From positions 4,288,001-4,352,000 of the forward strand of contig CAVWLP010000002.1 in NCBI GenBank assembly GCA_963755915.1: a DNA stretch of 64,000 bases, given 5' to 3'. This document shows positions 1 through 64,000 of this stretch, piece after piece. The stretch comes from an uncultured Phycisphaerales bacterium. Its GTDB lineage: Bacteria; Planctomycetota; Phycisphaerae; Tepidisphaerales; Tepidisphaeraceae. Both the position numbers and the translations under genes were made by a program. The notes under the pieces were generated by a model that was not told the DNA's origin, made no database searches, and saw only the letters and a program-made list of their open reading frames with translations. The number at the start of each line of letters is the position of its first letter. The first letter of the stretch is position 1.

Positions 1-2
1 AT

Positions 3-2009
3 TGCAATATCCCCTCCGGGGAATCCCTCTGCCGCCAATTCCTCTTCGGCCAGCGCTATTTCCAGCGCGAGTTCGGCGTCCGTTGCCGCGAATTCTGGAA
101 CCCCGACGTCTTCGGCTACAACGGCCAGCTCCCGCAAATCATGCACCTCGCCGGCATCACCCGCTTCCTCACCCAGAAGCTTTCCTGGAACCGCTTCAAC
201 AAGCCCCGCCACGGCACGTTCATCTGGCAGGGAATCGACGGCAGCGAGGTTCTCGCCCACTTCCCCCCCGCCGACACCTACAACGCCATGATGTCCGGCC
301 CGGAAGGCAACGTCGCCTGGCTCCGCGCCAACGCCGCTCAATTCAAGGACCACGACCGCGCCCACCAGGGCGCCATGCTCTTCGGCTACGGCGACGGCGG
401 CGGCGGACCCACCAAAGACATGCTCGAAACCCTCCGCCGCTGCACCGATTTGCAGGGTCTCCCGCGCTTCAAGCAGCGCTCCAGCGACGAGTTTTTCACG
501 CTCATCGAAAAAGACCTCACCGATCCTCCCCTCCAGGTCGGCGAGCTTTATTTCGAATATCACCGCGGCACCTACACCTCGCAGGCCCTGGTCAAGCGCA
601 ACAACCGCAAGGCGGAGAATCTGCTCCACGATCTCGAATTCCTCGCCACCGCTGTAGCGCCGGCTCCGGCCTATCCCCGCAAGCTGATCAACGAGCTTTG
701 GGAAGTCCTCCTGCTCAACCAGTTCCACGACATCCTACCCGGCAGCTCGATCAGGGAAGTCTACGAAGACAGCGCCGAGCAATTTCGGAATCTCTTGGCT
801 GCCGGCGAGCGATTGATCGAATCGATCGCCAAGCCCGGTAAATCGCTCGTTAACACGATTGGTTTCAGCCGCAAGGAAGTCTGCGAGCTCGACGGCAAAA
901 TGCGCTTCGTTTCCGCTGGACCGTTCTCAACGGCGATCGCCACCAAACCTGTGGGCGTTCGCGCAACCGTCGCCCGCAGCGACGATGGCTTCGTCCTCAG
1001 CAACGACCGGCTCGTCGCCCGTTTGAGTTCCTCGGGAGCGCTCATAAGCCTCGTGCACCGCCCCACCGAGCGGGAAACGCTCGCCGGGCCCGGGAACATC
1101 TTCGAGCTTTACGACGACAAGCCCAACGATTTCGACGCCTGGGACGTCGACCCGTTCCACCTCGAAACCCTCGAAACGGCCAATGGCGCCCACTCGTCCT
1201 CCATCATCCGCGACGACCCTCTGCGGGTTGAAATCGCCTTCGACTATCGGATCGGCAAAAGCTCCACGCTCACGCAGATCGTCCGGCTCGACGTCGACTC
1301 GCCGCGACTGGAATTCCATTGCATCGTCACCTGGCAGGAAGACCAGAAATTCCTCAAGGTCGCCTTCCCGATCAACGTCCGTTCGATGGACGCCACCTAC
1401 GAAATGCAGTTCGGCAACGTCCAGCGCCCCACCCATTTCAACACGATTTACGACCTGGCAAAATTTGAAGTCCCGCTGCACAAATGGTTCGACTTTTCCG
1501 AGCACGGCTTCGGCTGCGCCATCCTCAGCGACTGCAAATACGGGGGCAGCACCTTCGGCAACACCATGCGGCTCTCGCTGCTCCGCGCCCCCCAAAGCCC
1601 CGACTCCACCTGCGATCGCGGCCAGCACCAGTTCGCCTGGGCCCTCATGCCCCACGCCCACGGCTGGCGCGAGGCGGGCGTGGTGGCCGAGGCCTTCCGG
1701 TTTAACTTCCCGCTGCGAACGCTTGGACATGCGCCGGCTGAGAGTTATGCGTCCGTGGACGATCCCAATCTGGTCATCGATTCCATCAAGCGGGCCGAGG
1801 ATTCGGATGCCGTCATCCTTCGCCTCTATGAATGCCACGGCGCCCGGGGCAGCGCAAAGCTTCAGCTTTCCGAGCGGTTCTCATCGGTTTCGCCCTGCAA
1901 CATCCTCGAAGAGCCGATCGGGCCTTCGGAGACGCTGATTGCGGGCCAGCCGCTGCGGATTTCTTATCAGCCGTACCGGATTATCTCCTTGAAACTGACG
2001 CCGGCGTGA
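3..2009 (+). CDS. GH38 alpha-mannosidase (5'-truncated by window edge)
   Basis: Frame is open from base 3 (CNIPSGES...FWNPDVFGY) into the 622-aa ORF. GH38 motifs FGYGDGGGGP, GELYFEYHRGTYTSQ and LLNQFHDILPGS are present. Confidence 0.93.
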   Translation, partial: CNIPSGESLCRQFLFGQRYFQREFGVRCREFWNPDVFGYNGQLPQIMHLAGITRFLTQKLSWNRFNKPRHGTFIWQGIDGSEVLAHFPPADTYNAMMSGPEGNVAWLRANAAQFKDHDRAHQGAMLFGYGDGGGGPTKDMLETLRRCTDLQGLPRFKQRSSDEFFTLIEKDLTDPPLQVGELYFEYHRGTYTSQALVKRNNRKAENLLHDLEFLATAVAPAPAYPRKLINELWEVLLLNQFHDILPGSSIREVYEDSAEQFRNLLAAGERLIESIAKPGKSLVNTIGFSRKEVCELDGKMRFVSAGPFSTAIATKPVGVRATVARSDDGFVLSNDRLVARLSSSGALISLVHRPTERETLAGPGNIFELYDDKPNDFDAWDVDPFHLETLETANGAHSSSIIRDDPLRVEIAFDYRIGKSSTLTQIVRLDVDSPRLEFHCIVTWQEDQKFLKVAFPINVRSMDATYEMQFGNVQRPTHFNTIYDLAKFEVPLHKWFDFSEHGFGCAILSDCKYGGSTFGNTMRLSLLRAPQSPDSTCDRGQHQFAWALMPHAHGWREAGVVAEAFRFNFPLRTLGHAPAESYASVDDPNLVIDSIKRAEDSDAVILRLYECHGARGSAKLQLSERFSSVSPCNILEEPIGPSETLIAGQPLRISYQPYRIISLKLTPA

Positions 2010-2275
2010 TTGATTCAGGTGAACCGCACACAATCTGACAGAATCTGACAGAATCGGACACTTTTGAAATATATTAGTGAGTGCTAGCTTAGCGCGCTGC
2101 CGTATGTGTTGGTGGGGAAGGAGGTTGGACGTGTTTCGGGGTGTGGACGGGTTTGGCGCTCGGAAAAGTGTCCGATTTGTTGGGAATTTGCGGTTTGGGG
2201 TGAGGCGAACCGATTTTTGGGCGGAAAGGCGGGCTATTTATGAGGACTTCTGTGGTTTAGGGTTGCTGATACCTT

Positions 2276-3181
2276 TTAGTTTCCACCAAGGAAGGAGTCC
2301 TTGAGCGAGGCGCCGGGGGGTAGCTGGAAAGCGAAATCGCTTTCTTTCAGATCGGACAAGGAGATTTTTAGCTGGAGTTCGGTTGAGAAGCCTTTCAAAT
2401 TGGCGGTCTGCATGGCCTGCTGCGCCTGATTCATGGTGTTCCTCATTAGTTGCCGGGTGGCGTCGGTCGCCGGCTGTCCGGAGGCCTTGATGGCCTCGTC
2501 AAGCTGCTGGTCGGTCACCTGGGGAAATTTTATTCCTCCGGGGGGCGGCTCGAGCGATCGGGAAAATTTCCTGATCAGGTGGGTGGTTTTCGATATCCAG
2601 TACGTTTCGTTTTTGGAGATGGTCGAGGGTCCGCCGATGACATAGCAATCGTCGCCGTCGATCTGTTCGGAGGCTTGGATCTGAGGGTTAAGGAGCCTGG
2701 AAAAGCAAGCGGGTTGAGTATTGAAGGAGGGCAGAAAGAGTGACGGTATGGTAAATGCGGCACCGCCGGATATGCCGGTGGCGCTGGAGAGGGCCATCGC
2801 GTCGCTACTCATTTTAAAATATGCCTTGGTGAAGCCCATGTATAAATAGGGTTGGGAGCCCGCATTCCAAACCGCGCCGGCCTGCACAAATGTGGGCATA
2901 AATTGGTTGGTCTGATTCCAGGTAATGAGGTATTGGTTCGGCTTTTTCAGTTTGATTGAAAACGTTGTTTGTTGGGTGGTTTTTACGTTGCCGGTATCGA
3001 GATCACAGGTAATTGTTCCTTCTGAGCTATAGGCGGACATCGATTGGTAGCGGGCGATGGTCTGGTCGAAGATTGCACTGGGCTGTGTCGTCTGGGGCTG
3101 TGTTGTCTGCGCGGAGCAGACCCCGGCAAAGAGGAAAAGAAAGGGCAGGAGGAACAGCGGAGCGGTTGACTTGATGGTCAT
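2276..3181 (-). CDS. Secreted hypothetical protein, possibly LolA/DUF2092-like fold
   Basis: ATG at 3181 is followed by a signal peptide (..LFAGVCSA) and a QTTQPQTTQP linker. Segments 'IKLKKPNQ', 'EQIDGDDCYVI', 'YWISKTTHLIRK' and 'SDFAFQLPPGA' resemble LolA-like proteins. Confidence 0.55.
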   Translation of the reverse strand: MTIKSTAPLFLLPFLFLFAGVCSAQTTQPQTTQPSAIFDQTIARYQSMSAYSSEGTITCDLDTGNVKTTQQTTFSIKLKKPNQYLITWNQTNQFMPTFVQAGAVWNAGSQPYLYMGFTKAYFKMSSDAMALSSATGISGGAAFTIPSLFLPSFNTQPACFSRLLNPQIQASEQIDGDDCYVIGGPSTISKNETYWISKTTHLIRKFSRSLEPPPGGIKFPQVTDQQLDEAIKASGQPATDATRQLMRNTMNQAQQAMQTANLKGFSTELQLKISLSDLKESDFAFQLPPGASLKDSFLGGN

Positions 3182-3344
3182 TTTTCTGGGGTCCGTTGGT
3201 GAAAGCGTAAAGAATTGGGCAGTTTCCTGAGGACATCCTACAGTTGCACCTGGAGCAATCAACTGTCATTCGCGCCGGCCGGTTTTTCCGATCGGGTTCG
3301 GTCCGACTGGTCCTGCCCATTTGAAAAGGGGTCACTTCCTGGCG

Positions 3345-5174
3345 CTATCTTCTGCGGCGGCGTCGAAATGCTCCGATTATCGCCGTGGCGAGGAGCGCGC
3401 CGCAGGCGGGTTCGGGGACATTGGCGAATGCGGGAAGGGGGAGGTTGTTGGCGACAGCAAACGAATCGAGTGCGGCAATGTCGGCTGGGGAGACGGAGAC
3501 GGCCGCACCGCTGTCGCCCTGGCCGAAGTTCGCGGCCAATGCACTGAAGTCGGAGCCATTCACGGAAAAGCCGTAAAGGAAGTTGCCCTGGTCCCAATTG
3601 GTCGCGCCGAGGCCGAAATTGGCGGCGAGGATTGAGAAGTCGGACCCGTTAACAGTGCCGTCGAGGTTGGCGTCGCCGAGGAGAGTGTATTTGATTTCGA
3701 TCTGCCCGGAGGAGAGTCCGGGGACGATGCCATCGGCTCCGTCGGCGTAGCCTATACCATATTCGAATCCGTTGGTTGGCGTCTGAGCGGCGGAAGAGAT
3801 GATACCGGGGCCGTTCCAAGCGCCGTTGTTGTAGCCACTCTGAAGGTAGGAGGCGATTGCGGCAATGGGATCGGAGCCGCCAGCGTAATCGATGATGAAA
3901 TGGCTATTGGCGACGTCAAGCGTTCCGCCTGGATTGATGAGAAGACCGCCAACCGTCATTTGGCCGCCGGGCATAATGAGAAGTCCGCCGGACTGTATCG
4001 TGAGGGTGTTGGATACGTTCAGGGTCTTTTCGGGCGATAAGGTGGTGCTTCCAAGATTTCCCGTGGGGCCGATGGTGAGGCCGCCTACCCCAGTGACGTT
4101 GAGCGTGCCGGCCGTCCAGTTGAGAAGGGAGGGATTTTCCGAGAGGTCGAGTGCGGCGGTGGTGATCGAACCACCGGCGAGGTTCACTGATGTGCCAGGG
4201 GTGTTGTAGACTTTCACGGTCTGCGACACTGTCATGGCGCCGGTTCCTTCGACAGTTAAGACGCCGGTACCCCCACTGCCCCCGTCGGCGGGATCGATTC
4301 CGCCGACATAAGCGTTGCCAGAAATCGATAAGCTTCCCCCGCTGAGGTCGTAGTTCCCGGTCGAACCGCTCGACGCCGCGATGGCGAACAAAAATCGCGG
4401 GTTTTTTGTACCCGGAATAATGGAATTTGTGCCGCCGATCTGCACAAAAGTTCCGGCACCCTGACTTCCGATGACTTCAGAAAAAGCGCTTATTGACCCG
4501 CCGGAAAGCTGGTAAATTCCAGAAGTCCCCGCGCTGTTGCCTAGAGTTAGTCCCACCACGATATTGCCTGATGAGCTGCCAAAACCAGTGGTGCCGCCCG
4601 ACTGATAGATCGCTCCGGTTCCAGAATTTGCGTCGCCCAAAAGCGCAGGGGCAGCAGCGAAATGGGCCTCGTCGCTGACGGACAAGGTACCGGTTGCACC
4701 GTCCCCCATTATCAAGCCTCCTCCAGCGAATCCGAATCCGTTCCAGCCTAAATACCCGGCAGAGGCATTGATGTATCCGTTGCCGCTTGTACCAACGGAC
4801 AAAGTGTAACCCTGGACCTCGGGCACCTGATCCGGGTCATCCGGGTTCGGTGCCAGGACAAGCGTCGCGTTCGAATTGATTCCGATGGTCTGGAAAAAAT
4901 CGCCCTCGCTGTCGCCGTAGTACGTGCAGGTTGCGCTATTTCCCGCCGCCCCGTTTATCTCGACCCCAGAGCTGAAGTTCTCGCCCCCCGGGGCGTACCC
5001 GAGGCTCCAATCGGCGGCGTCTGACCAGTTGCCATTGCCGCCTATCCACGAATTAACTTGCGCTCCAGCCCATTGGGCGCTTATTGAAAGCGTGAGGCAT
5101 GCCGTCGCGGTCGCCGCCGATGCCAGACGTACGCGACGGGCACGGCCTAGCCGGATTGGATTGATTCCTCTCAT
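3345..5174 (-). CDS. PEP-CTERM surface protein with Gly-rich beta-repeat region and dockerin-like module
   Basis: ATG 5174 with GGAGGG RBS; signal peptide; repeated 'Y.LSGG' strands; TLLGDANLDG double EF-hand-like module; VPEP + TM + RRRRRR tail. Confidence 0.85.
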   Translation of the reverse strand: MRGINPIRLGRARRVRLASAATATACLTLSISAQWAGAQVNSWIGGNGNWSDAADWSLGYAPGGENFSSGVEINGAAGNSATCTYYGDSEGDFFQTIGINSNATLVLAPNPDDPDQVPEVQGYTLSVGTSGNGYINASAGYLGWNGFGFAGGGLIMGDGATGTLSVSDEAHFAAAPALLGDANSGTGAIYQSGGTTGFGSSSGNIVVGLTLGNSAGTSGIYQLSGGSISAFSEVIGSQGAGTFVQIGGTNSIIPGTKNPRFLFAIAASSGSTGNYDLSGGSLSISGNAYVGGIDPADGGSGGTGVLTVEGTGAMTVSQTVKVYNTPGTSVNLAGGSITTAALDLSENPSLLNWTAGTLNVTGVGGLTIGPTGNLGSTTLSPEKTLNVSNTLTIQSGGLLIMPGGQMTVGGLLINPGGTLDVANSHFIIDYAGGSDPIAAIASYLQSGYNNGAWNGPGIISSAAQTPTNGFEYGIGYADGADGIVPGLSSGQIEIKYTLLGDANLDGTVNGSDFSILAANFGLGATNWDQGNFLYGFSVNGSDFSALAANFGQGDSGAAVSVSPADIAALDSFAVANNLPLPAFANVPEPACGALLATAIIGAFRRRRRR

Positions 5175-5338
5175 GTCGCCCTCCCGCCTTGACCTTGGAG
5201 CCACTCCAGATAGGCAATGATTAGAGTGCCCGGAATGGAAACACAAATCTACAAGAGAACGATCGGCCGAAGCAAGCATACACGCAAATCTAGAAAAATT
5301 ATGCGTTCGGCCAGGTGCGAGGTCCAGGGACGGATGGA

Positions 5339-5382
5339 TTAAAGGGGACGTGCCTCTCAGATAATCAGGTACGCCCCTTTAA
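5339..5382. repeat. Intergenic inverted repeat (REP/MITE-like)
   Basis: TTAAAGGGGACGTGCCT...AGGTACGCCCCTTTAA, an imperfect palindrome between divergent genes. Confidence 0.5.
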
Positions 5383-5745
5383 ATCGATCAGCGGGAAACC
5401 AGGTCCCTCACACCGCCGGCTAGTTTCTCAACTTGAACCCCCGCGCCCCAAACCGCCGCAGGGCGGCTGAGGACGGCTTTAAATAGCCGCCAGCAATTCA
5501 TCCAATTCCCAAACGTGGTCCGTATCCGATGTTTTATTCGCCAGATTGCACCGTCCCTCCATTCTACCCCTCCGCGCGAAAAAGGCCGTTATAATGCCCA
5601 TATGAAGAAAGCCCCAAACCCGATCGAGAAGCATGACCTGGAAATCTCGGGGGTCACTTCACAGACCTATCATCATGATGCATCACTAACCAGCATCGGC
5701 AGGTCCGTCGATGATTAGCGACCAGCAATTTCAAAAGGCACTTTA

Positions 5746-7581
5746 ATGAACACGGACACAACCAGTCGCAGAGAGTTTATTAAGCTGGGTGTGGCTGTTG
5801 CCGCGGCGCCGTTACTGATCTCGGTCGGAGGGACGCGTGCCGCCGATTTACCGCTGACGCCGCCGGCGACGGCAGGGGCTGAGACAAAAATAAGATCTTT
5901 TGACTACAAAGGCGTGAAGCTCCTTGATGGAGCGATGAAAGACCGATACCAGGCCACGCGCGATTATTACTTTAACGTCCCGACCGATGACATTCTCAAA
6001 GGTTTCCGCCGCCGCGCGGGCCTCGAGGCCCCTGGAACGGACATGGGCGGCTGGGCTCAGAAAAACTCCGAGATTGTCTTCGGCCAGTGGCTCAGCGGCA
6101 TGTCTCGCATCTATGCCGGGACCCATGATGTGCCCATCCGCGATAAGGCGCTTGAACTCCAGGCCGAGTTTGCAAAGACACTCACAAATTTCAATTGCCG
6201 CCATTACGGATATGACAAGTTCGTCTGTGGTTTTGTGGATGTGGCGACGTTCGCCGACGATCAAACAGGCTTGCCGACGCTTGAAACGCTCACCCATTGG
6301 GCCGAAAAACATCTTGGCCGCAAGCGATTGCCCGCGACCGACGCTGACTCACAAGGCGGATTTTTCAACGGCGAGCTTGAATGGTATACGCTGCCGGAAA
6401 ACCTCTATCGCGCCTGGCAGTTCACCGGTAATTCACTCTACCGCGATTTCGCGGAGGTGTGGCATTATCCAGCCTATTGGAAAATGTTTGATGGCAGCGC
6501 CGACCCGGCCCCGAACGGGTTCCATGCCTACAGCCATTGTAATGCACTCAGCAGCCTGGCGATGACCTATGCCGTCACCGGCAATGCCTCGCTGCTGAAG
6601 TGCCTGGTCAATGCGCACGACTATTTCCAGAACACCCAGTGTTATGTCACCGGCGGATACGGCCCGGGTGAAAAGTTGATGGCGCCGGATGGGGCGCTGG
6701 GAGAATCGATCGTCATCGAGCCGAACAGGAAATATCTCGGCGGCAACATCGGCCGCTCGTTCGAGACGCCCTGCGGCACGTGGGCCATTTTCAAGGCCTG
6801 CGATTATCTGCTGCGGTTTACCGGCGAGGCGCGGTTTGGCGACTGGATGGAGCGCGGGCTTTACAACGGAATCGGTGCGGCGCTTCCAATGACCGGCCGC
6901 GGAACGACTTTCTACTACGCCGATTATCGTATGAAAGGTGCTGCCAAGAAGTATTTCGGCGCCGCCTGGCCCTGTTGTTCGGGGACATTCATTCAAAACG
7001 TCTCCAACTACCTCAACATGATCTATTACCAGGATGATCAGGGAGTCCTGGTAAATCTATATGCGCCTTCCGAGGTCACGTGGCAGCATGGGGGTACTGC
7101 GGTAACGCTCACCCAACGGACGGAATATCCCGCATCGGAACAGAGCGAGCTGAAGATCAGTGTTGACGCTCCGGTGGAATTCAGCGTGAGGCTTCGTGTG
7201 CCCTCCTGGGCTGAGGGATTGCGACTGAGCGTGAACGACGAGGCGATCAATGTTGCAACCAGGCCCGGCGAATGGGCGACCGTTCGGCGAAGGTGGGCTT
7301 CGGGTGATCGGCTGGCGGTGGTAATCCCTCTAAGGCCACGCCTGGTGCCGATCGACAAGCAGCACCCGGATCGTGTTGCCGTAGCGTGCGGACCGGTGGC
7401 GCTCGTGCATGTCGGCCAGGCTCCGGCGATTGCCAGCCGGGCGGAGTTTGGCAAGTTTGCTCCGGCCGAGGGAACTGCTATCCAATTGGTTTCGGCAGAT
7501 CAAGCGGCCGGCCAATTCATCCCATTCTTTCACGCCGCCAGGGGACAACACTACCGGCTGTACGTCGATCTTCAGGCCTGA
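5746..7581 (+). CDS. GH127/GH146-family glycoside hydrolase (beta-L-arabinofuranosidase-like), Tat-exported
   Basis: Twin-arginine signal SRREFIKLG; motifs HAYSH, ETPC and WPCCSGT; C-terminal 'LRVPSWA' beta-sandwich. Confidence 0.85.
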   Translation: MNTDTTSRREFIKLGVAVAAAPLLISVGGTRAADLPLTPPATAGAETKIRSFDYKGVKLLDGAMKDRYQATRDYYFNVPTDDILKGFRRRAGLEAPGTDMGGWAQKNSEIVFGQWLSGMSRIYAGTHDVPIRDKALELQAEFAKTLTNFNCRHYGYDKFVCGFVDVATFADDQTGLPTLETLTHWAEKHLGRKRLPATDADSQGGFFNGELEWYTLPENLYRAWQFTGNSLYRDFAEVWHYPAYWKMFDGSADPAPNGFHAYSHCNALSSLAMTYAVTGNASLLKCLVNAHDYFQNTQCYVTGGYGPGEKLMAPDGALGESIVIEPNRKYLGGNIGRSFETPCGTWAIFKACDYLLRFTGEARFGDWMERGLYNGIGAALPMTGRGTTFYYADYRMKGAAKKYFGAAWPCCSGTFIQNVSNYLNMIYYQDDQGVLVNLYAPSEVTWQHGGTAVTLTQRTEYPASEQSELKISVDAPVEFSVRLRVPSWAEGLRLSVNDEAINVATRPGEWATVRRRWASGDRLAVVIPLRPRLVPIDKQHPDRVAVACGPVALVHVGQAPAIASRAEFGKFAPAEGTAIQLVSADQAAGQFIPFFHAARGQHYRLYVDLQA

Positions 7582-7629
7582 AGGATCGCAAAAATCGCGA
7601 AACTTTCACTCAGCCGCCGCGTCCAAACC

Positions 7630-8418
7630 ATGACGATGCCACCAACCCATCTCGCACGCAGCGCCGCTCCGCTCGATTATGCGCCTGCGCGGCGAAACCG
7701 CCGACGGATCTATCGTGTGATGGTTGCGTCGTTGCTCCTGGGATTGGCCCTCGTCGCCTGGAAATTTTCTCCCGCCTGGTGGCGGCGAGCGGAAATCCTC
7801 TACTGGCAGCACGAGTGCCTGCAATTCTCCTTGTCGCCGGACACCGTCGTCTACGAGGAAGATCCCACCGGGGCCGCCGCTTTGCTGGCCGGCAATCCCA
7901 ATTATCATCCCTATACCTTCCAGCGGCGCTCCAGTATGCAAGCGCCTCCAAGTCCGGCGACCGCCGCCGCGCTCGGCGTCTCGGACTGGGATAAACTGAC
8001 CAGCATCCTGCCCGGCTTCCATCCGTCGTTAATTAAACCGGCGGTCATTTTTCTGCACGAGCGAATTTCCCCTGCCGGTCATCGCCGCCTCGTGTGCGTC
8101 AGGTACGGCCCTCAGGGCGACGCATTCAGCGCGCAATTCATCCAAGCCCTAAACTGCGACACATTCACCGTGACTCCTGGCACATGGAGCCAGGCGCCCA
8201 TTTATACGCCGCTAGGATGGGCATATGACGTCGAAGTTGGCTGGCCGCGCAGACCACCCCTCGTGCGTATCTTCGCCGGCCAACCCGATCCAAACGATCC
8301 CGCCCATTTCACCATCCGCTACCGAATATGGGGCCAGGAAGATGTGCTGGATGGCCGATTGCTGGACAACGATCGAGTGACGTTAACATTCAGAAAAGAG
8401 CCTCAAGAGAATAATTAA
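7630..8418 (+). CDS. Membrane-anchored hypothetical protein
   Basis: 262-aa ORF with an N-terminal PLDYAP motif, a basic stretch and a single TM helix. Confidence 0.7.
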   Translation: MTMPPTHLARSAAPLDYAPARRNRRRIYRVMVASLLLGLALVAWKFSPAWWRRAEILYWQHECLQFSLSPDTVVYEEDPTGAAALLAGNPNYHPYTFQRRSSMQAPPSPATAAALGVSDWDKLTSILPGFHPSLIKPAVIFLHERISPAGHRRLVCVRYGPQGDAFSAQFIQALNCDTFTVTPGTWSQAPIYTPLGWAYDVEVGWPRRPPLVRIFAGQPDPNDPAHFTIRYRIWGQEDVLDGRLLDNDRVTLTFRKEPQENN

Positions 8419-8596
8419 TCGTTTGTTCCGCGGAGACGGCATGCGGTTCAGTGTCAGATTGAGTTTGAGGAGCTGGCGTAGGGGATTCCGCCGGTGAGGA
8501 CACGGCTCGACCGTCTTCGACCCTGAGGCTCAGACCCGAAGGGAGCTCGCCGAGGTCCGGCGGCACTTAGGAGAGCGATGCCGGGCGGGAGAATTT

Positions 8597-9214
8597 TCAT
8601 TCGCAGACAGGCAAGACCTCATGCCCGCACTCCGGACAGCGCTGGGGCGTTGCCCGCAGATCGTAGCCGCAGTTTGCGCAATAACCGGGATGCGCACGCC
8701 GATAGCGACGCCGCATCGAACCCCGAACAAATCTGGCGGGGAGGATCAGGCCGATGAGGATGATCGCCCAATCGGGGACGGAAACGGTTTGATAGGTCGC
8801 CTGGAGTACGTCATTGCTGGGAAGCCGTATCCAGGCTTTTCGAGCACTTTGAAGGAAGGAAGTTTTCATCGAGCCGAAGCCGCACCAGCACCACCCCTCG
8901 CCGGCAAGCAGGGTTTCCTCGTGACTGATGATGCTCGCCGCCTGGCCCGGGAAAAGATGGTGAAACTCATGCTGGATCGTCGTTGTGGCCGCCGAGGGAT
9001 CCAGCCGCAGATGCCGCGATGAATCCCGCGAAAGCACGATCCGTCCGCCGACGGATTCGATCATGCTGCTGGTGTCCACGAATTCAGACGTCTGGAAAAG
9101 CGTCACCCGATCCCACCAGCGGACACTTCGCCCCCAGAGCACAACCATCCCGATGCTCACCAGCAAAGAAAAGCTAGCGACAATCGAAAAAATAACTTTG
9201 GAAAAGCGTTGCAA
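8597..9214 (-). CDS. Membrane protein with C-terminal zinc ribbon
   Basis: Two hydrophobic segments and C-terminal CANCGYDLRATPQRCPECG; paralog at 60854-61513. Confidence 0.8.
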   Translation of the reverse strand: MQRFSKVIFSIVASFSLLVSIGMVVLWGRSVRWWDRVTLFQTSEFVDTSSMIESVGGRIVLSRDSSRHLRLDPSAATTTIQHEFHHLFPGQAASIISHEETLLAGEGWCWCGFGSMKTSFLQSARKAWIRLPSNDVLQATYQTVSVPDWAIILIGLILPARFVRGSMRRRYRRAHPGYCANCGYDLRATPQRCPECGHEVLPVCE

Positions 9215-9242
9215 GGGAAGCTTATTCTACCAGTAGGAGAGG

Positions 9243-10252
9243 CTACGGATTTACCGAAAGGGGCACCGGCGGCGCGAAAGTCCCGGAATACGCGCTCCAT
9301 CGCAAGGTCCACAGCTTTTCCAGCGGCACCGTTTCCACATGTTCATCCATGAAAACCATGTTCACGGCATTTCCATGCCGGGCGATGCAGAATCGTCCCA
9401 TCTGCCCCCAGTTGGGCCCGCGGGAGCCGATGCAGGTGTCGTAGCGGGCGCCTTCGCTCAGGTTCGTCGGCGGGTAATCCAAAATTGCGACGCCATTGAT
9501 TCGGCAATTCAGCGGCCAGGCTTCGTGCCAGTTGCAATCGCCCAGAACGGGAATCCGCGCGGATCGGCCGGCGGATGATGGCGGGTATCGAGGAAGAGCG
9601 ATCGCGGATCGACGCCGGAATAGTATTGAATGCCGCTGTAATAGATCGGGACAGGAACTGAGCCGACGGTTCCGGAGGCGTCGAGGTCGTAGAGCCAGCC
9701 GTTCATTCCATAGCTGCCGGCGATGAAATTGATGTCAGGATAAGTGCCGGGGCCCCAGGGCATATTGGCGCTGCCCCAGGCGCCGCCTTCGGCGCTGCTG
9801 CCACCGGTTGGCTCGCCCGGACCAATATTCGACGCGGGCGCTTCGGGGCAGAACCAGATCGACGGCAGGTTGGGCACGTAGGAAATCTGCTCGGCATAGG
9901 AGGGGTTTCGCGGGAGCCGATTGGGGGAATAGGGATTGGTGAATCCATTGACATACTGGCCCAGGGCGATCATCCAGAAGCCGCTGGGGTTGCCGGAGTC
10001 TCCCATCGCCATGCGGCGATGATCAGTGATAAAAGACTGGTAGGCCCACCCAAGCTGATGAAGGTTGGAGATGCAGCGGGTGGTGTTGGCGCTTCGACGA
10101 GCCTGACTGACGGTGGGGAGGAGGACGAAACCGAGGACTACCGCGACGAAGAGGATGACGACCAGTTCGACGAGAGTGAACGCTGGCGTGAAAGCGGGGG
10201 TTAAGCCGCGTGGGCGGTCAAGCCGGCATTTCCTCTGGCGCCAGAATTTCAT
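9243..10252 (-). CDS. Prepilin-type N-terminal methylation / DUF1559-like H-X9-DG protein (frameshift near 9500)
   Basis: AFTLVEL + hydrophobic helix + 'CISNLHQLG' in ORF 9509-10252; C-terminal RHGNAVNMVFMDEHVE in ORF 9243-9482. Confidence 0.8.
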
Positions 10253-10386
10253 GGCGCTGCTCCGAGCTGGTTCGACCGGGGATCATTTGAGATCCGGGGG
10301 ATCACTTGGGATCCGAACGCTTTGACGTGCCAGATCGCAATATCCCGGTCGGAAAACCTGAATCCATACTAACCCTTAACGAGGAA

Positions 10387-10414
10387 TTACGTAAGAATTT
10401 TCTTGGATTGGACA
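10387..10414 (-). promoter_or_regulatory. Putative ECF promoter TGTCCAA-N16-CGTAA
   Basis: Minus strand reads TGTCCAA TCCAAGAAAATTCTTA CGTAA, upstream of the 10252 prepilin gene; one of four copies with identical spacing. Confidence 0.75.
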
Positions 10415-10545
10415 GGAAATCGGGAAAAAGTTGGGAATTAGAGGGATTTGTGGGGGCGGGGGACGCCCCGCAAGCGGGGCCGCTAAACATGGGGGAGGGG
10501 GTTCGGGGAGCTGAGGAATTTCCTTTTTGATTTCGCGCGATTTTG

Positions 10546-10572
10546 TGTCCAAATCATCTCCCATCCGCCGTT
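10546..10572 (+). promoter_or_regulatory. Putative ECF promoter TGTCCAA-N16-CGTT
   Basis: TGTCCAA ATCATCTCCCATCCGC CGTT, upstream of the PEP-CTERM gene at 10653. Confidence 0.75.
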
Positions 10573-10652
10573 GGTATCGTGTGGGCGTTCGCGACATCCG
10601 GATGCCAGGATGCGTCGAACTTCCCCGGCAAAAACAATTCTTTGGAGGCGAT

Positions 10653-11495
10653 ATGATCAAATTGGAGGGAAAGCTGGGGGTGAAATGGGGGGGAAAGCTC
10701 GCTTTGGGGACTTCAGTGCTGGTAATTGTTGGATGGACAGGCGTTTCCCACGGCCAGGTGATTAGCTGGGAGGAGGACGTTTACGGCACCGTCCCATCCA
10801 ACGGCTACGCCGGCGTCGTCAGCGTCGATAACTGGACCGATTCCTATCCGGCCAACCAGACCACCAACCTGCCTGACAACACGGGCGCTGCCACCACGCT
10901 CGATTTGCAGGAAGTTTCGCCCCAAAGCCTCACTTGGGCGATTCAGTTTGCCCACCCCGGTCAGGACGCCGACGGGACCTACAACAAGGAAATGCTCAAC
11001 GGCTACCTGAATGGCGGGCCCGCCGAATGGAATCCCAGCCCGCCGAACAATGGGGTGGTGCTGACGAATATCCCCTACTCCGAGTATGACATCTACGTCT
11101 ACATCTCCTCCGACACGGCCGGCCGGACCGGATGGGTCACTGATGGCGGCGTCACCCAGGGCGGAGCCGCCAACGGCGACGCCACCATGAGCACCTTCAC
11201 TCCCGACGGCGCCACCACCTACGATTTCACCACCATCGGCCCCGCCGAAATCAGCACGCCTGACGCCACCTTCCTTCAAACTACTGACACCCTCGGGCTA
11301 TACCCCGCCGCCGACTACGCCGAGTTCACCAACCTGAGCGGGTCGAGCCAGACGATTACGGTTCAGATGCTCGTCAACGACGACTGGGCAGGCGTCGCCG
11401 GGTTCCAAGTCGTCGCCGTGCCGGAGCCAATGTCGCTTAGCTCATTGGCCGTGGCGGGTGCGCTTTTGAGCCTGCGGCGTCGGAAAGCTAATTGA
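10653..11495 (+). CDS. Small PEP-CTERM protein (no dockerin module)
   Basis: GGAGG RBS before ATG 10653; signal peptide; ends VPEPMSLSSLAVAGALLSLRRRKAN. Confidence 0.88.
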   Translation: MIKLEGKLGVKWGGKLALGTSVLVIVGWTGVSHGQVISWEEDVYGTVPSNGYAGVVSVDNWTDSYPANQTTNLPDNTGAATTLDLQEVSPQSLTWAIQFAHPGQDADGTYNKEMLNGYLNGGPAEWNPSPPNNGVVLTNIPYSEYDIYVYISSDTAGRTGWVTDGGVTQGGAANGDATMSTFTPDGATTYDFTTIGPAEISTPDATFLQTTDTLGLYPAADYAEFTNLSGSSQTITVQMLVNDDWAGVAGFQVVAVPEPMSLSSLAVAGALLSLRRRKAN

Positions 11496-11522
11496 GCTGA
11501 TCGCACAGAAATATGCCAAGAC

Positions 11523-11555
11523 AAGCCCCGGAAAACTACCGGGGCTTTTTGTTTT
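11523..11555 (+). terminator. Rho-independent terminator between convergent genes
   Basis: AAGCCCCGG-AAAACTA-CCGGGGCTT followed by TTTGTTTT. Confidence 0.8.
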
Positions 11556-11621
11556 AGTGGGTCAATTTGAGAGCGATGACGCGTTGGGTAAATTCCCACG
11601 GCAGCGCCGTGGGCGTTCAAT

Positions 11622-14272
11622 TCAAAGAGCAAATTGAGTCACTCGTTTTTTTGTCCTGCGCCTTCGCCAAGCCATTCCCGCCAGCATCGCTGCCCCAATT
11701 CCCATCGTCCCCGGCTCGGGCACTTCGTCCAATGCCAGCGTCCATTGCGACGCAATCGCCGGCGACAATTGCGCCGCCTGCGCTGACGTCAGCGGCTGGT
11801 CAAAATTCTCCGCCACCGCGACTAAATCCGCAAAATCCACCAAGCCGGTCGGATCATTCGTAAAATTCCCCTCCGCCCAGTCGTTGCCGGTGGTTTGCCA
11901 ATGCTGGGCGACGATCAGAAGATCGTTGAATCCGACCACTCCCTGCAAATCGGCATCGCCGAGAAGGGCATACTTGACGACAATCTGATCTGGGCCCGCC
12001 GGCGTTCCCGTGTCTGTGCTCCCATCTGCATATCCGATTCCGAAATGCGTTGGGTCGGCCATCGCGGCGCTGCTGGTGATCCCGGTGCCGTTCCAAGTGC
12101 CGCCGTTAAATCCGGAGATCAGCGCTTCCCGGATCGAAGCGATTGGAGATTGCCCGGCGGCATAGTTAATGACGAGCGTATTGGCCCCCACATCCAGCGT
12201 GCCGCCGGTAAGCGCCAGATCGTTCACGCTGAGTACCGTTTGCGACCCGGTTGCCAGCGACGCCTTCGCATTCGCCGGCAATTGCAGCGTATTGACGTTT
12301 GCCGAACTGGCGAAGGCTACGCTGGCGTTTGACCCGATATTGATGATCGACTGGTAAACCACATTCCCGCCGCCCGTCTGGACGATCGACATTCCCGAAT
12401 CGATCGTAATCGGATTGGCGATGATCAACTGTGCCCCCGTTGAAACATTGATCGTGGTATTGCTGGCGATGGTCATCGGCAGATTGATCTCCTGTGTCCC
12501 CGCCTGCACGATGATTTGCGCCGAGCCGGTGCTGGCCTGAAGCGTAAGCGAGCCCGCCCCGGTGATCTGATAGGTATTGGCATTATTGAAATTTAAGGTT
12601 CCGAGCGTCACCGGCGTGTCCGTATAAACCGTCGTTGACTGGGAGACTGCCCCAAAGAAATCCGCCTCGGCGCCTGCGGCGTTGGGGGCCGCGCCGCGGA
12701 GCCAGTTGTTTTCTTCGTTCCAATCGCCCGAGGCGTTTAAACCCCACTGCGGCGCCGGTGGCGGACCGGCGATGACAACCTCATACATCCCGGATGCGTC
12801 CGAATTCAGCGTCTGCGTGAATGTTCCCTCCCAGTTTCCAAGATCTGCGCCCGTCCATAGGTTTTTTACGTCATAGGCCGTTGTTGCGGAAAGACCGAGG
12901 CTGGCAAAGCTTACGCTCACCGACCCTGATGACGAGCCGGTGTTAAAGAGCGCCACATAATCGCTCGCGGAATTCGGGACCGCGGCTTCCCAGACGACTT
13001 GATTGTTGGCATTGGAAACCTGGTGATTCCCCAGGCTCGACTGATCTACCGCGAGTATCGCGCTGTTCGTTAGCAGTGAGGTCGTGAACGAATCGCTGGC
13101 CAGGCTGGGTAGATCTCCCCCCATAATCAGCGGCGAGCGGATGATCGACCAGAGGGTCATCACCGTCTGCTGCTGGTCCTGAGTCAGATCGCTGGAGCGC
13201 GCCGTCCCTACCGGTGGATTCAGAAAACTCCCCAGAGGCAGCATGTCGGCATCCGGCCAGTTGCCTGAGCCGGTGTTCGGATTGATCCCCTCATATTGCT
13301 CCCAGCTCGCCGCGGCCGCAAAGGCTGAGCTCACGTCGCTCCAGTTGTCCCACATGTCGTTCAGCATGCGCCACATGTTGGCGTCCTGTGTGAGTTGGCT
13401 TGCCTCGCTGAGCGGAGCCGGGCCGGGCGAGAGGCTGAGAACCATTGGCCGGCCTGACTGCGCAATGGCTTCCGCAACCCCGGCGACGTCCGCCGAGTGG
13501 TAGGTGGTGCTGAGCATGTCGTCGACTTTTACATAATCCACGCCCCAACTTGCGTACTGGTCGAAGATGGCGTCGTAATAATCCTGCGCACCCTGCGTGA
13601 GCTGTCCATTCGACCCGACATCAAGCCCCTGCATCTGGTTGAGCCACGGCGCTCCGGTGCCATTGCCTGCGGCAATTTCATCGGCCGTTACCGTGCCATT
13701 TGTTCCGGCGACCGGATCGTTGGCAAAGACCGCCTGCTGCGGAATTCCGCGCATGACGTGAATCCCAAAATCCAGGCCCAGGCTATGGCAATAGGCCGCC
13801 AGGTAGGCCATCCCATTGGTGTAATCCACGCCGTCCACGGTCCCGCCCGGAAACCGAGTCGGATCAGGCTCCAGCTCCCCGTTGGAATTCATCTCCAGCG
13901 GCGGGCTTGCCGTCGTCACGCCATGCTTCGTGGTAAACGCCTGCTGAAGATATCCCGATCCCGTTGTCCCCGACCCAAACGCCCCCTGCTGCGCCTGGGT
14001 CCAGGACCAGTCGTAATCGACGATGATGTATTTGTATCCGTACTGCGCGAGGTTCGCCGCCATGTAGTTGGCTTCCGACACCACTTCCGACTGCGTCACA
14101 AACGCGCCGTAAGAATCGTAACTGTCCCAGCCCATCGGCGGCGTCAGCGCTACCTGCGCCGCGCACCCGTCCCAAAAACCAACGAGAAAACCGCCGCGGT
14201 TAATAAACGCTTGCGCGGACCTGGAGAACCCGCCCCGCCTTTACCAGAAAAAATTCGAGCATCCAAAAACAT
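11622..14272 (-). CDS. GH27 glycoside hydrolase fused to stalk, diverged dockerin-like module and PEP-CTERM (signal peptide frameshifted near 14160)
   Basis: ALTPPMGWDS, DYVKVDD, WRMLNDMWD and WPDADML motifs; C-terminal ALLGDADLQG..VPEP-TM-RRRR. ATG 14272 gives MFLDAR...LLTAAVFSLVFGTGA in an adjacent frame. Confidence 0.85.
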
Positions 14273-14293
14273 AACGAGACACTCGCACTGCCA

Positions 14294-15706
14294 TTATTCG
14301 GCGGAAAGCCGGAAGAGCCCCGCCCCGTGAAACCGAATCCCCGGCGCAAACTCGCCGTGAAATTCCCCCAGATCGCTATGCTTCCAAAGATCCCGCACGC
14401 GCACGCCGCCGCTGAATCCCAGATCGCTGAACTGCACCGGAACCTTCGCATCCGGCGGATCAACTGCCGCCACGACCGGATCCTGCGCGTTGAAGACCGC
14501 CAGATATTTATCCCGCGACCCCGGCACATCCGCCACCCAGGCGATCAGATCATCATGCCGAAACACCTGCCTCCCCGGCGTATCCCTCTGATCCACCGCA
14601 ATGACTTCATCATTGGTAATCAGCGATAGCGTAAACGCATCATTCTGCGGCAAGTTCCCCCCAAACATCAGCGGCGACCGGCAGATCGCCCACAGCGTCA
14701 TCACCGTATACTGCTCATCCGGCGTAAACTCCGTATGCCCCTGCCGGGGGGAACGAATCGCCCCCAGCGGGAGCATATCCGCATCCGGATAATGCCCCAC
14801 GCCGCAATACGGCACCCAATTCGCGCAGCGCTGAAATTGCTCCTTCAGCGGCGGCCAACGATCCCAGAAATCATCCGAAATCCGCCAGAGATTCGCATGC
14901 GTCGCAATATGCGCCCCGTCCGACAGCGGCGTCGCCCCTGGGGAGGTGCTGAAAACCATTGGCCGTCCGGAATGATCGATGGCGTTGCGAATCGCCTCGA
15001 TCTCCCCCGTGTGGTAGGGCCGGCTCAAATCGTCCACCTTCACAAAATCCACGCCCCACTGCGCATACTGCGCAAACAGCGAATCGTAATACGCCTGCGC
15101 CCCCGGCTTGGACGTATCGACTCCGTACATATCCGGATTCCACGGGCAAGTGCTGTTGATATTCGCGATATCCCGCGCACGAAGCGAGGTCCCCATCACC
15201 GGCGTATTCAGCTCCACCGCCTGCCGCGGAATCCCCCGCAACATGTGAATCCCAAACTTCAGCCCCAGCGAATGAACATAATCCGCCAGACCCTTGAACC
15301 CATTCCCGTTCCCCGCCGATGAAAACCGATTAGCCGCCGGCAGCAGCCTTCCATATCCGTCCATCTGCAGCCGCGCATTGGGGCGATAATCCCACCCATT
15401 CGCCAGCGGCTCATACCACTGAATGTCCACCACAATGTATTGCCATCCATGCTGCTTCAGATTCTGAGCCATGTAATCCGCATTGGCCCGCACCTGCGGC
15501 TCAGTCACCGCCGCCCCAAAACAGTCCCAGCTATTCCACCCCATCGGCGGTGTGGTTGCCCATTGATAAAACTGCGGTGAATCAGTCGCCATTTGATCGC
15601 CTGCCATAGCAGAATCAGTCAGAGCCTGGCAACAAATCAGCCCTACAGCCAGCGCCGCAAGGCATCGGCGAAAGTTTACCGGAAAACCCTCAAACGACTT
15701 AGGCAT
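14294..15706 (-). CDS. Secreted GH27 alpha-galactosidase / beta-L-arabinopyranosidase-like enzyme
   Basis: Signal peptide; TPPMGWNSWD, YIVVDIQWY, DFVKVDD, WRISDDFWD and PDADMLPLG motifs. Confidence 0.92.
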   Translation of the reverse strand: MPKSFEGFPVNFRRCLAALAVGLICCQALTDSAMAGDQMATDSPQFYQWATTPPMGWNSWDCFGAAVTEPQVRANADYMAQNLKQHGWQYIVVDIQWYEPLANGWDYRPNARLQMDGYGRLLPAANRFSSAGNGNGFKGLADYVHSLGLKFGIHMLRGIPRQAVELNTPVMGTSLRARDIANINSTCPWNPDMYGVDTSKPGAQAYYDSLFAQYAQWGVDFVKVDDLSRPYHTGEIEAIRNAIDHSGRPMVFSTSPGATPLSDGAHIATHANLWRISDDFWDRWPPLKEQFQRCANWVPYCGVGHYPDADMLPLGAIRSPRQGHTEFTPDEQYTVMTLWAICRSPLMFGGNLPQNDAFTLSLITNDEVIAVDQRDTPGRQVFRHDDLIAWVADVPGSRDKYLAVFNAQDPVVAAVDPPDAKVPVQFSDLGFSGGVRVRDLWKHSDLGEFHGEFAPGIRFHGAGLFRLSAE

Positions 15707-15731
15707 GATTTAAATCATTCCAGCCTATTGG

Positions 15732-16856
15732 CTACTGCTTTGGAAGCGGTGCAGGCGGGCTAATCCCAACCGCCGACATCGGGCTCCATTGCAGCCCCCA
15801 AAGGTCCGGCAGATTCACCGTCTCTGCATGACCATCGAAGAACACCACATTGATCGCACGGCCGTGGCGCGCAAAACAGAATCTCGTCATCATTGAAAAG
15901 TTTGCCGACACGGAGGCGTTGTTCTTAAAGGAAACAGGCGTTTCCGAGCCATCCAACACGCTGGGCGGATAATCAGTACAAGGTTGCAGTTGGAAACTTG
16001 GATTCGTACCGAAGTTGCACGGCCACCCCTCGTGCCAAGTGGAATCCGTGAAGACAGGAACACGTGACGCGTTCATCACCCGCTTGGGGTTGTGAAAAAA
16101 GTTGAACCATGTGGTAAGCGTCTTCGCCGTGCTCCCGTTATATGGCCCCTTATATTGCAGACCACTCCAATAGATCGGCGCGGGATAACCGCCGACAATC
16201 GGCGCGTGCACCGCATCATAAAGCCATCCGTTCATTCCATAGCTGCTGGCCATGTACACGACATCGTCAAACGTGCCGGGCCCCCAAGGAACATTCTCCA
16301 TGCCGAAGTATCCGCCCTGCGGATTGACTCCATATTGGGTAATTGCAAAAGCAGGCGCCGGGGTAATATTGCCGTACGGGGCTTCCGGGCAAAACCAAAC
16401 CTGCGGCAGTCTCGGCAAAAATCCAACCTGATCCGACCATTTCGCTGCGCTGAAGACCGGAAGCCCGCTGCTCGGGTCGTACGGATTAACGAATCCCTGC
16501 AGATATTTCCCAATCCTTACCATCCAATAGACAGGCTCAGTTGAATTCGGCAATGTTGGGTTGTAGCCGTCATTAATGGTCGGCTCCTCGTATCCATTCT
16601 CCTGCAGATACATCTGGTGAGCCTGCCCCAATTGCCGCAGATTCGACAGGCACTCCAGCGTATTGGCCTGCTTCCGCGCCTTTTGAAGCGCGGGGAGCAG
16701 GATGCCGATCAAAATCGCTATAATCCCAATCACCACAAGCAGTTCCACGAGCGTAAACCCCCGCCCGTGTGTCAACCTATCTCTTTTCGCTCTCACGCCG
16801 ACGTCTCCTCGTTGCCGAATGGAATGAACGCTGCTCCGTCGCTGAACGCTGGGCAT
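15732..16856 (-). CDS. Prepilin-type N-terminal methylation / DUF1559-like H-X9-DG protein
   Basis: [35 protein letters not shown]-terminal [25 protein letters not shown] before ATG 16856. Confidence 0.92.
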
Positions 16857-16901
16857 TGTTGGCTCTCCAGAGGCGGCGCGATTTGGCCTCCGCCGAATGG
16901 C

Positions 16902-16928
16902 AACGGTTCCCGGCTGGGAAATTGGACA
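16902..16928 (-). promoter_or_regulatory. Putative ECF promoter TGTCCAA-N16-CGTT
   Basis: Minus strand reads TGTCCAA TTTCCCAGCCGGGAAC CGTT, upstream of the prepilin-GH27-GH27 run. Confidence 0.75.
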
Positions 16929-16999
16929 TGCTTTTCGCGGATTTCCTTGCTCCCAGCGGACTTGAGCGGGCTCGTCTTCCTTCAATTTCTATGAAAATC

Positions 17000-17027
17000 T
17001 GTCCAATTCCGATTCCCCCTGCCGTAA
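17000..17027 (+). promoter_or_regulatory. Putative autoregulatory ECF promoter TGTCCAA-N16-CGTAA
   Basis: TGTCCAA TTCCGATTCCCCCTGC CGTAA, about 50 bp upstream of the ECF sigma start. Confidence 0.78.
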
Positions 17028-17076
17028 TCAGCTGCCGCCGGACCCTTTGCTATGCCCGCGCGGCAAGGGAACCGTG

Positions 17077-17628
17077 ATGGATCAGTCAATGGACCCCCAA
17101 GCGAATGACCCGCAGGCAAGGGCGGACGAATTCATTCAGCTATTCACGGCCAATGAATCCAGTTTGCGGGCTTATGTCCTCTCCCTGGTCCCCCGCTGGA
17201 CGGATGCCGAGGAAATTGTCCAGCAGTGCAGCGTCGTTCTATGGAAAAAATTCTCCCAATTCCGGACTGGCACCAATTTCTTCGCCTGGGCCTGCCAGGT
17301 CGCCCGGCTGGAAGTAAAGGACTACCGCCGCCGGCAAAAACGCGACCGAGTCGTCTTCAGCGACGAGTTCATCGAAGCGATCGCCGACGACGCCCTGGCA
17401 AGCCAGTCCGAACTGCTGGTTCGCCTCGGCGCCCTTCAGCATTGCGTGGAGAAGCTCTCGCGGGATCAGCGCGAGCTGCTTCGCCTCCGATACAACGACA
17501 GCGGGTCGATCGACTCCGTCGCTGCGGCCGTCAATCGTTCCGTCGACGCCGTCTACAAGAGCCTCAGCCGCATTCGCCAGGCCCTGCACGATTGCATCAA
17601 CCGGACCCTGGCAGTTGGAGATATTTGA
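17077..17628 (+). CDS. ECF sigma-70 factor (Planctomycete/Verrucomicrobia type)
   Basis: Region 2 'DAEEIVQQCSVVLWKK...NFFAWACQVAR'; region 4 'LRLRY...VYKSLSRIRQALHDCI'. Confidence 0.92.
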   Translation: MDQSMDPQANDPQARADEFIQLFTANESSLRAYVLSLVPRWTDAEEIVQQCSVVLWKKFSQFRTGTNFFAWACQVARLEVKDYRRRQKRDRVVFSDEFIEAIADDALASQSELLVRLGALQHCVEKLSRDQRELLRLRYNDSGSIDSVAAAVNRSVDAVYKSLSRIRQALHDCINRTLAVGDI

Positions 17629-17641
17629 GCAAAGGTCATCG

Positions 17642-19351
17642 GTGAGCAACGAGAATCCCCAACAATCTTCATCGCCAACTCCTCCCCCCGACGAAATCGC
17701 CGCCGCGACGCAGTTGATTCTCGCGCTCTGCGACGAGCCGCCACCCCCGACCAGATCGCCGAGTTGGAGCGCCTCATCCGCCAAAACCCTGCCGTCCGCA
17801 AGCTCTACTTCCGGATGATGCAGCTTCACGCCGGCCTGCATTTCTACGGCTCCGCCCTGGGCATCAAGGACCCCGGCGACGATTCCGGATCCGATCCCGG
17901 ATTTGGCTCGCGCGCCCGAGATTTCCAGAAGCAGGTACTCTCTTCAATTCGTTCCACAATGGGAGTCTCAGGGACCCCCTCCGGCGCAACCTGGCGACGA
18001 CCAACCTTCAAATTTCGGCAGGCCGGTTAACTTCGTCTGGCGAATAGGCCTGGCGCTGGCGGCAATCCTCCTCCTTGCCCTGGCCCTCTCCAAGCCCTGG
18101 TCGTGGCGCAATGCCCAGCAGGGTGCCGGCGCAGGCAATTCGAGCCAGCCCGGCCTTGCCGATCTTAACTCCGCCAGCGTCACCGCCGTCGCCGGCTCCG
18201 GCTCCATCTTTCAATCCGGACAGAAACTTCCCACCGGCCAACTCTTTGAGCTTGAGCACCAGGACATCCAGTTCGAGCTCGCCGGTGGTGGACGCGTTAC
18301 CATCGCCGCCCCCTCCCAGTTCAAGCTCGATTCCGGATCGGAGCTGTTCCTCACCCGTGGCAACGTCGAATCGCGCATCCCCGGCGGCGGCTTCGTCGTT
18401 CGCACCCCCACCGCTGTCATCACCGACCTCGGCACCGAATTCGGCGTCTCCGTCGCCAGCTCCGGCGCGACTCACGTTGACGTATTCGAAGGGAAAGTCG
18501 CGGTAACCCCCGCGAACCCATCGCCAAATTCCCCCGCCGGCCTCCTTCTCTCCGCCGGCCAGGCCGCCTCCGTATCCGCCACAACCATCGCCATGGATCC
18601 CGCCGGCGCAATCGCCCAACGCTTCGTCTCACAACTTAACAGCTCCCTCGATTCCCTCGACCTCGCCGACCTCGTCTCCGGCGGCGACGGCTCCACCCAC
18701 CGCCGCGGCAACGCTATCGACGCCCTCACCGGCCAAACGGGCGTCCTCAAAGTCGTCGGCGCTCGTGACGGCGACTACAAATACCATCGCGTCGCCACCC
18801 TCCCCGTCATCGACGGCGCCTTCGTCCCCGATGGACAGCGCGGCCCCAGTCAGATCGACTCCCTCGGCGACCGCTTCCAGTTCCCGAGCACCTCCAATCT
18901 CAGCTTTAACCGCATCTGGACCGGTGGCCCAATTCCCTGGACCAGCGAGCGCGGAATCTCCAGCGTCCTGGGCGACATCGACTACTCCACCCCCGAACAC
19001 TCGATCCTCTGCATTCACAGCAACAACGCCCTCACTCTCGACCTTGCCGCCATTGGCCGCCTCTACCCCGACCGCAAAATCTCCGCATTCCAATGCACCA
19101 TCGGCAACAGCTACGTCAACGGAAGCTCCGACGAAACCGGCGTAAATCCCCGCGCCGATGTATTTGTCATCGTCGACGGCTCCGCGCGATTTGAAAAACA
19201 GCGTTTCATCAACCAGGACGGACCCTTTAAGGTCGATGTCTCCCTCAACCAGGGGGACCGATTCCTCACCCTTGCCACCACCGACGGCGGCGACACAATC
19301 AACGACGACTGGATCCTCTGGGTTGATACGACGCTTCGAATCTCGCCATAG
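17642..19351 (+). CDS. FecR-type anti-sigma factor with C-terminal NPCBM/NEW2-like domain (frameshifts near 17740 and 17910)
   Basis: N-terminal 'LILALCD..ELERLI..Y...HAGL' anti-sigma-like segment split over frames; TM helix; FecR motif FVVRTPTAVITDLGTEFGV..VDVFEGKV; C-terminal FLTLATTDGGDTINDDW. Confidence 0.82.
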
Positions 19352-19450
19352 CGGCCGCGTGTGCCGTCAGATGAGACGTCTGGGCGAATTGTTTAGTTGA
19401 ATTGTCACAGCCGCCCTTTTGCAGGCGGCCATATCTTCAGGAGGTGTATT

Positions 19451-21265
19451 ATGGGAGCGGGACGAACGAGGTCCATCATCATGCTGGCTTGCGCAGGCGT
19501 GGCCGGAATTACCCTCAAGGCCCACGCGCAAAACACAGTCGAAAATCCAAACTTCCTGACCCCCAGCACGGGCGGCTACATCGACGACAGCAACGCCGAA
19601 ATCAACACTCCCGGCACGACAAATTTCTGGGACTGGGGCTACTATTTCGGCCAGACCGGCACCGCCGACAAAGACGCCGGCGTCCAGGCCAATACCAACG
19701 CCCAGCTTACCAATCCCCCCAGCGGTTCCAGCCAGAGCGGCTGGGTGAACGGCGCGGATGACTATCTCTATCAGGACGTGGGCGCCCTCGCCGCCAACAC
19801 CACCTACGACCTCACCGTCTCCGTCGCCGCCCCCGGCGGAACCGCCTACGGCGGCGTCGGCGCCGGCAACAACCAGCCCACCGATCTCATCGCCCTGCTC
19901 AACGGCGACAACGTCCTCACCACCACCAACAACGTCGCCGCCAACGGAACGGTCCTCAATTCTCTGAACGTCACCCCCAACAACGGCACCTGGACAGACT
20001 ATTCCGTCAGCTACACCACCGGCTCCTCCGTGAGCGGCGACCTCACCATCCAGCTCGAGGAAACCGCCTCCGGCGCTCACGAGCAGGGCAACTTCGGCGA
20101 CGTTCGCCTGACCGTCAACGGCGTCACCCCGCCCAGCCAATGGGGCGTCAACTCCTCCGGCGACTGGAACGTCGCCTCCAACTGGACCAACAGTACCGTC
20201 CCCAACGCCGCCGGCGCTGAGGCCGACTTCTTCAGCGCCATCACTTCCAACCACACCGTCTTCACCGACGCCGCCGACACGGTCGGAACGATCAATTTCA
20301 ACAACGCCAACATGTACGAAATCACCGGCACCGGCTCCCTCACCCTGCAAGCCGCCACCGGCAACGCCCAGGTCATCGTTCAGCAGGGGTCGCAGGAAAT
20401 CAATCTCCCCACCACCGTGGCGAGCAACACCGTCTTCAACGTCTCCAGCGGCGCGACCCTCACCATCGGCAACCCGCTGACGATCGATTCCGGCGTGACC
20501 GTCACCCAAACCGGCAGCGGCAGCGTCGTCTACAACTCGATCATCAACGTCGGCAGCAGCGCCTCGATCGCCTTTGCCGATTCCACCCACGCCCACGAGC
20601 TTTCGGTTGCGTCCGGCGGCACAGCCTCCATCACCAGCCCCAGTGGCGGCGTCGTTCTCGAAGTAGACAGCCTTGCCAACTCCGGCACCGTCAACGTCGC
20701 CAACAACGAGCTGCTGATCAACTACGGGGCCAGCACCAGCCCACTTTCCACCGTCATCTCCGAGCTGAAGACCGGCTACAACAGCGGCGCCTGGAACGGA
20801 CCCGGCATCGACTCCACCTCCGCCCACGCTCACGCAGGATACGGACTCGGTTTTGCAGACGCTGCAGACCAGGGCAACCCCGCCCATCTCTCCTCCGGCA
20901 CGCTCGAAGTGAAGTACACCCTCCTCGGCGATGCTAATCTCGACGGCACCGTCAACGGCACCGACTTCTCGATCCTGGCTGCGAATTTCGGACTCGGCGC
21001 CACCAACTGGGACCAGGGAAATTTCCTATTCACGTCTTCCGTCAACGGCTCCGATTTCAGCGCCCTGGCCTCAAACTTCGGGCTCGGCGCCAGTGGCGCC
21101 GCCGATGCCGGCGTTTCGACCGCCGACATTGCCGCTCTTGACGCTTTTGCCGCGGCGAACGACTTGGCGGTGCCGGCGGTTAACTCTGTGCCGGAACCGG
21201 CATCGCTCGGCTTGCTGGCGCTGGGTACGGTCGGCATTTTGTCGCGTCGCCGACGAACGCAATAA
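19451..21265 (+). CDS. PEP-CTERM protein: CBM-like head, stalk, dockerin-like module
   Basis: AGGAGG RBS; signal peptide; 'NPNF..LYQDVGAL..TYDL..FGDVRL' beta-sandwich-like head; TLLGDANLDG module; VPEP-TM-RRRR. Confidence 0.88.
   Translation: MGAGRTRSIIMLACAGVAGITLKAHAQNTVENPNFLTPSTGGYIDDSNAEINTPGTTNFWDWGYYFGQTGTADKDAGVQANTNAQLTNPPSGSSQSGWVNGADDYLYQDVGALAANTTYDLTVSVAAPGGTAYGGVGAGNNQPTDLIALLNGDNVLTTTNNVAANGTVLNSLNVTPNNGTWTDYSVSYTTGSSVSGDLTIQLEETASGAHEQGNFGDVRLTVNGVTPPSQWGVNSSGDWNVASNWTNSTVPNAAGAEADFFSAITSNHTVFTDAADTVGTINFNNANMYEITGTGSLTLQAATGNAQVIVQQGSQEINLPTTVASNTVFNVSSGATLTIGNPLTIDSGVTVTQTGSGSVVYNSIINVGSSASIAFADSTHAHELSVASGGTASITSPSGGVVLEVDSLANSGTVNVANNELLINYGASTSPLSTVISELKTGYNSGAWNGPGIDSTSAHAHAGYGLGFADAADQGNPAHLSSGTLEVKYTLLGDANLDGTVNGTDFSILAANFGLGATNWDQGNFLFTSSVNGSDFSALASNFGLGASGAADAGVSTADIAALDAFAAANDLAVPAVNSVPEPASLGLLALGTVGILSRRRRTQ
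20911..21080 (+). repeat. Dispersed coding repeat: dockerin-like double EF-hand module (representative copy)
   Basis: YTLLGDANLDGxVNGxDFSILAANFGLGxTNWDQGNF..SVNGSDFSALAxNFG also occurs at ~3520-3690(-), ~25760-25930, ~29165-29335, ~36150-36320, ~47700-47866, and diverged at ~11800-11975(-). Confidence 0.92.
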
Positions 21266-21363
21266 AACACCTGGATTTCGCAGTGTGACATGCCCCGGAA
21301 CGGCTTTTATTCAGACTGAAAAAAAAGCGCTCCGATTCGCACGTGGCATGATACAATGGCACC

Positions 21364-24300
21364 ATGCGCGAGGCAGGCGGAGGAATAGCTGATCTCACCA
21401 CGCGCCGCAGCGCAATCATCCAGGCCGCCGGCGCGGCCCTCCTCAGTCTCTACGGCCTCAATTGGCCCGCCTTCGCGGTAGACGCGGTTGATTTCAGCGC
21501 TTCGACCCCGGGCACGACCAAATCCATCAACCAATGGGGCGTTGAGGTCGTCGACGGCAATTCCCTTGGTCTCGCCCAGAGCATCGCCACGATGGGATCG
21601 AACCTCACCATCGCGGCGACTTACTTCGACCTCGACAACGCGCTGAATTCCAACGGTACCCTCTCCAGCCCGCAGCAGCAGGACATCAACAATCAGATCA
21701 ATGAGATCCTCGCCGGCGACACCACCGGCCAAAAGTTGATCATCTCGATGGGCCCCAGCGTCAGCGGCAACAATTCCGAATACACGACCAACAACAGCGC
21801 CAACGTCGTCGAGTGGGCCCAGGCGATGATCGCGTCGAAGGAATATTGGGTCTCCCACGGATACACCGTGGGCTGGGCCGGGCCGTACACGGAGCCGGAC
21901 TATTGGGGAGACGAGGGATCGGCCGAGCAGGGCGCGCAGATCATGGAGGCCCTTCAAGCCAACCCCGCGTGGGGCACCGGCACGGAACTGCTGGGCGCCT
22001 CGACGCTGGACGCCGACAACGCGGAATCGTGGTATCAGCCGCTTGAAGGGATCGCCAACGCGGGATCGACGCACATGCTGGGCGGTTCCCTTACCTCGTA
22101 CATCAACTTCATTCAAGACGTCCAATCCAGTGGCGGGCAATTTGCCGCGCCGGAAATGCACAGCCTCGGCGAAGCGATCGTCAGCGCAAACTACGGCGCG
22201 ATTCAGGGCGTGTGGTGGGGTCCGGCGCTGCTGGCGCGGCGCGTTCGTGCAGGCGTCGAACGGCAAACAGATTGGGTATACGCAGGATCTCACTGACCAG
22301 ACCGCCGCCGCCGTCTATCGCGCCGAGCGGACAGACCTACGCGTTTGCCGGGGGGCTGGAGAGGTTTGGATCTCCGACGTCTTACGAATTCACCAGCGAT
22401 CGTAACGCGTATTTTAACGGAATCGGGCCGCTGAAGACCTACACGCTTCAGGCGAATTACGATAACAACCCCGCCAACACGCCCGGCAGCAGTAACGATT
22501 TCTCAAACTTCGGCGCCTACTTCGACCAGGGCGCTTATGCCCCCATCGATTACGGCGCCGCCAGTGTCCCCGCGCTCGACGGCTACCGCTGGACCATCCA
22601 GAACGTCCAGACGGGCCAGGTGCTGACCGTCGCCGGCAACAGCACCAGCGACGGCGCGGCTATCGATTCAACCCTAAACACCGGCTCGCTCAGCCAGCTC
22701 TGGAACATCACCCGCACCCAGGACGGGTACATCGAGCTTTTCAACGCCAACAGCGACCTTACCGTCGGAGTGACCAATGCCTCGACCAGCGCCGGCGCTA
22801 CCGCCGTCCAGTATGGAACCGCCGGCACGCAGGACGAGCAGTGGTATTTGAATCCCGCCGGCAACGGCAACTTTTACATTCAGGACGGAAACAGCAATCT
22901 CTATCTCACCTCCAGTTCCTCCAACTGCACCCAGCAGAATCTCAGCAACGTGACCCCCGGCTTGCAGGAATGGAAATTCGTCCTGGCCAATCCCACCTCG
23001 CCCGCGATTGCCAACTATAAATTCGCGGGGAACGGCAACGACAGCACGGGAACTTACAACGCCACCGTCAGCGGCACCGCCACCTACGGCACCGGGCCGA
23101 CGGCGGGGAGCCAGGCGCTGAACTTTGACGGCTCGACGACCTACGTCACCCTCCCCAGCAGCCTGACCCCCACCGCATCCAGCAGTACTGGCCTCACCTC
23201 CGCGGTCACCATCGACACCTGGGTTAAGTGGAACGGCGGCAGTCAATGGCAGCGAATTTTCGACTTCGGAACCGGCACCAACGACTACATGTTCCTGACG
23301 CCCGACTCCTCCGCCGGCACCATGCGCTTTGCTATCACCACCGGCGGGAACGGGCAGGAAGAAGACTTTGACACCACCGAGCTGGCCACCGGCACATGGG
23401 TGAACCTGGCCGTCACGCTCGGCGGACATTCGGTCATCATGTATGTCAACGGCCGGCCGGCCACTGCCGGGCAGATTCTCTTCAATCCATCGAGTGTCTT
23501 CTCCGGGGCGTCTACGATTAATGATTACATCGGCAAGAGCCAGTTCTCCGGCGACCCACTCTTCTCCGGAAGCATGAGCGGCTTCCAAATCTGGAACTAC
23601 GCCCTCACCCAATCCCAGGTCGACGACCTGATCGACAACAACCTCACCTGGGTCGGCGGCCAGAACGGCAATTCCTGGGATGCGAGCACAACGTCAAATT
23701 TCAAGCTGATGAACACCGGTGCCTCCTCTGTCTTCACCCAGAACGACCGCGTCACCTTCGACGGCACCGGCACCTCCACCGTCTCCATCACCGGTACCGT
23801 CTCCCCCTTCTCCATCAACGTCACCGCCAGCTCCAACATCAGCTTCACTGGGGCCGGCTCTATCACCGGCTCGCAAACGCCGCTCACCATGTCCGGCACT
23901 GGCACACTCACCATCGCCAACACCGGCGGCAATTCTTATACGGGCGACACCTCCATCAACTCCGGCGTGATCTCCATCAGCGCTGACAACGACCTCGGCA
24001 CTGATGCCGCCAATCTCGACCTTGATGGGGGCACGCTCCAAACCACCAGCACGAGTGCCATGTCGTTCGGCCATTCGATCCTCATCGCTGTTGGCGGCGG
24101 GGCTCTGAACATCATCGGCAACGGCTCCGCCAACACCACCGATGCCGACCGCATCATATTGAATTCCTCCAACCTCCTCGTCGGCTCGGGCTCGCTTACC
24201 ATCACCGGCGACGGAACATTGGCCGGCGCAGCCCAACACCACCAGTTCTGGCGCGGGCGCACTGGTGCTCAATGCCTCCAATACTTTCGCCGGCAACATC

Positions 24301-26124
24301 ACCCTCCAGAACGGCGGGCTCCTTGAATATGCCGCCGCCAGCGCCCTCGATCCCAGCGCGACCATCACCCTCGGCAACGAAGGCGAACTTGCCGCCAGCG
24401 ACGGCAGCAACGTCCCCAATGCCATCACCGTCAGCGGCGGAACCGACAGCTACCTTAGCTTCACCAACATCGCCGGCACGTTTTCCGGGCCGATTACGCT
24501 CAATGCCAATCTCACTGTCGGACTTCGCAACTGGTACAACTACGCAGGCGTCGTAAACGGCACGATCTCCGGCCTCATCTCTGGCACAGCCGGCCTGAGC
24601 ATCAATTCCGGAACGGGCACCGGCGGAATCCTCACCCTTTCCGGCACGAGCACCTTCACCGGCGGGACCACCGTCAACTCCGCAACCGTCTCCATCAGCG
24701 CCGACGACAACCTCGGCGCCGATTCCTCAACTCTCACACTAAACGGCGCCACCCTCCAAACTACCAGCACCAACTCGATGTCCTTCGGCCACACCATCGA
24801 CGTCGCCACGGGCGGCGGCACGATCAGCATCGTCGGCAATGGCCAGAGCAACACCGGACAAGTCGACAAAATCACCCTCACTTCCACCAACGCCCTTACC
24901 GGCAGCGGTCCCCTCACCATCACCGGCGGCGGAACTCTCGACGGCGCTTCCCCCAACACCAGCACGTCCGGCGCCGGCGCGCTCATCGTCGACGACGCTG
25001 GCACCTACACCGGCAACATCACCCTCCAAAACGGCGGCCTGCTCGATTTCGCCGCCGCGGGTGCTCTCCCCGCTGGCGCAACCGTAACCCTTGGCAACGA
25101 AGCCGAGTTCTCCACCGCCAACGGCGTCACCGCCTCCAACAGCATCGTCGTCAACGGCGGCACCAACAGCATCATCAGCTTCAGCAACCTCGGCGGCGCC
25201 GCCGACGCCGGCCCCATTACCCTCAACACCAATGCCACCATCGCCCTCCGCGATTGGTTCAATTACGCCGACAATCGCAACGGCGCTATCTCCGGCGCCA
25301 TCTCCGGTCCCGGCGGCCTCACCATCAACTCCGGCACCGGCTCGGGCGGAACCCTGACCCTCACCGGCCCCAACTCCTACGCGGGCGGGACCACGGTTGT
25401 CTCCGGCGCAAAGCTTCTCCTCGGTGCTGCCGGCGCTTTCCCCTTTAACACCCCCCTCACCCTCAGCGGCGGAAACGCGGTTCTGGCCCAAAACGTAGGC
25501 ACCGTCACCTTCAGCTCCCTTTCAATCACCGGCAATTCTCTCCTCGACATCAGCAACAACCAGATCATCATCACCTACGGCAGCAGCGACCCCATCGCCA
25601 CCATCCGCGGATATATCGTCTCCGCCTTCGACACCGGCTACTGGACCGGCCCCGGCCTCGGCTCATCCCTCCTCATCTCCGGCGGCAACTACGGACTCGG
25701 CTACGCCGACGGCGCCGATGGCATCGTCTCCGGCCTCTCCTCCGGCCAGATCGAGGTGAAATACACGCTTCTGGGTGATGCCAATCTCGACGGCGTCGTC
25801 AACGGCTCCGACTTCTCCATCCTTGCCGCCAATTTCGGTCTCGGCGTCACCAACTGGGACCAGGGCAATTTCTTCTTCACCCCCTCGGTCAACGGTTCGG
25901 ATTTCAGCGCGCTGGCGCAGAATTTCGGCCAGGGTGATTCCGGCGCGGATGCCACAGTTTCAGCCGTCGACATCGCCGCGCTCGATGCGTTCGCAGTCGC
26001 CAACGGTCTGCCGTTGCCTGCCATATCCTCGGTACCGGAACCGGCATTCGGCGCGATCGTGCTCATCAACGTCTGTCTCGCCCTCCCGCGGCGACGGCGC
26101 GGTTTCAAAGCGCGCGCGAGTTAA
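21364..26124 (+). CDS. Large multidomain PEP-CTERM protein: putative GH-like domain + ricin-B lectin + LamG + autotransporter-type beta repeats + dockerin-like module (frameshifts near 22240, 22320, 24232)
   Basis: ORFs 21364-22296, 22212-24326 and 24265-26124 join into one. QxW ricin repeats (QLW, EQW, QEW); LamG 'WQRIFDFG..YMFLTP'; 'LTLTGPNSYAGGTTV'; terminal VPEP-TM-RRRR. Confidence 0.8.
23972..25400 (+). repeat. Intragenic tandem duplication, ~720-bp (240-aa) unit
   Basis: CTCCATCAGCGC at 23972 and 24690; GGCAACATCACCCTCCA at 24292 and 25012; protein repeat SISAD..LG..TLQTTST..MSFGH...GNITLQNGGLL. Confidence 0.88.
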
Positions 26125-26328
26125 CTGGTTTTACGTACTCGTGATTTTGCTCGGCGCGCCCTCGGATTTGTCTTGACATCCGGGAACCGGCGGGGCGTAA
26201 TGGCGCGGCAACCGAATCTTGCTCAGTTGTTAAAAAAGGGGGCGGGTCGGGCCCGCCCGGGGAAGGCCGGGAAGGTGCTCTTTTTTTCGGCGAGTTTGTA
26301 TTCACGCCGCTGCGGAAAGGAGAAAAAA

Positions 26329-29300
26329 ATGCGATCGCGTCACCGTTCGTCCGTGGCGTTTTTTTCGGCGATCAGCTTCGCCTCGGCCATCGTCTGTGCC
26401 ACCATCCCTGCTTTGGCGCAGAATAATCTTTCTGGAACGGGCACGGCTGGGGCGAATGGGGCCAATGGGCAGGTGATCGATCAGGACGGCTTGATCGGCG
26501 TCACCAATGGGCAGGACGGGGGCACAGGCGGCAATGAAAGTATCACGGCCGAGTCCACCGATTCTGAAAACTCCGCCACCGCCACCGGGGGCGCTGGGGG
26601 CACTGGCGGAAATGGAACCGAGCTCGGCGCCATGGCCAGCACCGCGGGCAACGGCGGCGATGGGGGAAGCGCCTTTGCCGATGCCCAGCCGAATGACGTT
26701 CAGTCGAGCGGATGCACCTCCACGGCGATCGCGACGGGCGGCGCCGGCGGAACGGGCGGGGTCGGCGGTCACACCGATTTTGAAACCGGCGCCGGCGGCG
26801 ACGGTGGAAATGGGGCGTCTGCTTCGGCGGACGCGTATTCCTTTGCAAGCAGTGGACAGTCAACTGCTGAGGCGACCGCGACTGGGGGCGCCGGCGGCAA
26901 TGGCCAGGGCGCTGACGGGGCGGGGGCGCGGGCGGTTCCGGCGATATTGGCAGCGTCTTTGCCGATGAATCCGGATCTACGCCGGGCATTAACACGGTTG
27001 TCAGCGGCACGGCGATCGGCGGCGCCGGCGGCAGCGGCAGCGAAGGGGGCGCGGGTGGAAACGGCGTTTCGGAAATGCTCAGTAACGTCGTCAGCTTCAC
27101 CACGTCGCAGGCGGTTGAGCTAACACAAACCGCGCAGGGGGGAGCCGGCGGCGGCAGCAACGGGGGAACTGCTGGGACCGCCGGGTCGGCCACCTCAAAT
27201 TATTCCTATTCGGCTTCCCCCGGAATTGGCGGTTTGACGGTTACTTCCGCGGCGATCGCCGGGTCGGGCGGTACGTGCGAAAACACCACCGGCGCGACGG
27301 CCGGTGATGCCAACGCCACCGTCGATATTTCCTCGAATTGCGGTATCAGCGCCCAGGCGGAAACCAACGACGTCAGCATTGCAAACCTTCCCCACGGCGG
27401 CAACATCGACTCGGGAACCGGTAGCGGCGGCGACGGCGGTTTCTCCAGCGGGTCCTGCGATGTCGCCAGCACGGGATCCAGCGGCAACGGAGGGGCGAAC
27501 GCCGCCGCCTACGTGAACGCGTCAAACGGGGGTTCTGTCCTCAGCGGCGCTACGGGTAGCGGGGGTTATGGGGGCAGTAGTACGGCCGCGGTTTCGGTTA
27601 CGAATTCTTCGGCCGACAGCATTTATGCGGCGGCCGATCCATCCGGAGGCACCGGCGGGCAGGGGGAAGGCTCCGGGAATTCCGGCGGCAATGGGGGCGG
27701 CGCTGCGATCGCGGTCGGGGGTGTTTCGGCTTCTTCCAGCGGCGGCGGAGATATTCTGGTCATCGCAAATGTACAGGGGGGCAACGGCGGGTTTGGGGAT
27801 ACCGGCGCTGCCGGAGGAGAAGGGGCTTCCGTCCTGGTCACGAACGCGATCACGGGCACGACTTCGGGATCTTTGAACGTCACGCAATCGGCCTACGGTG
27901 GAGATGGGGGGAGCAGCAACGGCGGTCTGCCGGGCGGCGGGGGTTTTGCGACTTCAAGCCTGACACTCAGTCAGAACGGGCTTTCGTCTCTGACCATCCA
28001 AAGCCTTGCGGAGGGTGGGGCCGGCGGATCGATCGAGAATGCCGACGACAATGCCGGTCAGGGCGAAGCCGCTGTTTCCTTCGCGAGCGGCACGACGAAT
28101 AACGACGTGGACGTCATCGCGCGAGCGAATAATCTGACGAACGGCGGCGGCCACCTGGACAACATCCTGGGCGTCTATACCGGCGACGGCGGGAGCATCC
28201 AGAGCGGAACGACCGCCAATGGCGGCAACGGCGCGACCGCGACCGCAACCGCGGTGGCGGATTCAACCGGGACTGCTTCGGGCAGCAGCGCGGCCACGGC
28301 GCAAAGCATTTCTTACGGCGGCGATGGGGGATCGGTTGGCGGGGGAGCAAGCGGCGACGGCGGAAATGCGGCCTCGGCGACTTCAACCTCAACCGCGAGC
28401 AGCTCGGGGCAGGATGCGGTAAGCGCAAGCGCCAATGCCGTGGGGGGCAACGGCGGGTCGGCGCGGGGGCGGGAAATTTCTCCGGCACGGGAGGCAATGC
28501 TTCCGCTTCGGCGACGGTGAATTCATCGTCAACCACTTCCGTTTCCACCGCCACTGCCGACGCGACCGGCGGCCCTTCTTCCGCGCCCACGTCGTCGGCG
28601 ACTGTCGGGGTTGGAGGCTCGGCCAGCGCCTCGGCAACGGCCAATGGCGTGACCGTTCTCCAAAACGTAAACCCCGGCCCGGACGGCGCAGGTGGCGTCG
28701 CGATTGCGACCACAACGTGGAGTGCCGCGGGCGGGGCGACCGTCAGCGTCGGCGTCGATAATGTGAACGGGGGAGCTGTCACCGTCACCGGGCCCTCCGC
28801 CCTCATCGATGGCATCACCGGCCCGGGAACGCTTACGGTGGGAAACGGCTCGAGTCCAACACTGCTCAAGTTGTTTCCCTCCAGTGGCGGCAGTTCGGAA
28901 TCGTCACTCACAATCCAAACCAATTCCACGCTCGACATCGCGAACAACCATTTTTATATCAACTACGGCACAAGCTCCGACCCGGTTTCCACAATCGTCG
29001 GATACCTCAGGAGCGGATTTAACAATGGCAACTGGAATGGAACGGGAATCATCTCCTCGAGCGCCCAGACGCCGACGAATGGATTCAAATACGGAGTGGG
29101 ATGGGCGGATGGGGCGGACCGGACGGGGAATGTCGCGAATTTATCGTCGGGACAAATTGAATTAAAATATACGCTGCTTGGCGATGCCAACCTTGACGGA
29201 TCGGTGAACGGCTCGGATTTCTCCATTCTCGCGGCGAATTTCGGGCTGGGGGTGACGAACTGGGACCAGGGGAACTTTCTCTATGGCTCGTCCGTGAACG

Positions 29301-29512
29301 GCTCTGATTTTTCGGCCCTCGCGGCCAATTTTGGGCAGGGGGACAACGGGGCTGACACAGCCGTCTCCCCCGCCGATATCGCCGCCCTCGACTCATTCGC
29401 GAATGCCAACGGCCTTCCCTTGCCCACATTTGCCTCTGTCCCCGAACCCGCATCGGCTGGATTGCTCCTCGCCGGAATTACCGTCACGACCCGCCGCCGC
29501 CGCCGAAATTGA
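26329..29512 (+). CDS. Gly/Ala/Ser-rich repetitive PEP-CTERM protein with dockerin-like module (frameshifts near 26925 and 28465)
   Basis: AAGGAG RBS before ATG 26329; signal peptide; many GGxGGxGG / A.ATGG repeats; C-terminal TLLGDANLDG..VPEP-TM-RRRRR. Confidence 0.8.
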
Positions 29513-29584
29513 ATCGTGACTTTCCCCATTGCAGCTTCGAATTACGCGAACTTTATCGGCCGACCCCGCCAAACCCCCACTTTC

Positions 29585-29611
29585 TGTCACACACCCTCAA
29601 ACACGCCCGAC
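29585..29611 (+). promoter_or_regulatory. Putative autoregulatory ECF promoter TGTCACA-N16-CGAC
   Basis: TGTCACA CACCCTCAAACACGCC CGAC lies directly upstream of the ECF gene at 29640 and resembles the TGTCACA-N16-CGTC class of ECF promoter. Confidence 0.55.
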
Positions 29612-29639
29612 TTACCTGTGATATCCTCACAGGAGCCCC

Positions 29640-31083
29640 ATGACCGCGACCCCGTCAATGACCGTATCCCATAACGACGCCGATCTCGTCGCCGCCAGCC
29701 GGCTTGGCGACCGCAGCGCCTTCGGGCAGATTGTCTCCCAATACCAGGCGATGATCGCCGGCCTCGCCTACGCGAACTGCGGCAACCTCCACCAGAGCGA
29801 AGACATCGCCCAGGAGACCTTCGTCTCCGCCTGGAAAAGCCTCTCCGGCCTGCGCGACCCCTCCAAACTCCCCGGCTGGCTTTGCCAGATCGCCCGCAGG
29901 CGGCTCTCCGACCTCCTCCGCAAAAGCTCCACCAGCGAAATCCCTTTCAGCCAGGCCTTCGAATCCAACGAGCCCCCCATCGCCGCCGAAACCCCGGCCT
30001 CTTCCGCTGAAGAGGCCGAGCTCCTCTGGCGCACGCTCTCCAAAATCTCCCAGCCCTATCGCGAAACGCTTGTGCTTTATTATCGCCAGGAGCGATCGGT
30101 CACCCAGGTTGCCGCCGCGATGGAGACCACCGAAGCCGCCGTGCGTCAGCGTCTCGTGCGCGGCCGCGAGATGCTTCGCGAAGAGCTCGCCGCCTCTATC
30201 GAGCGGCATCTAACTCGCACCGCGCCGCGCCAGCAGTTCACCCTCCAGGTCGTCGCCGCTCTTCCCGCAATTCCCATAGTGGCCGCCCAGACCGGCGGAA
30301 TCGCCGCCACCGCCAAAGGCGCCGCTCTGGCTAAAACCAGCGGCGTGACCGCAATTCTTCTCAGTTGGCTCGCCCCTCTCGGCTGCCTCTTCGGCCTGGT
30401 CTTCGGAACGGTTCAGGACGCGCAACGCCCGATCGCCTTGCCAGCGCGCTTTTGCCATCTTTCTTGGTGTCGCCCAATTCGCCGTCATCGCGCCCATGGT
30501 CGTCGCCTACCACTATCTCCCCGCCTTTGCCCGCCAAGGCGATTGGCCCTTCTCCTCCCTTTTCGATTGCTATGCCGTCGGCACCTGCGCCTTCGCCGCC
30601 GTCTTCTTCACGCTCATTGCCTGGGGAAGATGGCATATGGACAAACTCCTGCGCGAAGTTAACTCCACCGAGCCTCCCTTTCCCACGATGCCCATCTGGC
30701 AGCGCCTGATCTTCACCGCCCCCGTCGTCACCATATTTTTGGGATGGATGGTGGAACCGGCCATCAAAGCCCAGGACCACGTCGCCGTCTCAATCATCTC
30801 CGCCCTCATCGTGGCACAAAGCCTCTGGTACGCGTGGCGTCTGCCCCAGCTTCAACCCGACCGCACGATCCAGCAGACATTCGAAACCCTGTCTCTGGCC
30901 CTGATCTCAGTTGTCGTGATGCTCAACTGGCGTTTTGAATTGTGGCTGCCGCAAACCGAACAGAGCATCTCCCTCTGGCCCCTCAACATTTCTGCCGCCA
31001 TTCTCCTGATATGGATGGGAGTACCCGCCGCCTGGGATTTCTCTGCTCGCTCCAAACCCCGCTACACGCCTTCGCCGGTTTGA
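29640..31083 (+). CDS. ECF sigma factor with fused C-terminal multi-TM extension (frameshift near 30425)
   Basis: 'SEDIAQETFVSAWKSL..LRDP..LPGWLCQIAR' and 'YRETLVLYY..AVRQRLVRGREML', then about 7 hydrophobic helices continuing in ORF 30496-31083. Confidence 0.82.
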
Positions 31084-32467
31084 ACCGACAGCTTCGCCGC
31101 CTCCCACGCGGCGATGCCCCCCGCCAGTTCGCACACATCGCTCAGTCCGTGGCTTTGCAGCATGCTGGCCGCAATCGACGATCGGTATCCCCCCGCACAG
31201 TAAACCAGCACCGGCCGGTCCTTCGGCAGCCCCGGCACATTCTCCCCCAGATGATTCAGCGGAATCCCCACGCTCGCCGAGATATGCTTCTGCCCGCGCT
31301 CGCGCGGCGAGCGAACGTCAATCAGCAGCGGCGGCTGGGGCGACGCCAAAATCTCCCGCGCAAACAGCGCGCTCAGCCGCTGGGTCGTCACGGTCAACTC
31401 CGGATGCGCCACAGGCTCTCCAGGCCGTCCTTCAAATATCCGGCGACATGATCGAACCCGATCCGCCCCAATCGAAGCGCCGCCTCCTTCTCACGGCCCG
31501 GCTGCGCGATGATTACAATCGGATGCTTCCGGTCCAGCAGCGTCCCCGCCCACGTCGCATACTGCCCGCCCAGCCCGATGTTCACGCTCCCCGCCAGATG
31601 CGCCGCCGCAAATTCCGCAGGCTCGCGCGTGTCCAGAAGCTGCGCCCCCTGCCCTTTCAGCTCCATCACTTTCTCGAGCGAAAGCGGATTCATCTCCCGC
31701 GCCAGGGCCTCGTCCAGCGTTGGACGCTCCTGGCTGTTCAGCACCGCGTCATAATTAAAGTACGCCGGCGCTTCCGGCTGATCCGCCGTCACCACCTGCA
31801 CAAACGCCTCCCGGCTCATCGGCTGCAGTGCATAGTTCACCCGCCGCTGCTCACCCAGCGTCGATACCGTCTCCTTGCTCAGCGCCCTCCCGCACAGCGA
31901 GCCGGCCCCATGCGCCGGATAAACCAGCGTTTCATCGGGCAACACCATGAGCTTCCCATGCAGCGAATCAAAGAGCATCGCCCCCAGGTCAGCCGCCGAC
32001 CATCCCATCGCGCCGCGTAGGTCAGGCCGGCCAACGTCGCCGATAAAGAGCGTATCCCCGGTCAAAACCGCGTGCGGCTTGTTCGGCGAGGCACTCAGGT
32101 CGTAAATCAAAATCGAAATCGATTCCCGCGTATGCCCGGGCGTCTCCAGCGCCACCAGCCGCACGTTGCCCAGCTCAATCGCCGCCCCATCGGCAAGCGC
32201 CTTAAACGCATACCCCGCCTTCGCGGTTGCCCCCAGGCAAATCTCCGCGCCGGCGCGATCTCTCAGTTCCAGATGTCCCGCGACAAAATCGGCGTGCAGG
32301 TGCGTCAGCAGCACATACTTGATCGACAATCCGTTGGACTGCGCAAACTCAACGTATTGCCCGATATCCCGCTGCGGATCGACCACCGCCGCGATCCCGG
32401 ACTTTTCGTCCCCCACAACATAAGAGGCATGCGCAAGGCACGGCAGATAAAACTGCTTCAAGATCAA
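31062..32467 (-). CDS. MBL-fold persulfide dioxygenase-like hydrolase with two rhodanese domains (frameshift near 31410)
   Basis: THLHADFVAGH, TPGHT, TGDTLFIGDVGRPDL and YPAHGAGSLCG; final rhodanese active-site loop YCAGGYRS in ORF 31062-31412. Confidence 0.9.
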
Positions 32468-32498
32468 TGGCGCACCCAAATTCTCGCCGGCCCCAAGC

Positions 32499-33156
<658 letters not shown>

Positions 33157-33320
33157 GGCTCTCTCCTTTGGTTCACAACTCTTAATCGCCCTTACCTGAT
33201 GAATTCGAGCAGGGAAGTGTACCCCATCGTGCATAAGCTGCAAATCCGTCCTGGTAGGCTCACGGAACGGACGTCAGGGCGATTACCAACCGCGCGCGTC
33301 GCTCGAGCTATAATCGCCAC

Positions 33321-34382
33321 ATGAGCGTACTCTTCTCCCCCCTCAAACTCCGCGATCTAACCTTCAAAAACCGCATTTTCGTCTCCCCCATGTGCCAGTA
33401 TTCCTGCGAAGACGGCATGCCCACCGACTGGCACCTCGTCCATCTCGGCAGCCGCGCCGTCGGGGGCGCGGCGATGGTCTGCGTCGAAGCCACCGCCGTC
33501 TCGCCCCAGGGCCGCATTTCGCCCGCCGACAGCGGAATCTGGTCGGATGCTCACGTCGAAGCCTTCGCCCGCATCGCCCGATTCATCCGCGGGCAGGGCA
33601 GCATCCCCGCCATCCAGCTCGCCCACGCCGGCCGCAAAGCCAGCACCGCCATCCCCTGGCTCGGTGGCGGACCCCTCGAAGAATCCCGCGGCGGATGGCA
33701 AACGATCGCCCCCAGCCCTATCCCCTTTGCCCCCGGATACTCAACGCCCCGTGAAATGACTACACATGATATCTCCGAAGTCGTCGCCCAATTCACCGCC
33801 GCCGCACGCCGCGCACTGGCCGCCGGCTTCGAAGTTGTCGAAATCCACATGGCCCACGGCTATCTCCTGCACCAATTCCTCTCCCCGTTGAGCAATCACC
33901 GCCGCGACGAATTCGGAGGCTCTCTCGCCAACCGCACGCGCCTGCCCATCCGCATCGCCGGCGCCGTCCGCGAAATCTGGCCGGCCCACTTGCCTCTTTT
34001 CGTCCGTATCAGCTCCACCGACTGGAAAGAGGCCGGCTGGGATCTCCCCCAATCCATCGAACTTGCCAAATCCCTCGCCGCCGTCGGCGTAGACCTGATC
34101 GACTGCTCCAGCGGCGGACTCGCCTACGACGCCAAAGTCCCCGCGCGACCCGGCTATCAGGTCCCCTTCGCCGAGGCGATTCGCCGCGAAGCAAAAATCG
34201 CTACCGGCGCCGTCGGCCTCATCACCGACCCACGCCAGGCCGAAGAAATCGTCACAACCGGCAAAGCCGACGCAGTCCTCCTCGCGCGGCAATTGCTCCG
34301 CGATCCCTACTGGCCGCTGCGCACCGCCAAAGAGCTGGGCGTCGAGATCGACTGGCCGAATCAATACGTCCGCGCGAAGTAG
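33321..34382 (+). CDS. NADH:flavin oxidoreductase / Old Yellow Enzyme (YqjM/NamA-like)
   Basis: NRIFVSPMCQYS, IQLAHAGRKAS, EIHMAHGYLLHQFLSP and LRDPYWP..QYVRA motifs. Confidence 0.93.
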   Translation: MSVLFSPLKLRDLTFKNRIFVSPMCQYSCEDGMPTDWHLVHLGSRAVGGAAMVCVEATAVSPQGRISPADSGIWSDAHVEAFARIARFIRGQGSIPAIQLAHAGRKASTAIPWLGGGPLEESRGGWQTIAPSPIPFAPGYSTPREMTTHDISEVVAQFTAAARRALAAGFEVVEIHMAHGYLLHQFLSPLSNHRRDEFGGSLANRTRLPIRIAGAVREIWPAHLPLFVRISSTDWKEAGWDLPQSIELAKSLAAVGVDLIDCSSGGLAYDAKVPARPGYQVPFAEAIRREAKIATGAVGLITDPRQAEEIVTTGKADAVLLARQLLRDPYWPLRTAKELGVEIDWPNQYVRAK

Positions 34383-34443
34383 CCAGCATAAAAACGCAAA
34401 AGCTCGTGCGCATCTCCGCTGATTTCTCTCGGCATCCTCCGCT

Positions 34444-34471
34444 TGCCGCAAAGCATTAAACTATTTACGCG
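34444..34471 (+). promoter_or_regulatory. Putative XylR/AraC-type operator
   Basis: TGCCGCA AAGCATTAAACT ATTTACGCG; half-sites 21 bp apart; TATGTT -10-like hexamer at 34504. Confidence 0.72.
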
Positions 34472-34574
34472 ATTTATGATGGCATCCGCGCCTGTTCAAT
34501 CACTATGTTGTGGTCATCGTTTTTGATGGACCTGGAGGAAATTCCGGCACGCCTTGCTGGAGAGGAGCGGTTTC

Positions 34575-36494
34575 ATGCGGACGAGGAAAAATACGAGGAC
34601 TACATTCTATATCGCGGCGGCAGCAGGCGCGGCGGCGCTGCTGGCTACCCATGCCAACGCACAAACAAATCTGCTCATTGACCCCGGATTCGCCGCCGGC
34701 GTTGACGGCGCTCCAGATGCTACTGCGGGCGATCAGGCCATGGGCGGGGTCGCGGGCGGTGGCGGAAGTGTCGTGCCATGGAATGGGTACAGCACTTTCT
34801 TCTATCCGTATTCGGCCTATTACACCGTCAGTGTTACGCCGCGTACGCCGGGCGATCAGGTCGGCAAGACCTTTGGCGGCGGCGGGACATACTCCGGCGG
34901 AATTTATCAAGTAATCAGTGGCGAATCACAGGGCGTTTATGGCGGGGATACCTATGTGGCCGCCGGATGGTTCGACGACGACGCCAGCGATCCGCTTTCG
35001 CCAGGCGCTACCGACCAGATTGAGCTGAACTATTATGCAGCCCCGGAATCGGCGGCAGGTTCACCGAACGGGACGCCACCCGAACAGGAATACACTTCTT
35101 CCTCTGCGTTCATGACAAGCACCGGCTATACGCCAAGCACATGGTTTCAGTTCAGCACCCCCGACGGTCCTACCGCGGTCACCGGTGGATTTGCGGTTTA
35201 TGGAACCCAGGCGCTGGAGTGGGAAGCGTTATACAGCGATCCGGGATATCAGGGCGGCTCACTTTTTGTCGATGACGCGAGCCTGATCGACACCACCCCC
35301 GTGTGGAACGGCGGTGGCGCTGATAATAACCTGATGACAAACGGCAACTGGAGCGCTGCAAGTGGGACTGGCGGGGCATCGACCGCCGTTGCGCCGGCTT
35401 CCCCCGACGGGCTGGTCTTCGACGGCACAACTAAAACGACTCCAAACAACAATTTCCCGACCGACACGACCTTCACCGGCATCCGCTTCGGTGCCCAGAT
35501 CGGTGAAAGTGCCGGATCAACGGGCGCCTTTACCCTGACCGGCAACGAGATCGATCTCGCGGGTGACATCATCAACAACAGCACGATCACTCAGACCATC
35601 AACATTGGCCTGGTTCTCTCCAATGGCGTCACCAACAACGTCAATATCAACGGCAACGGCGCGGGCACCGGCAATCTGGTCATCAACGGCGCCATCAGCG
35701 GCGGAAATTCACTCACCCTCCTTGGCCCCGGAACCGTAACCCTCAAGGGCGCAAACAGCTACTCTGGCGGCACCAACGTCGCCGCCGGCGAGCTCGTAAT
35801 TGGCGCAAACGGCGCGCTCCCCGCCAACAGCGCCCTCTCCATCACCGGCGGAACCGTCCAGCTCGGCCAGTCCACCGGGTTAGAAACACTCTCTTCCCTC
35901 AGCATCTCCACCAACGGCGTCCTCGACATCACCAACAACCACCTCATCATCAACTACGGCTCCGGCAGCGACCCCATTGCCTCCATCGTCGCCGCCATCC
36001 AGACCGGCTACACCAACGGAACCTGGACCGGCAACGGCATCATCTCTTCCTCGGCGCAGGTCAATACCAACGGCCTGCGCTACGGCGTCGGATTCGCCGA
36101 CGGCGCAGACGGCGTCGTCGTCGGCCTCTCCAGCGGCCAGATCGAGCTCAAATACACCCTGCTCGGCGACGCCAACCTCGACGGCAGCGTCAACGGCTCC
36201 GACTTCTCCATCCTCGCCGCCAACTTCGGCCTCGGCCGCACCAACTGGGACCAGGGCAACTTCCTGTTCAGCTCTTCGGTCAACGGCAGCGATTTCAGCG
36301 CACTGGCCGCCAACTTCGGCCAGGGCGACTCCGGCGCCGACTCATCCGTCACTCCCGCCGACATCGCCGCGCTCGACGCCTTCGCCGCCGCCAACGGCCT
36401 GCCGCTGCCAACCATCGCCGCCGTACCCGAGCCCGCATCCCTCGGGCTCCTCGCCACGGGCGCACTCTATTTCACCCGCCGCCGCCGGCGCTGA
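34575..36494 (+). CDS. PEP-CTERM protein: CBM-like head, autotransporter-type beta repeat, dockerin-like module
   Basis: Signal peptide (..HANA); 'NLLIDPGF...FVDDASL' head; 'VTLKGANSYSGGTNV'; TLLGDANLDG; VPEP-TM-RRRR. Confidence 0.88.
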   Translation: MRTRKNTRTTFYIAAAAGAAALLATHANAQTNLLIDPGFAAGVDGAPDATAGDQAMGGVAGGGGSVVPWNGYSTFFYPYSAYYTVSVTPRTPGDQVGKTFGGGGTYSGGIYQVISGESQGVYGGDTYVAAGWFDDDASDPLSPGATDQIELNYYAAPESAAGSPNGTPPEQEYTSSSAFMTSTGYTPSTWFQFSTPDGPTAVTGGFAVYGTQALEWEALYSDPGYQGGSLFVDDASLIDTTPVWNGGGADNNLMTNGNWSAASGTGGASTAVAPASPDGLVFDGTTKTTPNNNFPTDTTFTGIRFGAQIGESAGSTGAFTLTGNEIDLAGDIINNSTITQTINIGLVLSNGVTNNVNINGNGAGTGNLVINGAISGGNSLTLLGPGTVTLKGANSYSGGTNVAAGELVIGANGALPANSALSITGGTVQLGQSTGLETLSSLSISTNGVLDITNNHLIINYGSGSDPIASIVAAIQTGYTNGTWTGNGIISSSAQVNTNGLRYGVGFADGADGVVVGLSSGQIELKYTLLGDANLDGSVNGSDFSILAANFGLGRTNWDQGNFLFSSSVNGSDFSALAANFGQGDSGADSSVTPADIAALDAFAAANGLPLPTIAAVPEPASLGLLATGALYFTRRRRR

Positions 36495-36734
36495 ACCCCA
36501 AACCAATATCGGAGAACCAGCAATCGTTGCAACCGATCATCGAAACATCGCACACAAATTCATCCATGAAGGTCTTCCCGATCCGGTATTATCGTGGGAC
36601 TCATCCGGGGGTGCGCAAACTTCTTCCGCCGTGAAAATTGAAATCGCCGTAACTTCCGGATTTAAAATGCCTACAACGCTCTGGTCTTGTGGTAGAATCG
36701 ATGCGCGGACATCGCGATCGGTCCGGGCTGCTTT

Positions 36735-39700
36735 ATGACCGTCTCCTCCACCATCCGCTCTCTCACATCGCCCGCCGATGAGCTCGAAGGATTCGTCCTC
36801 CTCGACGGCGTCGATATGTACCGCATCCCCGATTTCGACCGCCTCCCCCCTTTCCTCATCGCCGTCACCAGCGAGTCCGACCTCTGGATGTACGCCTCTT
36901 CCGCGGGCGGCGTCACCGCCGGCCGCATCGACCCCGACCACGCCATCTTCCCCTACGAAACCGTCGATCGCCTGCACGATTCCCACGGCATCACCGGCCC
37001 GCAATCCCTCTTCCGCGTTTCCCGCCCGGGCCACCCCACCGTGCTCTGGGAACCCCTGGCCATCCAGAACCGCTCCCCGCTCACCACCCGAAACCTCTTT
37101 AAAAATGCCCTCGGCAACCGCCTCATCTTCGAGGAAATCCACCACCAACTCCGCATGACCTTTCGCTTTGCCTGGACCACCAGCACCCGCTGGGGATTCG
37201 TCCGCACAGCCCGGCTCATCAACAATGACGAAGATTCCCCCGCCCGCGTCGAAATCCTTGACGGGCTGCTCAACATTCTCCCCGCCGGCGTCTGCCTCTC
37301 CATGCAGCAAACCCTCAGCTCTCTCGTCGACGCCTACAAGCAGAGCGAAATCGACCCCGAAACCGGCCTGGCCATCTACTGCCTGACTTCTCTCGTCAAT
37401 GATCGTCCCGAGCCGCTCGAAGCGCTCACCGCCACCACCGTCTGGACCCGCGGCCTGACCGGCGCTTCCATCCTGCTGCGCGACGACCTCCGCCGCGCCT
37501 TCCGCGAACGCGCCGACCTCCACCCCACCCCCCGCGTCAACGGCCGCCGCGGCGCTTTCCTTATCCACCACACCGCCCAGCTCGATCCGCGCCAGCATCT
37601 CGAATGGGACATCGTCTGCGACGCCGACCAGGACCACCGCGCCGTCGCCTCCACCCGCGCCCTCCTTCGCCAGGACGCCCAGCAGATCCGCTCCCAGATC
37701 CGCGACGACTGCCGCCGCAGCGAAATCGGACTCCTCAAAATCGTCGCCGAGGCCGACGGCCTTCAGTTCTCCGGCCAGAAAATGGCCTGCTCCCACCACC
37801 TCGCCAACGTCCTCTTCAACTCCATGCGCGGCGGAATCCCCCTCGACCAGGGAAAAATCCACGCCGAGCTTTTCCGCCAGTTCGTCGCTTCCCGCAACCT
37901 CCCCGTCTTCCGCGTCCATACCGATCTCCTCAACAATCTGCCGAACAGTTTCGACGTTCCCCAACTGATCGAATTCGCCGTCGCGGCCTCCGTCCCCGAT
38001 CTTTCGCGCCTGGCCCACGAATATCTCCCCCTCTTCTTCAGCCGCCGCCACGGCGATCCCAGCCGCCCGTGGAATCTCTTCGCCATCCATCTCCGCAACC
38101 CCGACGGTTCCGCACGCGTCGACTACCAGGGCAACTGGCGCGACATCTTCCAAAACTGGGAAGCCCTGGGAGTTTCCTTCCCTTCCCTCATCGAAAGCTT
38201 CATCGCCAAGTTCGTCAACGCCTCCACCATCGACGGCTTCAACCCCTACCGCATCACCTCCCGCGGAATCGACTGGGAAGCCCCCAGCCCCGATCACTCC
38301 TTCGGCCACATCGGCTACTGGGGCGATCATCAAATCGTCTACCTGTTAAAACTCCTCGAGCTCTCCCGCGACTTCCACCCCAACCAGCTCGAATCCTGCC
38401 TCACCTCCGAAATCTATAGCTACGCCCGCGTCCCCTATCGCCTCGACACTTACAGCGCCATCCGCCGCAACCCGCGCCAAACCATCCTCTGGGACGAAGC
38501 CCTCGCCGCCCAGATCGATCGCCTCGTTCAGGAAGAAGGCGCCGACGGCAAGCTCCTTCGCAACCATTCCGGCCAGGTCTATCACGCCTCGCTTCTCGAA
38601 AAACTTCTCGTCCCCCTCCTCTCCAAGCTTTCAAACCTGGTCCCCGGCGGTGGAATCTGGCTCAACACCCAGCGCCCCGAATGGAACGATGCCAACAACG
38701 CCCTCGCCGGCTTTGGCCTCTCCGTCGTCACCCTCGCCTACCTCCGCCGCTACGTCGATTTCCTGCAGACCCTTTTTGCCACCGTAAAGTCCGAGCCCTT
38801 CTGGCTCTCCGCCGAACTCGTCGATTGGTCCATGGACGTCCGCCGAATCCTCGCGCTCCACCAGCCGATTCTCCACAGCCAGACCATCTCCCCCGAAGCC
38901 CGCTCCGCCGTCATCGACGAACTCGGCTTCGCCTTCGAGCACTACCGGCGCGAAGTCTACCCCGCCGGCTTCTCCGGCAAGCGCACCTGCGAAATCGACT
39001 CCCTCCGCGAGCTCCTCGCCCTCGCGCTCCGCTATATCGACCATTCTCTCGCCGCCAACTGGCGACCCGACGGCCTTTTCCATTCCTACAACCTCCTCGA
39101 GCTTTCCGAGCGCCCCAACCGCGCCTCCATCCGCCCCATGCACGAAATGCTGGAAGGCCAGGTCGCCCTCCTCAGCTCCGCCACCGCCGACCCCGCTCGA
39201 TCCATCTCGCTGATCGATGCCATGTTCAACAGCCACCTTTACCGCGCCGATCAGCAGACGTTCATGCTCTATCCCATCCGCGAAATCCCCGGCTTCCTGG
39301 AAAAGAATATCATCCCCCCCGCCGCCGCAAGGTCGAGCCCCCTGCTCTCGGTCCTCCTGGCCTCCGGCGCAAACGACATCGTCTGCAAAGACGCCGCCGG
39401 CGTTGTCCGCTTCAACCGCGATTTCCGCAACCGCGGAAACCTCCAGCAGGCGCTCGATCTCCTCTCCTCCGACCCCGCGTGGAAAAATCTCGTCGCCCGT
39501 CACGGCCAGGAAATCGCCGAACTCTACGACAAAATCTTTGCCCACGACGCCTTCACCGGCCGTTCCGGCGCGATGTACGCCTTTGAAGGCATCGGCTGCG
39601 TCTACTGGCACATGGTTTCCAAGCTCCTCCTCGCCGTCCAGGAAACCTTCTGGCGCGCCGTCGATTCCGGAGCGACCCCCTCCCAGATCGACGCCCTCGC

Positions 39701-40220
39701 CGACGCCTACTACCGCGTCCGCGTCGGACTCCAGTTCAACAAATCCGCCCACGACTTCGGCGCCTTCCCCACCGACCCCTATTCCCACACCCCCCTCGAA
39801 GGCGGCGCCTCCCAGCCCGGCATGACCGGCCTCGTCAAAGAAGAAATCCTCACCCGCCTGGGCGAATGGGGCCTGCGCATCAAGACTGGCCAAATTCATT
39901 TCACCCCACGCCTATTGCTCCGCAACGAACTCCTGGCAAAGCCCGCCACCTTCTCCTATTTCTCCCTGGCAGGCCCCATCGCCACCATCGACCTTCACCC
40001 CAACATGGCCGCCTTTACCTTCTGCCAAACCCCCATCGTCTACCGCGCCGACGAATCCGCCCCCGCTCTCTCCCTCACCGTCATCCGCACCGGCGGCATC
40101 CGTCACCACCTCGACGCCAGCACCCTCGGCCCCAAGCTCTCAACAGAAATCTTCCGCCGCACCGGCGCTGTCTCCCGCGTCGAAGTGACAATTCCATCAA
40201 AGATTCTACGCCCCGACTAA
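36735..40220 (+). CDS. Probable GH149 beta-1,3-glucan phosphorylase (cytoplasmic)
   Basis: 1161 aa with no signal peptide. Motifs FSRRHGDPSRPWN, YQGNWRDIFQNWEAL, IGYWGDHQIVYL, QRPEWNDANNAL and FPTDPYSHTP are recalled as typical of GH149; beta-1,3-glucanase neighbours agree. Confidence 0.78.
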   Translation: MTVSSTIRSLTSPADELEGFVLLDGVDMYRIPDFDRLPPFLIAVTSESDLWMYASSAGGVTAGRIDPDHAIFPYETVDRLHDSHGITGPQSLFRVSRPGHPTVLWEPLAIQNRSPLTTRNLFKNALGNRLIFEEIHHQLRMTFRFAWTTSTRWGFVRTARLINNDEDSPARVEILDGLLNILPAGVCLSMQQTLSSLVDAYKQSEIDPETGLAIYCLTSLVNDRPEPLEALTATTVWTRGLTGASILLRDDLRRAFRERADLHPTPRVNGRRGAFLIHHTAQLDPRQHLEWDIVCDADQDHRAVASTRALLRQDAQQIRSQIRDDCRRSEIGLLKIVAEADGLQFSGQKMACSHHLANVLFNSMRGGIPLDQGKIHAELFRQFVASRNLPVFRVHTDLLNNLPNSFDVPQLIEFAVAASVPDLSRLAHEYLPLFFSRRHGDPSRPWNLFAIHLRNPDGSARVDYQGNWRDIFQNWEALGVSFPSLIESFIAKFVNASTIDGFNPYRITSRGIDWEAPSPDHSFGHIGYWGDHQIVYLLKLLELSRDFHPNQLESCLTSEIYSYARVPYRLDTYSAIRRNPRQTILWDEALAAQIDRLVQEEGADGKLLRNHSGQVYHASLLEKLLVPLLSKLSNLVPGGGIWLNTQRPEWNDANNALAGFGLSVVTLAYLRRYVDFLQTLFATVKSEPFWLSAELVDWSMDVRRILALHQPILHSQTISPEARSAVIDELGFAFEHYRREVYPAGFSGKRTCEIDSLRELLALALRYIDHSLAANWRPDGLFHSYNLLELSERPNRASIRPMHEMLEGQVALLSSATADPARSISLIDAMFNSHLYRADQQTFMLYPIREIPGFLEKNIIPPAAARSSPLLSVLLASGANDIVCKDAAGVVRFNRDFRNRGNLQQALDLLSSDPAWKNLVARHGQEIAELYDKIFAHDAFTGRSGAMYAFEGIGCVYWHMVSKLLLAVQETFWRAVDSGATPSQIDALADAYYRVRVGLQFNKSAHDFGAFPTDPYSHTPLEGGASQPGMTGLVKEEILTRLGEWGLRIKTGQIHFTPRLLLRNELLAKPATFSYFSLAGPIATIDLHPNMAAFTFCQTPIVYRADESAPALSLTVIRTGGIRHHLDASTLGPKLSTEIFRRTGAVSRVEVTIPSKILRPD

Positions 40221-40343
40221 CCGCTGCCCCGGCGCTTTTCGTTCGGCATTTGGCAACCAGAAACTGCCCTCCGGGCAGATGGCATCCAGCCGATGCGGTG
40301 TACCGCTCCTCGCCTCCGGCTGCGGTTCGGCAATCGGCAATTC

Positions 40344-41471
40344 CTAAAGATTTCCCACCCGATGCCCCTTCCGATACGCCGTCGGCGTCATCGCCAGATG
40401 CTCGTGAAATACCGTGCTAAACCTCACCCCGCTGGCAAACCCCGATTGCTCCGCCACGTCCGGGATCGGCAGGCTCGTCTCTCGCAGCAGCTTGCACGCC
40501 CGGTCCAGGTGTACCCGCCGAATCTCATCCAGCAGACTCCTCCGCATGACGCGCTTAAACCGCCGCTCCAGGTTCCGCCGGCTCATCGCCACTTCTTCCA
40601 GCACGTCCTCCACGCTGATTCGTTCGTTGGCCCGCCGCCGGATAAACTGCGCCGCCTCCGCGACCACTTCATCCTCGATGCTCATCACGTCGGTCGAGTG
40701 CCGCGTAATCACCCCATTCGGCGGAATCTCCATCGGCGACCCTTTCACCGATTTTCCGTTCATCAGGTCCTCCAGCATCTTCGCCGCGGCGAACCCCACC
40801 CGCTCGGCCCCCAGCTCGATGCTCGACAATGTCGGCCGCACCATCTCCGTCAGAAAGACGTCGTTGTCCACCCCCAGCACCGCGATCTCCTCCGGAACCG
40901 AAATTCCATTCTCCCGGCAGATGTCGATCGCATGCCATGCATACCGGTCGTTCGCCGCCAATATCGCGCAAGGCCGCGGCAGCGACATGATCCAATCCCG
41001 CGAAACAACATCCACCTCCGTCGAAGCGCTGAAGAAAGCTTTTTCCCCCCGGCACTCGGCCCCAAACGCCTCCTGCCGCAGCTTCGACCACGACGCCGTC
41101 GGATGCCCGCAAAATCCGAACGAGCGGAACATCCTTTCCCAGAAATACTCAAACGCCATCTTCCCCACCGCCGCATCGTCCGGCAAAACCGTCGGGACCT
41201 TGGCGGCCTGAAGCTGCCGAGCCGATAGCGTCCGCGCCGCGTTCACCATCGGCACCTTCCCCTTCTTAAACCGCTCGATGCTCCGCATCCCATGCACCAT
41301 CGCGATGATCCCATCCGCCCCGCCCGTCTGCGGCGTCTTCGACGAGAGCGAATACATCGGCGGCATGATGAACTCCCAGTCCGCCCGCAAGTTCGCATAA
41401 GCCATCACCCCGCGCAGCACCCCCCTGCCGTAACTGCCCGCAAACTCGACCTGGATTCCGATTCGAATCAT
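40344..41471 (-). CDS. XylR-family transcriptional regulator (periplasmic-binding-protein-like sensor + AraC HTH)
   Basis: SYGRGVLRGV, AILAAND, IAVLGVDND and PTLSSIEL motifs; C-terminal SRRNLERRFKR..A..LL.ET...VAEQSGF..MTPTAYR. Confidence 0.9.
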   Translation of the reverse strand: MIRIGIQVEFAGSYGRGVLRGVMAYANLRADWEFIMPPMYSLSSKTPQTGGADGIIAMVHGMRSIERFKKGKVPMVNAARTLSARQLQAAKVPTVLPDDAAVGKMAFEYFWERMFRSFGFCGHPTASWSKLRQEAFGAECRGEKAFFSASTEVDVVSRDWIMSLPRPCAILAANDRYAWHAIDICRENGISVPEEIAVLGVDNDVFLTEMVRPTLSSIELGAERVGFAAAKMLEDLMNGKSVKGSPMEIPPNGVITRHSTDVMSIEDEVVAEAAQFIRRRANERISVEDVLEEVAMSRRNLERRFKRVMRRSLLDEIRRVHLDRACKLLRETSLPIPDVAEQSGFASGVRFSTVFHEHLAMTPTAYRKGHRVGNL

Positions 41472-41476
41472 GTGGA

Positions 41477-41504
41477 TGCCGCAAAACGTTTAATTATTTA
41501 CGCA
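41477..41504 (+). promoter_or_regulatory. Putative XylR/AraC-type operator in the divergent regulator/prepilin promoter
   Basis: TGCCGCA AAACGTTTAATT ATTTACGCA; TAGTAT -10-like hexamer at 41537. Confidence 0.75.
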
Positions 41505-41612
41505 AAATAGCGTCACACCCCCCCTTTGGCAAATCGTAGTATTCGTGCGTCGCCCCTAAGGCGGCGGCACACGTTTTCTGGGCGACATACGCAGGCGGCT
41601 GAGGAAACAAAT

Positions 41613-42611
41613 ATGAGTCTCGACTATGCAACGCGGGTAAGCGCTCGATCAACTGCAATCCAATTCCCCGCAAATTCCCCGAAACCCCGCCCCGCCTTTA
41701 CGCTCGTAGAACTTCTGGTTGTTATTGGCATAATCGCTATTCTCATTGCCGTTCTACTGCCGGCGTTAAACAGGGCCAGGGAACAGGCAAACTTGATCAC
41801 CTGCCAGACCCACCTTCGCCAGATAGGACAGGCCATTCTGCTTTATACGATAGACAATCAGGGATACCTCCCCTTCGGCTACAGCAACGGCGCCTCAACC
41901 CCGTTGGGTGCAGCAAATAATAACAATGCATCAGACTGGAGTACCCTGCTAATTAATGAAATGTCGTCCAATCACGGTAATACGTATGGCACGCAGGGCA
42001 CCGGAGCCTTGAGCTTCAATCGAGGCGTCTTCCTGGACCTCGACACGCCGGGAGTCGGAGACGCCCCTCTTAATTACTCCTGCCACCCTCGGCTCATGCC
42101 TAGCCTAAGCGACCGGGACGATTACAGAAACCCCCCTATTCAAGCGGAGAAGATCACCCTGACTCCGTACAAGCTCGCTCAGGTTCAGCGGTCCTCCGAA
42201 ATAATTCTCATCTTCGACGGGGTACTTTGCACCACTAACGGAAGCGATAATGACTTCCATTATTTCGGTGCCGCGTCTACCGGTTACGCAATTGACGACT
42301 ACCGCCTATATCAAGTACCCGCAGGCGAGCCCGGCTACACGCTGGAGCAAAACGCCACCTATCTTCTCTTCAATCAATGCGGCACAAATGGAAGCCCCAT
42401 CGATGCCGGCACCAATATGGACGATCCGAATGACATAAGCCAGGCCTTTCCCAGTGAGCCTACGCAGGTAGGATTTCCAAGATTCCGTCACATGGGCAAC
42501 AAGGTGGGAAATTTCCTCTTCTGTGACGGCCACGTCGAGTCTCGAGCTTACAAGAGCCGATACCAAAACGAAATCCTCAGGCGAAACGTCAACGTTAACC
42601 TGAATCCCTAA
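41613..42611 (+). CDS. Prepilin-type N-terminal methylation / DUF1559-like protein
   Basis: [35 protein letters not shown]-terminal RH...[10 protein letters not shown]. Confidence 0.92.
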
Positions 42612-42777
42612 ATGATCACGCCGGAAAATTAACTTACTGATTCCACCGCCTCTCCCTTTTCTATATCAAAGCCCCCGGCGCACCAGACCACCTAGTGCGT
42701 CTCTCATTCCCGGAAAACCTTCCCCGATTTCCCCTTCTTCCCCTTTCCCGCATCAAATTTCTCCCTTTGCGTCTTCA

Positions 42778-42805
42778 TGCCGCATTCCATTAAATGATTT
42801 ACGCA
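42778..42805 (+). promoter_or_regulatory. Putative XylR/AraC-type operator
   Basis: TGCCGCA TTCCATTAAATG ATTTACGCA upstream of the PEP-CTERM gene at 42909. Confidence 0.75.
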
Positions 42806-42908
42806 AAATGGGATGGTGATCCGCCTGAACTGCCTTATCTTATCCGTCGTACAAATCGCTCCGGGCTGGCACCCGCAGCAGGTCATTTCAAACACTTGGA
42901 GGAAAGAG

Positions 42909-43628
42909 ATGCGAGGCCCAATCTTCTCACGTACCGCGTACCTTACGGCCGCCGCTCTGTTCGCTTTCGCGGCACGCTCCCATGCGGCTATCGTCACCGT
43001 CAGCTCGGCAACCATGACCGACGCCTACATGGCCTGGACACCGCTGCCCGGAAACACCGTTGGCGGCGCCAGCGCCGGCGGCTGGAGCGTCGGCGCACTC
43101 GACGCCAGCTTCGACGTCACCGGCGAAACCGTTACCGTCAGCCCCAACACCAATATCGCCGACACTGCTGCCGGTAGCACCTACTGGTTCATCGGCGGCA
43201 ACACCAACGACCCCGGCCAGCTTATGGACGCCAGCCTCTACGCCGAAGTCGACAGCATCACCGACCTCAATTGGACCTTCAACTACAACGTCCTCTCCAA
43301 CACTTTCCAGTTTCCGCCAATGACCTCCTCCAACGCCTTCATCAAGGCCTTCGCTCCGGGCTATGCCTACATCGGCGAAGTCGACGCGCCATTGACCGTC
43401 GGCACGGGCAGCCTCACCTTGAATCCCTCAACCCCCGGCTTCTCCAGCCTCGCCGCCGGCGACATCATCCAGTACGGTTTTGAAACGGTCGGCCCCGACC
43501 TGACCGACAGCGCCGCTGCCGCCGCAGGCAACGCCGTCATCACCGCGGTCGTCCCCGAGCCAACCACCTGCACAATCCTGCTCGGCCTGGCGGGTGGTTA
43601 TCTCCTCCGGAGGAAACGGACTGCCTAA
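42909..43628 (+). CDS. Small PEP-CTERM protein (no dockerin module)
   Basis: GGAGG RBS; signal peptide (..RSHA); ends VPEPTTCTILLGLAGGYLLRRKRTA. Confidence 0.88.
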   Translation: MRGPIFSRTAYLTAAALFAFAARSHAAIVTVSSATMTDAYMAWTPLPGNTVGGASAGGWSVGALDASFDVTGETVTVSPNTNIADTAAGSTYWFIGGNTNDPGQLMDASLYAEVDSITDLNWTFNYNVLSNTFQFPPMTSSNAFIKAFAPGYAYIGEVDAPLTVGTGSLTLNPSTPGFSSLAAGDIIQYGFETVGPDLTDSAAAAAGNAVITAVVPEPTTCTILLGLAGGYLLRRKRTA

Positions 43629-43704
43629 AATAGGAATTGTCTTCAGCCGTTGAAATGTAAGTCGCGTGTTTCCAAAATTTGTTTCAGGAAGTTCGCAACC
43701 GAAT

Positions 43705-45527
43705 ATGTACTCGCATGCGACTCGTCTCCGGCTGGCCTTCGTTCTCCTGGCCGTTGCAGCTATTTCGCCCTCCTACGCTGCCTCGGACCCGGACGCCCCC
43801 TCACACGTCCAGCTCCGCAAGACCGACAACGGCTGGACGATCCTCCGCGAAGGCCAGCCCTTTTTCATCCAGGGCGCCGGTGGCGACGGTTCGAGACAGC
43901 TCCTGAAAGATTGCGGCGGGAACTCCTTTCGCCTCTGGGGAGCGGATGACATCGGGCCCCAGCTCGACGAGGCACAACGCCTGGGGCTCGCTGTCACCGT
44001 CGGCATCTGGCTCGAGCACGCCGGTGGGCCAAACCACTTCGACTACCACGACCCCGCCCAGGTCGCCCACCAACTCCAAAAAGTCCGCGACGCGGTAGAG
44101 CGCTACAAAAATTACCCCGCCGTTCTAATCTGGTGCGTCGGCAACGAAATGGAAGGCTACGCCGACGGTGGTGATCCCGCCGTCTGGAAAGCCGTCGAAG
44201 ACGCTGCCGCCGCCATCCATCAGCTCGACCCCAACCACCCCACCATGACCGCTATCGCCGAGATCGGCGGCAAGCGCGTCCCCTCCATCAATCAATATTG
44301 CCCCGACATCGACATCATCGGCGTCAACACCTACGCCGGCGGCCCCTCCCTCGCCTCCCGCTATCGCGCCATGAACCCAACCAAGCCCTTCCTCATCACC
44401 GAGTTCGGCCCAGCCGGCACTTGGGAAGTTCCCCTCAACTCCTGGGCGCTCCCGTCGAACCCACCAGCACCGCCAAGGCGGATGAATACCGCGCCACCTA
44501 CGAAAACTCCGTTCTCCCCGAAAAAAATCGCCTCTGTCTTGGCTCCTACGCCTTCCTCTGGGGAAACAAGCAGGAAGCCACCGCCACCTGGTTCGGCATG
44601 TTCCTCCCGGATGGCACCCGCCTCGAACCCGTCGACGCCATGACCCAACTCTGGACCGGCAATCCCCCGCAACAACATTGCCCGCGCCTCCAGCCGATTT
44701 TGGTTGATCACGCCGACGCCAACCCCGGCCAAACCATCCACGCCACCCTCGACGCCACCGACCCGGATGGCAACCCGCTCATCGCCCACTGGGTCCTCAC
44801 CCGCGACGCCGCTGTCTACAAAACCGCCGGCCAATTCCAGGCCGCTCCCAAAAGCCTTCCCGACGCCATCCTCTCCGCCGACATCCGCACCGCGCAAATC
44901 CGCATGCCCACGAGCCCCGGCCCCTACTGGCTCTACGCCTACGTCTACGACGGCCACGGCCGTGCCGCCACCGCCGTCGCCTCCCTGCGCGTTCACGAGC
45001 CATCCGCGCCGTCATCAGGCCACTCCGTCCAGCTCCCCCTCGTCCTCTATTCCGACGATCCCCATCCTCCCACCTTTGTCCCCTCCGGCTGGATGGGCGA
45101 CATCCCCTCCCTCGCCCTCGACGAAAAATGCACCACCTCTCCCCACGCCGGCGATCACTGCCTCAAATGCCAGTTCAAATCCGACACCGGCTTCGGTGGA
45201 ATCGCCTGGCAGAATCCCCCCAACGACTGGGGCGATCAGCCCGGTGGCTTCGATCTCACCGGCGCAACCAAGCTCACCTTCTGGGCCCGCGGCGAAGAGG
45301 GTGGTGAAGTCGTCTCCTTCAAGCTCGGCATCCTGGGCGAGGGCAAAAAATTCCCCGACTCCGACCATGCCGAGCTTCCCGATGTCTCCCTCACCCAGGA
45401 CTGGAAACAATATTCCATCGATCTGGTCGGCAAAGATCTCTCCCGAATCAAAACCGGCTTCGTCTGGGTCACCACGGCCACCGGAAAACCCGTGACCTTT
45501 TACCTCGACGAGATTCAGTACGAGTAG
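43705..45527 (+). CDS. Secreted clan GH-A TIM-barrel hydrolase (GH158/GH2-like) with C-terminal CBM-like domain (frameshift near 44445)
   Basis: Signal peptide; 'GQPFFIQGAGG..GGNSFRLWG'; acid/base WCVGNE; nucleophile ITEFGP; C-terminal 'LTFWARGEEGGE..FYLDEIQYE' beta-sandwich. Confidence 0.78.
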
Positions 45528-45532
45528 ACGTT

Positions 45533-48032
45533 ATGTTCACAAATACCGGACAGAAAAAGACAAATTCCAATCCCGATAAAACCCGGCGCGGCGACTTCAG
45601 TCGCCGTGTCTTCGCAAACTCCACAAAGCGCCGCGCCAAACTCTTCTCTAACGCCATCGAACCCCTCGAATCCCGCTTCCTCCTCACCGCCGCCCCCACC
45701 ACCGTCAACGCAAACAACGGCTCCACTCCCACCGACATCCAGGTCACCTGGTCCGGCGTCTCCGGCGCAACCGGCTACCAACTCTGGCGCAACTCCTCCG
45801 CCACCACCAACGGCGCAACCGAAATCGCCTCCAACGTCTCCGGCACTTTCTACGACGACACCAATCTCACCGTCGGCAACAACTATTACTACTGGGTCAT
45901 CACCAACGCCTCCGCCGGCAACAGCGGCTTCTCCACCATCGCCAGCGCCACCGCCGGCACCCTCGTCTTCAACGACACCTTCGGCGCCACCGGAATCTCC
46001 TCCGCCTGGGGCAAGGAAAACACCACCGACCCAAACAACCCCGACGTCAATTACGTCAACAACTCCACCACCCTTTATCTCACCAGCGATCCCAACGCCA
46101 CCGATGGCGAAGCTCTGGCCATGTCTCTCTACCCCGTCAACAATTCCACCTCCGATTACGACTCCGCCGAGATCAGCACCCGCGTCGATCCCTCCAACGT
46201 CGCCAACAACCTCGAATACGGCGAAATCGAGGCCCGCATCCAACTCCCCGGCGGCAACGACTCCGCCGCCATCTGGCCCGCATTTTGGATGCTCGGCACC
46301 GACATCTCCTCGGTCGGCTGGCCCAACTGCGGCGAAATCGACATCATGGAAAACGACGGCGCCTACCCCGGCACCAACGACTCCACCCTCCACGGCCCCC
46401 AGACCGGCCAGACCGACGGCTACAACGGCGGCGACGGCGTCGGATCTTCCTTTACCCTCCCCGGTAATCAGGATTTCTATTCCTCCTTCCACACCTTCGC
46501 CGTCAATTGGGGACCCAACTTCTGCACCTTTTCCATCGACGGCAACGTCTTCGCCACCATCACCCCGTCCAATCTCCCTTCGGGCGCCACCTGGGCCTTC
46601 AACGGTCACCCCTTCTACATCATCCTCGACGTCAACGAGGGCGGCAGTTTCGCGCCCGGCAACATCACCAGCGAGCAAACCATGTACGTCGACTGGGTGC
46701 GCGCCTATAGTTTTTCAGCGCCGACGAATCTTGTCGCCTCGGTTGCCACCAGCAGCAGCCCGGCTCACATCTCGTGGGCCGCGGTAACCGGGGCGACTTC
46801 TTACGAGATCTGGCGAAATTCCTCCAATAACTCATCAAGCCCACGGAACTAAACGGCAACGTCACCACCACCAGCTACAACGACACCAGTGCCACCGTCG
46901 GCTCCAACTACTACTACTTCATCGTCGCGGGCAACGCAGCCCAAACCAGCAACTATAGCGCCGGCATCGAAACCCGCCTCACTCCCACCGTCACCATCGC
47001 GACGCCCCCCAGCTATATCGCCTACGATGGCACAAGCGATGTGACGAATTGGGCCACGGCGACCCTCACCGGCGTGAGCGGAAAACCTGCTCCCACCGGC
47101 TCGCCAACCCTCGCCTGGTACGCCGGCTCAACCGACACCGGCACACCGCTCAGTTCCCCCCCAACTAATCTCGGCATCTATACCGTCGTCGCCAACTACG
47201 CCGGCGACACCAACTACGTCCCCACCCAAAGCGCCCCGACAACATTTACGATTCAAAACCCCGTCGGCCTCTCCACCAGCGCCGGGGCAGCCTACAACAT
47301 TACCTGGTCCTCGGGCATCCCGAGCTTAAATGTCACCGCCGGCACCATCACCCTCTCGCAAGACCTCTCGACGACTTTCCCGAATTACAACCTCTCCATC
47401 AACACGAATTCCACGGTCGTCCTGAACGCCACCCAGCACCTCGGCGCCTCGTCCTCACCGGCGGCACCATCGACATCAGCTACTACTCCTTCTATATCGA
47501 TTACGGCTCCAATTCCGACCCTATCGCCACCATCGCCGGCTACATGCAAACCGGCTTTAACCAGCAGCGCTGGACCGGCCAGGGCGGCATCACCTCCTCC
47601 GCCGCCGCCGCCAACCCCTTCGTCTACGCCGTAGGCTACGCCGACTTTAACGACCCGGGAAATCCCGCCAACCTCCCCTCCGGCACCATCTATGTCCGCT
47701 ACACCCTTCTGGGCGACGCCAACCTCGACGGCACGGTGAACGGCTCCGACTTCTCGATCGTGGCCGCCAATTTCGGCCTCGGCGTCACCAACTGGGACGA
47801 AGGGAACTTCCTCTACGGGAGCTCCGTCAATGGGTCGGACTTCTCCGCGCTGGCCTCCAATTTTGGGCAGGGAGTGAGTATTCCGGCGGCTGTTACGCCG
47901 ATCGTCGAAGCTCCTGCCGCAACCAACGCAACGGCATCGACTTCTACGTCGTCCACATCCTCTCAAAGCACGGCGGATCAGACGCTTCACAAGGCGAAGG
48001 GCGGGCACGCAACCGACCGGTTGCGGCACTGA
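45533..48032 (+). CDS. GH16 laminarinase-like multidomain protein with LEPR-XLL-like N-terminus, FN3-like repeats and dockerin-like C-terminus (frameshifts near 46835 and 47450)
   Basis: IEPLESRFLL; WPAFWMLG..WPNCGEIDIMEN catalytic motif; two 'W..V.GAT.Y..WRN' FN3-like units; TLLGDANLDG module; no PEP-CTERM tail. Confidence 0.82.
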
Positions 48033-48209
48033 ACATTTTCGGACAACGGCACCCCGGAAGTGACGGGCGCGCCCGTGCCGCTTCCGGCAACGGCCTGGGG
48101 CGGGCTTGTGCTGCTGGTGGGACTTGGGGGTTTTAAGCAAGTCCGACGGTACTTCATGAGCGTATCGCTGCCGATGGCGTGAAGGAGCGCGATTCTCTGC
48201 GCAATCGCT

Positions 48210-48272
48210 TCGAACGGCAGTTCCGTTGCAACGTGGCCTGAGACGGTGGGCGACTACACCCACCCTACTGGC
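48210..48272. repeat. 63-bp direct repeat containing a GTAG-type REP palindrome
   Basis: 52/63 identical (manual alignment) to 49123-49185; minus strand reads GTAGGGTGGGTGTAGTCGCCCACC. Confidence 0.82.
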
Positions 48273-48342
48273 TCGCCAAACCAAAACCCTTGACCCGTTC
48301 CTACCGAATACGGTAGTATCCTCGCGCACTGGAGCGGTCCGC

Positions 48343-48669
48343 GTGCGGCACGAGCGATTTGAATGGGAGAAGGCCAAGGCCGATGCAAACCTCAGAAAGC
48401 ATCGCATCTCTTTTGAAGACGCCGCCGCGGTGCTGGCCGACCGGTTTGGGGAGCAGAGCCATGTTACCGAATTCGATGCAGGGCACTCGCGGCGGGAGGA
48501 TCGCTGGAAGACGGTTGGATCCTGGCCGTTCGACCGATCGAAGGTCTTCGTGATCGTCTGGACCACGCGGGCTGACGAAAGCGGCATGACTGTCACCCGG
48601 ATCATCAGCGCCAGACCGGCAACGCGCGGGGAAAGAAAGGAATACAAAGATGAAACGTCGAGCCCCTAA
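48343..48669 (+). CDS. BrnT-family toxin (type II TA ribonuclease)
   Basis: FEWEKAKADANLRKHRISFEDA, 'H..EDRWKTVG' and RIISARPAT..ER..Y motifs. Confidence 0.88.
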   Translation: MRHERFEWEKAKADANLRKHRISFEDAAAVLADRFGEQSHVTEFDAGHSRREDRWKTVGSWPFDRSKVFVIVWTTRADESGMTVTRIISARPATRGERKEYKDETSSP

Positions 48670-49015
48670 ACTTATCCGATTCAGCGCATCACAAATCGCC
48701 GCACCAGGTCCGGCCGACCGTCGGCGGATTCGGCAGGCGTTTAAGGGCCGCGTCGACACCAGCGATATCCCCGAAACACGCGGAATCAAGCGTCACGGCC
48801 CGATTTGGAACGCGATTGCCGACGCGATGCAGCGACAGGGCTTGACCGGCCACGCCCTGTGGAAGCTGGCGCGCCCCTTTGCCCCGCAGATGCCCGAATC
48901 CGCGGTATATGAATTCCTTTCCGACAAGCGATCGGTCCGCGTGGAATATGCGGATGCCATGCTCCAGGCATTGCAAGTGCGCCTCGTGTCATGGCGAAAG
49001 AAAAAAGCCGGTTGA
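48650..49015 (+). CDS. Putative antitoxin: BrnA-like N-terminus + HTH-like C-terminus
   Basis: Overlaps the toxin 3' end; 'VDTSDIPE' motif followed by a Cro/XRE-like helical region (LTGHALWK..ESAVYEFLS..YADAMLQAL). Confidence 0.65.
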   Translation: MKRRAPKLIRFSASQIAAPGPADRRRIRQAFKGRVDTSDIPETRGIKRHGPIWNAIADAMQRQGLTGHALWKLARPFAPQMPESAVYEFLSDKRSVRVEYADAMLQALQVRLVSWRKKKAG

Positions 49016-49062
49016 GGTTGGAGGCGCCGTCTGAATCCCTATTCGTCATCCTAAGAAATTGT

Positions 49063-49185
49063 GTAGGGTGGGGCGTAATCGCCCACCGTCTGGATTACTC
49101 ATCCGCCGACTTCGCGATCGCGTCGAACGGCAGTTCGGCCGCAACGCGCGATGAGGCGGTGGGCGGGTACGCCCACCCTACTGGC
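49063..49185. repeat. Inverted pair of GTAG-type REPs (REPIN-like)
   Basis: GTAGGGTGGGGCGTAATCGCCCACC at 49063(+) and GTAGGGTGGGCGTACCCGCCCACC ending at 49181 (-). Confidence 0.82.
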
Positions 49186-49201
49186 GCGGTTCCTTGAACA
49201 T

Positions 49202-50809
49202 TCAAATTCTTGAGATCCTCTGCTTCCCCGGAGTACGGAGTGACTGATACAAAAAGATGCCGGCACACAGCAGTAATGCCCACCCCAGACCGGGATACAT
49301 TCCGTCAATGAGCCGCTTTAGCGGCGGTCCCAATGGACCGTGTGCCGTGGGGAGAAAGTCGAGCCGGCCGTCACTGTCGAGCAGAATACCCAGTGTCATC
49401 AAACCGCTGGCTGCCGAGATTATCATCAGAAGAAGGGTCATTCCGAGTGAATCGCCGATCACGATTGCCCCGACGCCGGCGGCCCATACCAAATATCGCT
49501 CGTGCATGTGCGGAGCGAGGGCGAAAAAGAGCAGCCAGGGCGTCGTTGCCGCCACCAGCCAACGAGTACTTTTCCAATGCCGTTGCAAAACCAATCCCAC
49601 GATTGCGGGGATCAACCCGCAAACGTAAATCGCGCCAAGGAGGTCAGCGGTCGTTACCGGGACCGGCGGTAAGGACCAATTCCCCACATGAGGCGTGAAT
49701 GTGAAACAGATATCGTCTGAATTGAAGTGATATCGTCGCTGAAGAATGCCGGACAGAGAGTCGCTTGCGCCCATATCGAGGTTCGGATATTTCTCAATGC
49801 CATATTGGAAGCCGATGCGATACCAATCGAGCGCGGTCGACGAGGAAAAAGCTCCCGAAAAAAAGGCGCCCGCCAGGAGAGTCGTTATAACGCCCTCGAA
49901 CCAAGCTCGCGGCAGCCGACGCAGCAAAAGGGCCGACGCGGCGACGACGGCGATGAAAACAAGCGGAGGCCAATTGGGAGTCCTTCGGCCATCGGAGAAA
50001 TGCGTCAGTAACCACGGAGATACGATTGTGGCTGCGGCAAGCAGAAATCCTCCTAGCCAGCGCAAAGCGGCCAAAAGGTCTCCGCGGAAAACAGGCCAGA
50101 GAACGAATACCGGCGCCACCACCAGCAACTGCCCTTTAAACATGCACCCGATTCCGATGACCACACCGCTGACCATCCATCGCCGCCTGGAGGCCGCCAA
50201 AATCGCCCACAGATAAAATGGCAGGATCCATCCATCCCAACTGGGACGCATCCAGGAGTCGATCCAGATACCGGGATTGAGCCACAAACACATTGAAGCC
50301 GCCAGCGCCAGCCACGAACTGCGAATGGTTTGCCACACGAGCAAGCCGGCCGCCAGCGCCGCGGCCAGTTCCGTGGCATTATTGAACAGAAGCAAGGGCC
50401 GATTGACGCGATATTCGCTTCGCCAGTGACGCAGCTGAAAGCCGGCCAAAAAGTCGGGCATTTTCAGCTCATTGGGATTGATCTGGGGTACCATGTCCGG
50501 AGCGGCGTGATCGAGCCATTTCGCCCAGAGCGTGAAGACCGCCAGCCGAAGCGGCGGATAATCCAGGCCGTAATCATTTTTATCGCGGCTTTGCATCAGC
50601 AACGAATAGAGATTGAAATACCCCAGTTTGTGCGCACGATTTCCCCATCGCAGCGCGTTTTCCATGTCTGACGAATAATGGATACGCGCGCTGGCGCGCC
50701 AAGCCCACGAGCGCAGATGCAGCCCCGCCTCAGCCAGTAGCGCACAGGCGATCGCAAGCAAGACGCGGCGCAACCACCTCGGCCAGAAACCTGGGTCAAC
50801 ATTCTTCAA
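49202..50809 (-). CDS. Polytopic membrane GT-C-fold glycosyltransferase-like protein
   Basis: About 11 TM segments; early 'SD' acidic motif; DYPPL; WLNP; GCMFKGQ; MHERYL. Confidence 0.7.
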   Translation of the reverse strand: MKNVDPGFWPRWLRRVLLAIACALLAEAGLHLRSWAWRASARIHYSSDMENALRWGNRAHKLGYFNLYSLLMQSRDKNDYGLDYPPLRLAVFTLWAKWLDHAAPDMVPQINPNELKMPDFLAGFQLRHWRSEYRVNRPLLLFNNATELAAALAAGLLVWQTIRSSWLALAASMCLWLNPGIWIDSWMRPSWDGWILPFYLWAILAASRRRWMVSGVVIGIGCMFKGQLLVVAPVFVLWPVFRGDLLAALRWLGGFLLAAATIVSPWLLTHFSDGRRTPNWPPLVFIAVVAASALLLRRLPRAWFEGVITTLLAGAFFSGAFSSSTALDWYRIGFQYGIEKYPNLDMGASDSLSGILQRRYHFNSDDICFTFTPHVGNWSLPPVPVTTADLLGAIYVCGLIPAIVGLVLQRHWKSTRWLVAATTPWLLFFALAPHMHERYLVWAAGVGAIVIGDSLGMTLLLMIISAASGLMTLGILLDSDGRLDFLPTAHGPLGPPLKRLIDGMYPGLGWALLLCAGIFLYQSLRTPGKQRISRI

Positions 50810-50852
50810 ATCGAAACTATGCTATCGTTGAAACGCGCCAGGTCCATTGATC

Positions 50853-51923
50853 CTAGGGGGCCACTGACGCCATTTCGCGGAGTTGGCCGCAGGCGGCGTT
50901 GATGTCGTCGCCGCGGGTTTCGCGGAGATGGGCAACGACGCCGCGCGAGCGGAGGAGGTTGACGAATGCCCTGACGCGAGCGGGCGGTGGCGCGACATAA
51001 GCAACCCCGCTGAGGCCCGCGCCGATCGCGTTGTAGGGAATGATGTTGACGTGAGCGCGGAAGCCTTGCATCAAACTGGCGAGCATTAGGGCTTGCTGGT
51101 CTGAGTCGTTCACGCCGTCGATGATGCAGTATTCGATGTTAGGCGTGCGGCCCGTAGCCGCCTCGAACCGCCGGGCGGCGGCCATGACATCGGCGATACT
51201 ATATCGGCGGTTGGAGGGGACGAGGCGCGAGCGCGTCGCGTCGTCGGGCGCGTGCAGCGAGAGGGCAAGGTGCACGTTCAAACCCTCGGCAGCGAGGCGA
51301 TCGATCGCCGGAACGATGCCGACGGTGGAGACTGTGATCTGCCGCCAGCCGAGCCCGCCGAGATTCGGATCGGCGATCCTGCGGATGGCGGCGACGACCG
51401 CGTCGAAATTCAAGAGCGGCTCCCCCATGCCCATGAAAACGAGCGTCTGCAGACGCCGGCCCATCTCAACTGCCTGCTCCTTGAGATGCAAAAACTGCTC
51501 GACGATTTCGCCGGCGTCGAGATTTCGCTCCAGACCCCGGCGGGTGCTGGCGCAAAAGTCGCACCCCATGGCGCACCCCACCTGCGATGAAACGCACCCG
51601 GCCGCCGCGCCCGGCCGAAAGCCAGGCATCAGGACGGATTCGACCGCGGCCTGATCCTCAAACCCGATCAGCAGCTTCAGCGTTCCATCCGCGGCCTGGT
51701 GACGCCGCAGGATTGAAGATCGTCGGACGCAATAATTGGCATCGAGATGCCGCTGGAGCTCCTGTCCAAAAACGCGGGGATCACTCGGCAACTGGCCATT
51801 GGCATGATAAAAACACCGCAGGATGCGGGCGGCGTGCGTAGGCTTATGCCCCGCCTCGGCAAGCTCGCATGCGAGCCGAGTGAGATCGTAGTCAACCAGA
51901 GAGTTTACCGGCGAAGCGCTCAT
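50853..51923 (-). CDS. rlmN: Radical SAM RNA methyltransferase RlmN family
   Basis: ESVL, CVSSQVGCAMGCDFCAS, FMGMGEP, ISTVG-like VSTVG, LALSLHAP and RGDDINAACGQL motifs. Confidence 0.9.
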   Translation of the reverse strand: MSASPVNSLVDYDLTRLACELAEAGHKPTHAARILRCFYHANGQLPSDPRVFGQELQRHLDANYCVRRSSILRRHQAADGTLKLLIGFEDQAAVESVLMPGFRPGAAAGCVSSQVGCAMGCDFCASTRRGLERNLDAGEIVEQFLHLKEQAVEMGRRLQTLVFMGMGEPLLNFDAVVAAIRRIADPNLGGLGWRQITVSTVGIVPAIDRLAAEGLNVHLALSLHAPDDATRSRLVPSNRRYSIADVMAAARRFEAATGRTPNIEYCIIDGVNDSDQQALMLASLMQGFRAHVNIIPYNAIGAGLSGVAYVAPPPARVRAFVNLLRSRGVVAHLRETRGDDINAACGQLREMASVAP

Positions 51924-51963
51924 CCAACCGAGGTTTTACCCCATCCCGCGGACGTTTAGAAGA

Positions 51964-52048
51964 ATCTCACGCAGAGGCGTGAAGGCGCAGAGGAAAACAT
52001 AGGTTCGAATTCTCAGTACCTCTGCGCCTCCGCGCCTCTGCGTGAGAT
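51964..52048. repeat. Long intergenic inverted repeat (CGCAGAGGCG family)
   Basis: ATCTCACGCAGAGGCG...GGCGCAGAGG / CCTCTGCGCC...CGCCTCTGCGTGAGAT; related copies at 60794-60853 and a half copy near 53945-53972. Confidence 0.8.
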
Positions 52049-52189
52049 CTGAATTCGTTTGGGTTTCAGTAGCGAACCGCCGAGCATATGGCGACTATTT
52101 CACAGCATCAGTTTTACTTGCAACTTTTTGCCCGGTCGAGGGTACAGACACCAGAGCAACTAAAATAAGTCTCCTGCCGAGGATTCATC

Positions 52190-53701
52190 ATGCGCCAAAG
52201 AATCGCGGTGGTCATCATCGGGTTATTCGTTGTCGCTCACGCATTCGCTGATTTACCAGCGCCGGCGACGCAGCCGGGTACAAATGCCGATCTGGACGAG
52301 TTGTCACGTCCTGGATCAATTCTGGTCGTGCGCTGGGATGCACTTCTTGACGACCAGACCGCAGCGGCGATTCAAGCGCTGGGAACCGTGCAGCAATCCC
52401 AGAGCACGGTTTATCAGGCGATGACGGTAAGCGCTAACGATCTGCGAAACGCACTCGCCCAGGCGCGCTTGCGCAAGGGGGTGCTGGCCACCGGGCACGC
52501 GGTGGATTTCGGAAAGTCGGAACCCGGCGACAATCAACTGAAGATCGGCCAGCCGCTCACCGTGCAACTGGTCGTTCGAAAGCCCAGGCGCATGACGCTT
52601 CAGAGCGACTGGTCCGGCTTCGATAGCTTTGATCCTCCCGATCGGAACAGCATTCACATCGTGCTGAACCACGCGAATCTCGGGCTGCGACTTGAGGAAC
52701 AGCCGCAACAGGCCAGCCCAGCAACGGAGCCGAGCGAGCAGTCGATCATGTACGACGGCCGCCTCAAGCCGGGTGAAGCACTGGCGTTTCTGGGGACATT
52801 CACGGACGCATCCGGGACGAGTTATCATCACCTCCTCGTCTGGGAGGCGTTCCGTGCCGAGGGGTGGGAAGCTCCAAATATCGGCAGCGGAGGCTCGGGT
52901 ATCACGACTGACTGGTGGATCAAATACGGCCCGGCCAAACTGCGCTCGCTCGCGGATGTCGCTGCGGTCTGGGCGTCGCGGGCCAAGCACGCGCCGGAGG
53001 ATCCGCCCGCGGCCTATTCGGTGCTTCTAGATAACGGCGCCGGCGTGCGGCTCCTGGGTTTCTGCGAGCCGAGCAAATTTAACTTCTGCTGGTGGGACCC
53101 GGCAGGAGATCCGATTGACGCACCGATGCATATAGGGCTGCAAAGTAATAGTCAGCGAAGCCCATACTCGTATGCAATAGAGGTTCGCGGCTCGACGACG
53201 GAGCCGGAGACGCCGCTGGCGCCCGCGATGGGCGAGCAAGGGGACGCGGATTGGAAGCTGAGCGTAATGGGACTTCGGACTTTGCACCAGATTGAAGCCA
53301 TTGTGGGCGTGGGGCCGTGGAAACAGGTTGGCGAATTGAATTTCGATAAGCCGCTCACTGTTGATAGCGTCACCTACAAAATGACGACACCAGGCGGCGA
53401 TTGGTTGAACCTCGTTACTCTGCATCGGAGTTTGTCGAGCGATGACCTAATGACGGTAACGGTCGTTTCCATCGATGGGAAGGAAATCCGGCCGGTCTGG
53501 ACGGACTGTGGCGGGGAAGAGGGGGACATGGATTTCTCCGACCCCCGGCGGAGCAAAGTGAAAACGTTTCATCTCTGGTTGCGCAAGGGGCACGTCGTGA
53601 CGTTCGCAAATTTCGCCCTGTCACCCAACGTCAGACCACCGATCACGGTCACGCGCGATGAGGTTTTGGCCGCCACCAAGAATCCCCAACCGGTGCGTTG
53701 A
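52190..53701 (+). CDS. Secreted hypothetical protein
   Basis: GAGG RBS; signal peptide (..AHAFA) followed by an APATQP linker; 503 aa. Confidence 0.72.
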   Translation: MRQRIAVVIIGLFVVAHAFADLPAPATQPGTNADLDELSRPGSILVVRWDALLDDQTAAAIQALGTVQQSQSTVYQAMTVSANDLRNALAQARLRKGVLATGHAVDFGKSEPGDNQLKIGQPLTVQLVVRKPRRMTLQSDWSGFDSFDPPDRNSIHIVLNHANLGLRLEEQPQQASPATEPSEQSIMYDGRLKPGEALAFLGTFTDASGTSYHHLLVWEAFRAEGWEAPNIGSGGSGITTDWWIKYGPAKLRSLADVAAVWASRAKHAPEDPPAAYSVLLDNGAGVRLLGFCEPSKFNFCWWDPAGDPIDAPMHIGLQSNSQRSPYSYAIEVRGSTTEPETPLAPAMGEQGDADWKLSVMGLRTLHQIEAIVGVGPWKQVGELNFDKPLTVDSVTYKMTTPGGDWLNLVTLHRSLSSDDLMTVTVVSIDGKEIRPVWTDCGGEEGDMDFSDPRRSKVKTFHLWLRKGHVVTFANFALSPNVRPPITVTRDEVLAATKNPQPVR

Positions 53702-53989
53702 TCGAATCGCGAATCGCGGATTAGTCACCCGTTTCCGGGAAAATTTGCAAGACATAACTCTCCCGGACCTTCAAATTCCAAGTTTCGAATTTTACAGGGC
53801 GATATCATCGATATCATTGATATCAACGATATCACGAAAACCCGTACTCCATTATCCCCATCTCCCCCATTTTGTTGCCGACTGTAAAGTTTTGTATTGA
53901 AAGGTCCAAAACCAAAACACAATGCCGGCCAGAGGCAAATGATTTCTCAGCGCTCTCCGCATCTCCGCGGTGAGCCCAAAATCCCCTCC

Positions 53990-55234
53990 TCACTTCCGAT
54001 CGATCATCTCCCCCCACTTCAATTCCAATTCCCCCCGAAGCGCTTCCAGCCGATCATCCGGCAACCCCGAAATGTCCAAATCGGAATCCCCAACCCGCCG
54101 CTCCAAACCCCTTACATACGCTTCCAGCATCTCCCGCGAACCGGCCGGCTTTCCCGCCCCGCACGCCTCCGCGGCCGCGTCCATCAGCGGGGTCGTGTCG
54201 CCAAATAGATCCGCCCCCACATGCCAGATCATGATTCCGCCGCAATTCAAACCCGCCGCATACAGGCATTTCGCCCGCACCGACTCCGGCGTTTCAAAAA
54301 CCACGACTTGCCCTCCCCCCCGCCGGACTAGGTACGCCGCCGTCGCCTTCGCATCCCAGAGCTGCGCATAGTTCCCGGCATGCAGCAGACACATCGCCCC
54401 CGCATAACTGAGATCCTTCACCCACCCCTTCTGGTTCGCGGGAAAACGATCGCCGATGTGATCCACCGAAAACCGCATCCCCCAAAAGCTCATCCCCAGC
54501 AGCAGCTTGCCTGGCGGGACGTGATGGTTCTCAATCAGGTTCCTCATCCCCTCCGCCACCGAAAGCTCTCGCTGCGGCTCATAATCGCCCGGCGGAAAGA
54601 GGTTCTCGCAAAAGGCCGCCCTGCCACCCCAGCTTCCGCTGAAGTCGTAGGCCATCACGTTCACGTAGTCGACGTTCCGGACGATGCGATCCCAGTCGAA
54701 ATGCCCCACCCAATAGTCGCTGGTCCCCAGCGCGGTGGTGATAATCTGCGTTGGGAATCGCGCCCGGAGATTTGCCAGAAATGAGGTAAAGGCAACCCCA
54801 TCCTGAGAATTAGTCGCCGACGGCTCCCAGTCGATGTCGAAGCCGTCGTATTCATGCTGGTTCAGCAGCTTCGCCAGATCCGTGCAAAAGCGCTGGAAGA
54901 ATTCCGGATGCCGGGCGATCGAGAGCCAGTTGTCGGCATTGCGGGCCTCGCCGCCCAGGGAGATGAGCAGCTTCACGCCATGCGCTCGCGCCGCCGATTC
55001 CAGCGATGGATTGAAAAAGCCTTCCGGCGCTTCGACCTGGCCATCCTCCCGCGGCACCAGAAACGCCCGGGCCAGATGCGTCAGCCCATCAAAGTCATAA
55101 CACTGCGCCGGAAAATCCGCATCCGCCCAGCTCGCCGAATAACCGAGCACCACACGATCCGGCTTCCCCCACGCTCCGCTGGCCAAAAGCGCCGTCACTG
55201 CCGTCGCGATCAGCACGTGGGCGAAGATCCTCAT
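53990..55234 (-). CDS. Secreted GH18 glycoside hydrolase (chitinase-like)
   Basis: Signal peptide; LISLGG; DGFDIDWE catalytic DxDxE; NVMAYD; GGIMIW. Confidence 0.9.
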   Translation of the reverse strand: MRIFAHVLIATAVTALLASGAWGKPDRVVLGYSASWADADFPAQCYDFDGLTHLARAFLVPREDGQVEAPEGFFNPSLESAARAHGVKLLISLGGEARNADNWLSIARHPEFFQRFCTDLAKLLNQHEYDGFDIDWEPSATNSQDGVAFTSFLANLRARFPTQIITTALGTSDYWVGHFDWDRIVRNVDYVNVMAYDFSGSWGGRAAFCENLFPPGDYEPQRELSVAEGMRNLIENHHVPPGKLLLGMSFWGMRFSVDHIGDRFPANQKGWVKDLSYAGAMCLLHAGNYAQLWDAKATAAYLVRRGGGQVVVFETPESVRAKCLYAAGLNCGGIMIWHVGADLFGDTTPLMDAAAEACGAGKPAGSREMLEAYVRGLERRVGDSDLDISGLPDDRLEALRGELELKWGEMIDRK

Positions 55235-56808
55235 CGTTTTTCGCCGGTGGTTCCCACCAGGTAATTCTTCGCCACCGCATTGAATTCCGCCACTTCCCGT
55301 TCCTCCCAGGCCGCATCCTTCATCAACTCCGCGGCCATGATTCGCGCCGCCTGCGGCGCCATCGCGATTGCCGCCCGCGCGTCTAGGAATAGCGCCCGCG
55401 TCCGCCGGGCCAGGACATCCTCCACCTTCCGCGCCATTTCCTGCCTGACGGCCCAGACCACTTGCGCTCCGACGATCGGCAGCCGATCATGCAGCCGTTT
55501 TCCCAGCTCCGCATTCTTCTTCACGATCTCCCCGATCTCTTCCGCGTCGGCGCCATAAAAACCCAGGTCCGCAATTGGCTCTGGATGATCGCAATACCCA
55601 TGAATGCGAAGCTCGCGCGTGGCGCACGGCCGCTCGTCGAGCATCGCCAGCGTCGCCGCCTGGTCGACGCAATCCTCGGCCATTTTGCGGTAGGTCGTCC
55701 ACTTCCCGCCGGCGATCGAAAGAAGCCCCGATTTGGAAACATCGATCGTGTGTTCGCGCGAAAGTCTTGCGGTCTTTTCGCCGCCGCTCTTCACCAGCGG
55801 GCGAATGCCGGCGAAGACGCTGAGAATGTCGTCGCGTGTCGGCCGCCTGGCGAGATATTGCGCCGCCGTCTCCAGAATAAAATCGATTTCCTCGCTCATC
55901 GCCACCGGCTCCAGGCTTACCTCTGAGATCGGCGTATCCGTCGTCCCCAGCAGGGCATGATCGTGCCAGGGAATTGCAAACATCACACGCCCATCGCTGG
56001 TGCGCGGCACCATGATGGCGGCATCCCCGCCCAGAAACGAACGATCCAGCACCACGTGCACGCCCTGGCTCGGCGCGACCAGCGCCGCGCTGGCGGGATC
56101 ATCCATCCGCCGCACCGCGTCCCCAAACGCACCGGTTGCGTTGATGACCACCCGCGCTCCGCTGGCATGACGGTATCCGGTTTCCAGATCCTCCCACTCG
56201 ACTCCATTCAGAATCCCATCGCCGCCGCGGGCGAATTTGACCACCCGCGCATAATTCACCAGCGCGGCCCCTTCGCTTTCCGCAGTTTGTGCGAGGCCGA
56301 TGAGTAATCTCGAATCGTCGAACTGACCGTCGTAATAAAGGACGCCGCCGCGCAGGCCTTCTTCATCCAGCGCGGGAATATGGCCGAGCACTTCCTCTTT
56401 GCTCAAGAGCCGGGAATGGCCGAAACCATATTTGCCGGCGAGCAGGTCATACACCTTCATCCCCACGCCATAAAACGGCGCTTCCCACCAGGTGTAATTC
56501 GGGACGACGAAGGCCAGATCGTGGACGAGGTGCGGGGCGTTGTTGCGCAGAATCCCGCGTTCTTTCAGCGCCTCCATCACCAGCGCGACATTCCCCTGCT
56601 GCAAATATCTGACGCCGCCATGGACCAGTTTCGTCGACCGGCTCGAAGTCCCCTTGCCAAAATCGCTCTGCTCAAAGAGGCAAACCGAATACCCCCGCGA
56701 AGCGGCATCGACTGCGATTCCCACTCCCGTCGCCCCGCCGCCAATGACGGCCATGTCCCAGGGATCTTTGCGATCCAGAATACGTTTCAGCGAGCGATTG
56801 CGATCCAT
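55231..56808 (-). CDS. glpD: FAD-dependent glycerol-3-phosphate dehydrogenase/oxidase
   Basis: VIGGGATGVG, GTSSRSTKLVHGGVRYL, DGQFDDSR, GGKWTTYRKMAE and DVLARRTR motifs. Confidence 0.92.
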   Translation of the reverse strand: MDRNRSLKRILDRKDPWDMAVIGGGATGVGIAVDAASRGYSVCLFEQSDFGKGTSSRSTKLVHGGVRYLQQGNVALVMEALKERGILRNNAPHLVHDLAFVVPNYTWWEAPFYGVGMKVYDLLAGKYGFGHSRLLSKEEVLGHIPALDEEGLRGGVLYYDGQFDDSRLLIGLAQTAESEGAALVNYARVVKFARGGDGILNGVEWEDLETGYRHASGARVVINATGAFGDAVRRMDDPASAALVAPSQGVHVVLDRSFLGGDAAIMVPRTSDGRVMFAIPWHDHALLGTTDTPISEVSLEPVAMSEEIDFILETAAQYLARRPTRDDILSVFAGIRPLVKSGGEKTARLSREHTIDVSKSGLLSIAGGKWTTYRKMAEDCVDQAATLAMLDERPCATRELRIHGYCDHPEPIADLGFYGADAEEIGEIVKKNAELGKRLHDRLPIVGAQVVWAVRQEMARKVEDVLARRTRALFLDARAAIAMAPQAARIMAAELMKDAAWEEREVAEFNAVAKNYLVGTTGEKR

Positions 56809-56827
56809 GTTGATCCCGTTGTGTGAT

Positions 56828-58408
56828 CTACCTCCCGCGCGATTCCCCGCAACCGACTTCCGTTCCCGACTCACCGGGAGCATAACCCCGCACCGCCATC
56901 TCCAGCATCACCCCATCCGCCGGCTTCGTCGAAACGCCGACCTTGGCCTCACATCCATCCTGAATCGCCCGGAACTTAAAGAGCTTCACAAACGCTCCCA
57001 CCACCAGCGCGACTTCCAATTGCCCGAGGTTCTTCCCCGGGCAGAATCTCGGGCCGTGCCCAAATCCAAAATGCAGAAGCTCACCCGATCCATGATCGTG
57101 TGCCCCGAGTTTCTCCCAACGCTCCGGGACAAATTTGTCGGCAGGATGTCCGGTCACGGAAACGCCCCAGTGATCCTCATGCCGGTTTGCGTGCCACACA
57201 TCCAGCAGAATATGCGTGCCGGCGGGAATCTTCAATTGATTCCCCGCGACGGTTTTTACCCAGCAATCGACGGTCGCCCGGCGCGGCAGAAAATAAAGCG
57301 CCGGCGTCAGCCGAAGCGTCTCGTTCAACACGCAACCCAGGAATTTCGCCTTCTCAAGATTCTCCGGCGTAAACCGCTCCACGTCCTTCACTTCCTCAAA
57401 CACCCGCTCCTGCGCGCCCGGCGAATTCCCCAGATGATGAATCGCCCAGGCGGCGTACGATGTGGTCGCCTCCAGCGCCCCGGCCAGAAAGACGCGGATG
57501 TTTCCCCGCAGCGCCTCATCCGGCGCATCTGATTTGAATTGCTTCCACAGCCTCTTTCCCTCTTTTCGGGGGGCGAGCACCAGATCGGTCAGGCGCTCAA
57601 AATCGGCGTAAGACTCCTTAATCTCGGCGATCCGCCGGGTAAACGACGGCACTGCGCGGATCGGAATTCCGAGCTTGTTCAAAACCGTGTCTCTCACAAT
57701 ATGATCGATCACCCGCTCCAGGGCCGGCACAAAGCGGTTCCTGATTTCGTCATAGGAAATCTCCGCCCCGAAGAAATTGTTCGCCAGCATCTCCAGCATG
57801 ACGGCCTTGATCTCGCCTTCAACCTGCACGCGCGCCGTCGGCGTTGCCGGGCCCAGGCTTTGCTTCAACGCCTCCAGCCGCTGGCCCACGGTCTCCCGGA
57901 ATGTTTCCTCGAACTGTTCGAATTGATCGGGCTTGAACAGCGTTCCCCGCGCGAATGGGGGGCCAGTGAAGCGCTTCTGGCGCTTCCACACCGAGCCGTT
58001 GGCATACAAAAGCGTGTCGACGCCCGTCGCCCGCGCGATCCCCTTGGTCGGCAGCGTGTCGCGATCGAATTGGCCCGGCACATCGCCCGTCTCGGTCGCG
58101 ATCGCGCGAATGACCGCGGGATCCCTCGTCACCAGCACCGGCGTAAACCCCGGCACTTCGAGATAGCGGTTGTGCCGCGCCGATCGCTCTTCCGATTCGG
58201 CGCCCCAGAAAAACGATTCCAATATCCGCAGTGGCTGCCGGTAATTCCAGGGATGCGGAAAGGGCAGCGTCGGCCGCCCGCTGGGGCCGAGCAGCAGGGG
58301 AACGCGCCCTGGCTTGATCTCCCCCTCAAACGGGCTCACCCCGGCCAACTGCCGCGGCAGGCGCACGAGGCGCCGATAGCCCGGTAGATTCTCGATCCAT
58401 TTGCCCAT
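56828..58408 (-). CDS. Cytochrome P450
   Basis: I-helix AGALEATT, ExxR (ETLR), PERW and heme ligand FGFGHGPRFCPG. Confidence 0.93.
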   Translation of the reverse strand: MGKWIENLPGYRRLVRLPRQLAGVSPFEGEIKPGRVPLLLGPSGRPTLPFPHPWNYRQPLRILESFFWGAESEERSARHNRYLEVPGFTPVLVTRDPAVIRAIATETGDVPGQFDRDTLPTKGIARATGVDTLLYANGSVWKRQKRFTGPPFARGTLFKPDQFEQFEETFRETVGQRLEALKQSLGPATPTARVQVEGEIKAVMLEMLANNFFGAEISYDEIRNRFVPALERVIDHIVRDTVLNKLGIPIRAVPSFTRRIAEIKESYADFERLTDLVLAPRKEGKRLWKQFKSDAPDEALRGNIRVFLAGALEATTSYAAWAIHHLGNSPGAQERVFEEVKDVERFTPENLEKAKFLGCVLNETLRLTPALYFLPRRATVDCWVKTVAGNQLKIPAGTHILLDVWHANRHEDHWGVSVTGHPADKFVPERWEKLGAHDHGSGELLHFGFGHGPRFCPGKNLGQLEVALVVGAFVKLFKFRAIQDGCEAKVGVSTKPADGVMLEMAVRGYAPGESGTEVGCGESRGR

Positions 58409-58429
58409 GCCTTCACCCTGCCCGGTCCG

Positions 58430-59110
58430 TCAGCTTCCGGCGTGCCGATCGGCTGTCAATAGTCTATCAGCGCGATCCGAATCCTTCCCGAAATCGGCTC
58501 CGCCTCGAACGATGCCGATGCAGCCGGCCCCGACCGCCAGCCCGCCCAGAACGTCAATAAAATGATGCTGATAGGTCAACAGCGTCGAGGCAACGATCAG
58601 AACAAACCACAGCAAAAGCACTACACGCAAAATCCGTGGGCCGCGCCGAAGATAGACGTTCGCCACAATAACGCAGAAGGCCACGTGCAATGACGGGAAT
58701 TCATTGAAGGGCCTGTCGAACCCGTGCAACGCATCGAAAAGCGGGCGGAACGCTCCACGAACCTGCGGCACAGGAAACGCAAACCGCAGGGGGATGACCA
58801 TGAAGCACACGCCCGAAATGAGCATTGCTAAAACGACTCGCTTCGCGAAGATCCTCAACTCTCGCTCTGATTTCGCCAAAAAAGGCGCCCCGACAAAGAA
58901 AAGATTGATGGAGGCGTACGGAATGATGAAGGCCGGCACAAACGGAATCGACTTTTCCCACCCAAAATAGAAACTCGAAACGTGCCCGCGCCGGCTGGCG
59001 AGCGAATTGCACAGGGGATAAACGATGAAGAAGAGCGCCGACAGTCCCGCGGCTGTCGCCGCTGGCTTCCACACAATCAATCCGTCTCGACGCTCGGTTG
59101 AGCGATGCAT
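58430..59110 (-). CDS. PAP2-superfamily membrane phosphoesterase/phosphotransferase (YnbD N-terminal-like)
   Basis: WEKSIPFVP, FPSLH and STLLTYQHHFIDV motifs; about 6 TM helices. Confidence 0.82.
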   Translation of the reverse strand: MHRSTERRDGLIVWKPAATAAGLSALFFIVYPLCNSLASRRGHVSSFYFGWEKSIPFVPAFIIPYASINLFFVGAPFLAKSERELRIFAKRVVLAMLISGVCFMVIPLRFAFPVPQVRGAFRPLFDALHGFDRPFNEFPSLHVAFCVIVANVYLRRGPRILRVVLLLWFVLIVASTLLTYQHHFIDVLGGLAVGAGCIGIVRGGADFGKDSDRADRLLTADRHAGS

Positions 59111-59241
59111 CGCATACTCCCACGCACCCGCGTTCTCATACCTTAACCCCTACAACCGTCGCCACCAAAACCCCCAGCCCACCGGGTTCCGTTCACAACC
59201 CACAATTGGCAATCGGCAATTGCCCCCCTATCCTCCCTCTC

Positions 59242-60042
59242 ATGGGCGTCATCGTCGCCGACAACCTTGTCAAAACATTCGGCGATCTCACTGCCGTCGC
59301 CGGCGTTTCCTTCGACGTGCAGGCGGGTGAGATTTTCGCTTTTCTCGGTCCCAACGGCGCTGGCAAGACCACCACCATCAAAATCCTCACCACGCTCCTT
59401 CGCCCCACTTCCGGCAGCGTCCAGCTCGACGGCCTCGATCCCGCCACCCAGCAGAATGAAGTGCGCAAGCGATTTGGAATCGTTTTCCAGGATCCCACGC
59501 TCGACGACGAGCTGACCGCCTTCGAAAATATGGATTTCCACGGCGTGCTCTACAAGATGCCGCGCAAACACCGACGCGAGCGCATCGAGCAATTGCTCAA
59601 GCTCTTCGATCTATGGGACCGGCGCGACGATCGCGTGAAAACCTTCTCAGGCGGTATGCGCCGCCGTCTCGAAGCGGCCCGCGGACTACTCCATTCCCCT
59701 AAAATCCTCTTCCTTGATGAGCCGACGCTTGGCCTCGACCCGCAAACGCGCAACCAGCTCTGGGCTCAGGTCCGCGCTCTCAACGAACAGGAAGGCGTCA
59801 CCGTTTTCCTCACCACGCATTACATGGAAGAAGCCGACCGCGTCGCCCACAGGATCGCGATCATCGACCACGGCAAAATCGTCGCCCAGGGCTCGCCCGC
59901 GGAATTGAAGCAGCAGACGCAGTCGCAAACGCTTGAGGAAGCTTTCCTCGCCCTGACCGGATCATCGATCCGCGAAGAACAGGCGAGCGGACTGGACCGG
60001 ATGCGCAATATGCGAAGGATGTTTCGAGGCGGGCGATCATGA
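59242..60042 (+). CDS. ABC-2 exporter ATP-binding subunit (DrrA-like)
   Basis: Walker A GPNGAGKT, signature FSGGM, Walker B LFLDEPT and H-loop TTHY. Confidence 0.93.
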   Translation: MGVIVADNLVKTFGDLTAVAGVSFDVQAGEIFAFLGPNGAGKTTTIKILTTLLRPTSGSVQLDGLDPATQQNEVRKRFGIVFQDPTLDDELTAFENMDFHGVLYKMPRKHRRERIEQLLKLFDLWDRRDDRVKTFSGGMRRRLEAARGLLHSPKILFLDEPTLGLDPQTRNQLWAQVRALNEQEGVTVFLTTHYMEEADRVAHRIAIIDHGKIVAQGSPAELKQQTQSQTLEEAFLALTGSSIREEQASGLDRMRNMRRMFRGGRS

Positions 60043-60784
60043 GCGTCATCTATATCCTCTGGCTTCGTCAGCTCAAGCGCTACAGCCGCTCGCGGCCGCG
60101 GATCATTGCCTCGCTGGGCCAGCCGCTGCTTTTCCTCGTCGCCCTCGGCTTCGGGCTGGGGCCGGTCTTCAAAAAAGCGGGGCAGGGAAATTACATCCAG
60201 TTCCTCGCGCCGGGAATCATCGCGATGACGGTTTTGTTCACGTCCGTCTTCTCCGGGATCGAACTGATCTGGGACCGGCAGTTCGGATTCCTCAAAGAAA
60301 CCCTCGTGGCCCCCGTCCCGAGGATTCTGATCATGCTGGGCCGCACGCTTGGCGGGGCGACGGTCGCCATGATTCAGGGAGCGATTGTGGTGGTGGTGTG
60401 TTTGATCGCGGGGTTCAGGCCGCACAACTTCGCCATGTTCCCCGCGGCGATTATTTTTCTGGCCCTGATCGCGATCCTGTTCACGGCCGTGGGGACGGCC
60501 ATCGCTTCCCTGCTTTCAGATTTCCAGGGGTTTCAGTTGGTGATGAACTTTCTGGTGATGCCGATGTTTTTTCTGTCGGGAGCACTGTTTCCGCTCAAGA
60601 CGGTGCCGCGGCGCTGGAGGTGGTGGCGTCGATCGATCCGCTGACGTACGGGGTGGACGGGTTGCGCAGGGCGCTGATTGGCGCGTTTTACTACGGGCTA
60701 TTCACCGACATGGCGATTCTTTCGCTTGTTGCAGCGCTGATGCTTTCGATCGGGGCGTATCTGTTTTCGCGGATACAGCTTTAA
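60039..60784 (+). CDS. ABC-2 permease (DrrB-like; frameshift near 60605)
   Basis: ATGA overlap with the ATPase; FLAPGII, DRQFGFLKE and MFFLSGALFP motifs; C-terminal DPLTYGVDGLR in the next frame. Confidence 0.9.
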
Positions 60785-60853
60785 AAGCTGATTTCGCGCG
60801 GAGGTGCGGAGGCAGGAATTCTCCCGCTCAGCGAGCTCTGCGCCTCTGCGCGA

Positions 60854-61513
60854 TCAAGCTCTTCCGATCACCGGCACCGATCCGCATTCCGGGCAGCGCT
60901 GTGGTGTCATTCGCAGGTCATAGCCGCAGTTCAGGCAGACTCCCTTTGCTCTCGTCACCAGCGGGATGCGTGCGTAAATCCGCCAGAGGATCAGAAGTCC
61001 AATCACGCTCAGGCAAGCCACCGGAAACCAGCAGGGCGTGGCCCATACCCGGCAGTCGACGCCATCGGTCGCGTTCTGAATGACCGGGACGGCGACGCCG
61101 TGACTGATGTTCAATTTCGCTACATAAGGAATATACGTCAGGGAATACAACCGCGCGCCTTGATCGACGGGCCACGGCCTGAATCGCACCTGGGGAATTC
61201 GGTAGGGAACAGCAAGCTTTCTCGCATCCGTTTCCATAACGGGGACTTGCACGGTCAGGAGTGGCGATCCCGTCGATATCTCACGCGTATCGAAGCGAAT
61301 GAGCTTGCTATACCTGGCAACAATCCACTGCACGCTTCCATGGTCACAGCGCAGGCAATATCGCTCATGCAGCGTCAAGTGCGCTTCAAGAGGATGTTGG
61401 AAACCGCGAATCCAGGCGACGATGAGTCCGACGCCAGCTACGAGTACAACGCGAAGAAGAATACGTTGGATTCCCGTCGCCGCGCGGCGCATGTTGTGCA
61501 ATGGGCGGTCCAT
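60854..61513 (-). CDS. Membrane protein with C-terminal zinc ribbon
   Basis: Two TM segments and CLNCGYDLRMTPQRCPECG. Confidence 0.78.
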   Translation of the reverse strand: MDRPLHNMRRAATGIQRILLRVVLVAGVGLIVAWIRGFQHPLEAHLTLHERYCLRCDHGSVQWIVARYSKLIRFDTREISTGSPLLTVQVPVMETDARKLAVPYRIPQVRFRPWPVDQGARLYSLTYIPYVAKLNISHGVAVPVIQNATDGVDCRVWATPCWFPVACLSVIGLLILWRIYARIPLVTRAKGVCLNCGYDLRMTPQRCPECGSVPVIGRA

Positions 61514-61610
61514 CGGGACATTAGTTTACCTACCCGGCGCAGTGGAGAAGAGGGAACGAAACATCTGAAAAGCGGGCGGCTTTTTCGTTACGGGAGCCCT
61601 CAGCCTGATA

Positions 61611-61666
61611 GTAGAAGCGGCGTCCTCGCCGCTTGGGGCGGGAAAGCGGCGGGACGCCGCTTCTAC
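61611..61666. repeat. Inverted GTAG-type REP doublet (second family)
   Basis: GTAGAAGCGGCGTCCTCGCCGCTT ... AAGCGGCGGGACGCCGCTTCTAC. Confidence 0.75.
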
Positions 61667-61876
61667 GGGGGTCGATTTGCGGCCGGGGATATTCTATAAT
61701 TCGCTTCGGGTGTGGACATTCGCTTGAATGCTCCGCAGGCGTCGGAATGGTCGGGCCGCCATTTCTCAGTCGGCTTTTGCCGGTCAATTCGCCAGAGGCT
61801 AGCGGTGGCCCGAGATCGAATTCCAGATAGCTCCCTGCACTTACCTCCTGTGGCGCCCCGGCAATTGCCTCGGGCG

Positions 61877-63260
61877 ATGCTTTTCGTTTCGCTGCTGATT
61901 GCGACGGTTGCGCTTTTACGAGCGCGATGCACAACGGCGTTTTGGAGAGCACCAACAGGTCAAGAGCCTGAGCATCTTCTGCGGGGTGATATGGGGGATC
62001 CTGCTTTACGAGGAATATCGCCTGATAGTCTGTGCTGCGGCCGTCGCCGCGACGATTGGGCTCGGGCTTTTCTCGTCCATCCACCAGCTTCTAGCCGCCG
62101 CAGGGTTGGATGTGATTCTGTTTCTGCTGGGGACTTTTCTGGTCGCCGGTTATCTGGAGGAGAATCTTTTCTTCGAGCATCTGGCCAGCCAGATCGTCCA
62201 CCATGTCGGCCGGCGGCCGGGAATATTGATGGGGGTGCTGATGCTCTGCGCGATGGTCGCCTCCGCCATCGTGGGGGAAGTCGCGGCGATTTTGTTCGTG
62301 GGCGGGGCAATGCTGCACATTGCCAATCGGTATCGCCTGAAGGCGATTCCGTTTTTGATCATGCTGGTTTTCGCGACCAACGTGGGGTCGGCTGCCAGCG
62401 CCTTTGGGCCGGTGGGGGTGACGATTGCGCTGAAGACGAAATTGAGCGTGCTCGATTTCTTTCGCTGGGCTACGCCGATCGCGATTGTCGTTTTGGCGCT
62501 GGTCTTTGGGATCTGCCGATGGTGGTTTGCGTGGGATTGGGAAGCGCTGGCGCTGGCGGTGCATCAGCACGATTTTGCCGACAGCGTGCCCGACCCGGCC
62601 CGGCGGCGATCGCAGGCGCCGGCGTGGATTCTGATCGGCATGATGACAGCTTTGTTCGTGCTGCATGCGCAGATCGAGCAGATGCTGGGGCTGAAGCCGG
62701 ATATGGTTTTAGTCGGCGCTGCGCTTGGAGCGGGGGTGATTGCGCTGGTGATGTCGAGAGCCAAGGCGAAGGCGGTCGTCGTTCACCGCGTCGATTGGGA
62801 AACGCTGCTGTTTTTCCTGGCGCTTTTTATCGTGGTCGGAGCGCTGGAAGCCACCGGGGTAACCGGCGTAATCGCCCGCGAGCTGCTCCGCGGCTCGGGC
62901 GGGCATCCGGCCGCACTCGTGCTCACCGTGGGATGGTCCACCGGATTTCTCAGCGCCTTTCTGGCGAATATTCTGGCCGTGGCGGCATTTCTGCCGATCG
63001 TCGCCGACCTCAAGGCCCACGGCGCGGCGTGCCCTACCGCGATCTATTGGCTCATGCTCTTCGGTGGAACATTCATGGGAAACATGACGAGCATCGGCTC
63101 GACGTGCAATATCATCGCCTGCGGAATGGCCGACAAACGGGGGCATGGGACGATCTACTTCAAATCGTGGATCAAGATCGGGGCGATCATCAGCCTCAGT
63201 TCGATGGCGCTGGCGACTTTTTTGCTGGCGATTCAGACGCATTGGTTGAGGAGTGGGTAA
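61877..63260 (+). CDS. ArsB/NhaD/SLC13-type ion-transporter permease (start uncertain; probable frameshift near 61915)
   Basis: ATNVGS, VDWETLLFFLALFIVVGAL and GGTFMGNMTSIGSTCNII motifs; more than 11 TM helices. Confidence 0.82.
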
Positions 63261-63318
63261 AAAGAAGAGCCCCCTCCCCTGCCCTCCCCCGGCGTACCGG
63301 GGAGCGGGGGAAATGCGA

Positions 63319-64000
63319 TCAGTTCATCACGCCGGCGATCAGGGTCTTGAAGAGCTTCGGCTCGACTTTGGTCCGGAAGGAATATTGAAGGGGCGTTGTG
63401 CTGCAAATCACGATGACCATGTCATCCTCCGGCACAACGCGGAAGACGGCGGAGCTGTTGGTGGTGTAGCCGAAGGTTTTGGGAGGGAGACCACCGTTGC
63501 CCAGGGGGACGAGTCCGATGCCGCCGCGCGGACCCCAGTCGGGAGAGGGGAGCATACGATTGAAATTTTCGGGGGTCAGGAACTGCGAGCCGCCGTAGCT
63601 TCCGCGGTTGAGGAGCATCTGGCCGTAGACAGCCAGGTCCCAGGGGCGCATAAAGACGCCGCTGAAACCGAGGAATCCGTTGGCAGAGGAAATGCCGAGC
63701 GGTTTGAAGAGCATGTCCTGGAAGAGGTGGGCGAGGTCCTCGCCGGTGAGGTCTTCGAGGATGTCGCCGGCGAGGTTAAAATTGACCTCGGAATATCTGG
63801 GGGTCATCGGAGTCACGAGGGGCATGTAGTCGGCGGCGACTTCTTCAAGATCGGCAATGTGGCCGCTGCCCAGCGGCAGGTCGCTCATGTGGCTGAGGAG
63901 CATGTGCATGGTGATGCGGTCACCGCCGGGGCGATTGGCGAAGGATGGGATATAGGCGCCCAGGGGTTTGTCGAGATCGATAACGCCGCGCTGTGCGACC
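63319..64000 (-). CDS. Serine hydrolase, beta-lactamase class C-like (5' part outside window)
   Basis: IDLDKPLGAYIP..ITMHMLLSH, 'YSE.NFNLAG.ILEDLTG' and LFKPLG motifs. Confidence 0.8.
   Translation of the reverse strand, partial: VAQRGVIDLDKPLGAYIPSFANRPGGDRITMHMLLSHMSDLPLGSGHIADLEEVAADYMPLVTPMTPRYSEVNFNLAGDILEDLTGEDLAHLFQDMLFKPLGISSANGFLGFSGVFMRPWDLAVYGQMLLNRGSYGGSQFLTPENFNRMLPSPDWGPRGGIGLVPLGNGGLPPKTFGYTTNSSAVFRVVPEDDMVIVICSTTPLQYSFRTKVEPKLFKTLIAGVMN

Follow-up and report, generated by a model that had tools for sequence, protein, structure and literature searches.

The beta-1,3-glucan locus of Bacteroides combines a SusC-like TonB-dependent receptor (TBDT) and a SusD-like SGBP-A with SGBP-B, the glycoside hydrolases GH16, GH158 and GH3, and a sensor-regulator. 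For planctomycetes, pilus-mediated polysaccharide uptake has been proposed, notably as the 'fishing-rod' hypothesis (Boedeker et al. 2017), in which pili emerging from crateriform structures take up the polymer, and the passages of PMC12078418 and PMC12673574 that deal with it give the players as unknown; the function of DUF1559, a family of pilin-like proteins, is likewise stated as unknown where PMC10632474 mentions it. Here we describe, within a 64,000-nucleotide stretch (the window) of a 6.6-Mb genome whose source samples are labelled soil metagenomes, two substrate-specific glycan regulons, locus A (9.2-21.3 kb) and locus B (34.4-48.0 kb), of which pilin-like and small PEP-CTERM genes are, as sequence evidence supports well, integral co-regulated members. 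An earlier note on this DNA had described two independent clusters of shared architecture. All the elements that it named were found at both loci and the case is stronger than it was put there; the regulons are indeed separate but their location is not, as they form one island in which further PEP-CTERM/PATR genes bridge the two at 19.4-29.5 kb.

Locus A is organised around an ECF sigma factor gene of the Rhodopirellula/Verrucomicrobium subfamily (17047..17628, + strand; PF04542, PF08281; TIGR02989 167.1 bits, cut-off 124.55), followed by an anti-sigma factor gene (17644..19351, +, ORF 17903-19351; PF04773, PF08305) whose product runs from an N-terminal anti-sigma segment through one transmembrane (TM) helix and a FecR domain to a C-terminal NPCBM carbohydrate-binding domain. 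The copy in the window is frameshifted near 17730, and the ortholog in a related genome, G115, is one ORF of 567 aa with the TM helix at ~120-145. Downstream of the pair lies a gene for a PEP-CTERM protein with a dockerin-like module (19397..21265, +; PF07589; Dockerin_1 19.8 bits, under the cut-off), which still adjoins the anti-sigma gene in G115. Divergent from the sigma gene, the prepilin gene pre1 (15732..16856, -, ORF 15732-16985; PF07963 27.6 bits; N-terminal matches to GspG/TIGR02532) leads an operon with two GH27 genes, one encoding an enzyme of the beta-L-arabinopyranosidase type with a signal peptide (14294..15706, -; PF16499; PDB 4nx0, the beta-L-arabinopyranosidase Abp, 4.3e-154) and the other a GH27 catalytic domain combined with an extended region of beta-strand repeats and with a PEP-CTERM anchor (11622..14135, -; PF16499, PF17801, PF07589). 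The true start of pre1 is probably the ATG at 16856, downstream of its promoter. A second divergent pair consists of pre2, a prepilin paralog of pre1 (9246..10252, -), and sPEP1, encoding a small PEP-CTERM protein (10653..11495, +, ORF 10527-11495, alternative start 10602; TIGR02595 19.7 bits, cut-off 16) that has a signal peptide as judged by eye, is devoid of a dockerin-like module and has close orthologs in G124 and G115 only. In the window pre2 is split over two frames (9509-10252 and 9246-9734), both pieces matching as prepilin by phmmer; with a single full-length ORF in G115, the gene is probably intact in reality. These predicted functions point to a glycan that bears beta-L-arabinopyranoside, for instance arabinogalactan, as the substrate. 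A neighbouring GH127/GH146-like gene of the beta-L-arabinofuranosidase type (5746..7581, +; PF07944 92.8 bits, PF20736; PDB 5opj 1.7e-23 and 4qjy (GH127) 5.5e-20) carries neither of the shared motifs described below, and its membership of the regulon is thus unsupported.

Locus B opens with a gene whose product combines PATR beta-helix repeats, a dockerin-like module and a PEP-CTERM anchor (34554..36494, +; PF12951, PF07589; Dockerin_1 21.8 bits), followed by a GH149 beta-1,3-glucan phosphorylase (36735..40220, +; NF058639 1406.8 bits, cut-off 1150), an identity new relative to the earlier note; inspection of its N-terminus revealed no signal peptide, and the enzyme is therefore presumably cytoplasmic. 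A XylR-type AraC regulator (40344..41471, -; PF13377 110 bits, PF12833 71 bits), in which a periplasmic-binding-protein-like sugar sensor is joined to an AraC HTH, is divergent from the prepilin gene pre3 (41613..42611, +; PF07963 27.1 bits), a DUF1559 family member with an H-X11-DGH C-terminus whose own PF07596 match of 20 bits is below the cut-off and whose homologs carry PF07596. Next come sPEP2, a small PEP-CTERM gene (42909..43628, +; TIGR02595 18.6 bits), a GH158 endo-beta-1,3-glucanase that ends in a beta-sandwich domain (43666..45527, +) and a laminarinase-type GH16 with fn3, Ig-like and dockerin-like modules (45533..48032, +; PF00722; PDB endo-beta-1,3-glucanases, 2vy0 3.2e-34). GH158 was recognised via its ortholog in G118, which is in a single frame (PDB GH158 matches 9oro 2.3e-82 and 6pal 4.7e-54). 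Both glucanases are single genes, and the frameshifts at 44443 in GH158 and at 46840 and 47447 in GH16 are assembly errors; short-read contigs show an extra G behind each of these positions. GH149, GH158 and the laminarinase-type GH16 together support beta-1,3-glucan as the likely substrate of locus B. Two details of the earlier description needed amendment: the H-X9-DG motif ascribed to the prepilins holds for the C-terminus of pre1 but pre3 has H-X11-DG, and the dockerin of the larger PEP-CTERM proteins is a sub-threshold Pfam match in three of the four C-terminal modules tested (16.5-21.8 bits, cut-off 22.9), the GH27-PEP-CTERM protein giving no Dockerin_1 match at E<=1.

The claim that prepilin and PEP-CTERM genes carry the same upstream motif as the regulator gene stands in both loci, far beyond chance. 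An ECF-type promoter motif, TGTCCAA-N16-CGT, occurs seven times in the genome, and the four occurrences within locus A are all intergenic and gene-directed, preceding pre2 (10389..10414, -), sPEP1 (10546..10571, +), pre1 with its GH27 operon (16903..16928, -) and the ECF sigma gene itself (17000..17025, +), the last suggesting autoregulation. In locus B, the motif TTAA-N2-4-ATTTACGC, all three genome-wide occurrences of which fall there, belongs to a putative AraC operator of 36 bp with two CGCAAA-type half-sites 21 bp apart, situated at a distance of ~100 nt before each of three units, namely PATR/PEP-CTERM with GH149 (34443..34478, +; direct repeats CCGCAAA / ACGCGAT; PWM 50.8 bits), pre3 (41476..41511, +; 58.1 bits) and sPEP2 with GH158 and GH16 (42777..42812, +; 54.5 bits), whereas no other site in the genome scores above 26.6 bits. 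The second operator, in the divergent regulator/prepilin intergenic region, abuts the start codon of the XylR-type regulator, making autoregulation probable. We infer from these arrangements that the XylR-type regulator and the ECF sigma factor act on the respective sites.

Both motif sets are kept in relatives. All four orthologous ECF promoter positions are retained in G115 despite diverged flanks and rearranged blocks, and locus B recurs, its gene order shuffled, in other genera (G010, G079 and G066). Of 140 further genomes of the order, nine encode a homolog of sPEP2, and the nine loci around it hold a homolog of pre3 (7/9), GH158 (7/9), GH16 (8/9), GH149 (5/9) and the regulator (6/9), counts in which related genomes are non-independent samples. 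The operator is found at all six related loci with a regulator ortholog (L013-L018) and at neither of the two loci without one (L019 and L021), with a variant in L020; altogether 16 sites in 8 genomes lie upstream of orthologs of pre3, sPEP2 or the PATR-PEP gene.

The co-localisation expected by the earlier note extends beyond the window, prepilin genes lying near CAZyme, regulator and PEP-CTERM genes far more often than random placement predicts, by null models of random gene positions that ignore island structure. With the window excluded, 12 of 39 GH genes from seven pre-chosen families are within 3 kb of a prepilin gene (null mean 2.6, maximum 9 in 2000), or 10 of 30 when collapsed to loci (null mean 2.6, maximum 9 in 3000), and 4 of 12 XylR-type regulators are within 250 bp of one (null mean 0.28, P=2e-4). 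By inventories made with regular expressions and phmmer on raw ORFs, a PEP-CTERM ORF is found within 500 bp of 21 of 58 prepilin genes outside the window and 23 of 61 overall (null mean 5.4, maximum 14 in 1000). As a control, none of four GH13 genes is within 5 kb of a prepilin gene. The pattern returns at six more loci, where the enzymes are GH10, GH5, GH16, GH53/GH2 and GH44. The association is partial, as 27 of the 39 GH genes are more than 3 kb from any prepilin gene, and the tracking of substrate by pilin sub-clades that had been envisaged was not seen among the paralogs: GH16-adjacent prepilins fail to cluster in a quick tree.

In profile searches, 5746-48032 gave no match to any family of TonB-dependent receptors, ABC transporters or MFS proteins, in agreement with what had been claimed for both loci, and the sole multi-TM ORF of this region (30349-31080) has five TM segments. 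With just three TonB-dependent receptors in the genome, all of them outside the window, an alternative route across the outer membrane is needed. At some other prepilin loci, ABC (SBP plus permease) or MFS importers are present, which indicates that the pilin is not the inner-membrane importer and would serve at most in capture or at the outer membrane; with an inner-membrane importer absent from both regulons, the system as described is incomplete. Machinery for filaments and anchoring is encoded elsewhere in the genome (four secretin loci, at least six full-length GspE/PilB ATPases, a prepilin peptidase and three exosortases) and none for filaments lies within locus A or locus B.

The same secretins and GspE-type ATPases could serve export rather than glycan import, with the prepilins as pseudopilins, each dedicated to one substrate, in a machine akin to type II secretion that pushes the co-regulated PEP-CTERM/dockerin-like enzymes and binding proteins through the secretin to the cell surface. 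The N-termini match GspG-type pseudopilins best, homologs carry the NCBI name 'type II secretion system protein', and the frequent PEP-CTERM neighbours would fit as cargo, all the more as PEP-CTERM proteins have no known mechanism for passage through the outer membrane. On the other hand, 38 of the 61 prepilins are without an adjacent PEP-CTERM gene, and we know of no type II pseudopilin that is cargo-specific or regulated by the substrate of its cargo. The single cobalamin riboswitch of the genome also precedes a PEP-CTERM gene and then a prepilin gene, as it does in G115 and in G141, a member of another family (3/3 genomes examined with such loci), and no cargo enzyme stands out at that position. 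As B12 riboswitches classically govern acquisition or biosynthesis, this arrangement favours uptake over enzyme secretion, and we consider export unlikely.

Structure models bear on a further alternative, in which the H-X9-DG proteins, processed by prepilin peptidase and left unpolymerised, are held in the inner membrane by their N-terminal helix, bind periplasmic oligosaccharides and pass them to ABC/MFS importers or to sensors like the NPCBM anti-sigma factor. Pfam lists the family as SBP_bac_10, the loci are without filament machinery, and ABC or MFS genes do accompany some prepilins. In the AF2 model of pre3 a pilin core carries a large insert, giving a head of ~280 aa that far exceeds the heads of major pilins, likewise in favour of this reading. 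Yet the model is without a periplasmic-binding-protein fold, and its top 19 structural matches (Z>=2.4) are all pilins or pseudopilins; a search with the head matched pilins alone (Z<=4.6) and gave no sign of a lectin, CBM or solute-binding fold. In addition, the N-terminal helix including Glu at +5, typical of assembling pilins, is invariant in 46/46 aligned homologs, and the ABC locus L032 already holds a classical SBP of its own, so that we regard such hand-over as distinctly improbable. That the pilins and PEP-CTERM proteins merely fix the cell to polysaccharide particles or plant/fungal walls while oligosaccharides enter by unrelated porins agrees with the soil origin, with co-regulation with extracellular endo-glucanases and with adhesion as the most frequent function of accessory type IV pilins, but it leaves the B12-controlled pair unexplained, and a periplasmic NPCBM sensor together with cytoplasmic GH149 implies that sizeable oligosaccharides enter with a TonB-dependent receptor unavailable, making adhesion alone very unlikely.

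Based on our data we propose, at roughly even confidence, that each regulon places a dedicated pilin and a small PEP-CTERM surface protein under the control that also governs its enzymes and that the two together capture or import the glycan. Of the capture/uptake module put forward by the earlier note, co-regulation with glycan enzymes is upheld by shared motifs, synteny and genome-wide recurrence, whereas glycan binding and uptake by the pilin-like and small PEP-CTERM proteins we infer. In locus A, the membrane FecR-type anti-sigma factor would sense periplasmic glycan through its NPCBM domain and free the ECF sigma factor, which would then read the four promoters of its own operon, pre1 with the two GH27 genes, pre2 and sPEP1; in locus B, the cytoplasmic XylR-type regulator would bind the operators before the three units. 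The small PEP-CTERM protein may bind glycan at the cell surface, anchored there by exosortase, and correspond to an SGBP. The AF2 model of sPEP2 (pLDDT 78) is a beta-sandwich whose best structural matches are CBMs, the top one being 2c4x at Z 8.7, near the noise ceiling and at a level that by the tool's own statement is common for unmatched models, and the predicted fold is thus only CBM-like. The prepilins may be loaded as substrate-specific subunits on type IV filament machinery whose genes lie elsewhere (secretins, GspE/PilB ATPases, prepilin peptidase), and pilin and PEP-CTERM protein would capture glycan fragments and carry them over the outer membrane, the step of SusC/D in Bacteroidota. 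Inner-membrane import would proceed via transporters outside both loci, GH149 then phosphorolysing the oligosaccharides in the cytoplasm. These are concrete candidate genes for the planctomycete route of polysaccharide capture and import.

Like the Bacteroides beta-1,3-glucan locus, locus B is a self-contained substrate-specific regulon with the endo-glucanase pair GH16 and GH158, and a cytoplasmic GH149 phosphorylase takes the place of the periplasmic GH3. The predicted surface-anchored non-catalytic beta-sandwich protein sPEP2 and the dedicated sugar-responsive regulator also recall Bacteroidota PULs, many of which, like locus A, have an ECF sigma/anti-sigma pair. Unlike in those PULs, both loci are devoid of a SusC/SusD pair, the few TBDTs all being elsewhere, surface anchoring is by PEP-CTERM/exosortase instead of lipidation, and a pilin-like gene fills a slot without known function. 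The order of sigma gene and FecR-domain anti-sigma gene with one TM helix, and the predicted autoregulated promoter, resemble FecIR, but the TonB-dependent transducer is absent and, in place of the TBDT signalling of PUL anti-sigma factors, the periplasmic end is the protein's own carbohydrate-binding NPCBM domain, a hint that the ligand is sensed directly.

Type II secretion pseudopilins (GspG-K) share with these proteins the N-terminal prepilin signal and helix, and the fold core weakly matches PulG and EpsG; the heads described here are ~2x larger, with a conserved H-X9-11-DGH C-terminus, and the genes are highly multiplied, substrate-regulated and scattered in catabolic loci. The type IV pili and pseudopili of competence, which serve DNA uptake and contain ligand-binding minor pilins like ComP of Neisseria (PDB 5hz7 is among the structural matches of pre3), likewise use a pilin-fold protein with a specialised head and offer the idea of a filament that binds a macromolecule outside the cell and draws it via a secretin into the periplasm. 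The ligand here would be a glycan (or B12) instead of DNA, the pilin genes lie beside catabolic enzymes and not machinery, and there are ~61 divergent paralogs, each with proposed substrate-specific control. A related idea is the 'fishing-rod' hypothesis, in which pilin-like proteins would likewise bind intact polysaccharides and draw them into the periplasm; where the relevant passages of PMC12078418 and PMC12673574 name no genes, the present loci tie specific pilin genes to substrates by cis-regulatory evidence and add a PEP-CTERM partner.

The pilin-like and PEP-CTERM genes of the two glycan loci are very probably co-regulated with substrate-coherent CAZymes, and the observation of the earlier note was confirmed as a whole, in its gene content, its shared motifs and its lack of an importer. 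In the AraC-regulated locus (locus B, 34.4-48.0 kb) a 1161-aa ORF that carries no Pfam name was identified as a GH149 beta-1,3-glucan phosphorylase without a signal peptide (1406.8 bits, cut-off 1150), the 'GH2-like' gene proved to be GH158 (9oro, 2.3e-82, via its ortholog in G118, another genome of the order) and the GH16 enzyme is of the laminarinase type. Given these three identities, locus B is, by its predicted enzymes, a coherent beta-1,3-glucan set. Its XylR-type AraC regulator carries a PBP-like sensor (PF13377, 110.1 bits) fused to an HTH domain (PF12833, 71.1 bits).

The sequence TGCCGCAAAAC-TTAAA-N2-ATTTACGCAAAAT is common to the three intergenic regions preceding the PATR/PEP-CTERM gene (34554-36494, +), the prepilin gene pre3 (41613-42611, +) and the small PEP-CTERM gene sPEP2, and the core TTAA-N2-4-ATTTACGC has three copies in the whole genome, all of them in locus B. 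A genome scan with a weight matrix of 13 sites, three near-identical sites of G124 having been left out, gave 50.8-58.1 bits for the three window sites, 26.6 bits for the next site and then 16.4 bits. The GH16, GH158 and GH149 genes, together with the regulator, share this unique operator, and one copy abuts the start codon of the regulator gene itself. As the operator consists of two CGCAAA-type repeats 21 bp apart and ends ~100 nt short of the probable start codon, we infer that its layout fits a dimer site of the AraC family. The 26.6-bit site (contig C2, C2:4253930) is the sole other operator-like site of the genome; a paralogous XylR-type regulator (C2:4259739), itself 215 bp from a prepilin gene, lies ~6 kb away, and the site may belong to a sister regulon as a diverged operator.

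Homologs of sPEP2 were found in 9 of the 140 other genomes of the order, and in 6 of 76 genera when its own genus is counted. The nine fetched loci include a pre3 homolog in seven cases, GH158 in seven, GH16 in eight, GH149 in five and the regulator in six; the genes have changed order and strand in three of the genomes (G010, G079 and G066), G036 holds only the regulator and sPEP2 - GH16, and G091 only sPEP2. A related-locus search with the regulator returned four close loci. All related loci with the regulator have the operator (6/6) and those without the regulator lack it (0/2), a variant being found in G091, and all 16 operator sites in eight genomes, the window included, lie upstream of orthologs of pre3, sPEP2 or the PATR/PEP-CTERM gene. 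As the related genomes are not independent, we read the conservation of this operator, and of the locus A promoter below, as footprinting and not as statistics.

Locus A (9.2-21.3 kb) is built around an ECF sigma gene (+; TIGR02989, 167 bits) followed by an anti-sigma gene (+) whose product carries FecR and a C-terminal NPCBM domain; its 567-aa ortholog in G115 has the anti-sigma segment at its N-terminus and a single TM helix, with FecR and NPCBM in the periplasmic part. Divergent from the sigma genes is the operon of prepilin pre1, GH27 and a GH27-PEP-CTERM protein (16856 down to 11622, -), beside the sigma/anti-sigma pair lies a PEP-CTERM gene (19397-21265, +), and the prepilin gene pre2 (9246-10252, -) is divergent from the small PEP-CTERM gene sPEP1 (+). 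The GH27 enzyme (14294-15706, -) has the beta-L-arabinopyranosidase Abp (4nx0, 4e-154) as its closest match, and the GH127/146-like enzyme (5746-7581, +) has GH146/GH127 beta-L-arabinofuranosidases; judged by homology, this is an L-arabinose-glycoside enzyme set. Laminarin and arabinogalactan, the test substrates suggested in the earlier note, thus match the beta-1,3-glucan set of locus B and the L-arabinose-glycoside set of locus A.

The GH27 genes and the ECF/anti-sigma pair have in common the promoter motif TGTCCAA-N16-CGT, which we take to be a typical ECF -35/-10 layout. Four of its seven occurrences genome-wide are in locus A, all intergenic and facing pre2, sPEP1, pre1 and the sigma gene. 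The locus is kept only in G124 and G115, the latter with rearranged blocks and 4/4 promoters retained. Five distant sPEP1-like matches (L023-L027) have in their context no homolog of any other locus A gene and no prepilin motif, which limits the conservation of locus A to the genus. A small protein at 8597-9214, with an N-terminal TM helix and a zinc-ribbon-like C-terminal CxxC...CxxC end, is conserved downstream of pre2 in G115 (46% identity). Within 29640-31080, a second ECF sigma factor has a long C-terminal extension (340 aa), and its end is overlapped by an ORF (30349-31080) with five TM-like segments and no family match.

The window spans C2:4288001-4352000 in a genome of 6.63 Mb and three contigs, and homologs of its proteins are named as Tepidisphaeraceae or Phycisphaerales MAG proteins. 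Public runs containing the stretch are labelled soil metagenome, and over 41.4-48.2 kb the short-read contigs of two of them (X1 and X2) are identical to the window except for one extra G behind each of 44443, 46840 and 47447, exactly where the reading frames of GH158 and GH16 break. The assembly carries single-base homopolymer errors of the long-read type at these positions. As the missing G is present in the short-read contigs at all three sites, pseudogenisation was rejected and GH158 (43666-45527) and GH16 with its modules (45533-48032) are single intact genes, in agreement with the G118 orthologs, which read in one frame. Two further genes split in the window, pre2 (frameshift at about 9.5-9.7 kb) and the anti-sigma N-terminus (near 17730), are whole in G115, and in six-frame searches numerous additional genes, both in this genome and in G124, likewise appear split. 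At 48030-48110 an in-frame stop closes the GH16 protein, and behind it the same frame encodes a PEP-CTERM-like tail (VPLP, a hydrophobic stretch, KQVRR). As a short-read contig covers the stop without a difference, the enzyme may have lost its anchor while retaining its dockerin-like module.

Searching the genome by phmmer with the three pilins gave 66 ORFs, which merged into 61 prepilin genes; the Pfam DUF1559 model undercounts them in a six-frame search (21 matches). The GH families were fixed before neighbourhoods were viewed (GH43, GH5, GH2-TIM, GH29, GH16, GH10 and GH127, with GH13 as control), the nulls were drawn from random positions, the inventories were compiled with regular expressions and phmmer, and the association tests rest on raw ORFs and six-frame searches for these seven families. 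With the window excluded, 12 of 39 GH genes lie within 3 kb of a prepilin gene (null mean 2.6, maximum 9 in 2000) and 14 of 39 within 5 kb (null mean 3.9); collapsed to loci, 10 of 30 do so within 3 kb (null mean 2.6, maximum 9 in 3000), and the GH13 control gave 0/4 within 5 kb. The expectation that prepilins lie near CAZymes more often than random placement predicts held in this genome. XylR-type regulators are found within 250 bp of a prepilin in 4 of 12 cases outside the window (null mean 0.28, P=2e-4) and in 5 of 13 with it. Of the 58 prepilins outside the window, 21 have a PEP-CTERM ORF (minimum 100 aa) within 500 bp; the count is 23/61 when the window is included (null mean 5.4, maximum 14 in 1000).

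Among seven further regions annotated with Pfam, six repeat the pattern with other enzymes. In one, ABC permease - SBP - GH44 - sPEP (small PEP-CTERM gene) is divided from prepilin - GH10 - BNR_4 - regulator; in another, an sPEP is divided from prepilin - GH5, followed by XylR - GH1; a third has an sPEP divided from a prepilin with GH16-CBM4_9 and GH35, a fourth reads XylR - prepilin - PEP-CTERM - three GH16, a fifth has a prepilin amid two GH53 and two GH2 genes, and a sixth has a polysaccharide-lyase-like sPEP divided from a prepilin, with an MFS transporter adjoining. A glycan island on another contig (C3:1170000-1204000; L036, L037) holds four prepilins, two GH53, two GH2, an MFS transporter and Nramp, as well as a DDE transposase and a group II intron reverse transcriptase.

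The prepilin motif PF07963 is matched by pre1 (27.6 bits) and pre3 (27.1 bits; cut-off 21.2), and pre2 has the motif by regular expression together with a weak ComGC match. DUF1559 (PF07596) scores 20.0 bits in pre3, under the cut-off of 23.3, many close pre3 homologs having a precomputed match, and the same search found no match in pre1. H-X9-DG can be read directly at the C-terminus of pre1; as pre3 ends in H-X11-DGH and TIGR04294 stays below its cut-off there (17.3 bits against 19), pre3 is a spacing variant. F+1, E+5 and the H...DGH cluster (H293, D305, H307) are invariant in pre3 and 45 aligned homologs. The AF2 model of pre3 (46 homologs, pLDDT 81.9) predicts a long N-terminal helix and a C-terminal sheet separated by a large unmatched insert, and only pilins and pseudopilins match it, weakly (6xxd, Z 4.6; EpsG, PulG); Foldseek against the PDB gave no match at E<=1e-3, and by sequence the sole PDB matches are N-terminal helices of pilins. 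The anticipated tracking of substrate by pilin sub-clades was not seen among the paralogs, the three GH16-linked pilins included being ungrouped in a quick, star-like tree of 43 paralogs with long branches. That the pilins act as membrane-anchored binding proteins is a live alternative to a filament. No assembly ATPase, secretin or prepilin peptidase was found in the window; in the rest of the genome, secretin genes occur at four loci, GspE/PilB ATPases in at least six full-length copies, and a prepilin peptidase and three exosortases are also encoded.

The small PEP-CTERM proteins have the C-terminal PEP motif, TM helix and basic tail of the exosortase system (TIGR02595: sPEP1 19.7 bits, sPEP2 18.6 bits, cut-off 16), and exosortase PF09721 has three matches in the genome. 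The model of sPEP2 (pLDDT 78.1) is a beta-sandwich closest to CBMs (2c4x, Z 8.7, rmsd 3.3 over 129 aa; CBM15 1gny, Z 7.2), with Z 5.5 to Bacteroides SGBP-B, a surface glycan-binding protein, Z values in the range that the tool calls common; a Pfam search of sPEP2 found no CBM family, and its ESM Atlas matches are solely unnamed PEP-CTERM clusters of Planctomycetota. Complex prediction for the pre3 head (54-332) and sPEP2 (26-216) scored 0.00, which bears neither way. Twelve prepilins have a small PEP-CTERM ORF (150-370 aa, no dockerin-like motif) within 1.2 kb, and no homology was detectable among these twelve proteins. In the larger proteins, Dockerin_1 matches the C-terminal modules that had been called dockerins below its cut-off of 22.9 in three of four cases (16.5-21.8 bits), with no match in the GH27-PEP-CTERM protein. 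The sub-threshold match falls in a 300-nt C-terminal module, with five copies in the window, that is common to the PEP-CTERM/PATR genes between the loci; it is carried by a run of PEP-CTERM/PATR/RicinB-LamG proteins (19397-29512), a run that includes glycine-rich repetitive ORFs with no family match at 26173-29512. Adhesion as the only role of the pilins and PEP-CTERM proteins is likewise a live reading.

A role of both in glycan capture or uptake is the best-fitting explanation, which we hold at about even confidence. No TonB-dependent receptor, ABC or MFS importer was found within 5746-48032, as had been noted, and the 54 ORFs of the window contain no PF00593, Plug or SusD family; the three TonB-dependent receptors of the genome are all outside the window. 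The matrix scan for a distant co-regulated importer found no further operator, a result that speaks to importers under the same operator. As GH149, having no signal peptide, is presumably cytoplasmic, as is the XylR-type sensor, the oligosaccharides must cross both membranes. ABC or MFS genes do occur in other prepilin loci, so the importer of the inner membrane is not the pilin, and import across that membrane must use a transporter outside the regulon. An ORF of 453 aa outside the loci (61899-63257) has ~10 TM-like segments and matches neither Pfam nor NCBIfam families; it could encode a transporter that escapes recognition.

Behind the single cobalamin riboswitch match of the genome (C2:2584901-2585107, 73.3 bits) come a PEP-CTERM gene, an ORF with PATR and an H-Xn-DGH prepilin (C2:2584901-2588899; 2902-6900 of locus L039), with no TonB-dependent receptor or btuFCD genes downstream in that locus. 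In its composition the set corresponds to regulon B without the enzymes: a PATR protein, a pilin and a small PEP-CTERM protein. In G115 (L041) and in G141 (L040), of another family, the single riboswitch match directly precedes a PEP-CTERM gene and a prepilin gene, the two genes being separated by 4 and 14 nt. A secretion-adaptor role of the pilins is also a live reading; a vitamin-repressed PEP-CTERM/pilin pair of this kind is more readily explained by acquisition than by secretion of enzymes. Extending the capture and uptake role, we tentatively suggest, as a possibility less likely than that role itself, that H-X9-DG/DUF1559 pilins, each with a cognate PEP-CTERM surface protein, might serve a retractile type IV filament as interchangeable ligand-specific cargo adaptors. 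Such a filament would import nutrients across the outer membrane, polysaccharide fragments at the glycan loci and cobalamin at the riboswitch locus, as a general TonB-independent system of Planctomycetota and allied phyla that functionally replaces SusC/D and BtuB.

Planctomycetota, which are major degraders of polysaccharides, have very few TonB-dependent transporters. In the literature searched, subscription journals lying outside its scope, no paper links DUF1559/H-X9-DG pilins to glycan loci. The excerpts used here describe DUF1559 as the largest paralog family of Planctopirus limnophila, with no known function (PMC10632474), the players of planctomycete macromolecule uptake as unknown (a review, PMC12673574), and planctomycetal CAZyme clusters as functionally uncharacterised, 30-34% of their genes being unassigned (PMC11131199); pilus-mediated polysaccharide 'fishing' is there a hypothesis from dextran uptake (PMC12078418; PMC12673574). 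To this the present analysis adds that particular DUF1559 pilins and PEP-CTERM proteins are tied to defined substrates via unique, conserved cis-elements. A named candidate inducer follows, laminarin or beta-1,3-oligosaccharides; the 36-bp operator and the ECF promoter could be used as reporters, and three to four genes are candidates for deletion. If the uptake role is true, it would constitute a new nutrient route across the Gram-negative outer membrane and a new annotation rule for PUL-like loci outside Bacteroidota.

Like Bacteroidota-type PULs, the two loci hold co-localised, co-regulated CAZymes for one glycan and a dedicated sensor-regulator, and yet the window has no adjacent susC-like TonB-dependent receptor or susD-like genes. 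Compared with FecI/FecR-type ECF signalling, it has the sigma factor and FecR domains without a TonB-dependent transducer, an NPCBM domain occupying the periplasmic end of the locus A anti-sigma factor. Unlike those of type IV pilus and T2SS systems, the window pilins are encoded without an ATPase, secretin or prepilin peptidase alongside, these genes residing elsewhere in the genome.
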